Below, piece after piece: positions 1 through 64,000 of a stretch of DNA of 64,000 nt. Every line of letters begins with the position of its first letter. Positions within the stretch are counted from its first letter, which is position 1. The position numbers and the translations under genes are program-made. Below the pieces are notes generated by a model. The model made no database searches. It worked only from the letters and a program-made list of their open reading frames with translations, and was not told the origin of the DNA. The DNA is from an uncultured delta proteobacterium. GTDB lineage: Bacteria; Desulfobacterota; Desulfobacteria; Desulfobacterales; JAFDCJ01. The stretch spans positions 295,016-359,015 of the forward strand of contig CAVYNY010000018.1 of assembly GCA_963769935.1 (NCBI GenBank). The letters run 5' to 3'.

Positions 1-817
1 CAGCCGCGGCCGCCACCATCAGCCGTTCTCTGGTCATCTCGCGGCCTTTTTTGGAAGCAACGCCCATGTGCTCCTGCAGGATCAGCTCGAGCTTGCGCTT
101 TTGTCTGACGATCACTAATTTGCCGCCCTGCGCAACCACCATGTCACCTCTTTCCTCGGAAACAACTATGACCAGGGCGTCGGTGGTTTCGGCCAATCCC
201 AGTGCGGCACGATGGCGCGTTCCGTAATGCGTGGGCAGATCATCTCTGCGGGACAGAGGGAGAATGGCAGCGACCTGAACAATTTGATCACCTTGAATTA
301 CGGCAGCACCGTCATGGACCGGATTGTCGGGCCAGAAAATGCTCAAAATCATCTCTTTGGAAATTTCCCCTTTCCAGGGAATTCCCGGCTGGATCATTTC
401 ATCCACATCATCTTTGCCTGGAATTACAATTAAAGCGCCACATTTGCGCCCGGCCATATCATAGACACTTTGGACAATGATTTCGATCGTACTGATAACG
501 GTTTTCGACGATACGTCCCACAAAATGGCTCTCAAATGGCTGGCCTGTAAAACGCTCCGGATTTCATTGCGAAAAATGACTATTATAATGAACGCGCCCA
601 GGGTCACGACGCCCTGGACGACCCAGCTGGTAACAATTAACCCCATCGAAACCGCCGCCTGCTGAAAGAACCACAGGATGGTCATGCCGATCAGCACCCG
701 AAACGCATTGGTTCCTCTAAAAAGGATATAGAATCTGAAGAGAATATAGCTGACAAGGCCGATGTCGACGATGTCCTGCCAGCGAAGGCTGGATATCAGA
801 TAAATAAATTTTTCCAT
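1..817 (-). CDS. dacA: Membrane diadenylate cyclase (CdaA/DacA type, DisA_N domain); runs off the left edge
   Basis: Not in the ORF track because it has no stop in the window. Manual translation from ATG at 817 gives MEKFIYLISSLRWQDIVDIGLVSYILF..., three hydrophobic segments, then FRNEIR, VHDGA, GTRHRAALG and VVSEERG, which are DAC motifs. Confidence 0.9.
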   Translation of the reverse strand, partial: MEKFIYLISSLRWQDIVDIGLVSYILFRFYILFRGTNAFRVLIGMTILWFFQQAAVSMGLIVTSWVVQGVVTLGAFIIIVIFRNEIRSVLQASHLRAILWDVSSKTVISTIEIIVQSVYDMAGRKCGALIVIPGKDDVDEMIQPGIPWKGEISKEMILSIFWPDNPVHDGAAVIQGDQIVQVAAILPLSRRDDLPTHYGTRHRAALGLAETTDALVIVVSEERGDMVVAQGGKLVIVRQKRKLELILQEHMGVASKKGREMTRERLMVAAAA

Positions 818-822
818 TGCAC

Positions 823-1302
823 TTATTCCGTGATGCTGAACCGCAGCACGTGCAAAACCTTACCCTGCGAATCGGTAATTTCCACCCGCCAGGGGCCGAT
901 ATCTTCCTCGCGAAACTGGATGCTGCTGTAAGTCGACCAGCGCGGCGGCTTGAGTGTGAGCTTTATTTTGGCACTGGGGCGATCGCGGTGAAACCAATGA
1001 TGATAAATAACGGTCTTTTGCGGAACCGGATCAAATGCGGTAAAACAAATTGCCATTCGATGTTCAATGGAAAACACGGTCGTCGAATTTTGGGGAAGCT
1101 GGTCTTGTATATCCTCACACATCACGGCTTGAACCAAAGCGATCTCGCCGCCGGATGTTTCGGTGTTCTCGCCGGTGTCTGATTCGGGTTGAGCTGATAC
1201 CGGCGAGCTTTGAGCTGATACCGGTGAGCTTTGAGCTGATACCGGCCAGCCCGAAAAAAGAATAGTCGTAAAAAACAAAATAAATAAGGTCCGATGATAC
1301 AT
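823..1302 (-). CDS. Exported DUF2914-like protein
   Basis: Signal-peptide-like N-terminus from the ATG at 1302 (the ORF track extends to 1329). C-terminal IYHHW...RWSTYS...GPWRVEI pattern. Lies 5 bp upstream of dacA. Confidence 0.7.
   Translation of the reverse strand: MYHRTLFILFFTTILFSGWPVSAQSSPVSAQSSPVSAQPESDTGENTETSGGEIALVQAVMCEDIQDQLPQNSTTVFSIEHRMAICFTAFDPVPQKTVIYHHWFHRDRPSAKIKLTLKPPRWSTYSSIQFREEDIGPWRVEITDSQGKVLHVLRFSITE
1189..1246. repeat. 21-bp tandem repeat, ~2.8 copies, coding PVSAQSS
   Basis: ttgagctgataccgg(c/t)gagct at 1189 and 1210, with a partial copy at 1231. Confidence 0.9.
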
Positions 1303-1606
1303 AGCTGCCTGCCAGATAAATTTATTCAAAAAAAATTTGAGATGTTGGCGTACTGTAGCCGTTTAAAAACCAAAGAGAACAACTAAGCGTAGGGAACCAG
1401 ATGTCGGCCGGACCCGGCTTGGGCCCTACAGGGAACGAACCAAACGGAAAAAATCAATCAATCTTTATTATTTCATTAAATATCTTATACTTATAATAGC
1501 AGTATTTTTCAAGATAAATTGTAAAAGATTTTGCAAATTTAATACAAATTTTGTAATCTATTAATTTTAAATTTTAAACCCTATTGAAATTATAAAGAAA
1601 AAAATT

Positions 1607-4600
1607 ATGGATCGAAAAGATCAGCTGATACAAAATCCCGCCCCGGGATCACATATGGTTAAATTTCGCGGAGATACGGTTGAATTTACGCTGAATTTGC
1701 CGTACGCCCTAAACGGTACGGCTTGGGTCCGCACCAACATCGGCCAGGGCCGGATAATCAGAAAAGAAATCATTGAGCACGTCCATACCGAAGAGACTCC
1801 TCTCGGCCGGGCGTGGTTTGACATTCCCATGCAGCGGGTCGACGAGCGGACATTTACGGGAAAACTTCCATTGTGTGAAATCGGTCACTTTGAAGCCAAG
1901 TGTTTCTTTTTGCCGGAAAATGAAATCACGCCGATCTGGCCGCCGGGTCTCAATACCGCGATCAACGTTGATTCGGCCGACGCCTGCTGTGCCGACATTA
2001 TATATAATGCCTTCGTCAGGCAATTCGGCCCCAACAAAGCGGCCGTCGAAACCCTTAAACCTTCCGTAAAAGAGCTTATAAACCATCTGGATCAAATCGG
2101 CTACACCGTCATCCCGCAATCCGGAACGTTTCGCGACCTGATTGCTGAACTTGACTTCATTCTGGGCGAGCTGGGTTGCCGGATTCTAATGCTGCTGCCG
2201 ATCCATCCCACCCCAACGACCTACGGCCGCATGGGAAGATTCGGCAGCCCCTATGCTGCCTTGAGCTTTACGGCCGTTGATCCGGCATTGGCCGTGTTCG
2301 ATCCCCATGCCACCCCACTGGAACAATTCATCGAGCTGGTGGACGCTGTTCATCAGCGCAATGCCGGCATATTTATCGACATCGCCATTAATCATACCGG
2401 CTGGGCGGCCGGTCTGCATGAATCCCACCCTAACTGGCTGGTGCGCAACCCCGAGGGGAAGATTGAAGTCCCCGGCGCCTGGGGCGTGAGCTGGGAAGAC
2501 CTCACCAAACTGGATTACACTCACAAAGATCTCTGGCAGTACATGGCCGATGTTTTTTTAACCTGGTGCAACCGCGGGGTGGACGGATTTCGCTGCGATG
2601 CCGGTTACATGATTCCGCAAGATGCCTGGCAATACATGGTCGCCAGAGTTCGCGACCAATATCCGGACACTGTGTTCTTGCTGGAAGGCCTGGGCGGAAA
2701 AATATCGGTGACCAGAGAGCTTTTAAACACCGCGGGGTTAAATTGGGCCTATTCGGAATTGTTTCAAAATTATGATCGCGGCCAGATTGAAAACTACCTG
2801 CCCCAAGCCATCGCTATTTCCGAGAGCGACGGAATTACCGTCCATTTTGCCGAAACTCACGATAATTTGAGACTGGCATCCCGTTCGAATGTTTACGCCC
2901 GCATGCGCACGGCATTGTGCGCTCTGGCATCACCGCAGGGTGCTTTTGGATTTGCCAATGGGGTGGAGTGGTATGCGGCGGAAAAAATCAATGTTCACAA
3001 CAGTCCGTCACTCAACTGGGGCGCAACACCCAACCAGGTGAGCCACATTCGGCGACTAAATGATCTGCTGAAGAGCCACCCGGCTTTCCACGGCGAAACG
3101 GAATTAAAAATGGTCCAGGAGGGCGCCGGCAATTATATTGCGCTGCTACGGCACCACAAACCGACGGGTAAACGGCTGCTGGTGGTTGTCAACCTGGATG
3201 ACGGGAACCGGACTTCGGCCGGCTGGAATCGGAGCGCGGCCGGGATGAATGGTCCGCAATTTTTCGATCTTCTTTCCGATACCGCAGTAACGGTCACCCG
3301 GTCGGAAATTCTGGACAGCTGCCGTTTGGAACCCGGGCAGGTGCTGTGTCTCACTCAGGATGAAAACGATTTTAAGGCTGTGCAAAAATTGCCGGCGGCG
3401 GCTTTTGGCCTGCCCGCCCGAATCGAAAGCCAGCGTCTGCAGGCCAAGGCCCTGGAAGTGTTCACCTTTTATCACGGAACCGTGGATCTGGCAGAGTTTG
3501 ATGCGGCGGATGCCGCCCGGCAGCTAAACCATGATCCGGTCAACTTCTGCCGGGAACTCAATCCAGACAGCCGGGAGCCTCGCGTCGTCACCTGGCAATG
3601 GCCGCAAGATCTTCGTCGTGAAGTCATGCTACCCCCGGGACATTTTTTATGGGTGCAGGCGGATTGCGCGTTTCGCGCTCGCCTGATCAGCGAAAGGTTC
3701 ACACTATCCTGTGAGAAAAGCTTTGAGCGGACGGACGGCACTTTTTTTGCCTTATTTACTCCCCTCGATCCCCCCGAATGCCCGCAGTCCTGCACACTGG
3801 TACTTTCCGTTTATACGCCCGGCGGCGGGCAGCATGCAAAAGGCCCTCTATTGCTGCTGCCCAAATTCGAGCATAGCGAGGTAAAGCAACTATTTCCCCA
3901 CGCCGAATTGCTGAACAGCCGTCTCACTTTTCTGGCGACCAACGGCCGCGGTGCCATGGTGAAAGCCCCGGTGAACTGGGGCAGACTGAACAGTCGCTAC
4001 GACAGTCTGCTGGCAGCCAACCTCAGTCGCGAATTTCCCGAGGACCGCTGGATTATGTTTACCCGCTGTCGGGGCTGGCTGGTGTTCCAGGGTTACTCCC
4101 AGGATCTGGACTCCAAATGTCTGGAAGCGTTCGCTGTCGATGACGCCGGCAGCGGTTTTTGGCGCTATCACATCCCGGCCGGACAGGGACAAAACACTTT
4201 AGTGACCCTCGGCTTAAAGATGCTGTCCGGCGAAAACGCCCTGCAAATGACTTTTTTTCGTCACCCCTGCGAGGGTAAACATGATCGTCTGGAAGATAAC
4301 AAACCCGTTCGACTCATTCTACGGCCGGACATTGAAAACCGCGGCTTTCATGAGACGACCAAAGCCTATATGGGTCCGGAAAGCCGATGGCCTCAAACCG
4401 TCGTTCCAACCCGGCAGGGATTTGATTTCAACCCGGACGCCCGCCATCGCCTGCGGGTTTCGATATCCGAGGGTCAATTTGTGTGGGAACCGGAATGGCA
4501 GTATATGGTTTATCGGCCCCAGGATGCCGAACGCGGCCAGGATCCGGATTCGGATCTGTTCAGTCCCGGATATTTTGCGGTGTCTTTAAAAGGCAGCCAA

Positions 4601-5908
4601 CAGGTCTGCCTTTCGGCGGAAATCAGATCCGCAGATGATTCCAAATCCTTGAAAATGCATCCTCCTGTCGGATTTAATGCCGGACCGTCGTCTCTCGAAA
4701 ATAATATCCGGTGTAATCCGCGGGAGATTTTGTCACGGGCTTTGGATGCTTTCGTGGTGCAGCGCGGTGCCCATAAATCCGTCATTGCGGGGTATCCCTG
4801 GTTTCTGGACTGGGGACGGGATGCATTGATCTTTGTGCGCGGTTTGATCGCAGCCGGACGGACGGACGAGGCCCGATCCATCATCAAGCAATTCGGCCAA
4901 TTCGAACAACAGGGAACCCTGCCCAACATGATCCACGGTCAGGAGGCCGCCAACCGGGATACCTCGGATGCCCCTCTATGGTTCATTGTGGCCTGTGATG
5001 AATTATTGCAGGCCGAAAAATCAGCTGACTTTCTGGAAGCAGATTGCGGCGGCCGTTCCATTCGCCGTATTTTATTGTCCATCGGTCAGTCCATTGTGGA
5101 CGGCACACCCAACGGCATCCGAATGGACCCCGCAACCGGACTGGTATTCAGCCCGGCCCATTTTACCTGGATGGATACAAATTATCCGGCGGGCACCCCG
5201 CGCGAAGGATACCCGGTTGAAATTCAGGCCTTGTGGTATGCCGCCCTGAGTTCGCTGGCCAAGGTCGATCGTACCGATGAACAGGACAATTGGCGCCAAA
5301 TGTCCCGTCAGGTTCAAACCTCCATTTTGAAACTGTTTCGGGCAAACAACCAGGATTATCTTTCCGACTGCCTGCATGCCGCTGCCGGACAGACGGCCTC
5401 GCAAGCAGCCGCTGACGATGCCCTGCGTCCGAACCAGATTCTGGCCGTCAGCCTGGGCGCCGTCCGGGATAAAGCTACCTGCCGCCGCATTCTGGCGTCT
5501 TGCGAGACGCTTTTGGTGCCGGGCGCCATCCGCAGTCTGGCGGATAGACCCGTGCATTACCCAATAGAGATTATTCATCAGGGAAATCTTATTAATGATC
5601 CCCATCATCCATACCGGGGACAATACCGCGGTGATGAAGATACCCGGCGCAAACCCGCCTATCACAATGGAACGGCCTGGACCTGGCTGTTTCCCTCCTT
5701 TTGTGAAGCGTGGGCGGTAACTTACGGGCCTAAAAGCAGAAAAACGGCCTTGGCTTTGCTCGCCAGCGGCTTCCGGTTGCTTGAGCGGGGCTGTGTGGGT
5801 CACATTCCGGAGATACTGGACGGCGATTTTCCCCATCCACCCCGCGGCTGCGCAGCACAGGCCTGGGGCGCCAGTGAACTGCTCAGGGTATTGTTGAAAT
5901 TAAAATAA
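1607..5908 (+). CDS. Bifunctional-type glycogen debranching protein: N-terminal GH13 alpha-amylase domain plus C-terminal amylo-alpha-1,6-glucosidase (GH133)
   Basis: GH13 motifs DIAINH, GFRCDAGY, LLEGLGG, AETHDN. GDE_C motifs AGYPWFLDWGRD, TWMD, YHNGTAW, QAWG. Adjacent to glgP, glgA and glgB. Confidence 0.88.
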   Translation: MDRKDQLIQNPAPGSHMVKFRGDTVEFTLNLPYALNGTAWVRTNIGQGRIIRKEIIEHVHTEETPLGRAWFDIPMQRVDERTFTGKLPLCEIGHFEAKCFFLPENEITPIWPPGLNTAINVDSADACCADIIYNAFVRQFGPNKAAVETLKPSVKELINHLDQIGYTVIPQSGTFRDLIAELDFILGELGCRILMLLPIHPTPTTYGRMGRFGSPYAALSFTAVDPALAVFDPHATPLEQFIELVDAVHQRNAGIFIDIAINHTGWAAGLHESHPNWLVRNPEGKIEVPGAWGVSWEDLTKLDYTHKDLWQYMADVFLTWCNRGVDGFRCDAGYMIPQDAWQYMVARVRDQYPDTVFLLEGLGGKISVTRELLNTAGLNWAYSELFQNYDRGQIENYLPQAIAISESDGITVHFAETHDNLRLASRSNVYARMRTALCALASPQGAFGFANGVEWYAAEKINVHNSPSLNWGATPNQVSHIRRLNDLLKSHPAFHGETELKMVQEGAGNYIALLRHHKPTGKRLLVVVNLDDGNRTSAGWNRSAAGMNGPQFFDLLSDTAVTVTRSEILDSCRLEPGQVLCLTQDENDFKAVQKLPAAAFGLPARIESQRLQAKALEVFTFYHGTVDLAEFDAADAARQLNHDPVNFCRELNPDSREPRVVTWQWPQDLRREVMLPPGHFLWVQADCAFRARLISERFTLSCEKSFERTDGTFFALFTPLDPPECPQSCTLVLSVYTPGGGQHAKGPLLLLPKFEHSEVKQLFPHAELLNSRLTFLATNGRGAMVKAPVNWGRLNSRYDSLLAANLSREFPEDRWIMFTRCRGWLVFQGYSQDLDSKCLEAFAVDDAGSGFWRYHIPAGQGQNTLVTLGLKMLSGENALQMTFFRHPCEGKHDRLEDNKPVRLILRPDIENRGFHETTKAYMGPESRWPQTVVPTRQGFDFNPDARHRLRVSISEGQFVWEPEWQYMVYRPQDAERGQDPDSDLFSPGYFAVSLKGSQQVCLSAEIRSADDSKSLKMHPPVGFNAGPSSLENNIRCNPREILSRALDAFVVQRGAHKSVIAGYPWFLDWGRDALIFVRGLIAAGRTDEARSIIKQFGQFEQQGTLPNMIHGQEAANRDTSDAPLWFIVACDELLQAEKSADFLEADCGGRSIRRILLSIGQSIVDGTPNGIRMDPATGLVFSPAHFTWMDTNYPAGTPREGYPVEIQALWYAALSSLAKVDRTDEQDNWRQMSRQVQTSILKLFRANNQDYLSDCLHAAAGQTASQAAADDALRPNQILAVSLGAVRDKATCRRILASCETLLVPGAIRSLADRPVHYPIEIIHQGNLINDPHHPYRGQYRGDEDTRRKPAYHNGTAWTWLFPSFCEAWAVTYGPKSRKTALALLASGFRLLERGCVGHIPEILDGDFPHPPRGCAAQAWGASELLRVLLKLK

Positions 5909-6108
5909 CTTCAGGTGTGGCAGCATTATCCCCAACAACCTGGGGGTTAGAATAAGGTGACGATTTGCCGGTCAATAACAAATTATAACGATCGTCACTT
6001 TCCAAAGTTGATTTTTTAACATTTAAACCCTATGTTGGAATTCGGATTCTTGTTGCACCAACCCGCGAGTGCGGCAAAGGGCGCCTGCGGTAATGTATAA
6101 GAAACAAG

Positions 6109-6348
6109 TTAGGGGCTTTGCCCCAATTGGAATGGTGGAATGGTGGAAAAATGGGTCTTGGGAGACTGCAATAGTGGCTAAATGGTAACATTCGTCTTGA
6201 CTTAAACGTCTGAACAGATAAAATCCTTAAAAATCCACTATTCCATCGCTCCAATATTCCATTATTCCAATACTGAGGCAGATACGCATGCCTCAAAAAA
6301 TACCACTTTTATTCAAACAGTGATAGATACTACGAGACATTTAATTAG
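6109..6348. repeat. Intergenic MITE/REP-like element with inverted octamer tracts, bounded by TTAG
   Basis: TTAG at 6109 and 6345; ggggc-ttt-gcccc hairpin; (tggaatgg)n tract facing a (ccattatt-like)n tract; tgaggca...tgcctca hairpin. Confidence 0.6.
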
Positions 6349-6362
6349 AGGCTTCTTGATCA

Positions 6363-8912
6363 ATGAAAAATTTTCAAACATATCAGGTTCATCCTAACAT
6401 TCCGGAAAATCTTGCTTTTCTTGAAACGCTGTCCCGCAATATGTGGTGGTGCTGGAAAAAAAATGCCATAGAACTTTTTCGACGGATCGACCCGGCTCGC
6501 TGGGTGCAATCCGGACGCAATCCGATTGCCTTTCTGGCTAAAATTCCTCAAAGTCGTTTCGAACTGCTGGCGGAAGATGACGGATATCGCGCCCATCTGG
6601 AACGGGTCCAAGAGGAATTTCAGAATTTGGTGCTGAATCCGGCTGTTGAACGCGCGCTGCCATTCCAACCCGGCGAGACCATCGCGTATTTTTCCATGGA
6701 GTTCGGCCTTCATGAAAGCCTGCCGTTGTTTGCCGGCGGCCTGGGTATCCTGGCCGGCGACCATTTAAAGGCGGCTTCCAACCTGACGCTGCCTTTGGTC
6801 GGCATCGGGCTCATGTATCGCCAGGGTTATTTCCGCCAATTCCTGAACCAGGAGGGTTGGCAACAGGAGGCTTATCCGGAAACCGATCTATACAACCTGC
6901 CGGTTGAGCGGATAAAAGACAGCGCCGGAAATGACATAACAATTTCAATTCAAGGACCCGAAGGTCCGATCCATGCCATGGTCTGGAAAATCATGGTGGG
7001 CCGCATTGCGCTTTACCTGATGGATACCAATATTGCCGAAAACTCCGCCGGCGCAAGAGAAATTACTTCACGACTTTATGCTTCCGACGCCAAAATTCGA
7101 CTGGCTCAGGAAATGCTTCTGGGTATCGGCGGAATGAAAACTCTGGAGGCCATGGGCATTAAAACCAAGGTATTGCACATGAACGAAGGACATTCAGCCT
7201 TCGCCAGTCTGCAGCGCTTGGCTCAAATCATCGCCGATCATAACCTTGATCTTAAAACTGCCATTGAAATTATTCCGCGAACCACGGTGTTCACGACCCA
7301 TACGCCGGTAGCCGCCGGCCACGATGAATTTGCGGTCGACCTTGTCAGGCCCTATTTAAGGCAATTCGAGGAAAGGCTGGGGATTTCGACGGATGAAATA
7401 TTATCCTGGGGCCGACCGGAGGGATCCAATGTCAATGCCCCGCTGTCCATGTTTATTCTGGCATTGCATATGTCGGCTTATTGCAACGGCGTCAGCAGGT
7501 TGCACGGCTCGGTGGCCCGGCGCATGTGGTCTTTTGTCTGGCCCGAAAGACCCGAAGAGGAGGTTCCGATTGCCTATGTCACAAACGGAACCCACATACC
7601 GTCTTTCATATCCCAGGAGTTTGCCTATCTATTTGACCGTTATCTGGGTCCCGGGTGGAATCTGAGTTCCCGCAAACCTGAAAACATCCATCGTATCGAT
7701 GAAATCTACGACCAGGAGTTGTGGCGCGGCCATGAAATGAACCGCTCCAATCTGGTGCGCACCTGCCGGGAACAGCTTGTCAAGCAGTACGCAAGACGCA
7801 ATGCGCCGCGCAATATTCTGCAAGCCGTCGAAACGGCGTTGGACCAGGATGCCTTGACGATTGCCTTTGCGCGACGCTTCGCAACCTATAAACGGGCAAC
7901 GCTGCTTCTGCAGGATGAAAAACGCCTGATGTCGATCATCAACAACTCGAAATATCCGGTTCAATTTATCTTTGCCGGCAAGGCCCATCCCAGAGATAAT
8001 GAAGGCAAAGAGCTCATTAAAAAAATATTCCAGTTCGCAAGCAAACCGGAAGTACGCGACAGATTCGTTTTTCTGGAAAACTACGACATGCATCTGGCAC
8101 GCCATTTGCTCCAGGGTGCGGATGTATGGCTCAATACTCCCAGGCGGCCTTTTGAAGCCTGCGGAACCTCCGGTATGAAGGCCGCCATCAACGGCCTGCT
8201 CAATGTCAGTATCCTTGACGGGTGGTGGTGCGAAGGATACGCCGAAGAGAGAGGCTGGCGGATCGGCAACGGCGAGGAATATGATGATCACAGCTATCAG
8301 GATGCCCTGGAAAGCCAAGCGCTTTACAATGTTTTGGAAAATGACGTCATCCCCTGTTTTTATGATCGTAAAAACGGCGATCTGCCCAGCTGCTGGATAA
8401 AAAAAATGAAAGCCTCAATGAAAATGGCCATGCAGACATTTTGCAGTTTACGGATGGTTTCGGATTATGAAAATCGGTATTATATTCCGGCGGCCAGGCA
8501 ATGGGACCTGCTATTTGCCGACAACGCCGGACAGGCTTATAAATTGGCCGCCCAGATTAAGCGGCTTCGTTCCCTGTGGAAAAAAATCCAGATCAATCCG
8601 CCGGTACGACTTACTCCTGAGCCGTATCGTGTCGGCGATTCATTCCAGGTGACGGCCGAGGTCGACCTGGCGGAACTTACCCCTGATGAAGTCGATGTCG
8701 AGCTCTACTACGGCAACCTGAAATCTCTGGAAACTTTATCGACAAGTCATGTCGAGCCGATGCAGATGCGGGAAAATAACGGCAACGGCAATTACCTTTA
8801 CGCATGCTCTTTAAAATGTGAGGTATCGGGGAGATTCGGCTTTACGGTACGAGTTTCGCCCGCCGGGGATGAACGCATAAAATCAACGCCGGGACTGCTG
8901 ACCTGGGTCTGA
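6363..8912 (+). CDS. glgP: Alpha-glucan (glycogen) phosphorylase
   Basis: YFSMEFG, GGLGILAGD, HMNEGH, ARRFATYKR, and the PLP-lysine motif EACGTSGMK. Confidence 0.96.
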   Translation: MKNFQTYQVHPNIPENLAFLETLSRNMWWCWKKNAIELFRRIDPARWVQSGRNPIAFLAKIPQSRFELLAEDDGYRAHLERVQEEFQNLVLNPAVERALPFQPGETIAYFSMEFGLHESLPLFAGGLGILAGDHLKAASNLTLPLVGIGLMYRQGYFRQFLNQEGWQQEAYPETDLYNLPVERIKDSAGNDITISIQGPEGPIHAMVWKIMVGRIALYLMDTNIAENSAGAREITSRLYASDAKIRLAQEMLLGIGGMKTLEAMGIKTKVLHMNEGHSAFASLQRLAQIIADHNLDLKTAIEIIPRTTVFTTHTPVAAGHDEFAVDLVRPYLRQFEERLGISTDEILSWGRPEGSNVNAPLSMFILALHMSAYCNGVSRLHGSVARRMWSFVWPERPEEEVPIAYVTNGTHIPSFISQEFAYLFDRYLGPGWNLSSRKPENIHRIDEIYDQELWRGHEMNRSNLVRTCREQLVKQYARRNAPRNILQAVETALDQDALTIAFARRFATYKRATLLLQDEKRLMSIINNSKYPVQFIFAGKAHPRDNEGKELIKKIFQFASKPEVRDRFVFLENYDMHLARHLLQGADVWLNTPRRPFEACGTSGMKAAINGLLNVSILDGWWCEGYAEERGWRIGNGEEYDDHSYQDALESQALYNVLENDVIPCFYDRKNGDLPSCWIKKMKASMKMAMQTFCSLRMVSDYENRYYIPAARQWDLLFADNAGQAYKLAAQIKRLRSLWKKIQINPPVRLTPEPYRVGDSFQVTAEVDLAELTPDEVDVELYYGNLKSLETLSTSHVEPMQMRENNGNGNYLYACSLKCEVSGRFGFTVRVSPAGDERIKSTPGLLTWV

Positions 8913-9012
8913 TATATGGAGAAACAAAGTTTAAATTCCAACTTGACGCAGAGGCGTAATAAATCCTATAAATAATTAGAAAACGCCCTGCACGGTTTTA
9001 AGGAATCCCATC

Positions 9013-10569
9013 ATGAACCCTACAATTTGCGACCCGCGGGTGCTTGTGGTCACACCGGAGGTCACCTATCTGCCGGACCGAATGGGAGGTCTGGCCTCAT
9101 TTTATACAGCCAAGGCCGGTGGACTGGCCGATGTGTCTGCGGCTTTGATCAGCGCTCTCTTTGAACAGGGAGCCGATGTGCATGTGGCCATGCCGGATTA
9201 CCGCGCCCTTTTCAGCGATAAATTGGCCCCGGTTTTAAAAGAGGAAATATACCGTATTCAGCGCAAAATGCCCAACGACCGCGTGCATCTGGCGGAAGAC
9301 CGCGCCTTTTATTATATTAACCGCGTGTACTCGTCGTACGGAGATGAAAACATCAAGCTCGCCCTGGCCTTTCAACGGGAGGTTATCAATAACATCGTGC
9401 CCCTGGTCCAGCCCGATCTGATTCATTGCAACGACTGGATGACCGGTCTTATTCCAGCCATGGCCAGAGAGCACGGCATCCCCTGTCTTTTCACCATCCA
9501 CAACGTTCACACGGTTAAAACCACCCTGGCCGCGATCGAAGACCGAGGGATCGACGCCGCTTATTTCTGGCAAAACCTGTATTTCGAAAACATGGCCGTC
9601 AGCTACGAACAAACCCGCAACTTCAACCCGGTGGATCTTCTTGGCAGCGGAATTTTTGCGGCGCATTTTGTCAATGTCGTCAGCCCGACATTTTTGCAGG
9701 AAATTGTTGAAGGCAGGCATGATTTTATCGCACCGCCCCTCAGACGGGAATTGACCTACAAAGTCGGCGCCGATTGTGCCGCCGGAATACTCAACGCACC
9801 GGATCCGTCGTTTAACCCCGCTCTGGATGAAGATCTGGCGCGCAAATACCGGCCGGCAGATCATGCCGCCGGAAAAAAAGCAAACAAGCGCTCTTTGCAG
9901 CAAAAGCTCGGCTTAATCCAGGATGATCGCGCCCCCGTATTCTTCTGGCCTTCCCGCCTGGACCCGATTCAAAAAGGATGTAAGCTGCTGGCGGATATTT
10001 TCTACAAAGTAATTTCCACCTATTGGGAAGATAACCTGCAGATCGTTTTTGTGGCCAACGGCGACTATCAGACGGCTTTCAGAGACATCGTAAATTATCA
10101 CGGTTTTCAGGAGCGCGTGGCCATTTATGACTTCAGCAATGACCTTGAACACCTATGTTACGGCGCGTCTGATTTTATGCTGATGCCCTCCCGTTTTGAA
10201 CCCTGCGGCCTGCCGCAAATGATAGCACCCATTTACGGGTCGCTGCCGGTGGCGCACGACACGGGCGGCATCCATGACACCATCACCCACCTGAATGTGG
10301 ATAATAACACCGGAAACGGATTTCTGTTTAAATATTTTGACGCCGCCGGATTATTCTGGGCCATCGAGCAGGCCATGGTATTTTACAAGTTGAGCCCCAA
10401 AATAAAGGCCGCGCAAATCAAGCGCATTATGAAAGAAAGCGCGGACACTTTCACCCATGACAATACGGCGCGTCAATACATTGCATTGTATGAAAAAATG
10501 TTACAGCGCCCCCTGATTGGAAAACATACGAGTCCGGTCTGCGACCTGAATTCGCCGATCGAAAACTAA
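9013..10569 (+). CDS. glgA: Glycogen synthase (GT5)
   Basis: KAGGLADV, IHCNDW, FTIHN, PSRFEPCGLPQM, TGGIHDT. Confidence 0.93.
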   Translation: MNPTICDPRVLVVTPEVTYLPDRMGGLASFYTAKAGGLADVSAALISALFEQGADVHVAMPDYRALFSDKLAPVLKEEIYRIQRKMPNDRVHLAEDRAFYYINRVYSSYGDENIKLALAFQREVINNIVPLVQPDLIHCNDWMTGLIPAMAREHGIPCLFTIHNVHTVKTTLAAIEDRGIDAAYFWQNLYFENMAVSYEQTRNFNPVDLLGSGIFAAHFVNVVSPTFLQEIVEGRHDFIAPPLRRELTYKVGADCAAGILNAPDPSFNPALDEDLARKYRPADHAAGKKANKRSLQQKLGLIQDDRAPVFFWPSRLDPIQKGCKLLADIFYKVISTYWEDNLQIVFVANGDYQTAFRDIVNYHGFQERVAIYDFSNDLEHLCYGASDFMLMPSRFEPCGLPQMIAPIYGSLPVAHDTGGIHDTITHLNVDNNTGNGFLFKYFDAAGLFWAIEQAMVFYKLSPKIKAAQIKRIMKESADTFTHDNTARQYIALYEKMLQRPLIGKHTSPVCDLNSPIEN

Positions 10570-10620
10570 CCGGTGCTTCGTATTTAAGGGCCGCCATGGC
10601 GGCCGAATCTGATTGAAAAC

Positions 10621-12679
10621 ATGCCTCCAAATCCAGACCAGTCCCCCGATACCGCCGCCAAGGATAAAATCGATCGCGCGCTGCGGCATTTGCTGCAAAA
10701 TGATCCCTATTTAGCGCCTTATGAAAAGATTATTGCGCGCCGGCTGCTAAAAATTGAAGCCACCGCAAACCGTCTGACCCAGGGCAACATTACTTTGGAT
10801 GATTTTGCCTCCGGCCATGAATACTTCGGCCTCCATTTCCGGGACAATCAATGGGTCCTGCGGGAATGGGCGCCGAATGCCGTTCGGATTTATCTGATCG
10901 GCAACATGACCGGCTGGCAGGAAAAAGAAGATTATGCCCTTAACCGTCTGGCGGACGGGGAAGTTTGGGAGATCCGCCTGCCTGCGGAAAAGATCACCCA
11001 CCTTGATCTATACCGGCTTCGCATTCATTGGCCCGGCGGGGAGGGGGATCGCATTCCGGCCTATGCCCGACGGGTGGTTCAGGATCCGGCCACGTTGATT
11101 TTCAATGCCCAAGTCTGGCAGCCGCATTCACCCCACCGGTGGCGCTGCCGGAATTTTAAGCGCCGCAATGAAGCCGTTCTGATTTACGAAACCCACATCG
11201 GCATGGCCCAGGAAAAAGAGGCCGTAGGAACGTTTCAGGAATTTTCCGCCAACTGTTTTGCCTCGCATCGTAAAATCCGGCTACAATGCCATCCAGCTAA
11301 TGGCGATTCAGGAACACCCCTATTACGGTTCGTTCGGCTATCAGGTGTCAAACTTTTTTGCCGTCTCATCCCGTTTCGGAACACCGGATGATCTCAAGGC
11401 TTTGATTGATGAAGCACATGCATCCGGCCTGGCTGTTTTTATGGACATGGTTCATTCCCACGCCGTATCGAATGAAACCGAAGGACTCAGCCGCTTTGAC
11501 GGCACCCTGTATCAATACTTTCATGACGGGCCTCGCGGTCTGCACCGGCTCTGGGATTCCCGCTGTTTTGACTACGGTAAATATCAGGTGTTGCATTTTC
11601 TTCTTTCCAACTGCCGCTTCTGGCTGGACGAATACCGTTTTGACGGATTTCGCTTCGACGGAATCACCTCCATGCTTTATCTGCATCACGGCATGAATAA
11701 GGCCTTTACCACCTATCAGGATTATTTCGATGAAAGTGTGGATGAAGATGCACTGACCTACCTGGGCCTCGTTAACCGGCTGATTCACAATCTTCGGCCG
11801 GAAGCCGTAACCATCGCTGAAGATGTCAGCGGTATGCCGGGCCTGGCTGCACCTCAAGATAACGGGGGTTACGGTTTTGACTACCGTTTTGCCATGGGGA
11901 TTGCAGACTTGTGGATCAAGCTGATCAAAGAGGTGCCGGATGAGAACTGGCCCATGGGGCATCTGTGGTACGAGTTGACCAACCGGCGCGCCGAAGAAAA
12001 AACCATCAGCTATGCCGAATCCCACGATCAGGCCCTGGTAGGTGACCAGTCTATTATTTTCCGGTTGATCGATGCCGACATGTATGGCCACATGCACATT
12101 GGTGATGAAAATATCCGGGTAGAGCGCGGTCTGGCCCTGCACAAAATGATCCGCCTGGTGACCCTGGCTACGGCCGGCGGCGGTTATCTGAATTTCATGG
12201 GCAATGAATTCGGACATCCGGAGTGGATTGATTTCCCGCGGCAAGGCAACAACTGGTCCTACATGCATGCCCGGCGACAGTGGCATCTGGTGGACAATCC
12301 CGATTTAACCTATCAGTTTCTGGCTGAATTCGACCGGGCGATGATCGCAACGGCAAAAAAATTCAAGATTCTGGAAAAACCCGGACCCCGCATTTTATAC
12401 GAACATTCAGACAACAAGCTGCTTATCTTCGAAAGAGCCGGCCTCCTATTTGCTTTCAATTTTCATCCGGGTCGTTCATACCCGGATTACCGCTTCGAAG
12501 CTCCGCCGGGCAGATATCAATTGATAGTTGACAGCGACGCAAGGCAATACGGCGGTCATGGCAGGTTGGCGGCCGGTCAGGAGCATCTCAGTTTCAGCAG
12601 TATCGACGCCGATCGAAAACTTCAATATCTCAGTCTATACCTGCCCTCTCGCACCGCCTTGGTTCTGGAGCGAAGATAA
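10621..12679 (+). CDS. glgB: 1,4-alpha-glucan branching enzyme, split by a single +1 indel near 11254
   Basis: ORFs 10621-11391 (REWAPNA, IYETHIG) and 11258-12679 (GSFGYQV, FDGFRFDGITSM, YAESHDQ, NFMGNEFGHPEW) join as EFSAN-VLPRI if one base is removed from aactgttttg. Confidence 0.92.
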
Positions 12680-12730
12680 TTATTCGGAACCATGAATAAT
12701 AAAGATGTAACCGAGGCTGGTCAGCGGATT

Positions 12731-13327
12731 TTATAAATTCTTGTAGTTATAATAATAGCTTAAAACTCGTCTCACATACTCTTCCGTCTCCTCGTAGGGG
12801 GGAATCGTCTGATAATGATCAACCACCGAAGGACCGGCATTATAAGCAGCAAGAGACAGTGCCAGTTTACCGCCAAAACGATCATACAGTTGTTTAAAGT
12901 AGCGAGCACCGGCATTGATGTTCTGGGTCGGATCAAAAGGGTCGTCCAGGCCGAGCAGTTTAAAATTCTGCGGCATGATTTGCATCAACCCCATAGCGCC
13001 CTTTTTGGACACCGCCTGAGGATCAAAGTCGGACTCCGCTTTAATTATGGCCTTCAGCAACGGAAATGAAACGCCGTGGCGTTTTGAGGCTTGCGAGATC
13101 AACTCATCATATTTTTCATTATAGTACCAGGATGGACCCGGGCGTGTTCTTTCCCGCAGAAACAGCTTATAATCCCCGGATGATGAGGTAGGAGCATTGG
13201 TAAAATGCATGACGCCGTTTGCATCAACATATCGATAAATGTCGGCATAGGCGCCGGTAGCTGCAAAAACGGCAACGACTGCAAAAAGGATATAGAGAAT
13301 TAGTTTTTTTTTTCGACAGTCTTCCAT
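12731..13327 (-). CDS. Exported lytic transglycosylase (SLT domain) with N-terminal DUF4124-like domain
   Basis: Signal peptide, ADIYRYVD..G.MHFTN, then AESDF, GAMGLMQIMP, AAYNAG. Confidence 0.9.
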   Translation of the reverse strand: MEDCRKKKLILYILFAVVAVFAATGAYADIYRYVDANGVMHFTNAPTSSSGDYKLFLRERTRPGPSWYYNEKYDELISQASKRHGVSFPLLKAIIKAESDFDPQAVSKKGAMGLMQIMPQNFKLLGLDDPFDPTQNINAGARYFKQLYDRFGGKLALSLAAYNAGPSVVDHYQTIPPYEETEEYVRRVLSYYYNYKNL

Positions 13328-13452
13328 TCCAAATTTATATCTTTCTGCAGCGGAATAGAGGTTAGGACTTAAATGGTATAATAAATTTATACACTATCTG
13401 GAGATTAAGATCAATAAATTTTTGTTTACTTAAACAATTACAGAATGTTATA

Positions 13453-16400
13453 TTAAAACAACTTCAGTTGAACCTGCTGCGGCTGATTCTTTTTTTTGGG
13501 TTTAATGCGCGGGGATTCGTCCGATTTGAGTTGATTTTCAATATCGGTTACAAAAGGGGAAAGTTTGCGGTCATACACGCTGCCGTAAATTCTGCGTTTT
13601 ACCGCCCGGGTTAGATACAGCCGTTCCATGGCTCGGGTCATGGCAACGTAAAACAGCCGTCTTTCTTCCTGCCAATCGTTCGGCCGGCTGTCCGGTTTGT
13701 GATAGGGTATCAAATCCTGCTCGCAACCCGCAATAAACACCACCGGGAACTCCAGTCCTTTAGCGGCATGCATGGTCATCAGGGCTACTTTTTCAACCTG
13801 GGGTAAATAGGCGTCCGTATCGGTATGTAGCGCGGCAGCCGCCAAAAAATCGGCTGTGCGGGCCTCGAACCGGCCGGCAAAGTCAATTAAACGGGAAAAG
13901 GCTTCCTGGATGCGGCCGTCCTGATTCAGAATACCGGACAGCGGGGTGTTTTGGCAGAGATAGTGCAACTTGTCCGGCACCGATAGGGGCGCCATATTCT
14001 TTCTAATTTGCGTCAGGTGATTTGAAAACTGATTTATCAGTTGTTGTTTAGCGGAAACCATGCCAGGAACAGGAAACCGATTGGCCTTAATAAATCCTTC
14101 CTGCAGGGTTAACCGGTTTTGGAAACACCAGTTTTTAAACTGATCCATGGCTTTTTTCCCAAGACCGGGCAGGGCAAGCTGAAGGATTTTATCATAATCA
14201 AAAAACCCTCCGTTTCCCTCGATAACTTTTAAATATGAGACAAGCTCGGGCAGGCCCTCCTGATTTAACACATTTTCCCGGCTGGCAATTTGGCAGGGAA
14301 TTCCCTTTTTTTCGAATGTTTCGGCGATAATCCGATGTTGATCATGGGTGCGGTAGAGAACGGCAAAATCGGAATAACTGCACGATTTGGCGAGATTGGC
14401 CTCTTTAACCGTTCCGGTGTCAATGGAATGAAATCCGGTGCCGCCTATCTGCTGTTCGATGATTCCGGCAATCGCTTCCGCCTCGGCTCTCTCGTTGGCC
14501 AGCTCGAGAATGCTGATGGTTTTAACTCCGCGTATCTGAGAATATGTCCGCAAATTAGATGATTGAATGTGCTGATTTTTAATAATCTGAAAAGAGGCCT
14601 CCAGAATAGTTTGGGTCGAACGGTAATTGCGGCTCAATCTGATCACGGCGCAATTCGGATAATCATTTTTAAACCGGTTGAAAAAGGCAACATCCGACCC
14701 TCTGAATCCATAAATGGACTGATCCGGATCGCCGATTACGCAAAGATCCCTGACGGCGTGAACGTCCGGTGCCAGGGCGCGAATGATGCGATATTGGGAC
14801 TGATTTAGATCCTGGTATTCATCCACAAAAATATGCTGAAATTTTTCGCGATATTTGTGGCGTTGTTCGTCATTTGTTTCCAGCAGTTTTACGACATTAA
14901 AGATTAGATCTTCATAATCACAAAATCCCTGGATAGCCAGCAGACGCTGATAAACGCGGTAGATCCTTGAAAGAACCCGGTTCTGCGGGTCATTGCCGGC
15001 CATCTTGTCAAATTCTGAAGGGTCGCGTACCTGTTGTTTTGCCTCGATGATTCGACTTAATACCTCGCCGGATTTCAAAGCCACCTTGTGACCGGCCGCT
15101 TTAACATACTTCAAGGCTTCTGCAATCAGTGCCTGTCGATGCGCTTCATCGATGATGCCGGTCGGCTTCACGTTTTGATCGTTTAAAATTTTAAAACATA
15201 GCGCGTGGAAGGTAGCGATCAGCGGCAGTTTTAGGGAATCTCGCAGCAGGGTCTCCAGTCTGGCCCGCATTTCCTGGGCAGCCTTATTGGTAAAGGTTAC
15301 CGCCAGCATTTGATGCGGCACGGCTGCTTTCTGCAAAATTAAATGGGCCATACGGTGGGTGAGGGTGCGGGTTTTGCCGGTGCCGGGTCCGGCCACGATC
15401 AGCAGCGCTCCGCTTGGATATTCAACCGCCTGGCGCTGTTCGGTATTTAATTGATCCAGCAGGGTGACCGACTTGTAATCACTTGTTGCATCCCCCCTGG
15501 AGGGGATTGATCTATCCTTAATTTTCGGAGCATCGGTTTTTTGCGGCAGAGATGGCACTTCGATATCAATTGTTTCGGAAGAAAATCCGGCCGCCGGCAT
15601 TGAAAACAGTGATTTTTGGCCGAGCAGGGATTCACGTTCCCGGGGTTTAAATAATTTGACCCGACCATACTCCCCATCGTATCCGGGCAGCACCTCGATT
15701 TCTTTGTTTCGCATTCTTCGGATTGCTTCACCCAGCAGCGGTATTCCGGCCCGATCCATTTCTTCCGGTGCAAGTACGTGCAATATATTAAGTTCCGACC
15801 CCAGCTGTTTGAGAGTTGTTTTATAACTATTTTGAACTTTTTTAGAATTGGGTCCGACCATCAGTATTTCGGAAAGAATATCTATCAATTGTACGATGCT
15901 GTAGTAAGGCGGGCGGTTTTCAGGTTTATTATTCTCATTTCGATCCGCCAGTTCTTCCACGCGATATAAAACCCCCAGTGTCAGGGCTTTGCCGCAGACC
16001 GGACATTTGCCGTCATATTTCATGGTCTTTGGGGGCCGGAGCCGAACCTTGCAGTTGCGATGCCCATCCAAATGATACTTGCCTTCCTCGGGATAAAATT
16101 CAAAAGTTCCCAGAAAGGTTGCAAGATCTTTTGATGCCAACGCAGATTTAATGTCAGCATAGGATAGTCCGGTGTTGAAAACATTGGCCTCTCTTCCCAC
16201 ATTCATCGGCGAATGCGCATCCGAGTTGGATACCAGCGTCAAGCCATCCAGACCGGAAACCCGCCAATTCATGGGAGGATCCGAAGAAAGGCCGGTTTCA
16301 ACGGCAAATATGTAAGATGTCAGATCTTCGAAGCATTCTTCAATAGAATCAAACCCGGATTTAGATCCCAGCATTGAAAACCACGGCGTCCAGATATGAG

Positions 16401-16887
16401 CCGGAATCAGAATTCCCTGATCCGAGACTTCCAGCAAAATTTCCAGCAGATTACGGGCATCCAGCCCCAGAATAGGCCGGCCGTCGGATTTAATGTTGCC
16501 GATAGTTTCCAGTTTGGCATTAAATTTAGCGGCAGTTGCCAGATCCGGCAGCAGAACCAAGTTGTGGTTTTTGCGGGTGCGGTTGTCTTTTTTATATATG
16601 TTGCTGATTTCAGTGCTTAAAATAAAGCGAACCGTATTTCGGCAGGCTGGCGGAACCTGCTGGTCACAAATTTGGGCATACGCTTGCTTGAGTTTGAAAA
16701 GGCCGGGTTCGGCCGGTTCGAGTTTTTCACAAATTTCGGCAAACCACTCCGGATAGGTAACGTCGCCGGTGCCGACAACCGTTACCCCTTTCAACTGGGC
16801 GGCAATATACAAATTTTCAAGATCCAGGTTTTTGGCAGTCGCCCTGGAAAATTTTGAATGAACATGTAAATCGGCAATGAATTTCAT
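13453..16887 (-). CDS. Endonuclease Q-like PHP domain fused to a UvrD/PcrA (SF1A) helicase
   Basis: N-terminus: DLHVHS, HIWTPWFS, ETGLSSD, SNSDAHS, GKYH, CPVCG. C-terminus: AGPGTGKT, VDEYQD, GDPDQSIYGFRG, TMHAAKGLEF, EERRLFYVAMTRA. Confidence 0.92.
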   Translation of the reverse strand: MKFIADLHVHSKFSRATAKNLDLENLYIAAQLKGVTVVGTGDVTYPEWFAEICEKLEPAEPGLFKLKQAYAQICDQQVPPACRNTVRFILSTEISNIYKKDNRTRKNHNLVLLPDLATAAKFNAKLETIGNIKSDGRPILGLDARNLLEILLEVSDQGILIPAHIWTPWFSMLGSKSGFDSIEECFEDLTSYIFAVETGLSSDPPMNWRVSGLDGLTLVSNSDAHSPMNVGREANVFNTGLSYADIKSALASKDLATFLGTFEFYPEEGKYHLDGHRNCKVRLRPPKTMKYDGKCPVCGKALTLGVLYRVEELADRNENNKPENRPPYYSIVQLIDILSEILMVGPNSKKVQNSYKTTLKQLGSELNILHVLAPEEMDRAGIPLLGEAIRRMRNKEIEVLPGYDGEYGRVKLFKPRERESLLGQKSLFSMPAAGFSSETIDIEVPSLPQKTDAPKIKDRSIPSRGDATSDYKSVTLLDQLNTEQRQAVEYPSGALLIVAGPGTGKTRTLTHRMAHLILQKAAVPHQMLAVTFTNKAAQEMRARLETLLRDSLKLPLIATFHALCFKILNDQNVKPTGIIDEAHRQALIAEALKYVKAAGHKVALKSGEVLSRIIEAKQQVRDPSEFDKMAGNDPQNRVLSRIYRVYQRLLAIQGFCDYEDLIFNVVKLLETNDEQRHKYREKFQHIFVDEYQDLNQSQYRIIRALAPDVHAVRDLCVIGDPDQSIYGFRGSDVAFFNRFKNDYPNCAVIRLSRNYRSTQTILEASFQIIKNQHIQSSNLRTYSQIRGVKTISILELANERAEAEAIAGIIEQQIGGTGFHSIDTGTVKEANLAKSCSYSDFAVLYRTHDQHRIIAETFEKKGIPCQIASRENVLNQEGLPELVSYLKVIEGNGGFFDYDKILQLALPGLGKKAMDQFKNWCFQNRLTLQEGFIKANRFPVPGMVSAKQQLINQFSNHLTQIRKNMAPLSVPDKLHYLCQNTPLSGILNQDGRIQEAFSRLIDFAGRFEARTADFLAAAALHTDTDAYLPQVEKVALMTMHAAKGLEFPVVFIAGCEQDLIPYHKPDSRPNDWQEERRLFYVAMTRAMERLYLTRAVKRRIYGSVYDRKLSPFVTDIENQLKSDESPRIKPKKKNQPQQVQLKLF

Positions 16888-17045
16888 AATATTGGCTGGC
16901 GCGGGCTTTTACTTGAATAATTTCGTATAATGGGAGAATTTGCTTGTAACATATTCCTAAACTCGCTATATATTTATTTTAAATGGTTTTCAACACTATA
17001 TATTGTATCTTTAGACTTTGGTTATAAGGTAAATCATATTCCGTT

Positions 17046-17654
17046 ATGAGTATTCTATCCGGTTCCGTCTCGATTACACGCTATAAGGTCCAAGGCCAAA
17101 TGAAGGCGCCGATTACCGAAAATATTGGCAATGGCTTGATGGTAAATACGATTACGGAAATTGACAATCAAATTTCGGATAAGGCAGTCGGATGGACGAC
17201 GTTTAACAAACCGTTTCAGCCGAATTTTGAAGGATCTTCCTTTGTTTACGGCAGTTATTTTGTTTTTTCCCTGCGAATCGATAAAAAAAATATCACCCCG
17301 AAGGTTCTAAAAAAACAATACACGATAGAAGCCGCCAAACGGATGGCTGAATCTGGACGGGAGTATTTATCCAAAACTGAAAAAAAATTAATTAAAGACC
17401 ATGTCATCAGCGGGTTAAACCTGCGCATTCCGGCAACTCCGAATGTGTACGACCTGGTATGGAATCACGAGGATGCTTTAGTTTGGTTTTTTTCCAATTT
17501 AAAAGCCGCCAACGAAGAATTGGAAACCCTGTTTGCCAAATCATTCAGCCTGTCTTTGATACGGCTATTTCCCTATACCGCTGCCGAATTGTCTTCCGGG
17601 CTTTCAGATACTCAGCGCGATGGGCTGCAAAAAATATCGCCGACTCAGTATTAG
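17046..17654 (+). CDS. RdgC-like recombination-associated protein
   Basis: VGW...FSLRIDKK...K..IKD...L..R.P...YDLVWN pattern, resembling the N-terminal half of RdgC. Confidence 0.7.
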   Translation: MSILSGSVSITRYKVQGQMKAPITENIGNGLMVNTITEIDNQISDKAVGWTTFNKPFQPNFEGSSFVYGSYFVFSLRIDKKNITPKVLKKQYTIEAAKRMAESGREYLSKTEKKLIKDHVISGLNLRIPATPNVYDLVWNHEDALVWFFSNLKAANEELETLFAKSFSLSLIRLFPYTAAELSSGLSDTQRDGLQKISPTQY

Positions 17655-17657
17655 TAA

Positions 17658-18194
17658 GTGAATAAAATGTTGGATGTTGCTGTTGCCTATAATCGCTATC
17701 AATTTCTCGGGGAAGAATTTCTAACCTGGGTATGGTTTATTATTGATAACGATCAAGATCTTCTTAAAAATTTTGACAAAGATTATGTCGCTCTGGAAGT
17801 CGGCAATCGGATTGTATTTGAAAATCGCCGCAAAGATGCCGCTGAGCGCCTGACTATTAAAGGGGACGGCGCAAGCCTGGAGGAGGGAATTATTGCCTTG
17901 AAAAAAGGCGCTCTGGTTACTGAACTGAATGTTGTCTATAAATCCTCAGAGCTGACCTGGCAATTTACACTCAAAGGTGAAAGTTTGAATATCAGCAGCT
18001 TAAGTATCCCGAGCACCGGCTCCGCCGAATCCGAAGAAGATATTGAAGGTGTTGTTCTTGAAAAAATATTTCTATTTGAAAAAATTCTGAAGCTGATCGA
18101 AAATTTGTTCAGCCACTATGTTAAACTAAGAGTATCGGATACGTGGCAGGGTAAAGAAGTGCCCCGCATCAGCAAATGGATCCAGTCTTCATAA
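17658..18194 (+). CDS. Conserved hypothetical protein, probable RdgC-like partner (C-terminal-half-like)
   Basis: FLGEEFLTW...E...ALKKGA.V motif. Starts 3 bp after the RdgC-like gene; the true start may be the ATG at 17667. Confidence 0.6.
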   Translation: MNKMLDVAVAYNRYQFLGEEFLTWVWFIIDNDQDLLKNFDKDYVALEVGNRIVFENRRKDAAERLTIKGDGASLEEGIIALKKGALVTELNVVYKSSELTWQFTLKGESLNISSLSIPSTGSAESEEDIEGVVLEKIFLFEKILKLIENLFSHYVKLRVSDTWQGKEVPRISKWIQSS

Positions 18195-18445
18195 AAAAAT
18201 GATGACGACATTGTTTTTGACAACAAAATTTTCATATTTTGTTGATAATTTCCTATTTTTGAACAATCGGTTTGAGGCTGACTGAAACCGGCCGGTTGTC
18301 AGCCTGATATCATCTGATTTATAGTTTATTTAAAAATAAAAAAGTTATTATATTTTAATAAGTTAAAAAGTTATTAGTGTTATCAACAACAATATATTAT
18401 TATAATACTTATTATTATTATTAATAACAAATTAAGGAAAAATAG
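18195..18445. promoter_or_regulatory. Candidate replication origin (oriC-like) upstream of dnaN
   Basis: One-mismatch DnaA-box-like 9-mers TGTTGATAA (18240), TTTTGAACA (18257) and TTATCAACA (18380), followed by a very AT-rich tract with (TTA)5 at 18409-18423. Confidence 0.55.
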
Positions 18446-22008
<3,563 letters not shown>

Positions 22009-22206
22009 AGGCTCAACCTGAACCCCCTACATAGTAATCCATCGTTGGTATATTCAATTTTAGTTGTTTCAGTTACTTTAGAGTACTGGCGTGTTGGATT
22101 AATGCCTGACGGATTGAGGTCTTTTTCTCCACGACTCCAAGATTAAGTCTTTAAAAAACTGCCGATTCAAATAACTATCCATTCAAACGATCACCGGTTC
22201 AAAAAC

Positions 22207-22998
22207 ATGCATATTCATCAAGTCAAAGCCAGAGATTTGCCGGACCTGTGGTTTCAGGCCGTAAATGATATTCTTGACAACGGGCAGCGGTTTGTCATCG
22301 ACCGCGGATCCTATGCCGGGCAAACGCGGCTGGAATACGATTACTTCATGGGCCATGTTACCTACCCCGGTACCGTACCATTGATACCGGATATTCCGGC
22401 CTCCTGCGGTATTCCCAATCCGGTTGAGCATGACTATATATACGGCGGCGCCGGTTATGACCGCGCCTATATAGAATATTTAATGTCACCCCGTAAAGAA
22501 CCGGGTGAATCCTATACGTACGGCGAACGTTTGACGAAAGTTCCGTTGACCGGTGACAAACTGGGCTGGTGGAAAGAGGCCAACACAGAAATTATCGACA
22601 AACGTGCAATCGACGGCAGTATGGTTTTTGAAGAAAACGGGCAGCTGTATTTGAATCAGATCGAATGGATCATTGCCACCTATAAACAATTCGGGCCGCG
22701 CAACAATCAGCTCGTGTTGCAGGTCGCCCATCCATCGGATCTGACCCTGCTGGATCCACCCTGCCTGCGATCCATCGACACGCGCATCCAAAATGACAAA
22801 CTGCATTTTTTCGTGTATTTTCGCTCCTGGGATCTTTGGAACGGGTTTCCGGCCAACCTGGCAGCGATTCAGAACCTAAAAGAATACATGGCCGGCGAGA
22901 TCGGCGTCAAAGACGGCGAGATGATTGTGGAGAGCAAGGGGCTGCACCTCTATGGTTATGCCGAGGATCTTGCGAAATTGAGGTGTCTGAGGGACTGA
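22207..22998 (+). CDS. thyA: Thymidylate synthase (divergent, archaeal-like ThyA)
   Basis: YTYGERL, catalytic PPCL, FRSWD...FPAN, LHLY. Confidence 0.85.
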   Translation: MHIHQVKARDLPDLWFQAVNDILDNGQRFVIDRGSYAGQTRLEYDYFMGHVTYPGTVPLIPDIPASCGIPNPVEHDYIYGGAGYDRAYIEYLMSPRKEPGESYTYGERLTKVPLTGDKLGWWKEANTEIIDKRAIDGSMVFEENGQLYLNQIEWIIATYKQFGPRNNQLVLQVAHPSDLTLLDPPCLRSIDTRIQNDKLHFFVYFRSWDLWNGFPANLAAIQNLKEYMAGEIGVKDGEMIVESKGLHLYGYAEDLAKLRCLRD

Positions 22999-23000
22999 TG

Positions 23001-23831
23001 TCATGAGAAGAAAGGCTTTTTCGGTGATGTTTTCATGCCTTCGGCCATGCGCCAGACAACACGTCCGTCGCCTTCCATATCATCCAGGGTTGCAAAAAGT
23101 TGTTTGACCATATCGCATCTATCCTGATAGCCCCGGTCCGGGAACAGTGAGGCCGATTGGGCCGGAATCGAAAAAAAATCCTGCAAAAATCCGATATCCA
23201 GAGGCCGTGTCCAGCGATGGTGGCGTATATTGCCGCAACGATCAGCCAGGGATTTGCTGGCATTTGGGTAGTCCGTGATCACACGAAATCGTGGCAGAGG
23301 TTTTCCCAATCGTTTGAAAGCGATATCAAATAAATCTGCTTCGTCAACGCCAAGCAACTGGGGATAGAAAGAAAACGCGATCTTGCCACCTGGAAAAAGG
23401 CAGTTGTAGGCTTCGTCAATGGCTTTAGCGGCATCGGGGAAAATAAAAACTGAGGCGTTGAAGAGGACGTAATCAAACTGACGTTTACCGACAATCGGTG
23501 AAAGGTTTTCACCATCTCCCACCATCAGGCATATTTCTTCGCTTTTTTCCAGAGAACGTCCGGCGGCAATCATCTCCGGCGACAGATCAACCCCTAAGAC
23601 GCGGCACCCGTATCGCGCGTTGAGGACCCTTGCAGACAACCCATAACCGCAGCCAACATCCAGAACCGATGATCCATGCTCAATCTCAATGGATTCCGCC
23701 AGCTTTAAAGCATAAGCTGAAAAAAACCGATGCTTTGCCTCGAATGCTTGATAAACCTGGATGCTCTGATCAAAGTTGTTGGCGACGTTGCGCTTGACCT
23801 TCTCATTGAAATCCATGCTGATTTGCTCCAT
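23001..23831 (-). CDS. Class I SAM-dependent methyltransferase
   Basis: VLDVGCGYG, GVDLSPEM, FDYV, L.PGG. Confidence 0.85.
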   Translation of the reverse strand: MEQISMDFNEKVKRNVANNFDQSIQVYQAFEAKHRFFSAYALKLAESIEIEHGSSVLDVGCGYGLSARVLNARYGCRVLGVDLSPEMIAAGRSLEKSEEICLMVGDGENLSPIVGKRQFDYVLFNASVFIFPDAAKAIDEAYNCLFPGGKIAFSFYPQLLGVDEADLFDIAFKRLGKPLPRFRVITDYPNASKSLADRCGNIRHHRWTRPLDIGFLQDFFSIPAQSASLFPDRGYQDRCDMVKQLFATLDDMEGDGRVVWRMAEGMKTSPKKPFFS

Positions 23832-23884
23832 ATAAACAGTTCATATTTTTGCACCCGATTTGCAGATTTAGCTTTTAAATTATT

Positions 23885-25180
23885 CTAAGATTCGATTTCA
23901 TTTTTTAATACCGCTAAAAACCGATCCACCTCCTCTTTTGTGTTGTAATGCGCCAGACCGGCCCGCACCATGCCGCCGGAGTCTTCCACCCCCAGCCGTT
24001 CAGTGACAGCCAGCGCGTAATAGTTGCCATGCCAGACAAAAATTCCCTGTTGGGCCAAATCTCCGGCTATTGCTTCCGGGGATAGTCCCTGCCTGGTAAA
24101 TGCCAGGGTCGGGCATCTTTCATGAAATTGATCCGGATTTAAAATTCCATATATCTTTAGGCCGGAAATTTTTTCCAACTCCCTTATCATATAAGAAAAT
24201 AAAGGACGCTCATAAGCCGCTATTATCCCCATGGCCTGCTTTAATTCTTTGCGGCGGCCGCTATAGTTATTCAGATTTAATCCTTCCAGGGTGGCGCTGC
24301 TGCCGTACCGGCGCCCGACTTCCGCCAGATAATCGACCGCGGCAACTACGCCGGCCAGGCCTTCGTGATTGAGGGTACCGGTTTCAAACTTGTAGGGCGG
24401 GTTGGGGTTTGAAGGCCGGACCTTGTCGGCGGCCAATTGTTCGAGCAAATCCGGCCTGCCCCATGCGACGCCCACATGGGGTCCGAAAAATTTATAGGCC
24501 GAACAGACCAGAAAATCGCAATCAATGTTTTGAACATCGATGGCACCGTGAGGTGCATAGTGAACTGCATCGACCCATACCCAGGCGCCGGCGGCATGTG
24601 CCATTGAGGCAATTTTTTTAATGGGATTGATGGTTCCCACAGCGTTGGATGCATACCCCAGCGCAATCAGCCTGGTTTTTGGGGAAAGCAGTGAGGCCAG
24701 GTGTTCAAGATCCAGGCGGCAGTCGTTGACCTTAAAATTTGCCCATTTGACGATAATCCCTTTTTCTTTCAGCGCCAACCAGGGCGATATGTTGGCGTCA
24801 TGATCCAGATGGGTGACGATTATTTCATCTCCGGGTTGCAGCATACGCCCGATTGCGCGGCTGATGCTGAAGGTCAGCGTGGTCATATTGGCGCCGAAAA
24901 TGATTTCGTGTTCGGAACCGGCATTTAAAAAATCGGCCATGGCCGTCCGGGCCTGGACGATCATTTCATCATTTCGATGACTGGTAATGAAAGCACCGCC
25001 GCAATTGGCATTGGCCCGTTTGAAATACGCCGCCATGGCGTCCATGACGGCCTGGGGCACCTGGGTGCCGCCCGGTCCGTCAAAATATACATATGGTCGG
25101 CCCATTTCATCGTGTTGTTCCAAGGCGGGAAACCGGGCTCTTAAAGGTGAAAGATCTAATTTTGATTCCCAATATTCCAT
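23885..25180 (-). CDS. Cysteine desulfurase-like PLP enzyme (aminotransferase class V)
   Basis: YFDGPGGTQ, DHDAN, VDAVH, SAYKFFGPH, FETGT. The first codons (MEYWE) overlap the octamer repeat. Confidence 0.88.
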   Translation of the reverse strand: MEYWESKLDLSPLRARFPALEQHDEMGRPYVYFDGPGGTQVPQAVMDAMAAYFKRANANCGGAFITSHRNDEMIVQARTAMADFLNAGSEHEIIFGANMTTLTFSISRAIGRMLQPGDEIIVTHLDHDANISPWLALKEKGIIVKWANFKVNDCRLDLEHLASLLSPKTRLIALGYASNAVGTINPIKKIASMAHAAGAWVWVDAVHYAPHGAIDVQNIDCDFLVCSAYKFFGPHVGVAWGRPDLLEQLAADKVRPSNPNPPYKFETGTLNHEGLAGVVAAVDYLAEVGRRYGSSATLEGLNLNNYSGRRKELKQAMGIIAAYERPLFSYMIRELEKISGLKIYGILNPDQFHERCPTLAFTRQGLSPEAIAGDLAQQGIFVWHGNYYALAVTERLGVEDSGGMVRAGLAHYNTKEEVDRFLAVLKNEIES

Positions 25181-25262
25181 TTTTCCATCCTTCCATTATT
25201 CCATGGGTTATCTGACGGCCAAAACCACTCCTCAACCAAATAACTAACGATTAACTAACAAC
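25163..25262. repeat. Second, partial copy of the octamer-repeat element
   Basis: cccaatatt ccattttt ccatcctt ccattatt ccat, then short taacta/taacga repeats. Confidence 0.55.
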
Positions 25263-25274
25263 TCCCAATCGGCG

Positions 25275-26156
25275 CTATAACGACCCGGTCATCAGGTCGG
25301 CGATCGTGTCGGCCTGACGGATATAATCGTTGTATCGATCTTTCATTTCCGCCACAACCTGAGGACTGTCCGGATTTTCCAAATGATGCGGAAAAAATGC
25401 CGGAAGCCGGTCAAGCGGTATGCTAAAAGGATATCGGTGCTGAACAAGGATGGATGAAATTCGCACGACACCGGTCTGAGCCGGATAGTTGTCTGAATTT
25501 TCAGGCCTGTGATGATTGGCGACCAGTTCAATTACCGCCTGCGGAATATGCCACTTTTTAAGAAACAGGGCGCCGGCTTCGGTATGATCCATGCCGATCA
25601 GCGTGCGTTCCATTTCGAGCGACCATTGGCCGACATCCTCTTTGGCTGTAATCGCGGTTTTTATTATTCCGGGCATAATTTTGTCAAACACGATCCAGCC
25701 GATATCGTGCAGCAGACCGGCCAGGAAAATATCGGGCCCGTCCGGTTTATTTAAGACTTTTCTTAATTCCAGTGACTTGGCCAGAAATGAAGTGGCAACG
25801 GAATGGCGCCATAATTGCCGTCGATCCATCTGACCGCCGCCCCATTTGTTGAAAACATCTAAAACACCCACGCTGCTGCATATGGCGACCAGATTATTCA
25901 AACCGATAGTAAAGATAGCCTCCTCCAGCGTTTTGGCCGAATCCCGACGATGGAAAAACGCTGAATTTGCCATCATCATGACTTTGGCCGCCAGGGGAGG
26001 GTCGGGAAGAATGACGTTTTTAAGATCACGATAACTGGTCTTGGGATCCTGTGAGAGGGCCACAATTCGTTGGGCAACCTGTGGCAGGGTGGGTAGATCC
26101 TTGAGGCTTTCAATTGCCGTAATGATTCTTTTTCGTTGAAGTCTGGGATCTGGCAT
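25275..26156 (-). CDS. HDOD domain signal protein
   Basis: LPTLP, DPPLAAKV...ANSA, LWRHS, GLLHDIG, H...GA..L..W..P. Confidence 0.9.
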   Translation of the reverse strand: MPDPRLQRKRIITAIESLKDLPTLPQVAQRIVALSQDPKTSYRDLKNVILPDPPLAAKVMMMANSAFFHRRDSAKTLEEAIFTIGLNNLVAICSSVGVLDVFNKWGGGQMDRRQLWRHSVATSFLAKSLELRKVLNKPDGPDIFLAGLLHDIGWIVFDKIMPGIIKTAITAKEDVGQWSLEMERTLIGMDHTEAGALFLKKWHIPQAVIELVANHHRPENSDNYPAQTGVVRISSILVQHRYPFSIPLDRLPAFFPHHLENPDSPQVVAEMKDRYNDYIRQADTIADLMTGSL

Positions 26157-26462
26157 CGTCTTCCTTAATCGTCCGGAGAGTTGCGGGCAATACCCTAATT
26201 ATGCCGGTGCTTTTGATAACAGGCTGATCGGGTAAAGTGAACTTTTCCTCTGACGGCCCATAGCTAAAACCATCATTCTTATACTTGGGCCAGTGATCGG
26301 TCGCGTGATTCGGCCCCAAAATATATATATTAGCAGAATTCAACCCACGGTAAAATGCCAAAATTTTGCTTGTATCAATTATTTAAATATTATACAAGGA
26401 ATCAGAAGGTTAGGTTACAGATAGCTCCGACGCAGGCTGATAATTTGAGGCAAGGATGGGCC

Positions 26463-27209
26463 ATGTCAGCTAAAACTATTGATCAGGTAATTGAGCAGCT
26501 CGATGACATTGTCGAGCGGACAAAGCGGCATAAAAGCAGGCTGGGCTATTTTGGGGCTTTATATCGCAAAGTCACCCTTAAAGTAAAAGCCGGAATCAAT
26601 GAGGGCTTTTTTGAGGACGGCGGACGCATGGAGCGCTTGGATGTGATTTTTGCCAACCGCTATCTTGAGGCCTTCGAACAGAATCAAAAAAATATCCCGC
26701 CGACCCGATCATGGCAGCTTGCCTTCGAAACTTCCAAGCGCTGGTGGCCCATTGTGCTGCAGCATTTGCTCCTGGGCATGAATGCCCATATTAATCTCGA
26801 TCTGGGTATTGCGGCTGCGCGCACCAGCCCCGGAGCAGCGGTGCATGGCCTCAAGAATGATTTCAATAAAATCAATGAGATTCTCGCGGCGCTGGTTGAC
26901 GGGGTGGAACAGGAGCTGGCGCAGATCTGGCCGGTGCTGGGGCTTTTGGACTATACGGCCGGAAGGACCGATGAAGTCCTGATCAACTTTAACATGCAAA
27001 AGGCCCGCGACCATGCCTGGAAAATCGCGGAAAAACTGGCGCCTCTTGAACCAGCAGCGCAGGCGCCGGTGATAAATGAACTGGATGCCGGAATCGCAGT
27101 ATTTGGCCGCGTGATTTGTCATCCCGGGTTCGTCGTCGGTGCGGTTAATAAAATTATCCGCTTGGGAGAAAGAGGAACCATCCCCCATATAATAGACCTG
27201 CTGAGTTAG
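26463..27209 (+). CDS. DUF5995-like hypothetical protein
   Basis: GYF..LY..VT, FANRYL, LLGMNAHINLDL, DF.KIN.IL. Start taken at the ATG at 26463 rather than 26355. Confidence 0.7.
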   Translation: MSAKTIDQVIEQLDDIVERTKRHKSRLGYFGALYRKVTLKVKAGINEGFFEDGGRMERLDVIFANRYLEAFEQNQKNIPPTRSWQLAFETSKRWWPIVLQHLLLGMNAHINLDLGIAAARTSPGAAVHGLKNDFNKINEILAALVDGVEQELAQIWPVLGLLDYTAGRTDEVLINFNMQKARDHAWKIAEKLAPLEPAAQAPVINELDAGIAVFGRVICHPGFVVGAVNKIIRLGERGTIPHIIDLLS

Positions 27210-27309
27210 ACTTCCAAAATCCCGCTTGAAATTTTCCGTAAAACGGATATGTTACGACCTGAATTTTGAATTCTCAAATTCAGCTGGTTGTCGCCCCTGA
27301 AATTTTAAT

Positions 27310-28107
27310 ATGAACCATCGGAATGTCACTGAAAATTCTATGGATATCACCGCTCGCGCAAACGAATTGATGGCAGACGGTCAAATTTTTTGCCTTGCCA
27401 CGGTTGTCTCTTCAGACATGCCCGGCATTGCGGCCGGACAAAAAGCGATTATTCTCGCAGACGGCTCGCTGGAAGGGGAAAGCGGCCAGGCGCAGCTGGA
27501 TTTGGCCATCCGGGATCAGGCGCTGGTCGTTCTCAAGGCTAAAAAGCGCGGGATGTTTGAAATTCAAAACGGGCTGCGTGTATTTTTCGATATACTTACC
27601 TGCGAATCCTCCCTGGTTGTCTGTGGAGCCGGACATATAGCCATTCCCCTGGTGCGCTTTGCGAAGGCAGTTGGATTCAAGGTTACCGTGCTTGATGATC
27701 GCTCCGATTTTGCGCATCCCTCCCGTTTTCCGGCCTGCACCGTTATTGCGGAAAATTTTTCAATCGCTTTGCGGGATATGTCGCTGGATGCATCCTCTTA
27801 TGTGGTCATTATCACCCGGGGTCATGAGCACGATGTGGACTGCCTGATGGAAATTTTGCCGAAGAAAGCCGCCTATGTGGGGTTGATCGGAAGTCGCCGG
27901 CGGGTGCGGTTTGTGCTTGAATGGCTGGAGAAAAACGGCATTTCCCGGCAGCGGTTGAATGATGTGTTTACCCCCATCGGCATTCCTATCGGAGCCGAAT
28001 CACCCGAAGAAATTGCGCTCTCCATCGTGGCCGAACTGGTCTGCGTGCGCCGCAAAGGCAGCGTCCGGGCGCGGACCCTGAGAGCGGCCGCAGGTATTGA
28101 TATATGA
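27310..28107 (+). CDS. XdhC/CoxI family molybdoenzyme accessory protein (Rossmann part)
   Basis: GAGHIA, ITRGH..D, YVGLIGSRRR, PIG..IGAESPEEIALSI.AE. Confidence 0.88.
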   Translation: MNHRNVTENSMDITARANELMADGQIFCLATVVSSDMPGIAAGQKAIILADGSLEGESGQAQLDLAIRDQALVVLKAKKRGMFEIQNGLRVFFDILTCESSLVVCGAGHIAIPLVRFAKAVGFKVTVLDDRSDFAHPSRFPACTVIAENFSIALRDMSLDASSYVVIITRGHEHDVDCLMEILPKKAAYVGLIGSRRRVRFVLEWLEKNGISRQRLNDVFTPIGIPIGAESPEEIALSIVAELVCVRRKGSVRARTLRAAAGIDI

Positions 28108-28421
28108 CGGATCGAGAAATATTCCAAAAGCTTTCGGAACTGAAAAATCAGGCAATCGACGCCGCGCTGGCCACCATCGTTGAAACCAGCGGTTCCACGC
28201 CCCGTGCGGTCGGCGCTAAAATGATTATCTGTGCCGACGGCACCCTTTACGGAACTGTCGGCGGCGGATGCGGTGAGAGCGAAGTGCGCAGTGCCGCTTT
28301 GCGTTGTCTGCTGACGACAAAGCAACCGGAACTCATTGAAGTCAGCTTGTTGGACGACTTGGGAACCAAAGGAGGAGATGTCTGCGGCGGCAAGATGTGG
28401 ATGTTTGTCGAACCGGTTTAA
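28104..28421 (+). CDS. Stand-alone XdhC/CoxI N-terminal domain
   Basis: LATIVETSGSTPR..GAKM, GTVGGGCGE, CGG.M.MFVEP. Overlaps the upstream gene by ATGA. Confidence 0.85.
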   Translation: MTDREIFQKLSELKNQAIDAALATIVETSGSTPRAVGAKMIICADGTLYGTVGGGCGESEVRSAALRCLLTTKQPELIEVSLLDDLGTKGGDVCGGKMWMFVEPV

Positions 28422-28570
28422 CCGTTTTGATGGTTGTGATGGTTTAGATGGTCCCGATGAAATTCGCTTCGCTGATACTTCGTATATTTCATTGGATAAA
28501 TTTGGATGGTTTTGGTGGCTAAAAAAGGCTGGTATTTTTGTTTCCAGAAAAAAATCGCCGCGAGCCCTTT

Positions 28571-28602
28571 AAAATAAAAGGGTGGTTCAGAACGAACCAC
28601 CC
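28571..28602 (-). terminator. Rho-independent terminator on the minus strand
   Basis: Perfect 9-bp stem gggtggttc/gaaccaccc (28580-28602) followed on the minus strand by ttttatttt. Confidence 0.65.
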
Positions 28603-28733
28603 GGGGAAGGAGAAATTGAGAGGTCGAATTTTTAATGTAGCCCCCCTCATGGGTGGGTCTTTACACCAAGATGATAAACAAATTCAATGGGGTAAACACT
28701 GTATTTTTTTGCAAAAAAATATGTATTTATCTA

Positions 28734-30797
28734 TTATTCCGGTACATTTCGTTCCAGTTCATCCAGCCAGACAACGGCCTCTGAGTCACTCGGAGCGCGC
28801 CAGTCGCCCCGCGGAGAAAGCGATCCTCCTGAGCCTACTTTAGGCGCGTTCGGCATTGCCGAGCGTTTAAACTGACTGATCTTAAAAAATCGGTACAGAA
28901 AAACCCGCAGCCATTTTTTAATGGTGGCCGGATCGTACTCGTTGCGCTTTTCGGGCGGAATCAGTTCGGGCCAAGCGCCGCGGTTGCGATCGTTCCAGGC
29001 ACTTTGGCTTAAAAAAGCGACCTTGCTAGGCCGATATCCGAGACGTGTGACGTAATAGAGATTGAAATCCTGCAGCTCATAGGGGCCGATTTGAGTCTCG
29101 GTACTCTGGGCCGGCTGGTCGCTTTTCCCGTTGGATTGTGGAATCAATTCAGGGGATATCTCCGTATCCAGAATCGATTGCAGGATCCGGCCGGTCTCGG
29201 GTCCGAACTGGTCGATTTTGATAATCCAGCGCAGCAGGTGCTGGATCAGGGTCTTGGGGACGGAAGCATTCACGTTGTAGTGAGACATCTGATCGCCGAC
29301 GCCGTAGGTGCACCATCCCAGGGCCAGTTCGCTCAGATCCCCGGTGCCGACGACCATTGCATGGTGCAAATTGGCCAACCGAAACAGGTGGGATGTTCGC
29401 TCGCCGGCCTGGACATTTTCATAGGTGACATCGTAAACGGTTTCCCCCTTGGCATGGGGATGCTCTATGTCCTTTAGCATCTGCATCGACGCGGGACGAA
29501 TATCCAGCTCATGGGCCGTCACGCCGAGCGCCTTCATCAGCCGGTGCGAATTTTGGTTTGTAATCTTGCTGGTGGCAAACCCGGGCATGGTATAAGCAAG
29601 GATGTTTGCGCGCGGCAAGCCGAGTCTATCCATGGTCCGCGCGCACACGATCAGCGCCTGGGTGGAATCGAGCCCCCCGGATACCCCGATGACCACCCGC
29701 TTGGTTCCCGTTGCCGACAGCCGTTTCATCAGACCGTGAATCTGAATGTTGTAAACCTCATAGCACCGCTCGTCGCGGGCCGTCAAATCGCTTGGCACAT
29801 AGGGAAAGCGCTGCACCTCCCTGATAAGCGGGATATTGCCCGTGGGAATGGAAAATTCGAATTTAATGCGGCGCATCGCCCTGATTTTTTCGCGGCAATC
29901 CATGATATTGTCACTGAAGCTCGTCGTTCGCATCCGATCCTGCAGCAGCCGGTCGAGGTCTATATCGGTGGCGATTATCTGCTCCTCATCGGCAAAGCGC
30001 TGCGACTGGGCCAGCAGGTCCCGGTTCTCATAGATCAGAGCCTGTCCATCCCAGGCCAGGTCGGTGGTGGATTCACCCGGCCCCGCCGCCGAGTACATAT
30101 AGGCGGCAATACATTTGGCCGATTGTGAGGCGCATAAAAGCTGCCGATAGGCCGCTTTGCCGACCGTAATATTGCTGGCGGAAAGATTTGCCAGTATGGT
30201 AGCCCCCGCCAGCGCCCCATACGTGCTGGGCGGGATGGGCGACCAAATATCTTCACAAACTTCAACGAAAAGGCTGAAGCCGTCAACGTTGGCGGCTTCG
30301 AAAACAAGGTCGTTGCCGATGGGCGTGTCCTGGCCGAGAAACGACACCTCCCGCGAGACGGCCTTGACGGCGCCGGTAAACTGGCGCTTTTCATAAAACT
30401 CCCGGTAGTTCGGCAGATAGGTTTTGGGAACGATTCCCAGCACCGATCCGCGATAGATGACCACGCCGCAGTTGAACAGCCGGCCGTAGAATCTGAGGGG
30501 GGCGCCGACAATGATGATGGGCAGCAGCTCGCGGCTTGCGGTCACGATTCGAGCAACGGCATCCCGGCTGGCCTCCAGCAGGGCATCCTGGTGAAACAGG
30601 TCTTCGTTCGAATAGGCCGATATCCCCAGCTCCGGAAAGAGCACGACGGCGGCGTTCATCTCGGCGGCCCGGCGTGCCAGGGCCAGTGTCTGACCGGCAT
30701 TGTAAACCGGGGCGGCCACTTTCAAAAAAGGAACACAAACCGCGGCCCGGATAAATCCATGCGAGTAGATTGAATTAAACTGGGAGTCCATTGGCAT
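28734..30797 (-). CDS. nadE: Glutamine-dependent NAD+ synthetase
   Basis: Nitrilase domain (FPEL, PKTYLP, VCED) plus synthetase domain ([32 protein letters not shown]). Confidence 0.95.
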
Positions 30798-31014
30798 CTC
30801 GCTGAGATTAGGTTTATTCCAACATGTGAAAACCTGGTCCTATTTATTATACCCAATCTAAACATATCTATTTGAAAAAGCAATTCAATTTCGGGATGGT
30901 GGCAAGTTGGGAGAAAATAAAGGGCAAGTCAGGGAATTGATATCAGAATAATGCAGGTCTAACCGGGGTCAATGTGAAAACCTGGTGTTGGCTCTCGGAT
31001 TGCGGGTCCGCGCT

Positions 31015-31287
31015 TTAATCTCCCCGGATGAATCTATCCAGCTCGGATTTGACCACTCGCCAGCCGCGCCCGATTCTTTGGGCTTTGATTTTACCGGACT
31101 TGATATACTTCAGGTATGTCGGGCGGGAAATCCTGAGATAGCAGCAGGCTTCCGGAGTACTAAATATTGCACCATTATCAATAGGATCCGGATTAGAATC
31201 GGTGCGCCGATCATAGCCGTTGCGCCGGTCGGACAGCTTGCGGCGATCATCGCGCCTGCGTTGATTTAACCTGCGTTTCTTTATCAT
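31015..31287 (-). CDS. Excisionase/BldC-like HTH_17 DNA-binding protein with an N-terminal DRR-repeat tail
   Basis: FSTPEACCYLRISRPTYLKYIKSGKIKAQRIGRGWRVVKSELDRFI. N-terminus RRRDDRRKLSDRRNGYDRR. gaggt RBS upstream. Confidence 0.85.
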   Translation of the reverse strand: MIKKRRLNQRRRDDRRKLSDRRNGYDRRTDSNPDPIDNGAIFSTPEACCYLRISRPTYLKYIKSGKIKAQRIGRGWRVVKSELDRFIRGD

Positions 31288-31530
31288 GAAATCGACCTCG
31301 AATCTTTTATTTAAATCAGGATGGTCTCAATCTAATATTATCGGCATTCAAACCGATTTCTTTACCACCCAATACCGTACTTATCGATAGAAACTGCTAA
31401 ATCGCAATTCAATACCTTTCCTTTTCTTTTTTCGAGTACCGACGCTTTCCGGCAGAATATCGTCCTTTTAGGATACTTGTCCGGTTATAATCAATTATTT
31501 TTTACCGACCAGGAATATTATTTACCCTCA

Positions 31531-31570
31531 ATGTGTAAAATACTGTAAAATCATGTAAAATGCTGTAAAT
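31531..31570 (+). promoter_or_regulatory. Four phased 10-bp direct repeats (nnnTGTAAAA), candidate operator
   Basis: atgtgtaaaa tactgtaaaa tcatgtaaaa tgctgtaaat, in the divergent intergenic region. Confidence 0.6.
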
Positions 31571-31881
31571 ATTAATTTTTTTTCTTGTAAATAGCGACGG
31601 AATATATTAAGGACCGCTTGAATATCCGATCTATTGAATGATTAAAAATAAATCAAACCCGCCATTATTCGATGATGAATTGCTATCAAACACCTTCCAT
31701 TATCTGGGTGACTGCTGATGAAACGATCTTGCATTTGGTTACGGATCTATGACTTTCTTTTGTTATGCGACTTGTCGTTTTGTCGGTTAGGCATGCCCGC
31801 CGGCCGCTGTTTTAAGGGCACGGGATTATCACCCTTTGAGGGGGGGTATTGATAGAAGTAATAGCCAAACAGCGATAGATG

Positions 31882-32121
31882 AAAGGTCAGAGGTGCGAGG
31901 CGGAAAGATGCAGTTATAAGGTTAAAGGACAAAGGATAAAGGTCAAAGAAGAATGGCTGGAAGGCGTGGAAGCTGATAGGCTTAAACGGATTGGTTGCTC
32001 GATGCTGGTCTCACCTTCTCACCTTCATACCTTCTCACCATCGGTCCTTGGCCTTCTGATTATGGTTTTTTTTGTCCTCCGTCTTCTATTTTCTGCCGTC
32101 TGTGCTCTGTGATCTAACATC
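31882..32121. repeat. Degenerate 7- and 8-mer microrepeat tracts (purine-rich, then pyrimidine-rich)
   Basis: aaggtta aaggaca aaggata aaggtca (31918-31945); ctcacctt ctcacctt catacctt (32010-32033); tgtcctc cgtcttc tattttc tgccgtc tgtgctc tgtgatc (32073-32114). Confidence 0.65.
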
Positions 32122-32181
32122 TGCTTGCCTCGCCATAGCCCTTTTGGGCGACGGCGGATCATCTGCATTCGGAGGGGGAAA

Positions 32182-35100
32182 ATGGGGAAGAGGTTTATTT
32201 TTATAAGCCGGATAGGGGTATATCTTGTTGTTTTATCGGCCGGACTGCTTATGCTGGGTCCGGCTTTTTCTTTGGCCGCGGACACGGTCTGTGCGCGGGT
32301 CAAAATCGAGATCAAGCAGGAGTTGACCTTGGAGCGGCAGGCGTTTGATGCGCACATGCGCATTACCAACGGTCTGGCCGGCATCATGCTGGATAACGTC
32401 AGGGTCGACGTCGCTTTCTCCGACGAAGACGGCAACAGTGTCCCGGCCGGCTCCGATCCGGGCAACACGGATGCGCTTTTTTTTATCCGGCCGGATTCCA
32501 TGGAAAACATCCATGACATCGACGGTTCGGGCACTGTTGCACCGGCCACCACCGCCGACATCCACTGGCTGATCATTCCGGCCCCGGGTTCCTCCAACGG
32601 TCTTGCCAAAGGCACGCTGTATTATGTCGGCGCGCGGCTGACCTACACCATTGGCGGCGAACAAAAAGTCACCGAGGTTACCCCCGATTACATCTTTGTC
32701 AAACCCATGCCCGAGCTTACCCTGGATTATTTTCTGCCCGCCGATGTCTACGGCGATGATCCCCTTACGCCGGAAATCGAGCCGGTCATCCCGTTTTCGC
32801 TGGGCGTGCGGGTTAAAAACAGCGGCTATGGGTTTGCCCGCCAGCTTAAGATTGATTCGGCCCAGCCCAAAATCATTGAAAATGACCAGGGCTTGCTGAT
32901 CGGTTTTGCCATCGAGGGCAGCAAGGTCAACGGAGAGCCGGCCGTCGACAGTCTGCTGGTGGATTTCGGTGACATTGCGCCCGGCAGCGCGGGGACGGCC
33001 CGCTGGATCATGACCTGCACTCTGTCGGGCAAGTTTGTCTCGTTCAGCGCCGAATATTCCCATTCAGACGAATTGGGCGGTGAGTTGACCTCGCTGATGA
33101 ACCCGCCCCGAACGCACTTTCTGGTCCAGGACGTTTTCGTGGATTTGCCCGGTCGGGACGCAATTCGCGACTTTTTGGCCAGAGACGGCGGGGTGTATCG
33201 CATCTATGAGTCGGAGACCACCGGTCTGGGAGACCCGGCGGACGAAGATCCGGCGGTGGCCGACCAGTCGGCGGCAGCCAGTCTGCAGATGAGCGTAAGC
33301 TCCGGTCAGCTGACGGCACCGGCGACGGCCGGCTTCATGTACGTACAGATCAACGACCCGTTTGCCGGGCAGAAAGTCCTCAAAGAGGTGATTCGCTCCG
33401 ACGGCAAGCGGATCAAACCGGAAAATGCCTGGCTGTCCAAGACGCGCGACGGAGCGCAAAACTGGCACTATTACGCCAACCTGTTCGATATGAATTCGCC
33501 GGGCAGCTACACCTTAAAATTTGAGGAAGTTACCGCTGTTCCGCAGCCCCCGGTGCTGCAGTTTATTCAAAATAAAACCGGCCTCGAGGGGCAGCAGATT
33601 TCCTTTCTCATTCATGCCAGTGATCCCAACGGAACAACGCCCGTGCTCACGGCGGCACCCCTGCCGGCCGGAGTTGTGTTTACCGATCAGGCAACCGGAA
33701 CCGGTGTATTTGATTGGACCCCCGGCATGGGGCAGGCCGGAACCTATGAAATCACCTTTAAAGCCTCCGACGGCCATCTGGCCGACAGCCGGCGGGTGAT
33801 TGTGGTCATCCGGTCAATCGACGACACCGACGGAGACGGCTTGCCGGATGCCTGGGAGATGAAAAATTTTGGATCTTTGGACCGCGACGGCTCCGCGGAT
33901 TTTGATGAAGACGGCCTTTCGGATCTGGCTGAATTTCTTATAGGCTCCAATCCGGCTGCAGAGGACCATGCCCCCACTCTTCCCGCAATTGCTGACCCTC
34001 CGGAGGGTGCTGATGTTGTCCTGCTGCAGCCGGATCTGGTGATTGAAAACAGCACCGATGAAGACGGTGACCTCCTGGCTTACGAGTTTGAGGTCTTTGC
34101 CGATCCGGCCATGACGGTTCTTGCGGCTGCGTCCGCTGATGTTGCGGAAACTGAGGATACCACCTCCTGGACGCTGCCGGACGCTCTCAACGACAACAGC
34201 CGCTATTATTGGCGCGTGCGGGCCACCGATGGCTACAGCTTCAGCCTGTGGACGTATGGAAGCTTCTTTGTGAATACAGCCAACAGCGCCCCCGGTCCTT
34301 TTAATGTCAGCTATCCGCGGGATGATTCTGAAGTCGACACTCTAACACCGGTTCTTGAAATTACCAACAGTCTGGATGTGGATCAAGATGATGTCACCTA
34401 CACCTTCGAAGTGTATGAAGACCGCACCATGAGCACCCCTGTAGCGTCGGCAACCGGCATTTCCCAAGGGCCGGGCGGGACGACGTGCTGGACGGTTCCC
34501 CCGGCATTGGCCGACAATACCTGGTATTTCTGGCGGGTGGTGGCCGTCGATGAACACAATGCCCGGGTCGAAACTGAATCGAGCTCTTTTTTGGTCAATA
34601 CCGCCCGTAAAGCACCGGATGCCCCGCGGATTGCATATCCGGCCCTGAATGCCGAAGCGGATGCTCTTGAGTTGGATCTGGCGGCAACCGGCAAAGGGGA
34701 TACGGACAGCATCTATTATTATTTTGAACTGGATAAAGTGAACACGTTTGATGGTCCTGCCCGCCTGGCTTCCGGTGAAATACCGGCGGGTGCCGAAATC
34801 GCGATCTGGCATGTGTTCGGCCTTGAAGACAACACCCGCTATTTCTGGCGTGTCAAAGCCGGAGACGAAATTGCCGAAAGCCGATGGACGACAGGCGAAT
34901 TTTTTGTCAATACCGCCAATCAGGCGCCATCGGTACCGACTCTCAACAACCCCGGGCATCAGGCCTGGGTTGGCGCCACAAGGCCGACACTGGGCGTCAA
35001 TCCGGCCGTTGATCCGGATGACGACCGCCTGAGCTACCACTTTGAAGTCTATGATGATGCCGAATTAACCCGTCTAAGGGCGCAGGGCGAATCGCCAACC

Positions 35101-38100
35101 TCCCAATGGACACTCCCCGAAGAACTGGCGGATAAAACCCGCTATTACTGGCGTGCAGCAGCTGAAGACGAGCATGGTCTGGCCGGCGACTGGATGAATG
35201 CCGCTTCCTTTTTTGTCAAAGATGCCGGGCCGGTTGTGCCGCCCGCCGAGATCGCCGTAAATGTTGCCTTCAGCACGGGCAGGGTGCTTGCCGGCCTGAA
35301 AATTTATTCCTTCACCCAGGCCGGTGTCTACACGGGCAAATCCGCTACAACAGATGAAAGCGGCACCGCTCTTTTTGCCGCCGCAGATTTTGCCGACGGG
35401 TCTTACATCTTCCGGGTGGATTACCTGGGGCAGCAATTCTGGTCCGGTGTGCTCTTACTGCCCGGGACCTATCAGCTGGATGTGATTATCAATGAAGAAA
35501 CCGTTGCGGTCGCCGTTGGCACCGGTGCCGGACCGGTCGCGGGCAGCAAGGTTTACCTGTTTTCCTCGGGCGGCTCCTATCTTGGAATTAATTCTGCCAC
35601 GGATGAAAACGGCACCGTTTTTTTTCAACTGCCCGCCGGAATACCCTTCAAGTTCCGGGCCGATATTTTAGGCAGCCAATACTGGAGTGATATTACAACA
35701 ATCGAAACCGGCGGTACCAGCCGGATTGAACTGGGGGCGGGCGGCGGCCATTTTCAGGTAACCCTTCGGGACGATGCTGCCATGCCGCTGGCGGGAATCA
35801 GGTGCTATCTGTTCAGCGCTGCCGGCGGCTATCTCGGATTGAATCAGGCAACCGATTCGGAGGGACGGGTGGCCTTTGATGTGCCTGAAGCAATTTATAA
35901 GGTGCGGGCCGATTATCTGGGTTATCAATTCTGGAGCTCGGAAACACAGGTTGTCATTGATACCAATATCGATTTTGCCATTGCCCGTCAGGACGTGGCC
36001 GTCACGGTTAACAGCCTGTTTCAGAATACCGCCATGCCGCTGGCCGGGATTCAGGTGTACCTGTTTAATCCTTCGGGTTCTTATATCGGCCGCTATCTGA
36101 CGACCGATGACAGGGGACAGGCAGCGTTTTATCTGCCTCAGCAGCCCTATAAAATTCGGGCCGATTTTCTGGGGCAGCAGTACTGGTCGGAGGTCTTCAC
36201 CTGGACCGATACCATCGTGAACATTCCCATGGCCGATGTTGAAATCAGCGTCATCGGCGGTACGCTGCCCGTGGCAGGTCAGGAAGTGTATGTGTTTTCG
36301 GCCGCCGATTCCTATCTGGGTATGCATCAATCCACCGACGGCGACGGCAGGGTGTTTTTCAGGCTGCCGGAAGGAGAGTACAAATTCCGCGCTGATTATC
36401 AGGGCGGCCAATTCTGGAGTGGGGTTGAGATGCTGGCCGTTGATGAGCTGAATTCCGTCACTCTTTCAACCGGCGGCGGCAGTTTTACCGTATCGGTTCT
36501 GAAGGGCAATTCAGAACCGCTGTCCGGTCTCAAAGCATACGTGTTCAATACCGCCGGCAACTATTTAGGCATGGCCGGGGCCACCGACAGCAATGGGCAG
36601 GTATTTTTTAATCTGGCGGTCGGCAATTTTAAGTTCAGGGTCGATTATCTGGCGCACGAATTCTGGAGTGAGGAAGTCACGGTACCCGATGTGATGTCGG
36701 CCGAGGTGATTATCGCGCATCAAACAACCACGGTTCAGGTGATCACGGGCGCGGGACCCGTGGAAGGCGCCAGGGTCTATCTTTTTTCCGACAGCGGGTC
36801 GTATCTCGGCCGCTGCCGGCAGACCGATGCCGCCGGCCTAGCCGTCTTTGACCTGCCGGTCGGCTTAAACTTTCAGTTCCGGGCTGACATTCTAGACAAC
36901 CCATACTGGAGCGAAGTTTCGACCGTTGCCGGCGACATGCCCAGCAACGTCCTGCTCGCTGCCGGCGGCGGTTTGCTGCAGGCGACGGTGCAAAAAGATG
37001 AAGAGACCCCCATGCCAGGCTGCAAAGTATCTCTTTTCAACACTGCGGGTACTTACCTGGGCGCCAATGCCTTGACCGACGGATTCGGTCTGGCGGAATT
37101 TGCTGTACCCGCGGGCACTTACAAACTACGGGTGGATTACCTTGGTTTTCAGTTCTGGAGCGCGAAAACCCTGGTTGCCGGAGACATGCCGGTTACGGTG
37201 AATATCCCGCACATGGCGGTTGAGATCACCGCGCAAGGTCTGTTCCAGGGGGTGCCGGTTCCAATTGAAGGAATTAAGGTTTATCTGTTTTCCCCCACGG
37301 ATGTCTACCTCGGCCAAAATCAAATCACCGATGCCGAGGGAAAGATGATTTTCGACCTGCCGCCGAAGCAGTACAAGGTGCGGGCGGATTATCTGGGCCG
37401 GCAGTTCTGGTCCGAGGTGTTTGACTGGCAGCATACCCCTGTCAATATCCCCCTGGCCGATGCTCAAGTCACGGTGACCGGGGCCGGCTTTCCCCGTCAG
37501 GACGTCAAAATATACGTATTTACCCCGGAGGGCACTTATCTGGGGCTTTCGGCCACAACCGATGCCGGCGGCAAGGCGGCCTGGCGGCTGCCGGCCGGTG
37601 CCTATAAGTTTCGGGTGGACTATCAGGGCCACCAATACTGGAGTGTCGAGCAGACCCTGACCGCTGATCTGGTAAACCCGGTGATTGTTTCGGTGGGCGG
37701 CGGATCGTTTAACTTAACAGTCTTAAAATCAGCGGCCGATCCCCTCGAGGGCATCAGGTGTTATGTGTTCAACGAGCAGGAGACATACCTCGGTTTAATG
37801 GGGGCCGCCAACTCCGACGGCCAAGTTTTTTTTGACCTGGCTGACGGTGCCTACAAGATGCGGGTGGACCATTTGGGTTACCAGTTCTGGAGTCCGGCAT
37901 ATGAAGTCCCCGATACGCTGTTCGCCGCTTTGGACCTCGGGCAGCAGGATGTGGTCGTTGCCGTGGAAGGTCTGTATCAAACCGTCGACCCTCTGGCCGG
38001 GCTGAAGGTCTATCTGTTTACGCCGGAAAATTCCTATCTGGGTCAAAATAAGACAACCGACGCCGACGGCCGGGTAACGTTTAGCCTGCCCGATCGGCCA

Positions 38101-38430
38101 TACCGGATTCGCGTCGACTATCTGGGGCATCAATTCTGGTCGGATAATTTTCAGACGCAAAACACCACCGTGACGATTCACAGGGGAATGGCGGCGGTTC
38201 ATGCCAGTCGATCGGGTTTCGATGCACCGGGAGCGGCGGTTTATCTTTTCAGTGAAAACGGATCCTATCTCGGGTGGAAAGAAACCACGGATGCAAACGG
38301 TCGAGCAGAGTTTATCCTGCCGGACCGTTCGTTCAAGTTCCGGGTGGATGACAAGGGGGAGCAGTACTGGAGCGATGTTGTTCAGATTCAGGCCGTTGAA
38401 GTGAACGCCGTTGAAGTGAATTTTGATTAA
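32182..38430 (+). CDS. Large secreted multidomain protein (~2080 aa): conserved N-terminal module, Ig-like domain, Ca-binding DxDGDG repeats, four Fn3-like repeats and 13 carboxypeptidase-regulatory-like repeats
   Basis: ggagggg RBS before the ATG at 32182; signal peptide ending AFSLA-A; DTDGDGLPD; four Y.FEV...Y(Y/F)WRV units; 13 units of VYLF...G.YLG...TD..G...F.LP...YK.R.DY.G.Q(F/Y)WS. Confidence 0.85.
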   Translation: MGKRFIFISRIGVYLVVLSAGLLMLGPAFSLAADTVCARVKIEIKQELTLERQAFDAHMRITNGLAGIMLDNVRVDVAFSDEDGNSVPAGSDPGNTDALFFIRPDSMENIHDIDGSGTVAPATTADIHWLIIPAPGSSNGLAKGTLYYVGARLTYTIGGEQKVTEVTPDYIFVKPMPELTLDYFLPADVYGDDPLTPEIEPVIPFSLGVRVKNSGYGFARQLKIDSAQPKIIENDQGLLIGFAIEGSKVNGEPAVDSLLVDFGDIAPGSAGTARWIMTCTLSGKFVSFSAEYSHSDELGGELTSLMNPPRTHFLVQDVFVDLPGRDAIRDFLARDGGVYRIYESETTGLGDPADEDPAVADQSAAASLQMSVSSGQLTAPATAGFMYVQINDPFAGQKVLKEVIRSDGKRIKPENAWLSKTRDGAQNWHYYANLFDMNSPGSYTLKFEEVTAVPQPPVLQFIQNKTGLEGQQISFLIHASDPNGTTPVLTAAPLPAGVVFTDQATGTGVFDWTPGMGQAGTYEITFKASDGHLADSRRVIVVIRSIDDTDGDGLPDAWEMKNFGSLDRDGSADFDEDGLSDLAEFLIGSNPAAEDHAPTLPAIADPPEGADVVLLQPDLVIENSTDEDGDLLAYEFEVFADPAMTVLAAASADVAETEDTTSWTLPDALNDNSRYYWRVRATDGYSFSLWTYGSFFVNTANSAPGPFNVSYPRDDSEVDTLTPVLEITNSLDVDQDDVTYTFEVYEDRTMSTPVASATGISQGPGGTTCWTVPPALADNTWYFWRVVAVDEHNARVETESSSFLVNTARKAPDAPRIAYPALNAEADALELDLAATGKGDTDSIYYYFELDKVNTFDGPARLASGEIPAGAEIAIWHVFGLEDNTRYFWRVKAGDEIAESRWTTGEFFVNTANQAPSVPTLNNPGHQAWVGATRPTLGVNPAVDPDDDRLSYHFEVYDDAELTRLRAQGESPTSQWTLPEELADKTRYYWRAAAEDEHGLAGDWMNAASFFVKDAGPVVPPAEIAVNVAFSTGRVLAGLKIYSFTQAGVYTGKSATTDESGTALFAAADFADGSYIFRVDYLGQQFWSGVLLLPGTYQLDVIINEETVAVAVGTGAGPVAGSKVYLFSSGGSYLGINSATDENGTVFFQLPAGIPFKFRADILGSQYWSDITTIETGGTSRIELGAGGGHFQVTLRDDAAMPLAGIRCYLFSAAGGYLGLNQATDSEGRVAFDVPEAIYKVRADYLGYQFWSSETQVVIDTNIDFAIARQDVAVTVNSLFQNTAMPLAGIQVYLFNPSGSYIGRYLTTDDRGQAAFYLPQQPYKIRADFLGQQYWSEVFTWTDTIVNIPMADVEISVIGGTLPVAGQEVYVFSAADSYLGMHQSTDGDGRVFFRLPEGEYKFRADYQGGQFWSGVEMLAVDELNSVTLSTGGGSFTVSVLKGNSEPLSGLKAYVFNTAGNYLGMAGATDSNGQVFFNLAVGNFKFRVDYLAHEFWSEEVTVPDVMSAEVIIAHQTTTVQVITGAGPVEGARVYLFSDSGSYLGRCRQTDAAGLAVFDLPVGLNFQFRADILDNPYWSEVSTVAGDMPSNVLLAAGGGLLQATVQKDEETPMPGCKVSLFNTAGTYLGANALTDGFGLAEFAVPAGTYKLRVDYLGFQFWSAKTLVAGDMPVTVNIPHMAVEITAQGLFQGVPVPIEGIKVYLFSPTDVYLGQNQITDAEGKMIFDLPPKQYKVRADYLGRQFWSEVFDWQHTPVNIPLADAQVTVTGAGFPRQDVKIYVFTPEGTYLGLSATTDAGGKAAWRLPAGAYKFRVDYQGHQYWSVEQTLTADLVNPVIVSVGGGSFNLTVLKSAADPLEGIRCYVFNEQETYLGLMGAANSDGQVFFDLADGAYKMRVDHLGYQFWSPAYEVPDTLFAALDLGQQDVVVAVEGLYQTVDPLAGLKVYLFTPENSYLGQNKTTDADGRVTFSLPDRPYRIRVDYLGHQFWSDNFQTQNTTVTIHRGMAAVHASRSGFDAPGAAVYLFSENGSYLGWKETTDANGRAEFILPDRSFKFRVDDKGEQYWSDVVQIQAVEVNAVEVNFD

Positions 38431-38507
38431 TTAATCCATCCTGAAAAATAGCACAATTCAGGGCGGAGTAATTATGCAATGAAAACATAATTAATTAGAG
38501 GAAAGTT

Positions 38508-41500
38508 ATGGGGCATTCAAGGGTTCGGGGATGGATGATGCTGTTAGTGGCGGGGGCTATTGTTTTTTCCGGAGTTGTTTCTGCTGATGCGGAATCCGAA
38601 TTATCCGTGACGCTGCCGCCATACGCTACGGAAGGCGCTGGACAGCTTGCGGGAGCAGGGAGTGTAACGGCATCGGAGCCTCCTGTGTCGGATGTGATTG
38701 TCGATCTGTATTCAAACGACCCATCGAAGGTCATCGTACCTGCCGGCGTGACGATTCCAGCCGGCCAAAGTTCGGCGGCGTTTGATCTTACCATTATAGA
38801 TGATCTTATCATCGATAAAATAACTGCTGTGACCGTCACTGCCTCGGCGCCGCAATGGTCGGCCGGTAAAGACACAATTTTGGTGGCCGACAATGACAGC
38901 ATCGATATTTCACATGCTGTTGCTTGCGGATATTATCACACACTGGCGTTGGAAAACGACGGCAGCGTATGGTCATGGGGAGCTGACGGAAACACTCCGG
39001 CGCCGGTCCCCGGAATAACCGAAATCATTGCCGTAGCGGCCGGATTTAAACATTCAATGGCGCTTCAAGCAGATGGCAACGTCTGGGCTTGGGGGGATAA
39101 TCATTTCGGACAGTTGGGTGAAGGAACGACAACCGATAGCAGTTCGCCCGTGCCGGTGTCCGGTCTTTCCGGAGTCATTGAAATCGCTGCAGGTTATTTT
39201 CACAGCATCGCTTTAAAGAGCGATGGCAGTGTGTGGGCCTGGGGAAGTAATACCTACGGACAATTAGGTGATGGGACGACAATCCATCGCAGCATACCCG
39301 TACAGGTCTCTAACTTGACCGACGTGGTTTCGATTGTCGCAGGACATTATCATAACCTGGCCCTAAAGGCCGATGGCAGCGTTTGGGTCTGGGGTGCTAA
39401 TTTTTATGGGCAGTTGGGTGAAGGAACGACAACCGATAGCAATACGCCCGTGCAAGTGCCTGGTCTTTCCGGAGTCACTGAAATCGCTGCTGGATCTGGT
39501 CACAGCCTGGCCATAAAGTCCGATGGCAGTGTATGGGCCTGGGGAAGCAACTACGAGGGGCAGATAGGTGAGGCAACACCGACCACTATCAGCATGCCCG
39601 TGCCGGTGTCACCGCTTAGCGGCATGGTTTCAATTGCCGCAGGATATTGTCATAGTCTGGCCTTAAAATCTGACGGCAGCGTCTGGACCTGGGGTTATAA
39701 CATATACGGGCAACTGGGAAGCGGAACCACTGAAAGCAGCAGCACGCCGCTGCAAGTCCCCAGTATTGAAGACGTTATTGCGACATTCGGCGGATTTAAT
39801 CGTACCCTGGCGGTTAAAGCGGACGGAACCATCTGGGCGTGGGGCCGGAATGATTCAGGTCAGCTGGGAGACGGCACCACCGAAAACAGGTTTTCTCCGG
39901 TCCAGGTGATTGGGTTTGGAGGAGCGGGCTTTTTTAACCTGAAAACCCTCGCAGTCAGCATTCCTGCAGATGTGGTTGAAAGCGGTGGTGTGCTTGAGAA
40001 TCAGGGGTTGGTGAGTATTGACGAACCCTTAGCCGACGATTTACTGGTGGAACTGAGTGCCGATGATTCCTCCGCGGTTCTGGTGCCGGCCACAGTGATC
40101 ATTCTGGCCGGGCAGACTTTTTCCGCTTTTGATTTGACCTTGGTGGATGACGATCTGCTGGACGGAACCCAAACGGTCACGGTTGCCGCATCGGCGCCTG
40201 ATTTTTCCGAAGGTACCGACACCATCCGGGTACATGATGATGAAACTGCGACGCTCAGTGTGGTTTTGCCGGAAGGCGCCCGGGAAGGAGACGGCGTACT
40301 TGCGGAGCAAGGGGCTGTCAACGTTAACACCCCTGTGGACAGTGATGTGGTAATTTCTTTGATCTCCAATGACACCAGCGAAATCACTGTGCCGGAAACT
40401 GTAACGATTGCAGCAGGGCAGACATCAACTTTATTTAACCTGACAATCATCGACGATACCGAAATTGATGATACTCGGACCGCGACCGTCACGGCATCCG
40501 TGACGGGCTGGAGTTCCGGCAGTGGTACCATGAACATATCAGACAATGAAATTAAAGAGTTGAGCATCGAATTACCGGAATCGGTTTCCGAGCGAGCAGG
40601 TCTGATGAGTGATGCTGGTAGTGTAATTATTCCGGGAACATTGACATACGGTCTTACGGTAAACCTTTCATCGGATAACCTCGTGAAGGCAGCAGTTCCG
40701 GTGACGGCCACCATACCGGCGGGTCAAACACGGGCGACCTTTGATTTGACCATTTTTGATAATGCATCCATCGACGGAGATTTTTCTGTAACCATTACAG
40801 CTTCGATTCCGGATTGGACTGCCGGCAGTGATAAGTTACAAGTATTGGACAATGATGGTGTGATCCCGACACCTGCTATTGCTGCCGGTGGTTCTCATAG
40901 CCTGGTACTCAAAGATGATATGACAGTCTGGGCTTGGGGTGACAACTACAGCGGGCAGTTGGGTGATGGCACAACGGTGGATAGCAGCTTACCTGTTAAG
41001 GTCTCTATCCTTACCGGCGTGATTTCTATTGCAGCGGGATATTTTCATAGCCTGGCCTTAAAAGCAGATGGCAGCGTTTGGGCTTGGGGCGAAAACTACC
41101 GCGGGCAGTTGGGTGATGGAACGACAACCAATAGCAGCATACCCGTCCAGGTGTACGGTCTCTCCGATATAATTGGAGTTGCTGCAGGAGAATATCATAG
41201 CCTGGCCCTAAAAGCGGATGGCAGCGTTTGGGCTTGGGGCGAAAACTACCGCGGGCAATTGGGTGATGGAACGACAACCAATAGCAGCACACCCGTCCAG
41301 GTCGCTAATCTTTCCGGTGTGGCTTCCCTATCGGCAGGCTATTATCATAGCCTGGCCTTAAAAGCGGATGGCAGCGTGTGGGCCTGGGGTTATAATTCAT
41401 ATGGACAGCTGGGTGAAGGAACGAAAATCAATAGTAACACACCTGTGCAGGTGTCAGGTCTTTCCGATGTAATTGGAGTTGCTGCAGGCTATTATCACAG

Positions 41501-44500
41501 CCTGGCCATAAAGTCCGATGGAAGTGTATGGGCCTGGGGAAGTAACTACCAGGGGCAGATAGGTGAGGAAACAACGACTACTTTCAGCACGCCTGTGCAG
41601 GTATCATCGCTTAGCGGCATGGTTTCAATTGCCGCAGGATATTATCATAGCTTGGCTTTAAAATCTGACGGCAGCGTTTGGACCTGGGGTTATAATTCTT
41701 ACGGGCAACTGGGTGATGGAACGGAAATTAATAGCAGCACACCCGTCCAGGTCGCTAATCTTTCCGGTGTGGCTTCCCTATCGGCAGGCTATTATCATAG
41801 CCTGGCCTTAAAAGCGGATGGCAGCGTGTGGGCCTGGGGTTATAATTCTTACGGGCAACTGGGCGATGGATCAGTTGCCAATAGCCTGGTTCCTTCGCCG
41901 GTAAGCGATTCTGCAGGTACAAAGCCATTGGACATTATCGGACTGGCGGTGGTGTTGCCCCAGTTTGCAACCGAAGGCGATGGCATCCTAATTGGTCAAG
42001 GGACTGTCAGCGTCAACAATGCACCCACAAGTAGTTTGGTAATCAATTTGGTTTCTGAGGATCCTTCCGAAATCATCGCACCTGTTACGGTCTTCATACC
42101 CGCGGGGCAGACGTCGGCTGCTTTTGATATTGAGATGGTCGATGATGCCCTTCTCGATGGCTCCCAAATTGTCCGCATCACTGCGTCTGCCACGGGTTAT
42201 TATCCAGCTGCGGGTGAAATGAGCGTTTATGACAATGAAGTTGCCAGCCTGACCGTCGAATTGCCGTTGGGTGCTGTTGAAGGGGTCGGATTGCTGGACG
42301 ATCAAGGGACGGTCATCGTGGACCTTCCGGTGGATAATGATGTGGTCGTTTCGCTGACCTCTACTGATACCAGCGAAATCATGGTGCCGGAAACTGTGAC
42401 GATTCCTACAGGACAGACATCAGCTTCATTCAATCTGACAATCATTGACGATACTGAAATTGACGGAACTCAGCTGACGACAATTACAGCTTCAGTGCCG
42501 GGGTGGACGCCGGGCAGCAATACCATTGTCGTCGATGACGACGAAACAAAGAACCTGACCGTCTTAATTCCGGAGCGGGTTACCGAACTTGCCGGTGTAC
42601 TGGTAAATGGCGGCACGGTTTCCATTGGCGGTACCTATGCTTCCGATTTAGATATCAATCTGACCTCGGACGATGTGTCTGTTGTCGCATTGCCGGCGGC
42701 GGTCACGATTCCGGCAGGGAAAACTTCAGCAGCTTTTGACATATCCATTATTGATCATTACGAAATTGACGGCGACCGGCTTGTGACAGTAGCGGCCGCT
42801 GCTGAAAATTGGATTCCCGGTGTGGCGTCCGTTTTAGTAATAGATGTGGCTGGTGAAAATTGGTCTGCTGCCTTGGCCGCTGGTAAAGACCATACTATAG
42901 TTCTGAATTCTGCCGGAACAATTTTGGCTTGGGGTCAAAATAATTACTCTCAACTTGGCGATGGGACCCAAGAGAATCGCTCCACCCCCCTGCCTGTATC
43001 TGGTATAACTGCTGTGCGAGCGATTGCCGCCGGCGGTCTGCACAGCCTGGCTTTGACGGTCGACGGGACGTTGTGGGCCTGGGGCTATAATGATGGAGGT
43101 CAGCTTGGCGACGGAACCTACCAGCAAAAATCCGTTCCGGCGCAGGTGGTGGGTTTAAGCGATGTGATTGCTGTGGCTGCCGGTTACTGGCACAGTTTGG
43201 CGCTGAAGGTCGATGGGACCTTATGGAGCTGGGGTGAAAATTCCGATGGTCAGCTTGGCGACGGAACCTACCAGCAAAAATCCGTTCCGGCGCAGGTTGC
43301 GGGTTTAAGCGATGTGGTTGCTGTGGCTGCCGGTTACTGGCACAGTTTGGCCCTTAAATCGGATGGATCGATCTGGGCGTGGGGCGACAACTATTACGGT
43401 CAACTCGGTGATGGAACCCAGACCCGACGACCGTCACCGGTAAAAATAGAAGGCGTTGCCGACATTGTCTCCCTGGACGGCGGTTTGACTTTCAGTCTGG
43501 CGCTAAAGGCAGATGGAACGGTGTGGGCTTGGGGTTTCAACAATTGGGGCCAGCTGGGAGATAATACGACGGAAAACCACGCTTCCCCGGTCAAGGTAAA
43601 GAATTTGAGGGATGTGATTGCTGTCGCAGCAGGAGATAGTCACATTCTGGCGCTGAAGAGGGACGGGAGCGTCTGGACCTGGGGTTACAATTATTACGGT
43701 CAGCTGGGAGACGGGACAAATCAGAACAGTTTTACTCCGGTACAGGTAACGGGCTTAGCCGGTGTGGTTGCCGTCGCTGCCGGCGGGTCATACAGCCTGG
43801 CGCTGAAGTCGGATGGAAGCCTTTGGGCCTGGGGATATAATTATTGCGGTCAGCTGGGAGATGGGACTAATATTAGCACAAATTCCCCGGTTCAAGCTAG
43901 GGGTGCGGGAGAATCGGAATTTCTTGATCTTACTTCTTTACAAATCGTGCTGCCGGAAAATGTCGCTGAGGACGCCGGCCGGCTGACAGGAGCGGGAATT
44001 ATCCGACTCGATTCACTTTCAGCCGGCGATTTGCAGGTAAGCTTAACATCCAGCGACACGTCGCTCGTTTCAGTTCCAAATGTCGTTACAATCCCGGCCG
44101 GTCAGACGACGGCTGCTTTTGATCTGGAGATCTATGATGACACGCTGCTGACCGGCAGCCGCGGTGCAGTGATCACGGCCACTGCCACCAGACACGCGCC
44201 TTCCAGAGACTGGATTCTGGTGAGTGATAATGAAACTGCGGTCGTGACGGTGGAAATTCCCCCAACTGCTTCGGAAACATCGGGTGTGCTCAGTGGACAG
44301 GGGACCGTATCAGTCAGCCTGCCGGTGGATGTTGATGTCAGCATTTCTTTGAGTTCCGAAGATGCCAGTGAGGTCATTGTTCCTTCCGAGGTAACCATTC
44401 TTGCCCACCAGACGTCGGCGGTATTCGATTTGGAAATTGTTGACGACGACGAGATCGACGGAACAAAGCAGGTAGCGGTTACAGCCGTTTTTGACAATTG

Positions 44501-47500
44501 GCCGCTCGGCACCGATGTGATTGATGTCGAAGATACGGAAAATAGAGTGATAACCCTGCAGGTGCCGGCCAAAGCCTCTGAGCGTGATGGTTTGTTGGCC
44601 GCAGCCGGCAGTATTTCCCTATCCGGCTGGTTTGCCTCGGATCTGGTTGTCAACCTGACATCCGATGATCCCACCGAAGCTCAGGTTCCGGCGAGCGTTA
44701 CGATCGTTTCCGGTCAGACGATGGCCACATTCGACTTAAAGGTCATGCATGATGCCATCGTCGACGACACTCAGACAATTACAATAACTGCTTCGGCAGA
44801 AGGATGGAATCCGAATTCGGCCTTGATTTCAATTCACGATGTTGACGGTTTGGATCTGATCCCCTCAACATCTGGAGGAGGTTATCATTCTATTGCCCTA
44901 AAAGATGACGGGACGGTCTGGGTTTGGGGAAATAACGATGACGGGCAGCTTGGAGATGGTACGACTAATAGCCGGTCTCTCCCGGTCCGGGTGGCCAAAC
45001 TCAGTGAAGTGGTTGCTGTTTCTAACGGGGTATTCCATAGCTTATCGCTAAAATCAGATGGAACGGTCTGGGCCTGGGGATGGAATGAATACGGTCAACT
45101 TGGAGATGGGACGACAGAAAGCAGATTCGTTCCGGTCCAGGTGGCCAACCTCGGTGATGCTGTTGCCCTTGCTGCCGGGGAGGTCCATTCTCTGGCGCTC
45201 AAGTCCGATGGAACGGTCTGGGCCTGGGGTGATAATTTTTTCGGGCAGTTAGGCGATGGTACGGATCAAAATCGACTTGTGGCGGTGTTGGTAACTGATT
45301 TGGTTGATGTTGTGGCTGTTGCCGGCGGTTATTATCACAGCCTGGCGCTCAAATCCGATGGAACGGTCTGGGCCTGGGGATGTAACAGTAACAGTGAGCT
45401 TGGCATTGGGACACAAGCGTTTCGGTCTCCCCCAGGACAAGTGCTCAATTTGAATGATGTCATCGCCGTTGCCGCCGGTGATGATTTCAGCCTGGCGCTC
45501 AAATCCGATGGAACGGTCTGGGCCTGGGGATATAACTATTCCGGGCAGTTAGGAGACAGTACGGTTGAGACTCGATCTACCCCGGTTCAAGTGGAAAATT
45601 TAACTGATGTGGTTGCCATTGCTGCAGGTTATTTACATTCTCTGGCGCTCAAATCCGACGGAACGGTCTGGGCCTGGGGTAATAACTACTATGGTCAGCT
45701 GGGGGATGGAACGCTAACCAGTCGATCCTCCGCAGTGCAGGTGCACAATTTAAGTCATGTAATAGGCTTAGCCGTCGGCAACGGTTACAGCCTGGCAGTA
45801 AAGTCTGACGGAAGCGTCTGGGGTTGGGGTGAGAATGAAGACGGTCAACTCGGAATGGGATATGCGTACTCCTACAAAACCACTCCGGTGCAGGTCAAAG
45901 AAGCCAGCGGCCTGGGTTATCTCGATCTGATTTCCCTGTCCCTCAATATACCGGACAGCGCCAACGAAGGAGATGGAATTAACGGCCTTCTGAGTGTCGA
46001 TATCGCTCCTACAAGTGATCTGGTGGTGGATTTGACAACAAGCGATTCTTCTGAAGTTTTCGTGCCGGATACCGTGGCTATCCCCGCCGGGCAGACATCG
46101 GTCAATTTTGATTTTGCCATAATGGATAACGATCTGCTCGACGGTGACCGTGGAGTCAAAATCACAGCTTCGGCTTCGGGATATTATCCTTCTAATAAGG
46201 ATATTCAAATAATCGATGATGAAACAGCCGTCCTGACTGTGGTGGTTCCCGCTGTAGTAGCCGAAGGAAAAGGGGTTTTAGCCAGTCAGGGTTTGATAAC
46301 GGTCGATCGGGCAGTAAATAGCGATTTTACCGTCCTCATTTCCTCAGATGATACCCATGAAGTAACCGTACCCGAATCTGTCACAATACATGCCGGTCAA
46401 GCATCGACCCTGTTCAATCTGGAAATCATTGACGATGCGATCATTGATGGCTCCAAAATAGTCACAATTAGTGCTTCCGTTGACGGCTGGGCGTCGGGAA
46501 GCGCCACCATTGAGGTGAGAGATGACGAAACCGATCCGACCATCATTGTGCCGTTTGACGCCGTGGAAGGCCAGGGGATTTTGACGGATGCCGGCATTGT
46601 GACGATTCCGAGTGCGCTGAGCGAGGACCTGCTTGTCGAGCTGATGTCGGATGATCCGACGGAAGTTGACGTTCCGGAATTTGTAACCATATCGACCGGG
46701 GAGAAATCCGTCCGGTTTGATCTGACGATCGTCGATGATGCCGAAAAAGATGGTGCTCAGACGGTTGTTATCGCAGCTTCGGCTGCCGGATGGCCGGCTG
46801 TAAGTGACACCGTCGTGGTGAGAGATAATGAAACCTCTGTATTGCAATTCAGCGCTGGCTCCTACCATGTTAATGAAAATGCCGACCGCTTTGAAATCAG
46901 CGTAAATCGCACGCTTATTTACAGCGGAGCAGCCTCGATCGATTATACTACGTCGGATGGCAATGCGATTGCCGGAGTCGATTATACGGCCTCTTCCGGT
47001 ACCCTGACTTTTGAAAATGGCGAGACAACCAAGAAAATAAGCATCTCGCTTTTGGATAACGATCAGGAAGATGGCGATAAATACCTGAATGTTACTCTCG
47101 ATAATCCGGGAGGGGACGCCTCGCTCGGCAACCTCATCGATGCAGTTATCTACATTTTTGATGATGAAAATCCGACGGGATCGGATTCGGAGCCGCCGCT
47201 GCTGGTGAGTGCCGTCCCGGCCGACGGTTCCGCCGTGCAGGGAGTCGATAAGATTGTCCTCACATTATCCGATCAGAACGGCCTGATCGACAATGCAGCC
47301 GTGATTGGATCTATCACCGTTCATAACGCTGACGGCCAAATCATCGGCGGCACGGTAAGTGAAGAAAACAACCGGTTTACGTTTTACCCCACCATGCCCT
47401 CACTGCCTGACGGCGCTTATCAGGTTTCCCTTACGGCCAGAGATATTGCCGGCAACTTCAAGGAGTACAGCGTATCTTTCATAGTTGATTCCCAGCCGCC

Positions 47501-50500
47501 GCCGGCGGTGAGTGATCTCAGGGTTGAACCCCGGGGATTTGCCACTCAGGCAATTCTTGACTGGAGTGGGTATGACGAGCCATCCATCGGGGATTTGGAC
47601 CATTATCAAATCTATGTGCAGGCTCTCGAATTTAGCGATGTATCCGAGCTCACGGAGTACGCTGTTGTGGAAAACGGCAATTTTACCTATACGGTGCAGG
47701 ATCTTGCTGAACTTAGCACCTATTATTTTGCCGTGGTGGCGGTAGATCATGCCGGCAATCTGCAGGCTGCCGTGACTCCCGTTTCAATGGCAACACCCGA
47801 GGCGGATTTCGATGAAGATGGAGTGGATAATGTTTTAGATAATTGCCCGGAGGTAGCCAATCCGAATCAAACGGATAGCGATACCGGATTTTTTTATGTT
47901 CCGCGAAGCTACTTTTCAGAACCCGGCTGCGAGCAGATGTGTTATGCGGAATATGAGACTCATAACGACATTCCTTTTCTACTGGGTCAATCGAATGTTG
48001 ACGGGAAGGTTCCAACCATCCACGGTGCTACTGGCAGGATGATCGATTTGAACCTTAATGTTGATGCCGTGTATCTGCTTCATACCGGAGGCAGAAATAC
48101 CGCAACAACCCTGAACTTGACATTTAATTATGCAGATGGAGATACCCATACCGTCAGCCTGCCGGTTCCCTATGATTGTTCTGCTTCGAGTGCTTCCGGA
48201 ACCGATTGGACCAGAACCTATGTCGGTAATTATGCCTGCAGCGGGTGCTGCAGCAGCTTGTATGTAACCACAATCAAAAATCCCAATCAAAAATTGGTTG
48301 CTTCGATAAAGGTGTGGGGCAGCGGCGGCAGCTTTGGGACCCAGGTGAACGCCGTTACGATTTTGAGGTCTGACGACGGCCATGGTGACGCCTGCGACAA
48401 CTGCACCACCGTCTATAATCCTGATCAGCTCGACGGCAACAATGACGCCATCGGGGACGCGTGCTCCGGTACGAATCCACCCGAACTGATCCAAACAGAT
48501 CCTGCGGACGGCGATTTCAGGCAAGTCGTGGAGAAAATCATCATCACCTTAAAAGATGACTACGCCATCGATGATGCCGCTGTTATTGAGAGTATAATCG
48601 TGACTGATGGCAGCGACCAGGCGGTCGCAGGAGAAGTCGTTGAGGATAATGATCGGTTCACATTTACACCTGATGTATTGCCCCTCCCGGACGGTACCTA
48701 TCGAGTTTCATTAATTGCCGCCGATTTGGTCGGCAACACCCGGGATTACAATTTTTCCTTCACTGTGGACAGCCAACCGCCAACAGCACCGACAAATACC
48801 GGTGATGGGGTATATAGCGGGGTTATTCAGGTGCTGCCGGCCAAGAACAGATCCAACAGCTCGGCCGTGACCCTGAGCGGAAAACGAGAGGAAAACTCCC
48901 GGGTCTGGATTAAAAATCAAAACGGCTGGATATTTAAGGGACGAGTGCTTCGCGTCGGGCCAGGACATGAATTTGCAACCATACAGTCTGCCGTGGATGC
49001 GGCCAATGACGGCGATCTGGTATTAATAGAGCCGGGCACCTATGTTGAGAACGTCAATTTAACCAGATGGATCAATATCAAAGGTAATTCCTCCAATCCG
49101 GATGATATTGTGATTCGAAGCCCCGGAGATTATTACTATGGATACCCGCCGACCTTCACCTGTGCCATGTCCGAGCCGAGTCCCTCCCAGCTGGCGGTGT
49201 ACATAGAAGGTATTCGCATCGAGGCTTATAATTTTCAATACAATTCCGGACTGGTACTTAACGGTCAGAAATTAATAGGCAAAGGGACGCTCATCTTTAA
49301 TCGCTGCAAATTTATGAACAAATGGTTGTCGATTCCGGTAAGCAACTTCGGCAGTGATAGTACACCGGATACAGTCGTTCAGTTTCAGAATTGCTATATT
49401 GGTCAGGGATATTCAATTTTTAACAATATGGATTCTCCGAACTGGGGCGTGAGCAAGTGTGTTTACGGCGGCGGTACGAATGTTTATGGCGGATGTGATT
49501 TTTTGCCTGATCCGAATGATTACAAATTTGGTAGTGCGAGTGGATATGGCCCCGGGTTCGGTATGTGGCATCTGCTTGTCAGCGGAGATATGGTGGCGTC
49601 TGATTCAGGGGCGACCGATTGGTCCATCGATATTGATCTTCCACAGGGCGACAATGCCCTTGAGATTTTTGCGGAGGATCGGGCCGGAAACTACAGCTCA
49701 TCGGTTAGGGTCGACATTCTGGTAGATTCCATTGCGCCGCAGATTACCTCAATAGCACCTGCCGACAACAGTCTTGTCAATACAGTTCCGGAAGTCATCA
49801 CCATCGGTTTTAAGGAAGAAACCAGCGGCTTGAATTTGGATAATTGCACGATGACTGTCAGCAGCCTGGATCAAAGTGAAGTGCCCGGCAGCTGGAGTAT
49901 TTCCGGTGACGACCAGCTCGTCTTTACCCCCTCCGATTTTTTTGAAGATTCTGCCTATACGGTGGGTGTGCAGCTGGAAGACAATCTGACCAACCGGGGT
50001 AAGGCGGTGCAGTACCATTTCACCATTGACACCGCGCCGCCGCCGGCTCCGGAAATCCCTATATTTACCACGCCTACGCATAAGGCGTCCCAGCAGATTA
50101 TCGGCACAAAAGAAGCAGGTGCGGCCATATGGTTAAACGGTCAGCAGGTGGTGGATGCCACTGCGGAAACGACCTGGACGGCAACGGTAAGCCTGGCAAA
50201 CGGGCTAAATTCTTTGAATTTTATTGCCGTGGATCTTGCCGGAAATCAAAGTAATCCGAATACGATTGAAATTTTCTTCGACGACATTCCGCCTCAACCG
50301 GTGGACACGTTAAAGATCAACCAAAACGGTGACGGACTGACAATTTATCTGGATTGGTCAGGCTACGACGAGTCATTGCATGCCGATGTGGATTACTATC
50401 GGATCTACGTTGAGTCGGTGAATTTCAGTGATCTTACAGCCCTTACCCCCAAGGCACTGTGGATGAAGGCCACTTTGCCTATACAGTCGAGAATTTGCAG

Positions 50501-50546
50501 CGCGGCACAACATATTATTTTGCGGTGGTCGCGGTTGATCGCGTAG
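38508..50546 (+). CDS. Giant adhesin-Rhs protein, segment 1: signal peptide, Calx-beta-like domains, four 7-bladed RCC1 propellers, Ig, Fn3, TSP3 and a beta-helix-like domain
   Basis: Signal peptide ending VVSA-D; repeated VTIPAGQTSA.FDL.I.DD; 28 AAG..HSLALK.DG.VWAWG.N..GQLG repeats; DNCP...NPNQ.DSD; TIQSAVDAA.DGD.VLI.PGTY.EN. The frame is lost near 50455. Confidence 0.85.
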   Translation: MGHSRVRGWMMLLVAGAIVFSGVVSADAESELSVTLPPYATEGAGQLAGAGSVTASEPPVSDVIVDLYSNDPSKVIVPAGVTIPAGQSSAAFDLTIIDDLIIDKITAVTVTASAPQWSAGKDTILVADNDSIDISHAVACGYYHTLALENDGSVWSWGADGNTPAPVPGITEIIAVAAGFKHSMALQADGNVWAWGDNHFGQLGEGTTTDSSSPVPVSGLSGVIEIAAGYFHSIALKSDGSVWAWGSNTYGQLGDGTTIHRSIPVQVSNLTDVVSIVAGHYHNLALKADGSVWVWGANFYGQLGEGTTTDSNTPVQVPGLSGVTEIAAGSGHSLAIKSDGSVWAWGSNYEGQIGEATPTTISMPVPVSPLSGMVSIAAGYCHSLALKSDGSVWTWGYNIYGQLGSGTTESSSTPLQVPSIEDVIATFGGFNRTLAVKADGTIWAWGRNDSGQLGDGTTENRFSPVQVIGFGGAGFFNLKTLAVSIPADVVESGGVLENQGLVSIDEPLADDLLVELSADDSSAVLVPATVIILAGQTFSAFDLTLVDDDLLDGTQTVTVAASAPDFSEGTDTIRVHDDETATLSVVLPEGAREGDGVLAEQGAVNVNTPVDSDVVISLISNDTSEITVPETVTIAAGQTSTLFNLTIIDDTEIDDTRTATVTASVTGWSSGSGTMNISDNEIKELSIELPESVSERAGLMSDAGSVIIPGTLTYGLTVNLSSDNLVKAAVPVTATIPAGQTRATFDLTIFDNASIDGDFSVTITASIPDWTAGSDKLQVLDNDGVIPTPAIAAGGSHSLVLKDDMTVWAWGDNYSGQLGDGTTVDSSLPVKVSILTGVISIAAGYFHSLALKADGSVWAWGENYRGQLGDGTTTNSSIPVQVYGLSDIIGVAAGEYHSLALKADGSVWAWGENYRGQLGDGTTTNSSTPVQVANLSGVASLSAGYYHSLALKADGSVWAWGYNSYGQLGEGTKINSNTPVQVSGLSDVIGVAAGYYHSLAIKSDGSVWAWGSNYQGQIGEETTTTFSTPVQVSSLSGMVSIAAGYYHSLALKSDGSVWTWGYNSYGQLGDGTEINSSTPVQVANLSGVASLSAGYYHSLALKADGSVWAWGYNSYGQLGDGSVANSLVPSPVSDSAGTKPLDIIGLAVVLPQFATEGDGILIGQGTVSVNNAPTSSLVINLVSEDPSEIIAPVTVFIPAGQTSAAFDIEMVDDALLDGSQIVRITASATGYYPAAGEMSVYDNEVASLTVELPLGAVEGVGLLDDQGTVIVDLPVDNDVVVSLTSTDTSEIMVPETVTIPTGQTSASFNLTIIDDTEIDGTQLTTITASVPGWTPGSNTIVVDDDETKNLTVLIPERVTELAGVLVNGGTVSIGGTYASDLDINLTSDDVSVVALPAAVTIPAGKTSAAFDISIIDHYEIDGDRLVTVAAAAENWIPGVASVLVIDVAGENWSAALAAGKDHTIVLNSAGTILAWGQNNYSQLGDGTQENRSTPLPVSGITAVRAIAAGGLHSLALTVDGTLWAWGYNDGGQLGDGTYQQKSVPAQVVGLSDVIAVAAGYWHSLALKVDGTLWSWGENSDGQLGDGTYQQKSVPAQVAGLSDVVAVAAGYWHSLALKSDGSIWAWGDNYYGQLGDGTQTRRPSPVKIEGVADIVSLDGGLTFSLALKADGTVWAWGFNNWGQLGDNTTENHASPVKVKNLRDVIAVAAGDSHILALKRDGSVWTWGYNYYGQLGDGTNQNSFTPVQVTGLAGVVAVAAGGSYSLALKSDGSLWAWGYNYCGQLGDGTNISTNSPVQARGAGESEFLDLTSLQIVLPENVAEDAGRLTGAGIIRLDSLSAGDLQVSLTSSDTSLVSVPNVVTIPAGQTTAAFDLEIYDDTLLTGSRGAVITATATRHAPSRDWILVSDNETAVVTVEIPPTASETSGVLSGQGTVSVSLPVDVDVSISLSSEDASEVIVPSEVTILAHQTSAVFDLEIVDDDEIDGTKQVAVTAVFDNWPLGTDVIDVEDTENRVITLQVPAKASERDGLLAAAGSISLSGWFASDLVVNLTSDDPTEAQVPASVTIVSGQTMATFDLKVMHDAIVDDTQTITITASAEGWNPNSALISIHDVDGLDLIPSTSGGGYHSIALKDDGTVWVWGNNDDGQLGDGTTNSRSLPVRVAKLSEVVAVSNGVFHSLSLKSDGTVWAWGWNEYGQLGDGTTESRFVPVQVANLGDAVALAAGEVHSLALKSDGTVWAWGDNFFGQLGDGTDQNRLVAVLVTDLVDVVAVAGGYYHSLALKSDGTVWAWGCNSNSELGIGTQAFRSPPGQVLNLNDVIAVAAGDDFSLALKSDGTVWAWGYNYSGQLGDSTVETRSTPVQVENLTDVVAIAAGYLHSLALKSDGTVWAWGNNYYGQLGDGTLTSRSSAVQVHNLSHVIGLAVGNGYSLAVKSDGSVWGWGENEDGQLGMGYAYSYKTTPVQVKEASGLGYLDLISLSLNIPDSANEGDGINGLLSVDIAPTSDLVVDLTTSDSSEVFVPDTVAIPAGQTSVNFDFAIMDNDLLDGDRGVKITASASGYYPSNKDIQIIDDETAVLTVVVPAVVAEGKGVLASQGLITVDRAVNSDFTVLISSDDTHEVTVPESVTIHAGQASTLFNLEIIDDAIIDGSKIVTISASVDGWASGSATIEVRDDETDPTIIVPFDAVEGQGILTDAGIVTIPSALSEDLLVELMSDDPTEVDVPEFVTISTGEKSVRFDLTIVDDAEKDGAQTVVIAASAAGWPAVSDTVVVRDNETSVLQFSAGSYHVNENADRFEISVNRTLIYSGAASIDYTTSDGNAIAGVDYTASSGTLTFENGETTKKISISLLDNDQEDGDKYLNVTLDNPGGDASLGNLIDAVIYIFDDENPTGSDSEPPLLVSAVPADGSAVQGVDKIVLTLSDQNGLIDNAAVIGSITVHNADGQIIGGTVSEENNRFTFYPTMPSLPDGAYQVSLTARDIAGNFKEYSVSFIVDSQPPPAVSDLRVEPRGFATQAILDWSGYDEPSIGDLDHYQIYVQALEFSDVSELTEYAVVENGNFTYTVQDLAELSTYYFAVVAVDHAGNLQAAVTPVSMATPEADFDEDGVDNVLDNCPEVANPNQTDSDTGFFYVPRSYFSEPGCEQMCYAEYETHNDIPFLLGQSNVDGKVPTIHGATGRMIDLNLNVDAVYLLHTGGRNTATTLNLTFNYADGDTHTVSLPVPYDCSASSASGTDWTRTYVGNYACSGCCSSLYVTTIKNPNQKLVASIKVWGSGGSFGTQVNAVTILRSDDGHGDACDNCTTVYNPDQLDGNNDAIGDACSGTNPPELIQTDPADGDFRQVVEKIIITLKDDYAIDDAAVIESIIVTDGSDQAVAGEVVEDNDRFTFTPDVLPLPDGTYRVSLIAADLVGNTRDYNFSFTVDSQPPTAPTNTGDGVYSGVIQVLPAKNRSNSSAVTLSGKREENSRVWIKNQNGWIFKGRVLRVGPGHEFATIQSAVDAANDGDLVLIEPGTYVENVNLTRWINIKGNSSNPDDIVIRSPGDYYYGYPPTFTCAMSEPSPSQLAVYIEGIRIEAYNFQYNSGLVLNGQKLIGKGTLIFNRCKFMNKWLSIPVSNFGSDSTPDTVVQFQNCYIGQGYSIFNNMDSPNWGVSKCVYGGGTNVYGGCDFLPDPNDYKFGSASGYGPGFGMWHLLVSGDMVASDSGATDWSIDIDLPQGDNALEIFAEDRAGNYSSSVRVDILVDSIAPQITSIAPADNSLVNTVPEVITIGFKEETSGLNLDNCTMTVSSLDQSEVPGSWSISGDDQLVFTPSDFFEDSAYTVGVQLEDNLTNRGKAVQYHFTIDTAPPPAPEIPIFTTPTHKASQQIIGTKEAGAAIWLNGQQVVDATAETTWTATVSLANGLNSLNFIAVDLAGNQSNPNTIEIFFDDIPPQPVDTLKINQNGDGLTIYLDWSGYDESLHADVDYYRIYVESVNFSDLTALTPKALWMKATLPIQSRICSAAQHIILRWSRLIA

Positions 50547-53500
50547 GCAATGCGCATACGACCGCCACCCCTGCCTCCGGAAAACCCATCGATGTGGTTC
50601 CGCCCGAGGATGTCAAAAATCTCAAAGTTGAGTCGTTTGCCGCCCGGCTGGTCTTTGCCTGGGATCATTCCGTTGATTCATACGGCGATCTCGCCACCTA
50701 TAAGGTATGCTTCGGCGATGACGATCAGGGCGAAACCCTGCCCAAAGAACAAAACTCCTATGAGAAAACCGGTCTTACGCCGGCCGCGGCCTATAAATTT
50801 AAAGTAATTACCGTTGACAACGATCAGAACCTGAGCGACGGTACTCAAGTTACCGGGGTCACCCTGCTTGCCAATCCTGTGAACCTTGCAGCCGAACCTT
50901 ACAGCGGATACGTGAGTTTGTCCTGGGAGGGCTCAACGCCGTCCCAATATGTGAAGCGCTATGCTGTCTATCTGAGCGAGAGTGATTTTGCGACGGTTGC
51001 AGGGATGACCCCGGTGATCACCACCGGTGATGTCAAAGCCCGGGTGGCCGGGTTGACGAACCACACGGCTTATTATTTTGCGGTGACCACCGTTAACATT
51101 TCAGGCGGGGAGGATAAGGCGGTTAAGGCCGTTTCTGCCACGCCGCTGCCGGATACCGAAGGACCTCAGATCTCCGATCTGAAAGTCAATGATTTGGTTC
51201 TGGCCGACGGCCAAACCCTGGCGCACCCGGCTGCTTTCAGCTGTCAGGCATCCGATCCGGCCGGGGTCAGCCGCGTGGAGTTTTTTATCGATGGAAGTTT
51301 GCTGCGCACCGACTACAGCCCGCCTTACACGGCTTTCTGGAACATTGCCGCGGTCGAAGACAGGGAATACACCCTGCGCATTGATGCCTACGACACGTTG
51401 GGCAACCACTCGACCCTGGAATACCGGTTGGTCGTGACCCTCGAGCCGCCGGCGGATGCCCCGCAGATCACGCAGCCGCAAACCGGCACTGTTACCAATC
51501 AATCTACCGTCACGGTTGCCGGCAGTGCCGATAAATATTCACATGTTATTTTTTACTTAAACGATAATGACACCGGCGGCGCGGCAACCGTCGACCCACT
51601 CGGCAAATTCAGCACTACCTTATCCCTGATTGAAGGCGCAAATCGTATCCAGGCGGCTGCCGGCAACCGGGCGGGGGTGGGACCCAAAAGCGCCGAGGTT
51701 CTCATTATGCTCGATACCACCCTGCCGGCGACCCCTTTCAATCTGACGGCCCTGGCCCAGCCGGGCGGTGTCGTCAAATTAAGCTGGCAAATGCCGCCCG
51801 ACGCCGAAGCTGCCGGCTACAACCTGTACCGGGCGGCCGAATCCTTCACCTCCGCGGCGGCAGCCGTTCGAATCAACACGCACCTGATCACCGGCCAATC
51901 ATTTTCCGATCTCACTCCCGAGGACGGCACCTGGTATTACCGGGTCAGCGCGGTAGATTCGGCCGGAAACGAGTCGGACTTGTCCGTCGAAGCCTTGGCG
52001 AAGGCGGACAGTACGGCACCGCGGGTGGTGGCCATTGATTATACGCCCCAGGGCGCCTTTGATGCGGCGACCGGGGCCATGGCACCGGGCACAGTCCAGC
52101 TGATGGTAACCGTCAGCGAGGCGCTTGCAACCGCCCCATTTTTCAGCATCAATCCGGAAGGCGGCATGCCGCTTTCGGTAGAGCTGGTCAGGGCAACGGA
52201 TCTGACGTACACCGGCTATTTTGTCATCTCCGAGGCCACGCCCAGCGGAACTGCCCGGGCTGTGTTTTCGGGCCAGGATCTGGTGGGCAACCGCGGAACG
52301 GATATCGACAGCGGCGGGGTCATTCACATCGACACCGACGGGCCGGCTGTCACCCGTCTGGTGGTTTCTCCTTCAGAGCCCATCAAAAACGACGAGCAGA
52401 ATCCGGTAACAGTAAGTGTGACCCTCGGTCTGAATGAAAAGCTAAAATCCGGCAGTGCACCGCAGCTCGGCTATCTGCTATCCGGTGCGGGACGCGAAGC
52501 CATTACCATTGAAACCCTGACCGAGACGGCACCCCAGGCCGGTGATGCCGCCACCTGGCAGGCGGAGTTTGTAATGCCGGCTAATGCCGGGCTTGCCGGG
52601 CCGGAAACCTTTCATTTGATCTACCGGGGGTCTGATGAACTGGGTAATGTCGGCGACCGCATCATGGCAGCCAACCTGTTCCAGGTTTACCAGGGTGAAT
52701 TGCCGCCTCTGGCTCCGCCTCTTGAATTTAAGGCTCAAGCGCTCGCGGGCGGTAAAATCCGGCTGACTTGGATCGGAGTTGTAGAAGCGGTCGGGTATCA
52801 ATTGTACCGGCGGGCGCCGGGCGAAGACGAACTGACGGCCTACCAACGCCTGGATGTTGTGGAAGCGTATGTGGACGAGCCGGGCGTCGAAGGCACTTAT
52901 GCCTATGCGATCGCCAGCATCCGCCGGGCAAATGAACAGGAAGCTTTGAGCGGAATGAGTGCACCGGTGGCAGTGACTTCCGATTCAACTGCACCCGGGG
53001 CCCCGCGGAATCTGGTCCTTGAGCTGGCGGCCAACGGTATCAAAGCCTCTTGGGAGCCGGGCCAGGCTGCCGAGACGGTAACTTATTCCCTCTACCGGGC
53101 TCCGTTGGATGAGATCTCCTCCGTTGCCGGGCTCACGCCGCTGACGACCGGCATTGTCGCAATCTCAGCCCTTGACCCCAATCCTTCGCCCAACGACCAC
53201 TGCTATATTGTGACGGCCGTGGACAAAGTCGGCAATGAGTCGCCCCCGTCCAATTCATTTTATCTGAATTTTGAACTGCTGCCGGTGGCCAGCCTGAAGG
53301 TCGTGCAAAAAGACAGCCAACCGCCGCAGGTTACCTGGACCCATGCCGGCGGCAGCATCATCGGCTACGACATCTACCTCGGGCAGCAGGAACCGAAAAT
53401 CAAGTTAAACCCGGAAATCGTGACGGATACAGCCTTTACCGATGTCGGCTACAGCGGTGACGAACGAACCTATACGGTCGTGGCCCTGGACGGCACGGAC

Positions 53501-54676
53501 GAAAGTTTGGGCCGCAGCATTACGCTGCCGGTGGTGCGGGCAGCCCTGGCTGAGAACAGCCGCATCAAAAGAGGCCTGATGAATCGCCTGGAATATGCGG
53601 TTGCAAACGACTCAGCCGGTCCGGTCGACGGTGTGCGACTGAAGGTCGATATTGCCGGCTACAGCCACACGAGCGAGGAATTCCGCCTCGATGCGGGTGC
53701 ATCCCGCAACGTTGCGGTGATTGTGGGCGGCTATGCAGATTTGGCTGACGCAGAGACGGTTGCCTCAATTGTTGAAATCACACCGGGTGAAAACGAGCGG
53801 GTTGAAATCGTTCGAACCGGCGATCTGGCGGTCGGCGACGGCATGCTGGCGGTCGATATTTTAAATGAGGCGTTTACCCGGGGCGGAACCGGAAGCCTGC
53901 GCTTTACTTTGGAAAATACCGGCGAAGAAGACATTGAAATTGTCACCGCCACCGGTTTCGGCGCGGCGCCGTCCGACGAGATATTCGTCAATCTGCTGGA
54001 TGCCGATGGTTTAATGCTTTCTTCAACGTCGCTCAAGCAAAGTGCCGATGTGGACTGCCTGGCAGGATCCTGCGTGGCGCGCATTCCGGCCGGCGCTGCT
54101 TTTACATCCCGACCGATGGAGGTCCCCGTGCCGTTCGGCTCACCGGATCAAGTGATCGTCGAGCTGCAAATCGACAGCATCCACTACCACCTGGGGCAGC
54201 CGGATGCGGTGACCATGCAGGGCTTGATCACCACCCGCCAGGTCAATTTAGCCGATACCACGTACTTCGGCGAGGTGGTGGATATTTCACCGGAAAGCTC
54301 CATCGGCGATGAGGATATTATCATCTCCGGCCGGGCCGTTGAACGCGACAGCGGCCTGCCCCTGCCGGGTGTGCCTCTTAATCTGGTTATTTATACCGAC
54401 GGTTTCGAACGCAAAAATCCGGTATTTACCGACGATGAGGGCAATTTCAGCTTCACTTTCACGCCCCTGCCCGGTGAATCCGGCATTTACAAGGTGTGGG
54501 CGGTTCATCCGGATATCCAGGACCGGCCGGATCAGGGGCAGTTCGTGATCAATCGCCTCTCCGTCAATCCCACCCTAATCAATATGAGTGCGCCCCGCAA
54601 TTACGAGCAGAACATCAACATTCAGGTCACCGCCGGCAAGGGCACCACGGTCGACAATCTGCAGCTGGTCATATGA
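50459..54676 (+). CDS. Giant adhesin-Rhs protein, segment 2: Fn3 and Ig-like domains
   Basis: YYFAVVAVD..GN, YYRVSAVDSAGNES and similar. Completes the Fn3 domain begun in segment 1 if one base is restored near 50455. Confidence 0.8.
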   Translation: MDEGHFAYTVENLQRGTTYYFAVVAVDRVGNAHTTATPASGKPIDVVPPEDVKNLKVESFAARLVFAWDHSVDSYGDLATYKVCFGDDDQGETLPKEQNSYEKTGLTPAAAYKFKVITVDNDQNLSDGTQVTGVTLLANPVNLAAEPYSGYVSLSWEGSTPSQYVKRYAVYLSESDFATVAGMTPVITTGDVKARVAGLTNHTAYYFAVTTVNISGGEDKAVKAVSATPLPDTEGPQISDLKVNDLVLADGQTLAHPAAFSCQASDPAGVSRVEFFIDGSLLRTDYSPPYTAFWNIAAVEDREYTLRIDAYDTLGNHSTLEYRLVVTLEPPADAPQITQPQTGTVTNQSTVTVAGSADKYSHVIFYLNDNDTGGAATVDPLGKFSTTLSLIEGANRIQAAAGNRAGVGPKSAEVLIMLDTTLPATPFNLTALAQPGGVVKLSWQMPPDAEAAGYNLYRAAESFTSAAAAVRINTHLITGQSFSDLTPEDGTWYYRVSAVDSAGNESDLSVEALAKADSTAPRVVAIDYTPQGAFDAATGAMAPGTVQLMVTVSEALATAPFFSINPEGGMPLSVELVRATDLTYTGYFVISEATPSGTARAVFSGQDLVGNRGTDIDSGGVIHIDTDGPAVTRLVVSPSEPIKNDEQNPVTVSVTLGLNEKLKSGSAPQLGYLLSGAGREAITIETLTETAPQAGDAATWQAEFVMPANAGLAGPETFHLIYRGSDELGNVGDRIMAANLFQVYQGELPPLAPPLEFKAQALAGGKIRLTWIGVVEAVGYQLYRRAPGEDELTAYQRLDVVEAYVDEPGVEGTYAYAIASIRRANEQEALSGMSAPVAVTSDSTAPGAPRNLVLELAANGIKASWEPGQAAETVTYSLYRAPLDEISSVAGLTPLTTGIVAISALDPNPSPNDHCYIVTAVDKVGNESPPSNSFYLNFELLPVASLKVVQKDSQPPQVTWTHAGGSIIGYDIYLGQQEPKIKLNPEIVTDTAFTDVGYSGDERTYTVVALDGTDESLGRSITLPVVRAALAENSRIKRGLMNRLEYAVANDSAGPVDGVRLKVDIAGYSHTSEEFRLDAGASRNVAVIVGGYADLADAETVASIVEITPGENERVEIVRTGDLAVGDGMLAVDILNEAFTRGGTGSLRFTLENTGEEDIEIVTATGFGAAPSDEIFVNLLDADGLMLSSTSLKQSADVDCLAGSCVARIPAGAAFTSRPMEVPVPFGSPDQVIVELQIDSIHYHLGQPDAVTMQGLITTRQVNLADTTYFGEVVDISPESSIGDEDIIISGRAVERDSGLPLPGVPLNLVIYTDGFERKNPVFTDDEGNFSFTFTPLPGESGIYKVWAVHPDIQDRPDQGQFVINRLSVNPTLINMSAPRNYEQNINIQVTAGKGTTVDNLQLVI

Positions 54677-56300
54677 CGAAGCGGACCAGGTAGAAGGGAT
54701 TCATCCCCCAGGGGTTCACGTTACACTGGGGTCCCCGGTATCGGTGCTGTCCTCCGGCAAGTCCGCTGTGCTGACCTGCCGGGTGTGGGCCGACAACACG
54801 GCCGGGGAGACCGGCAAAATCGTGCTCAAGGTTAAAAGCGATGAAACCGGTGTCGGGGCCTGGCAATCCGTGGTGATCAACACCCATTTTACGGAGGCGC
54901 ACCCGGTGCTGGATGCCGTGCCGCATTTCGTCGAGACCGGGGTGGTCCGGGGGGAGGCCGTCACCGAACGTCTGGTGCTGAACAACAAAGGCCTGGCGGA
55001 TCTGTTCGAATTGAAGCTGGCTCTCGTCGATGCCGATGATAACCCGGCGCCCGCCTGGGTCCAGCTGGGCGCTGCGGCGCAGCAGGGCACCCTGGCAATC
55101 GGTGAATCGCGCGAGATCAACCTGACCTTTGCGCCGACCGCTGAGGTGGCCGAAGGTGATTACACCTATTACCTGAAGGTTTCCGGCGACAACTATCCGC
55201 AGGCTAAAATCGCCCTGTACGCCGCCGTGCGGCAGGAAGGGCTGGGCAGTGCCCTGTTCAAGGTCATCGATGTCTACACCGGCACCCTCAATGCCGCTGG
55301 TGATATTATCCAGGGCGTTTCCGGAGCCAAGATTGCACTTCAAAACGAAACGGTTGAATCCATCAAATTTTCCGGAACTTCAAACAATCTTGGCGAGGTC
55401 GAGTTTTACGACATGCCGGCCGGCCGCTATTACTGTCGGGTGACCTCCGGCGGACACCAGGACTACAGCGGCCATTTGTGGATCAAGCCCGGAATCACAG
55501 CAACACAAGAGATTACCCTCCTGTATCGGGCCGTATCGGTGGAGTGGAATGTTACCGAAACCACCATCGAGGACAAATACGAAATCGTTTTATCCGCAAC
55601 CTATGAAACCAATGTGCCGGCGCCGGTCATCATCGCGGAACCGCTGTCCACCACCCTGCCGGAGATGCGTGCCGGCGATGTATACACCGGTGAATTCACC
55701 CTGACCAACTACGGCCTGATCCGGGGCGTTTTTTACGGCATCAAGCTGCCCGCGAACAACGAAAACTATACCTATGAATTTTTAAGCGGGTTGCCCGAGG
55801 CCCTGGAACCCAAACAGCGCATCAGCGTGCCCTTCCGGGTGACCTGCTTGAAATCAATCAATGCAAGCGACGGCTCCGGTACCGGTGGGGGCAGTGGGGA
55901 CGGTGCAGGCACCATTGAATTTCCATACCGCTCCAATTGCGCCGACAGTATAGCGGTTCACTACATTTTCGCAGAATCAGGCCAAGCCGCAGGTGCCGGC
56001 GGTGTTCTGAATCTTTCCGGTCCAAATGGATCCGCTGGGTTTGGATCTTCGGGCTCACCTTCCTCGAAAACCCTGTCCGGCACGCGCTGTATTCGGAAAC
56101 CGCCCCGCAGAGAATCGGGCAGGCTCAGCGGCGGACAGGGTGCGTCCAGCGACCGAAAAGAGACCAAACAAAACCAATGTCAAACCACCCATTCTTTTGT
56201 CAACACGGTATTGGGTGAATACAGCCGGGGCAAAGTGGATCTTGCCGTCAAAGTGCCGGGCGGCCGGATCGAGGTGTACCGGTCATATTATAACGACTAG
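54588..56300 (+). CDS. Giant adhesin-Rhs protein, segment 3: Ig/carboxypeptidase-like domains and pre-Rhs region
   Basis: Continues segment 2 (LQLV-YDEAD) after a +1 indel at 54671. Contains VEWNVTETTIEDKYEIVL.ATYETNVPAPV and VNT..GEY....VDL.V.VPGG.I.V.R.Y. Ends at an in-frame TAG. Confidence 0.75.
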   Translation: MRPAITSRTSTFRSPPARAPRSTICSWSYDEADQVEGIHPPGVHVTLGSPVSVLSSGKSAVLTCRVWADNTAGETGKIVLKVKSDETGVGAWQSVVINTHFTEAHPVLDAVPHFVETGVVRGEAVTERLVLNNKGLADLFELKLALVDADDNPAPAWVQLGAAAQQGTLAIGESREINLTFAPTAEVAEGDYTYYLKVSGDNYPQAKIALYAAVRQEGLGSALFKVIDVYTGTLNAAGDIIQGVSGAKIALQNETVESIKFSGTSNNLGEVEFYDMPAGRYYCRVTSGGHQDYSGHLWIKPGITATQEITLLYRAVSVEWNVTETTIEDKYEIVLSATYETNVPAPVIIAEPLSTTLPEMRAGDVYTGEFTLTNYGLIRGVFYGIKLPANNENYTYEFLSGLPEALEPKQRISVPFRVTCLKSINASDGSGTGGGSGDGAGTIEFPYRSNCADSIAVHYIFAESGQAAGAGGVLNLSGPNGSAGFGSSGSPSSKTLSGTRCIRKPPRRESGRLSGGQGASSDRKETKQNQCQTTHSFVNTVLGEYSRGKVDLAVKVPGGRIEVYRSYYND

Positions 56301-56327
56301 TGGCACTGGGAGCACCGGCGCAATAAT

Positions 56328-59300
56328 TTGAAATTCATTTTGGATGCTCTGGGTCATGTTGAGTTTATTGACAAGGGAGGCGTTTTATACGCGGCCGCTC
56401 TATTAAGATTAAACCCGCTGAGTGCAACTTTATATTTGCCTGAAACCTATATCTATAAAAACGATATCTATACGATTACCGTCTGGACGGATATCAACAA
56501 CCGCAGAATGCGCTGGCAGGACCGGTTATGGCAACTGGCGCGAATACGATGGCAGCGGACGCATGACATCTTACGGCACTTCGAACGGCGTTTTGGCCAG
56601 ACTACTATACGAGCCGGGGAAGACGGTCGGCTGAGCGGCATTGCCGACCGCAACGACCGTCAGGTTATCTGGTATGAGTATGACGGGGACCTGATAGCAT
56701 CCGTGCATGACATCGACGGCCGCCGGGTCGAATACGGCTACACCAACGACCTGCTGACACAAGTTGCCGATCTGACCGCCGGTATCACCCGCTATGAGTA
56801 TGATGAAAAAGGCCGGGTTGAAAAAGCTGTCAATGCCGAAAACCAGGAAGCATCCGTCACATATGACGAATATGGCTACGTGAGCTCGGTGGTAGACGTT
56901 GACAGCAAAGGCTACTTTTTCGACTGGGACTATGACGAAGGCAAAGGCGAATATTACACCCGCATCCGGTATGCATCCGGCAAAATCAAAGAGATCTGGT
57001 ATGACAACGACGGGGACACCCAACGGGTTGCAATCAACGGCCGCATCATACAAAAGATCACCAAAGATGGCCGCAACCTGATCGTCGATGACGGCCAGGG
57101 CAGACTTACCCGCAAAGAATATGACGAGTGGGACAATCTGACCCGGGTGATTTACCCGGACGGCACTAGCGTCAATTACGAATATGAGCACAGGTTCAAC
57201 CGCATTATCAAAGAAACCAATGAGAGAGGTGTAATTACCGAATACGAATATGATGATGCCGGCAACATGATCCGCAAGATTGAGGCAGCGGGCACGACCG
57301 ATGAGAGGGTGACCGAATACACCTATGATGACGACAACAACCTGTTGACAATCAGGCGTCTGGCCGGTGCCGACACAGCCGAGGCCCTGACAGAAATGAC
57401 GTACGATGATGCGGGCAACTTAAGCTCCCTCACCGATCCGGAGAACAAGATAACGCAATTTACCGAGTATGACATCATGGGCAACGTGCTGACCAAAATC
57501 GATGGCCGGGGCAAGCAATGGTCGTACGAATACGATGCGGCCGGCAGGCTGAAAGCTGTGATCGATCCGGTCGTCAACAACACCGAGCCCTATCGCAACA
57601 TCACCAGTATATACTACGACCATCTTGGCAACAAAGTGCGCAAGGTCGATCCGCTGAACCGCGAGACCTTATACGGTTACGATAAAAACGGCAATTTAAG
57701 CACGGTCACCGATCATCTGGGCAATGTCACCCGATACGAGTACAACGACGCTGACCAACTGATCCGCCAGGTGGACGCCGAAGGCAAGATCACCCGCTAC
57801 GAATATGACCTCGACGGCCGGCTGGTAAACACCATCGACGGCAACGGCAATGAAATAATTACGGAGTATAACGATGCAGTGATTTCAGGCTGCTCATCAT
57901 GCAGCAGCAGTGCTGGAACCAACCAGCCGGCGCGCATCAGTTATCCGACCTTCGAAAAGCATTTTTCATATGACAAGCGCGGTCGCAAACTGGTTGAGAC
58001 TGATGTCCTTAGCGAGACCGAATCCTATATGACGCAATTCGGCTACGATGACACCGGCAACCTGATCTCCCGCATCGACAAGGAGGGCAATTCAACGGGA
58101 TATGGTTACGATTCTTTGAACCGACTGATCAAGGTGACCGATGCGATGAACCAGGAGACTCGTTACACTTATGATAACCGAGACAACCTGATCGCGCTGA
58201 CCGATGCGGAAAACCACACCACCCGCTTTGAATACGACCGCAATAATCGGCTGGTGAGGGAGATTCGGCCTGGGGGACAGCAGACCGTTTACAATTACGA
58301 TGGAGCCGGCAATCTCATTGAAAAAATAGATGCCAAAGACCAGAAGACAGAATATGACTATGATGATGCCGGACGGCTGGAAGAAATACGCTATTATGAG
58401 CCGGACGATTATACAATTCCGGCCAAGACGGTTGGTTTTGCATACGATCGGGCCGGCAATCTAAACGGCTATGACGACGGTGTTACATCGGCCATTTATA
58501 CCTTTGACGATTTGAATCGGAAGTTGTCGGAGACGGTAGACTACGGAAAATTTGAGCTCTCTTACAGCTACACTTATTACAAAAACGGGCTGAAGAAGAC
58601 TTTCACCGGCCCGGACGGCGTCACCTATGAGTACACCTATGATGATAATAATCAGTTAAGTGGTGTAAAAATACCCAACGTGGGCAGCATCACGTACAGC
58701 GAGTACAAATGGAACAAGCCGACCGAGGTATTGCTGCCGGGCGGAAGCAAAAGGCAGTATGAATATGATCCGCTCATGCGGGTAAAGTCGATCATCGCCA
58801 AAGATCCCGGCCAGAATATTTTGATGAATTATCAGTACAATTATGATAAGGTGGACAACATAAAAGCTAAATCTACAGAGCATGGATCTTATTCTTATGG
58901 CTATGATGACCTATACAGGCTGACCATCGCCGACAATCCCATGCAAGCGGATGAAGCATTCACCTACGATGCCATGGGCAATCGACTGACGGATGCAAGC
59001 GCTATAGGAAATTGGGACTACAATGCAAACAACGAGCTTTTGGGTTATGATAAGGTTGCCTTTGAATATGATGACAATGGAAACATGGTCCAAAAGACCG
59101 TTGGTGGTCAGATTACATTGTTCTTTTACAATTTAGAGGATCGTTTGGATCGAGTTGAAGACGGCGATGGCTCTGTGATAAGCTCATATTACTATGATCC
59201 GTTTGGAAGAAGGCTTTGGAAGAAAGCAAGCGAACAAAGAATTTATTTTTTCTATTCTGATGAGGGGTTGATTGCTGAAGTTGATGATGCAGGAAATGTT

Positions 59301-59942
59301 GCCAAATCGTATGGCTACAAGCCGGGATCAACATGGACCACTGATTCGCTGTTTATGAAGATAGGCGCCGAATATTACTACTACCAAAATGACCACCTGG
59401 GTACCCCCCAAAAGATGACGGCTGTCAATGGGGCTACTATTTGGTCAGCTAAATACTCTCCTTTTGGGGAAGCAAATATAAATACTTCTTCCACCGTAAT
59501 CAATCCTCTCCGCTTTCCTGGCCAATACTTTGATGAAGAAACGGGAACGAAATACAACTGGCATAGATACTACGATTCATTCATTGGAAGATATTTAAGA
59601 GTTGATCCAATTCTTCTTGTATTTACTGAAGAAAATCATCAAATTTTCCATCTTTCTTTTTTTCGACAACACCTAATAAACTATCTCCATATGTTTATAC
59701 ATTTAACAATCCATTGTCATATACTGACCCTAAAGGCTTGTTCTGTGGTTCAGAGCGAGATAATACAGAAGGTAAGGTCCCAGATAAACCACTACCTTGG
59801 TGTGATTTTAGTGAATGCTGTCGGCAACATGATAAATGTTATGAAGGAAAGCAGGGCTGTAATAAAACAAAAAAGCAGTGCGATGATGAATTCTGCAGAT
59901 GTTTATATGCTAAATCTTATTACATCGGTTGTGGCTCTTTAG
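56328..59942 (+). CDS. Giant adhesin-Rhs protein, segment 4: YD/Rhs repeats and Rhs-associated core
   Basis: Many Y.YD..G(N/R)L repeats, DHLGTPQ, LRFPGQYFDEETG..YNWHRYYD...GRYLRVDP. In frame with segment 3 across the TAG. The true frame shifts near 59660. Confidence 0.92.
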   Translation: MKFILDALGHVEFIDKGGVLYAAALLRLNPLSATLYLPETYIYKNDIYTITVWTDINNRRMRWQDRLWQLARIRWQRTHDILRHFERRFGQTTIRAGEDGRLSGIADRNDRQVIWYEYDGDLIASVHDIDGRRVEYGYTNDLLTQVADLTAGITRYEYDEKGRVEKAVNAENQEASVTYDEYGYVSSVVDVDSKGYFFDWDYDEGKGEYYTRIRYASGKIKEIWYDNDGDTQRVAINGRIIQKITKDGRNLIVDDGQGRLTRKEYDEWDNLTRVIYPDGTSVNYEYEHRFNRIIKETNERGVITEYEYDDAGNMIRKIEAAGTTDERVTEYTYDDDNNLLTIRRLAGADTAEALTEMTYDDAGNLSSLTDPENKITQFTEYDIMGNVLTKIDGRGKQWSYEYDAAGRLKAVIDPVVNNTEPYRNITSIYYDHLGNKVRKVDPLNRETLYGYDKNGNLSTVTDHLGNVTRYEYNDADQLIRQVDAEGKITRYEYDLDGRLVNTIDGNGNEIITEYNDAVISGCSSCSSSAGTNQPARISYPTFEKHFSYDKRGRKLVETDVLSETESYMTQFGYDDTGNLISRIDKEGNSTGYGYDSLNRLIKVTDAMNQETRYTYDNRDNLIALTDAENHTTRFEYDRNNRLVREIRPGGQQTVYNYDGAGNLIEKIDAKDQKTEYDYDDAGRLEEIRYYEPDDYTIPAKTVGFAYDRAGNLNGYDDGVTSAIYTFDDLNRKLSETVDYGKFELSYSYTYYKNGLKKTFTGPDGVTYEYTYDDNNQLSGVKIPNVGSITYSEYKWNKPTEVLLPGGSKRQYEYDPLMRVKSIIAKDPGQNILMNYQYNYDKVDNIKAKSTEHGSYSYGYDDLYRLTIADNPMQADEAFTYDAMGNRLTDASAIGNWDYNANNELLGYDKVAFEYDDNGNMVQKTVGGQITLFFYNLEDRLDRVEDGDGSVISSYYYDPFGRRLWKKASEQRIYFFYSDEGLIAEVDDAGNVAKSYGYKPGSTWTTDSLFMKIGAEYYYYQNDHLGTPQKMTAVNGATIWSAKYSPFGEANINTSSTVINPLRFPGQYFDEETGTKYNWHRYYDSFIGRYLRVDPILLVFTEENHQIFHLSFFRQHLINYLHMFIHLTIHCHILTLKACSVVQSEIIQKVRSQINHYLGVILVNAVGNMINVMKESRAVIKQKSSAMMNSADVYMLNLITSVVAL

Positions 59943-60031
59943 CAGGCGCTTATTGTGAAAGAGGTACAGAAGCACCTAGTAGCAAATATTTTGATCCTGC
60001 TAGAAAAGAAGGTCCTTGCGGCTGTGATTAG
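59714..60031 (+). CDS. Rhs core end and C-terminal toxin tip, phospholipase A2-like
   Basis: This frame reads YVYTFNNPLSYTDPKGL (Rhs boundary motif), then a 96-aa tip with 13 Cys, CCRQHDKCY and CDDEFCRCL. Confidence 0.8.
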   Translation: MSYTDPKGLFCGSERDNTEGKVPDKPLPWCDFSECCRQHDKCYEGKQGCNKTKKQCDDEFCRCLYAKSYYIGCGSLAGAYCERGTEAPSSKYFDPARKEGPCGCD

Positions 60032-60057
60032 GAAAAGATACAAAGGGATAATGATAA

Positions 60058-60411
60058 ATGAATGTAGGAACTGAAGGGGTTATATACATTTGGTTGAGTA
60101 TTATATGGATATCGGGATGGCCATTTATAGTTGTTCCTTTATTTTTATTTTTTAAAAGGAGCAAGATAATAAAAAAAGCTCTTTTCTTAATATTGGGTAT
60201 CCTGGCTTGCTATATCATACAGATAATTTTTGAATTTGCATCTATCCCTTTCTTAAAGGGAGAACTAAAAAACTATTTTCTTGAAAATAACTATCACTAT
60301 TTAACATGGATTATTCGAATAATTACAGTCTGTAGGCTAATGATAGCTTTGGTTGTACTTTCCATTATGTCTAAATTGCAAATTTTTGATATAGTTGACA
60401 AAAAAGGATAG
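60058..60411 (+). CDS. Small membrane protein (~3 TM), candidate cognate immunity protein
   Basis: Lies 26 bp after the toxin tip, is AT-rich and has three hydrophobic segments. The function is inferred from position. Confidence 0.6.
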   Translation: MNVGTEGVIYIWLSIIWISGWPFIVVPLFLFFKRSKIIKKALFLILGILACYIIQIIFEFASIPFLKGELKNYFLENNYHYLTWIIRIITVCRLMIALVVLSIMSKLQIFDIVDKKG

Positions 60412-60430
60412 AAAGACACTGTGGATATTA

Positions 60431-61413
60431 TGGAATGAACCCCTAAAACTGCACAGATCACAGCAATGTGATCAGAGTGTTTTGACCAGGCTCTGGGGTT
60501 AATTCAAACATCAATTCAAATTCGTAAGGAGGACGGTAACCAATAGCGGAATGCAGCCGCTTATGATTATACACATCTTCGATAAAATATGGAATCCGTT
60601 TTTGGACATCTTCCATGGTACGGTATTCCCAAAGATGGACTTCCTCGGATTTTAAGGTTTTCATAAAACTTTCCGCAAAGGCATTATCATAGGGGTTGCC
60701 TTTACGGCTCATGCTATTTGAAACCCATAGAACTTAAGCTCTTTTACATAATCGGCGGATGCATATTGCACACCGCGATCCGAATGATGAATACATCCCC
60801 ACGGTGGATTCCGGTTGACGATGGCCATGCGCAAGGCGTCCAATGTCAGCTGCGTATCGATATTGCGTGAGATCGCATAGCCGATCGTTTTGCGGGAATA
60901 GACATCCAAGATCACCGCCAAGTAAATAAAGCATACCAGGATATGGATGTAAGTGATATCGGCCAGCCACAGCTGGTTGATCCCGTTTAAAGTTAAATCT
61001 TTGATCAGATTCGGGAACACCGGCAGCTTGTTGTTGCTATCTGTGGTACAAACCCACTTTTTCTTTTGGGGTCGGCAAAGCCATTGGTTTCTCGCGCATG
61101 ATGCGGTGAACTTTCTTGTGATTGACCAGCCAGCCTTCGCGCTTGATTTGTTCGGTCACCCGGCGGTATCCATACTTGGGAAAGTCCAGGCAAATTTGCT
61201 CTATACGCTCAAGCAGCGCTTTGTCAGAAGGTTTTTTCTTCGGCTTATAGTAGAAACTGCGTCGGGGAAGATTCATCAGTTCACACCCCCTTTCAATGTT
61301 TTCGATGAGGGGGCGGTTTTCGGTAATAAACTTTCTTTTTTCTGAGTTTGTTTGAGGCTGTTGCGTACGGCTTTTTTTAAAAATTCATTTTCCAGGGTAA
61401 CCTTACCCAACAG
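60431..61413 (-). mobile_element. IS3-family insertion sequence, 5'-truncated
   Basis: OrfB pieces with YGYRRV, WLADITY, HHSDRGVQY and NAFAESFMKTLKSE (indels near 61085 and 60715). The OrfA C-terminus ends at 61276. One terminal IR, TGGAATGAACCCCTAAAACTGCACAG, at 60431; the other end is missing. Confidence 0.9.
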
Positions 61414-62323
61414 TATGATCCATTCGGCAGAAGGTTGTGGAAAGAATTTGAAGGAGTCAGAACTTATTTTATATACTCTGATGAGGGTTTGGTTGCCGAG
61501 ATTGATGTACTCGGCAATATTACCAAATCCTATGGTTACAAAACAAGCTTTACATGGACCACTGATCCGGTGTACATGAAGGTTGGCAATCAATACTATT
61601 TTTATCAAAATGACCATTTAGGTACTCCACAGAAACTAACTGCTGTCAATGGAGCGGTTGTCTGGTCCGCGAAGTACTCCTCGTTTGGTGAAGCAGATGT
61701 CGATACTTCATCTTGCTTTACAAATAATCTCCGCTTTCCAGGTCAGTTCTTCAATGAAGAAACAGGGCTGCATTATAACTACTTTAGATTTTATTATCCG
61801 AAAACAGGCCGATATCTTAGAACGGATCCTGCTGGTATTATGAGAGGCCTAAACCATTTGTACGGATATTCTAGGAATAACCCTTTACTTTATGTAGATA
61901 TATTTGGGCTTAAGTGTACTGTAGTAGATAGCTTAACAACTCAAACTAATCGATTTGAACACGAAGATGTTGTTTACGGAAATTGGATATATGACACCTA
62001 TGATAGATTCAACGTAAAATGCTGGTGCATCTACTACAGAGATCTTCGAATAGATGTCATTAGGATAGATGCTTTCCGTGTACAAAAGGCACTAAAATGC
62101 ACTGAAAAAGATGAATGTGGAGTAGAGTCTATTTATTATAAGTATGAAACATCTTACGAAAAAGATGTTGAAACGTTCTCCAAATCTGGTGGCAGAGAGT
62201 ACGAACAGCGCTTATAGCTGGATGACTGGAACAGAAGATGTTGAATCTGGTGATGATTGTCATTGTAGTCCAGCTTTCCCAGCCCCTCCCGGATGGTATC
62301 AAAACAAAAAAGTAGAAAAATGA
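61414..62323 (+). pseudogene. Orphan Rhs core plus alternative Cys-rich C-terminal tip (cassette 1)
   Basis: Begins abruptly at YDPFGRRLWKE; has DHLGTPQ, LRFPGQ and NNPLLYVDIFGL, then an unrelated tip. The ORF stops at 62217, but a +1 correction extends it (YSWMTG...CHC...VEK) to 62323. Confidence 0.82.
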
Positions 62324-62351
62324 AATCCAAGAATTTGTAAGGAGAGATTAT

Positions 62352-62951
62352 ATGATATCCTTACCTTATAGGTATTGTTCACATATTTATAATATATTTA
62401 TTTTATCAAGCCTCTTTTTATTATCCTTTTTGTGCATATCATGCCACGCTGATAGCAATGATCAATTTGGGGGAATTATACTCCCTATATATCCGGGTAG
62501 TTATTCAATAAAGCAAGGATATGACTCGAAAATAAAATGCAAATATGCAATATATAAAATAAAGGCTGATTTTCCTGCTGCTGAGGTAGTTAAATACTTA
62601 GAAAATGCATCTCGAGATATGAATTTAGACTATTATAGGGGTGATGGTTCTGGCTCGATGCAATGGGAAAGCTTTAACTATGCTACTGGTAATTGGGAAA
62701 AAGCTGATGGGATACCTGCACGGTATACCGGAACATGGATGGATGAAAAGAGAGAAAAACTCTTTCTTTTACTTATGTCATATAAATACGATGGAAGTAA
62801 CGATGAATGGAAAAATACCTTGAATGTCGATTGCAAAGTCTGCCAGTATTTTCCAGAATATGAACGGAGTGAACCCCCTGAAGAAGTAAAGCAAAAGGTA
62901 AAGCCCCAATTTTTTGGGCTAAATCCAGATTTCCCAACTAGTCAATTATAA
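62352..62951 (+). CDS. Exported hypothetical protein, candidate immunity protein for orphan cassette 1
   Basis: aaggag RBS, hydrophobic N-terminus ending CHA-D, low GC, directly after the orphan tip. Confidence 0.65.
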   Translation: MISLPYRYCSHIYNIFILSSLFLLSFLCISCHADSNDQFGGIILPIYPGSYSIKQGYDSKIKCKYAIYKIKADFPAAEVVKYLENASRDMNLDYYRGDGSGSMQWESFNYATGNWEKADGIPARYTGTWMDEKREKLFLLLMSYKYDGSNDEWKNTLNVDCKVCQYFPEYERSEPPEEVKQKVKPQFFGLNPDFPTSQL

Positions 62952-63178
62952 TTAAAGCATTGCCATGGCAGCGTTTAAGCCTGAATTCATATTGCACGAA
63001 AACGTTGTGGAATTTGTCCAGGGATATCAACGTCGGCGACCGTAAGAAAGATCATATCGGAGAAGGCATTTAAGTGGAGTAGGAAGGGTCACATCTTAAA
63101 TATTAAATATTTGCTTTTTTATCTTCTCTAATCTGCGGTTAAAAGGTCAGTTTTGGGCTGCCTCCTGTGAGGAATATA

Positions 63179-63386
63179 GGGACGGTCATGAATAAATGCA
63201 TTTCTTTATTCGACCAAAATTAATTTCAAATCCTGAGCCAATTTTTCTCCTCTCACAACTGCCCGGCTCACCGCCGGCTGACCCAAACTTAACAGGTTAC
63301 CGACACTGGTTCCGCTCATCCCTAATTCTCGGACCGCCCAATAACAAACCAAACTCCTGGCCTTTACTCGCAACGGCTGATTACCA
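63179..63386 (-). mobile_element. 3' remnant of a probable REP-associated (Y1/HUH) tyrosine transposase gene
   Basis: Minus strand reads QPLRVKARSLVCYWAVRELG-MSGTSVGNLLSLGQPAVSRAVVRGEKLA (one indel), stop at 63206, then ...gaccgtcccc. It resembles the C-terminal HTH of such transposases; this is from recall and the catalytic part is absent. Confidence 0.55.
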
Positions 63387-64000
63387 CTGCCAGGCGGAAG
63401 CAGAAGACAGTAGGATTATGATCCGCTCATGCGAGTGAGATCGATCTTCGCTAAAGACCCGGGACAGAATATTTTGATGAATTATCAGTACAACTATGAT
63501 AGGGTGGATAACGTCCTGGCCAAGGACACCGAACGCAGCTCATACATTTACGGCTATAATGATCTGTATCACCTGACAAGTGCCGACAATCCGATTCAAG
63601 CGGATGAATCCTACACTTACGACGCGGTAGGTTATCGCCAGACGGATGACGGTGCTGCAGAAAATTATAACTACAATAATAACAACGAGCTTTTGGGTTA
63701 TGATAATGCAGTTTTCGAATACGATGGCAACGGAAACATTATCCAAAATACCGTCGATAGTCAGGTTACATTGTTCTTTTACAATTCAGAGGATCGTTTG
63801 GATCGAGTTGAAGACGGCAACGGCTCAGTGATAGCCTTATACTAATATGATCCATTCGGGAGAAGGCTTTGGAAGGAAGTTGAAGGAGTCAGAACCTATT
63901 TTTTATATTCTGATGAAGGTCTTGTTGCCGAGGTGACGATTCCGGCAATGTTACCAAATCATACGGTTACAAGCCTGTCTCTACATGGACCACAGATCCC
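63387..64000 (+). pseudogene. Decayed orphan Rhs fragment (cassette 2); runs off the right edge
   Basis: Colinear with 58734-59350 (LPGGS.RQ...DPLMRV.SI.AKDPGQNILMNYQYNYD). In-frame stops at 63411 and 63843 and an indel near 63935. Confidence 0.85.

Follow-up and report, generated by a model that had tools for sequence, protein, structure and literature searches.

A giant Rhs gene and a signal-peptide-bearing partner gene form a predicted polymorphic toxin system linked to type II secretion in relatives of an uncultured delta proteobacterium

The window (the whole 64,000-nucleotide stretch of DNA that was analysed) carries, from position 31015 to its end, a divergent regulatory gene, an operator-like array, two very large colinear genes, a candidate immunity gene, and a series of orphan cassettes. 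The features are as follows.

31015..31287, minus strand: HTH_17 (excisionase-like) DNA-binding protein, candidate regulator (PF12728, 47.6 bits; TIGR01764)
31534..31569, plus strand: four TGTAAA copies with exact 10-bp spacing, likely operator (predicted)
32182..38430, plus strand: partner A, 2,082 aa; signal peptide, conserved head, He_PIG, TSP3, Fn3/Ig, and CarboxypepD-like repeats
32269..33540, plus strand: A head, unnamed ~420-aa domain; all-beta, three Ig-like sandwiches, near-invariant N-terminal cysteine
38508..50546, plus strand: giant gene piece 1, with the variable stalk; signal peptide, RCC1 propellers in four blocks, and modules of the Calx-beta-like, Big, and Fn3 types
50459..54676, plus strand: giant gene piece 2; Fn3/Big modules and the beginning of the conserved B core
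52001..56105, plus strand: conserved B core, unnamed, ~1,300 aa; Ig-like string, cysteine hairpin, Gly-rich linker; spans pieces 2 and 3
54588..56300, plus strand: giant gene piece 3; end of the B core and beginning of the Rhs part, stopping at the amber codon
56301..59942, plus strand: giant gene piece 4; YD repeats and Rhs core (PF05593, PF03527, TIGR01643, TIGR03696)
59714..60031, plus strand: giant gene piece 5; carries the DPxG motif and a PLA2-like toxin tip rich in cysteines
About 50445, 54671, 56524, 56615, and 59656: frameshifts in the giant gene
56298-56300: in-frame amber codon at the end of piece 3, within a conserved motif
60058..60411, plus strand: candidate immunity protein, 117 aa, by position and three hydrophobic helices; no family
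60458..61400, minus strand: IS3-type transposase remnant (rve, rve_2, and rve_3 matches)
61414..62324, plus strand: orphan Rhs core with a different tip, broken near its end; 71% DNA identity to the main core (TIGR03696)
62352..62951, plus strand: candidate immunity protein for orphan 1, by position and hydropathy; signal-like N-terminus, no family
63387..64000, plus strand: second orphan Rhs cassette, truncated where the contig stops; 78% DNA identity over 612 nt to the main gene

The five colinear ORF pieces between 38508 and 60031 amount to 7,174 codons and are one gene, encoding a single protein of ~7,170 residues as a preliminary description of this DNA had proposed. Six breaks interrupt it, comprising five frameshifts and the in-frame amber codon, rather than four. 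Short-read contigs (one to three low-depth contigs per site, from four runs in three studies, one possibly the source sample) depart from the assembly by a single base at each of the five frameshifts, the breaks to which this comparison applies. As these contigs contradict five of the six breaks and same-genus relatives carry the gene intact, the pieces belong together. The amber codon was not accepted as a true gene boundary: it sits inside a motif that runs uninterrupted through fused relatives, and the sequence after it has no signal peptide.

Family matches confirmed the expected order of parts behind the signal-like N-terminus: RCC1 propellers in four blocks, Calx-beta/Ig/Fn3 modules, YD repeats, the Rhs core, and a PLA2-like tip. 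Two of the frameshifts fall close to the start of piece 4 and one inside its core. The YD repeats lead into an Rhs-associated core with its DPxG motif, which straddles a break, and a search of this region against the PDB returned Rhs matches (E 1e-55). The very long stalk described earlier is present here, but it is a strain-level extra. Relatives encode fused proteins of 3,700-4,400 aa or three separate genes, with beta-helix/CARDB modules in place of this stalk.

Upstream of gene A, the divergent HTH gene and the phased array were both confirmed. If positions are independent, a four-copy TGTAAA array is expected 4e-8 times per genome; the 8-Mb genome holds just one further array with three or more copies. 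The array also lies upstream of the cluster in same-genus genomes G008 and G018, and it precedes a second Rhs gene on contig C33. No HTH homologue adjoins other loci of the system, so the gene was rejected as a conserved regulator of it. Scans for sigma-70 promoters and terminators did no better than chance, and no Rfam match was found upstream.

Gene A has a ribosome-binding site and a hydrophobic N-terminus, is unbroken in an independent assembly cluster, and corresponds to the ~2080-aa secreted protein noted previously. Its head domain occurs in 2,173 clusters at E<1e-30 and in 3,256 representatives. The head was modelled at pLDDT 85.5; its N-terminal cysteine is kept in 77 of 78 sequences, and many heads carry a second cysteine. 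Searches of the 78 heads against Pfam and NCBIfam gave nothing real, and the ESM Atlas returned unnamed clusters. The B core, modelled from a relative at pLDDT 80, was similarly without a specific name, CarboxypepD leading its ESM Atlas matches at under 0.9. PDB sequence searches with the A head and parts of the B core gave no match at E<=1, and fold searches retrieved generic Ig folds only (Z at most 8.1, across 102 residues; Foldseek TM <= 0.25). Alpha-2-macroglobulin/complement fold matches were discarded at an rmsd near 39 Å.

Several observations suggest that A and B meet. In B, conservation peaks at the cysteine hairpin, which is where the model of B alone is least confident. One cysteine of B is invariant (86 of 86), and the end of stand-alone B proteins holds an odd number of cysteines in 94 of 109 (even in 15). 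A single chain joins B core and A head in the Nostoc protein WP_044523664.1, in genome G038, and in LOC100371179 of the hemichordate Saccoglossus; the G038 fusion is missing both the invariant A cysteine and the invariant B cysteine. Given the fusions in Nostoc and hemichordate proteins, A head and B core are probably parts of a single module, perhaps joined by a disulfide; the even cysteine counts and the second cysteine of many A heads speak against such a bond.

The suspected linkage of A to signal-peptide Rhs genes is borne out across genomes. Among B loci with at least 2 kb of room, Rhs lies next to or fused with B in 57 of 59 (18 fused), and A is next in the remaining two. On the A side, B, Rhs, TG, or RH (the latter two described below) is present at 70 of 80 loci, and B or Rhs at 27 of the 30 full-length loci. 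Of the 47 Rhs ORFs that stand alone after B, 46 have a signal-like hydrophobic stretch, scored by hydropathy only and with near-duplicates included. The tips are variable: 37 are unrelated except for near-duplicates, and 11 of 36 match Pfam, comprising PLA2 (three), PT-HINT (six, with RNase, AHH, and GH-E nucleases), Ntox16, and AMOP.

Tox-PLA2 tips are all-alpha and cysteine-rich, with a catalytic CxxH motif. The tip at this locus contains the motif CCxxHDxCY and aligns with PF06951 at E 3e-6 (27.6 bits, below the cut-off of 34); it also weakly matches another tip that passes this cut-off. The 117-aa membrane ORF begins 27 nt past the tip, and in the Eleftheria terrae cluster an ankyrin gene follows Rhs. 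The orphan cassettes reported earlier number two, with 71-78% DNA identity to the main gene.

The system was originally described as a two-protein one, which proved too narrow. At least two more conserved genes, encoding transglutaminase-like (TG) and rhodanese-like (RH) proteins, are rare and co-occur with it; here they lie on another contig. TG is membrane-anchored with an intact C-H-D triad. The RH family was found in 42 of 50 carrier genomes versus 5 of 300 phylum genomes, and four of those five are the four with a close A head. (The 50 carriers used here and below are our selection out of 78; they include many incomplete MAGs, and related genomes among them do not count as independent.)

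The preliminary description had left the route across the outer membrane unassigned, and this can now be narrowed. The pair recurs with accessory genes and often with a T2SS operon, so it is likely T2SS-secreted rather than T6SS-delivered. In relatives, the operon lies beside A: gspG is found at 11 and gspE at 13 of 80 A loci, and a plasmid of E. terrae holds a complete cluster (B-Rhs-ankyrin-A-gspGFE..D-pseudopilins-RH-TG). GspG exceeds its cut-off in 49 of the 50 carriers versus 210 of 301 genomes of a phylum sample, a T2SS background of 70%. The present genome has a full T2SS operon on a contig other than that of the locus. VipB was found in only 21 of the 50 carriers and VgrG at none of 160 loci, confirming independence from T6SS at the genome level. 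Nor did PAAR, VgrG, Tc, TpsB, or T1SS families match any of the 32 window ORFs scanned, as previously stated; a recurrent ~570-aa neighbour considered as a TpsB/T1SS candidate is GspE. Several points count against this reading: T2SS is frequent across the phylum, T2SS, TG, and RH all lie apart from the locus here, this genome also has a T6SS, and the chain, at ~780 kDa and including a folded Rhs shell, is much larger than known T2SS cargo.

We consider it reasonably probable that A and the giant B-Rhs protein are exported by Sec, joined through the A head and B core, and released by T2SS as an antibacterial polymorphic toxin. In this predicted scheme, Sec would export both signal-peptide-bearing chains, and the A head would complete the hairpin region at the C-terminal end of the B core, perhaps through an interchain disulfide. 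Periplasmic TG-like and RH-like proteins may mature or chaperone the complex before its release by T2SS. The variable Ig/RCC1 stalks would then bind surfaces or prey, the Rhs shell would cage the tip, and cleavage at the DPxG motif would free it. The PLA2-like tip would attack membranes, with the downstream membrane protein as putative immunity.

The same export could instead end with the complex tethered on the producer surface, killing by contact only and with the stalk setting its reach. This is a real possibility, falling somewhat short of an even prospect. The thousands of adhesin-like-module residues on A and B and the orphan cassettes, typical of kin-discriminating systems, are consistent with it, and the membrane-anchored TG-like protein could cross-link an anchor. 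However, A and B showed no lipobox, no membrane helix in their interior, and no anchor domain of a known kind, and Bcn-A, the closest tested case, is active in cell-free supernatant (PMC7259588).

We think it improbable that A and B serve mainly as a secreted adhesin or matrix scaffold with Rhs as an optional passenger and PLA2-like tips perhaps directed against protists. The A/B module does occur without Rhs, carrying short inserts, a Hint-ended insert (G027), or taking the form of an RTX-type Nostoc protein or a hemichordate membrane protein; at loci L134 and L149, B is followed by A and Rhs is lacking. PLA2 domains act on the membranes of eukaryotes as well (PMC3482391). Against this, Rhs accompanies nearly all B loci of the A/B/TG/RH type (the 57 of 59 above), nucleases linked to HINT occur among the tips, and the tips are followed by immunity-like genes.

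Decay of this copy to a pseudogene, within a family that is itself real, also seems rather unlikely. The amber codon in the Rhs N-terminal motif, the absence of hairpin cysteines one and three from this B, the IS3 remnant, the broken orphans, and a broken RH gene in the genome all point that way. However, the short-read contigs remove five of the six breaks, and the housekeeping genes glgB and xdhC show the same kind of breakage. The genome also encodes pylS and tRNA-Pyl, making read-through of the amber codon possible; depending on the status of that codon, this copy may be inactive.

Delivery of the Rhs part by a T6SS or Tc-like partner, with incidental signal peptides, is very improbable: although this genome carries VipB and VgrG on contig C7 and its top PDB matches are T6SS Rhs effectors, those matches are confined to the generic YD shell, VipB has no match in 29 of the 50 carriers, VgrG is absent from the 160 loci, and nearly all stand-alone Rhs genes begin with signal-like N-termini.

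The claim of a new system holds in part. No description of the A/B scaffold was found in the literature searched, but Sec/T2SS-exported Rhs toxins are a known kind (Zhang et al. 2012, PMC3482391; Bcn-A, PMC7259588). The Zhang toxins share the signal peptide, RHS repeats, and variable tip, and that paper lists Tox-PLA2 with T2SS export in delta-proteobacteria and cites MafA/MafB as a constant partner-toxin pair. In the portion of the paper available, Table 1 gives no signature neighbour genes for the Sec/T2SS route, and the words 'rhodanese' and 'fibronectin' have no match. Its transglutaminase domains are inactive and toxin-fused, whereas TG here is a separate gene with its triad intact.

A second comparison is with Bcn-A of Xanthomonas perforans, which loses its activity when xpsD is mutated (PMC7259588), and with the gspG-linked Rhs families XRhs F VIII and RRhs F II (bioRxiv 10.1101/2025.05.08.652813). 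All three combine an Rhs toxin and immunity gene with T2SS dependence or gspG linkage and are T6SS-independent; in the present system, gspG linkage is seen in relatives, not at this locus. An 8-kb fragment with accessory ORFs of 100-290 aa suffices for the 1,398-aa Bcn-A, leaving no room for A or B, and the neighbours in this group are a TamB-like gene upstream and small ORF2-5. XRhs F VIII is reported from 118 Xanthomonas genomes; the A head is found in 10 of 300 genomes of the family plus one small X. arboricola cluster, a rarity that argues against identity. The two families are set apart by their available descriptions, with overlap possible, mainly in Ralstonia.

Bacterial teneurin-like proteins (PMC13018210) are also Sec-exported YD-shell toxins with variable adhesion domains and a scaffold shared with animals, and their delivery machine is described as not known. 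They form a single-chain TIP/FN-plug/NHL/YD superfold, for which the available part of the source describes no partner gene or T2SS link. No teneurin-like family was found in A or B (TEN_YD-shell 43 versus a cut-off of 50 bits; no NHL match). T6SS Rhs effectors (RhsA, RhsP, Tse5, and Tre23) and TcC share the YD shell, Rhs core, DPxG motif, and orphan cassettes, but here signal peptides replace PAAR, VgrG, Eag, SpvB, and TcB. Eag, SpvB, and TcB domains were not found, and A, B, and an intact relative had no SpvB/TcdB or TcA Pfam match.

The system addresses how signal-peptide Rhs toxins without a T6SS cross the outer membrane and reach their targets. It is widespread and compact (A, B, Rhs, immunity, TG, RH, and a dedicated T2SS), occurs in culturable non-pathogens, and offers two large unnamed conserved domains with clear knock-out predictions. 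Cultured carriers include Eleftheria terrae P9846-PB, Methylomonas koyamae, and Hydrogenophaga spp. It would also probe the cargo size limit of T2SS and add a second bacterial toxin scaffold common to animals. More tentatively, and with the balance tilting against it, the B core and A head could be an ancient general cargo-display module that was passed to animals. If so, two separately exported chains would lock together and present whatever ends B (e.g. an Rhs-caged toxin, a Hint-released peptide, or a helical insert). The version in Proteobacteria and Desulfobacterota, with its own T2SS and TG/RH maturation pair, would then be a distinct toxin-delivery class able to export megadalton-scale complexes, and the module would have reached animals as a surface protein, as teneurins did.

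The window runs to the end of contig C18, which belongs to an 8.0 Mb genome in 41 contigs; the closest named homologues of the window are Desulfobacterales MAGs. ORFs found in the window matched the positions given in the preliminary description. The two large genes are organized as follows:

Gene A (exported partner), 32182-38430, 2,082 aa: signal-like start, then a family-less 420-aa head, then Ig, TSP3, Fn3, and CarboxypepD-like repeats.
Giant gene, 38508-60031, 7,174 codons: signal-like start, four RCC1 blocks, Calx-beta/Big/Fn3 modules, conserved core (B), YD repeats, Rhs core, and PLA2-like cysteine-rich tip.

Downstream of the giant gene come an ORF for a membrane protein with three helices, the remnant of an IS3 element, and a pair of orphan cassettes. 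Stalk modules are exchangeable, with relatives carrying beta-helix and CARDB modules at the site of the RCC1 blocks. Elsewhere in the window, a low-GC stretch (17046-22998) encodes an RdgC-like ORF, dnaN, gyrB, and a thymidylate-synthase-like ORF while lacking dnaA and recF; it is possibly mobile or a second copy.

Six breaks interrupt the giant gene, five of them frameshifts and the sixth an in-frame amber codon. That its five colinear ORF pieces form one gene, as first proposed, is upheld by two lines of evidence. At all five frameshifts, short-read contigs were one base off the assembly (four runs from three studies; 1-3 low-depth contigs per site), where the best-matching run may itself be the source sample of the assembly. 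Additionally, unbroken ORFs in the same-genus genomes G007 (4,403 aa, complete) and G009 (4,413 aa, up to the contig end) matched every piece in order with 45-66% identity. Further intact relatives have frames of 3,747-4,007 aa. The same breakage affects glgB, xdhC, and the rhodanese-like gene of this genome. Within the window, glgB and xdhC are frameshift-split at 10621-12679 and 27310-28421, which fits a long-read assembly with indel errors.

The amber codon sits within a motif that is uninterrupted in fused relatives. It is either erroneous, a genuine nonsense mutation, or subject to read-through, the last being a possibility in this genome because it has pylS and tRNA-Pyl. On contig C11 (284000-287000), pylS (above cut-off) and tRNA-Pyl adjoin a methylamine-methyltransferase-like gene, which is split, and the gene for a corrinoid protein. 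One in-frame amber codon occurs in the main Rhs gene and another in orphan 1; TAG still terminates 472 of 2,032 long ORFs.

Searches with the A head returned 1,473 matches at E<=1e-20 (7,994 candidates). Clustering at 50% gave 3,256 representatives (2,173 at 1e-30), annotated without exception as hypothetical or after their Ig parts. The anticipated linkage of partner homologues to Rhs genes was found from both sides. After removal of one duplicate there were 79 distinct B loci, of which 59 had 2 kb of room; Rhs adjoined B in 57 of the 59, and in 18 of these it was fused to B. Across 80 A loci, 70 contained at least one of a transglutaminase-like gene (TG; 43), a rhodanese-like gene (RH; 30), B core (26), or Rhs (29). 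For the 30 full-length A loci, profiles identified B core or Rhs in 21, and upstream B segments were present in 6 others. Of 47 stand-alone Rhs proteins, 46 carried a signal-like stretch, and B proteins with a separate Rhs ended in a Cys/Gly-rich tail. Tips were polymorphic, with PLA2, PT-HINT with nucleases, Ntox16, or AMOP matches in 11 of 36 scanned. An Rhs-less variant in G027 (L089:2832-4229) joins the B core to a short insert that is helical and hydrophobic, and ends in a Hint-like domain; gene A comes next and carries a separate signal peptide.

The A head and B core also occur in single chains separated by a variable insert, in Nostoc PCC 7120 (WP_044523664.1) and G038, and this fusion occurs three times in Saccoglossus LOC100371179. 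The latter (S. kowalevskii) is a 7,485-aa animal membrane protein whose three units lie amid pentraxin-, CUB-, EGF-, and cadherin-like parts (domains named by eye), with RRKR sites following the B part. The A head was confidently modeled as three beta-sandwiches (pLDDT 85.5) with only generic Ig fold matches. The B core was modeled as an Ig-domain string, with lowest confidence in its most conserved hairpin. B has one invariant cysteine (86 of 86 sequences) and A has another (77 of 78), stand-alone B ends had an odd cysteine count in 94 of 109 cases (even in 15), and the G038 fusion lacks both invariant cysteines. These sequence patterns suggest that A and B may be joined by an interchain disulfide.

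The preliminary description set the locus apart from T6SS. Among 50 carrier genomes selected from 78, GspG was above cut-off in 49 (phylum baseline, 210 of 301), RH occurred in 42, and VipB was present in 21. This genome itself also has a T6SS. That system (C7:155000-176000; two VipB matches, VgrG) has no linkage to the Rhs locus. No VgrG match was found in 160 loci. This genome carries gspF-G-H-I-K-L-N-C-D-E on C28, and A neighbours included gspG in 11 and gspE in 13 of the 80 loci. An Eleftheria terrae plasmid holds the full set (B, Rhs, ankyrin gene, A, T2SS operon, RH, TG); M. koyamae has fused B-Rhs, RH, TG, and A. The plasmid operon (L189:23906-35660) is a compact T2SS subtype with a secretin annotated with a cohesin domain and RH and TG at its end; our literature search found no paper describing this subtype.

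RH was specific, occurring in 5 of 300 phylum genomes. These include all 4 with a close A head; the 3 genomes whose A head is divergent and Rhs-less have no RH. The RH protein carries a signal peptide and in many cases a CxxC at its C-terminus, and has no conserved catalytic cysteine. TG retains its C-H-D triad behind a membrane anchor. In this genome the two are adjacent on contig C6 (L100:12223-14229), with RH frameshifted.

The TGTAAA array in the window is far above chance. It is probably an operator of these loci, because the same array stands upstream of the cluster in two same-genus genomes, G008 and G018, and also precedes a second Rhs gene, located on C33. That gene (C33:1-7750; L102 covers 1-6000) combines a signal peptide, Ig modules, and YD repeats, is split into three pieces, and lacks the A/B core. 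Upstream of it stands the genome's one further phased TGTAAA array, and the two loci possibly share a regulon. HTH_17-type proteins can bind phased direct repeats, and the HTH gene could plausibly regulate the locus via the array. No HTH homologue adjoined any other locus examined, and HTH_17 had four more matches above cut-off elsewhere in the genome.

The window locus is a real Rhs polymorphic toxin member, of neither the T6SS nor the Tc kind. Several precedents are on record. Zhang et al. 2012 record Sec/T2SS-exported RHS toxins and Tox-PLA2, with no signature neighbours given in their Table 1. Other reports describe Bcn-A as xpsD-dependent and active in the supernatant, gspG-linked Rhs families in Xanthomonas and Ralstonia, and teneurin-like proteins as Sec-exported single chains. 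By analogy, export of the A/B-Rhs system would work as in Bcn-A. In contrast to Bcn-A, the system has a conserved scaffold. XRhs F VIII is common. The A head, by contrast, turned up in 10 of 300 Pseudoxanthomonas-family genomes and in one X. arboricola cluster with 7 members. Searches of open-access text, with most subscription papers lying outside them, gave no description of the A/B/TG/RH scaffold. This conserved scaffold is apparently new to the literature, although it may overlap with the gspG-linked families, mainly in Ralstonia. More tentatively, and with the odds against it, the A/B module may serve for cargo display in general, exported and matured by a pathway of its own.
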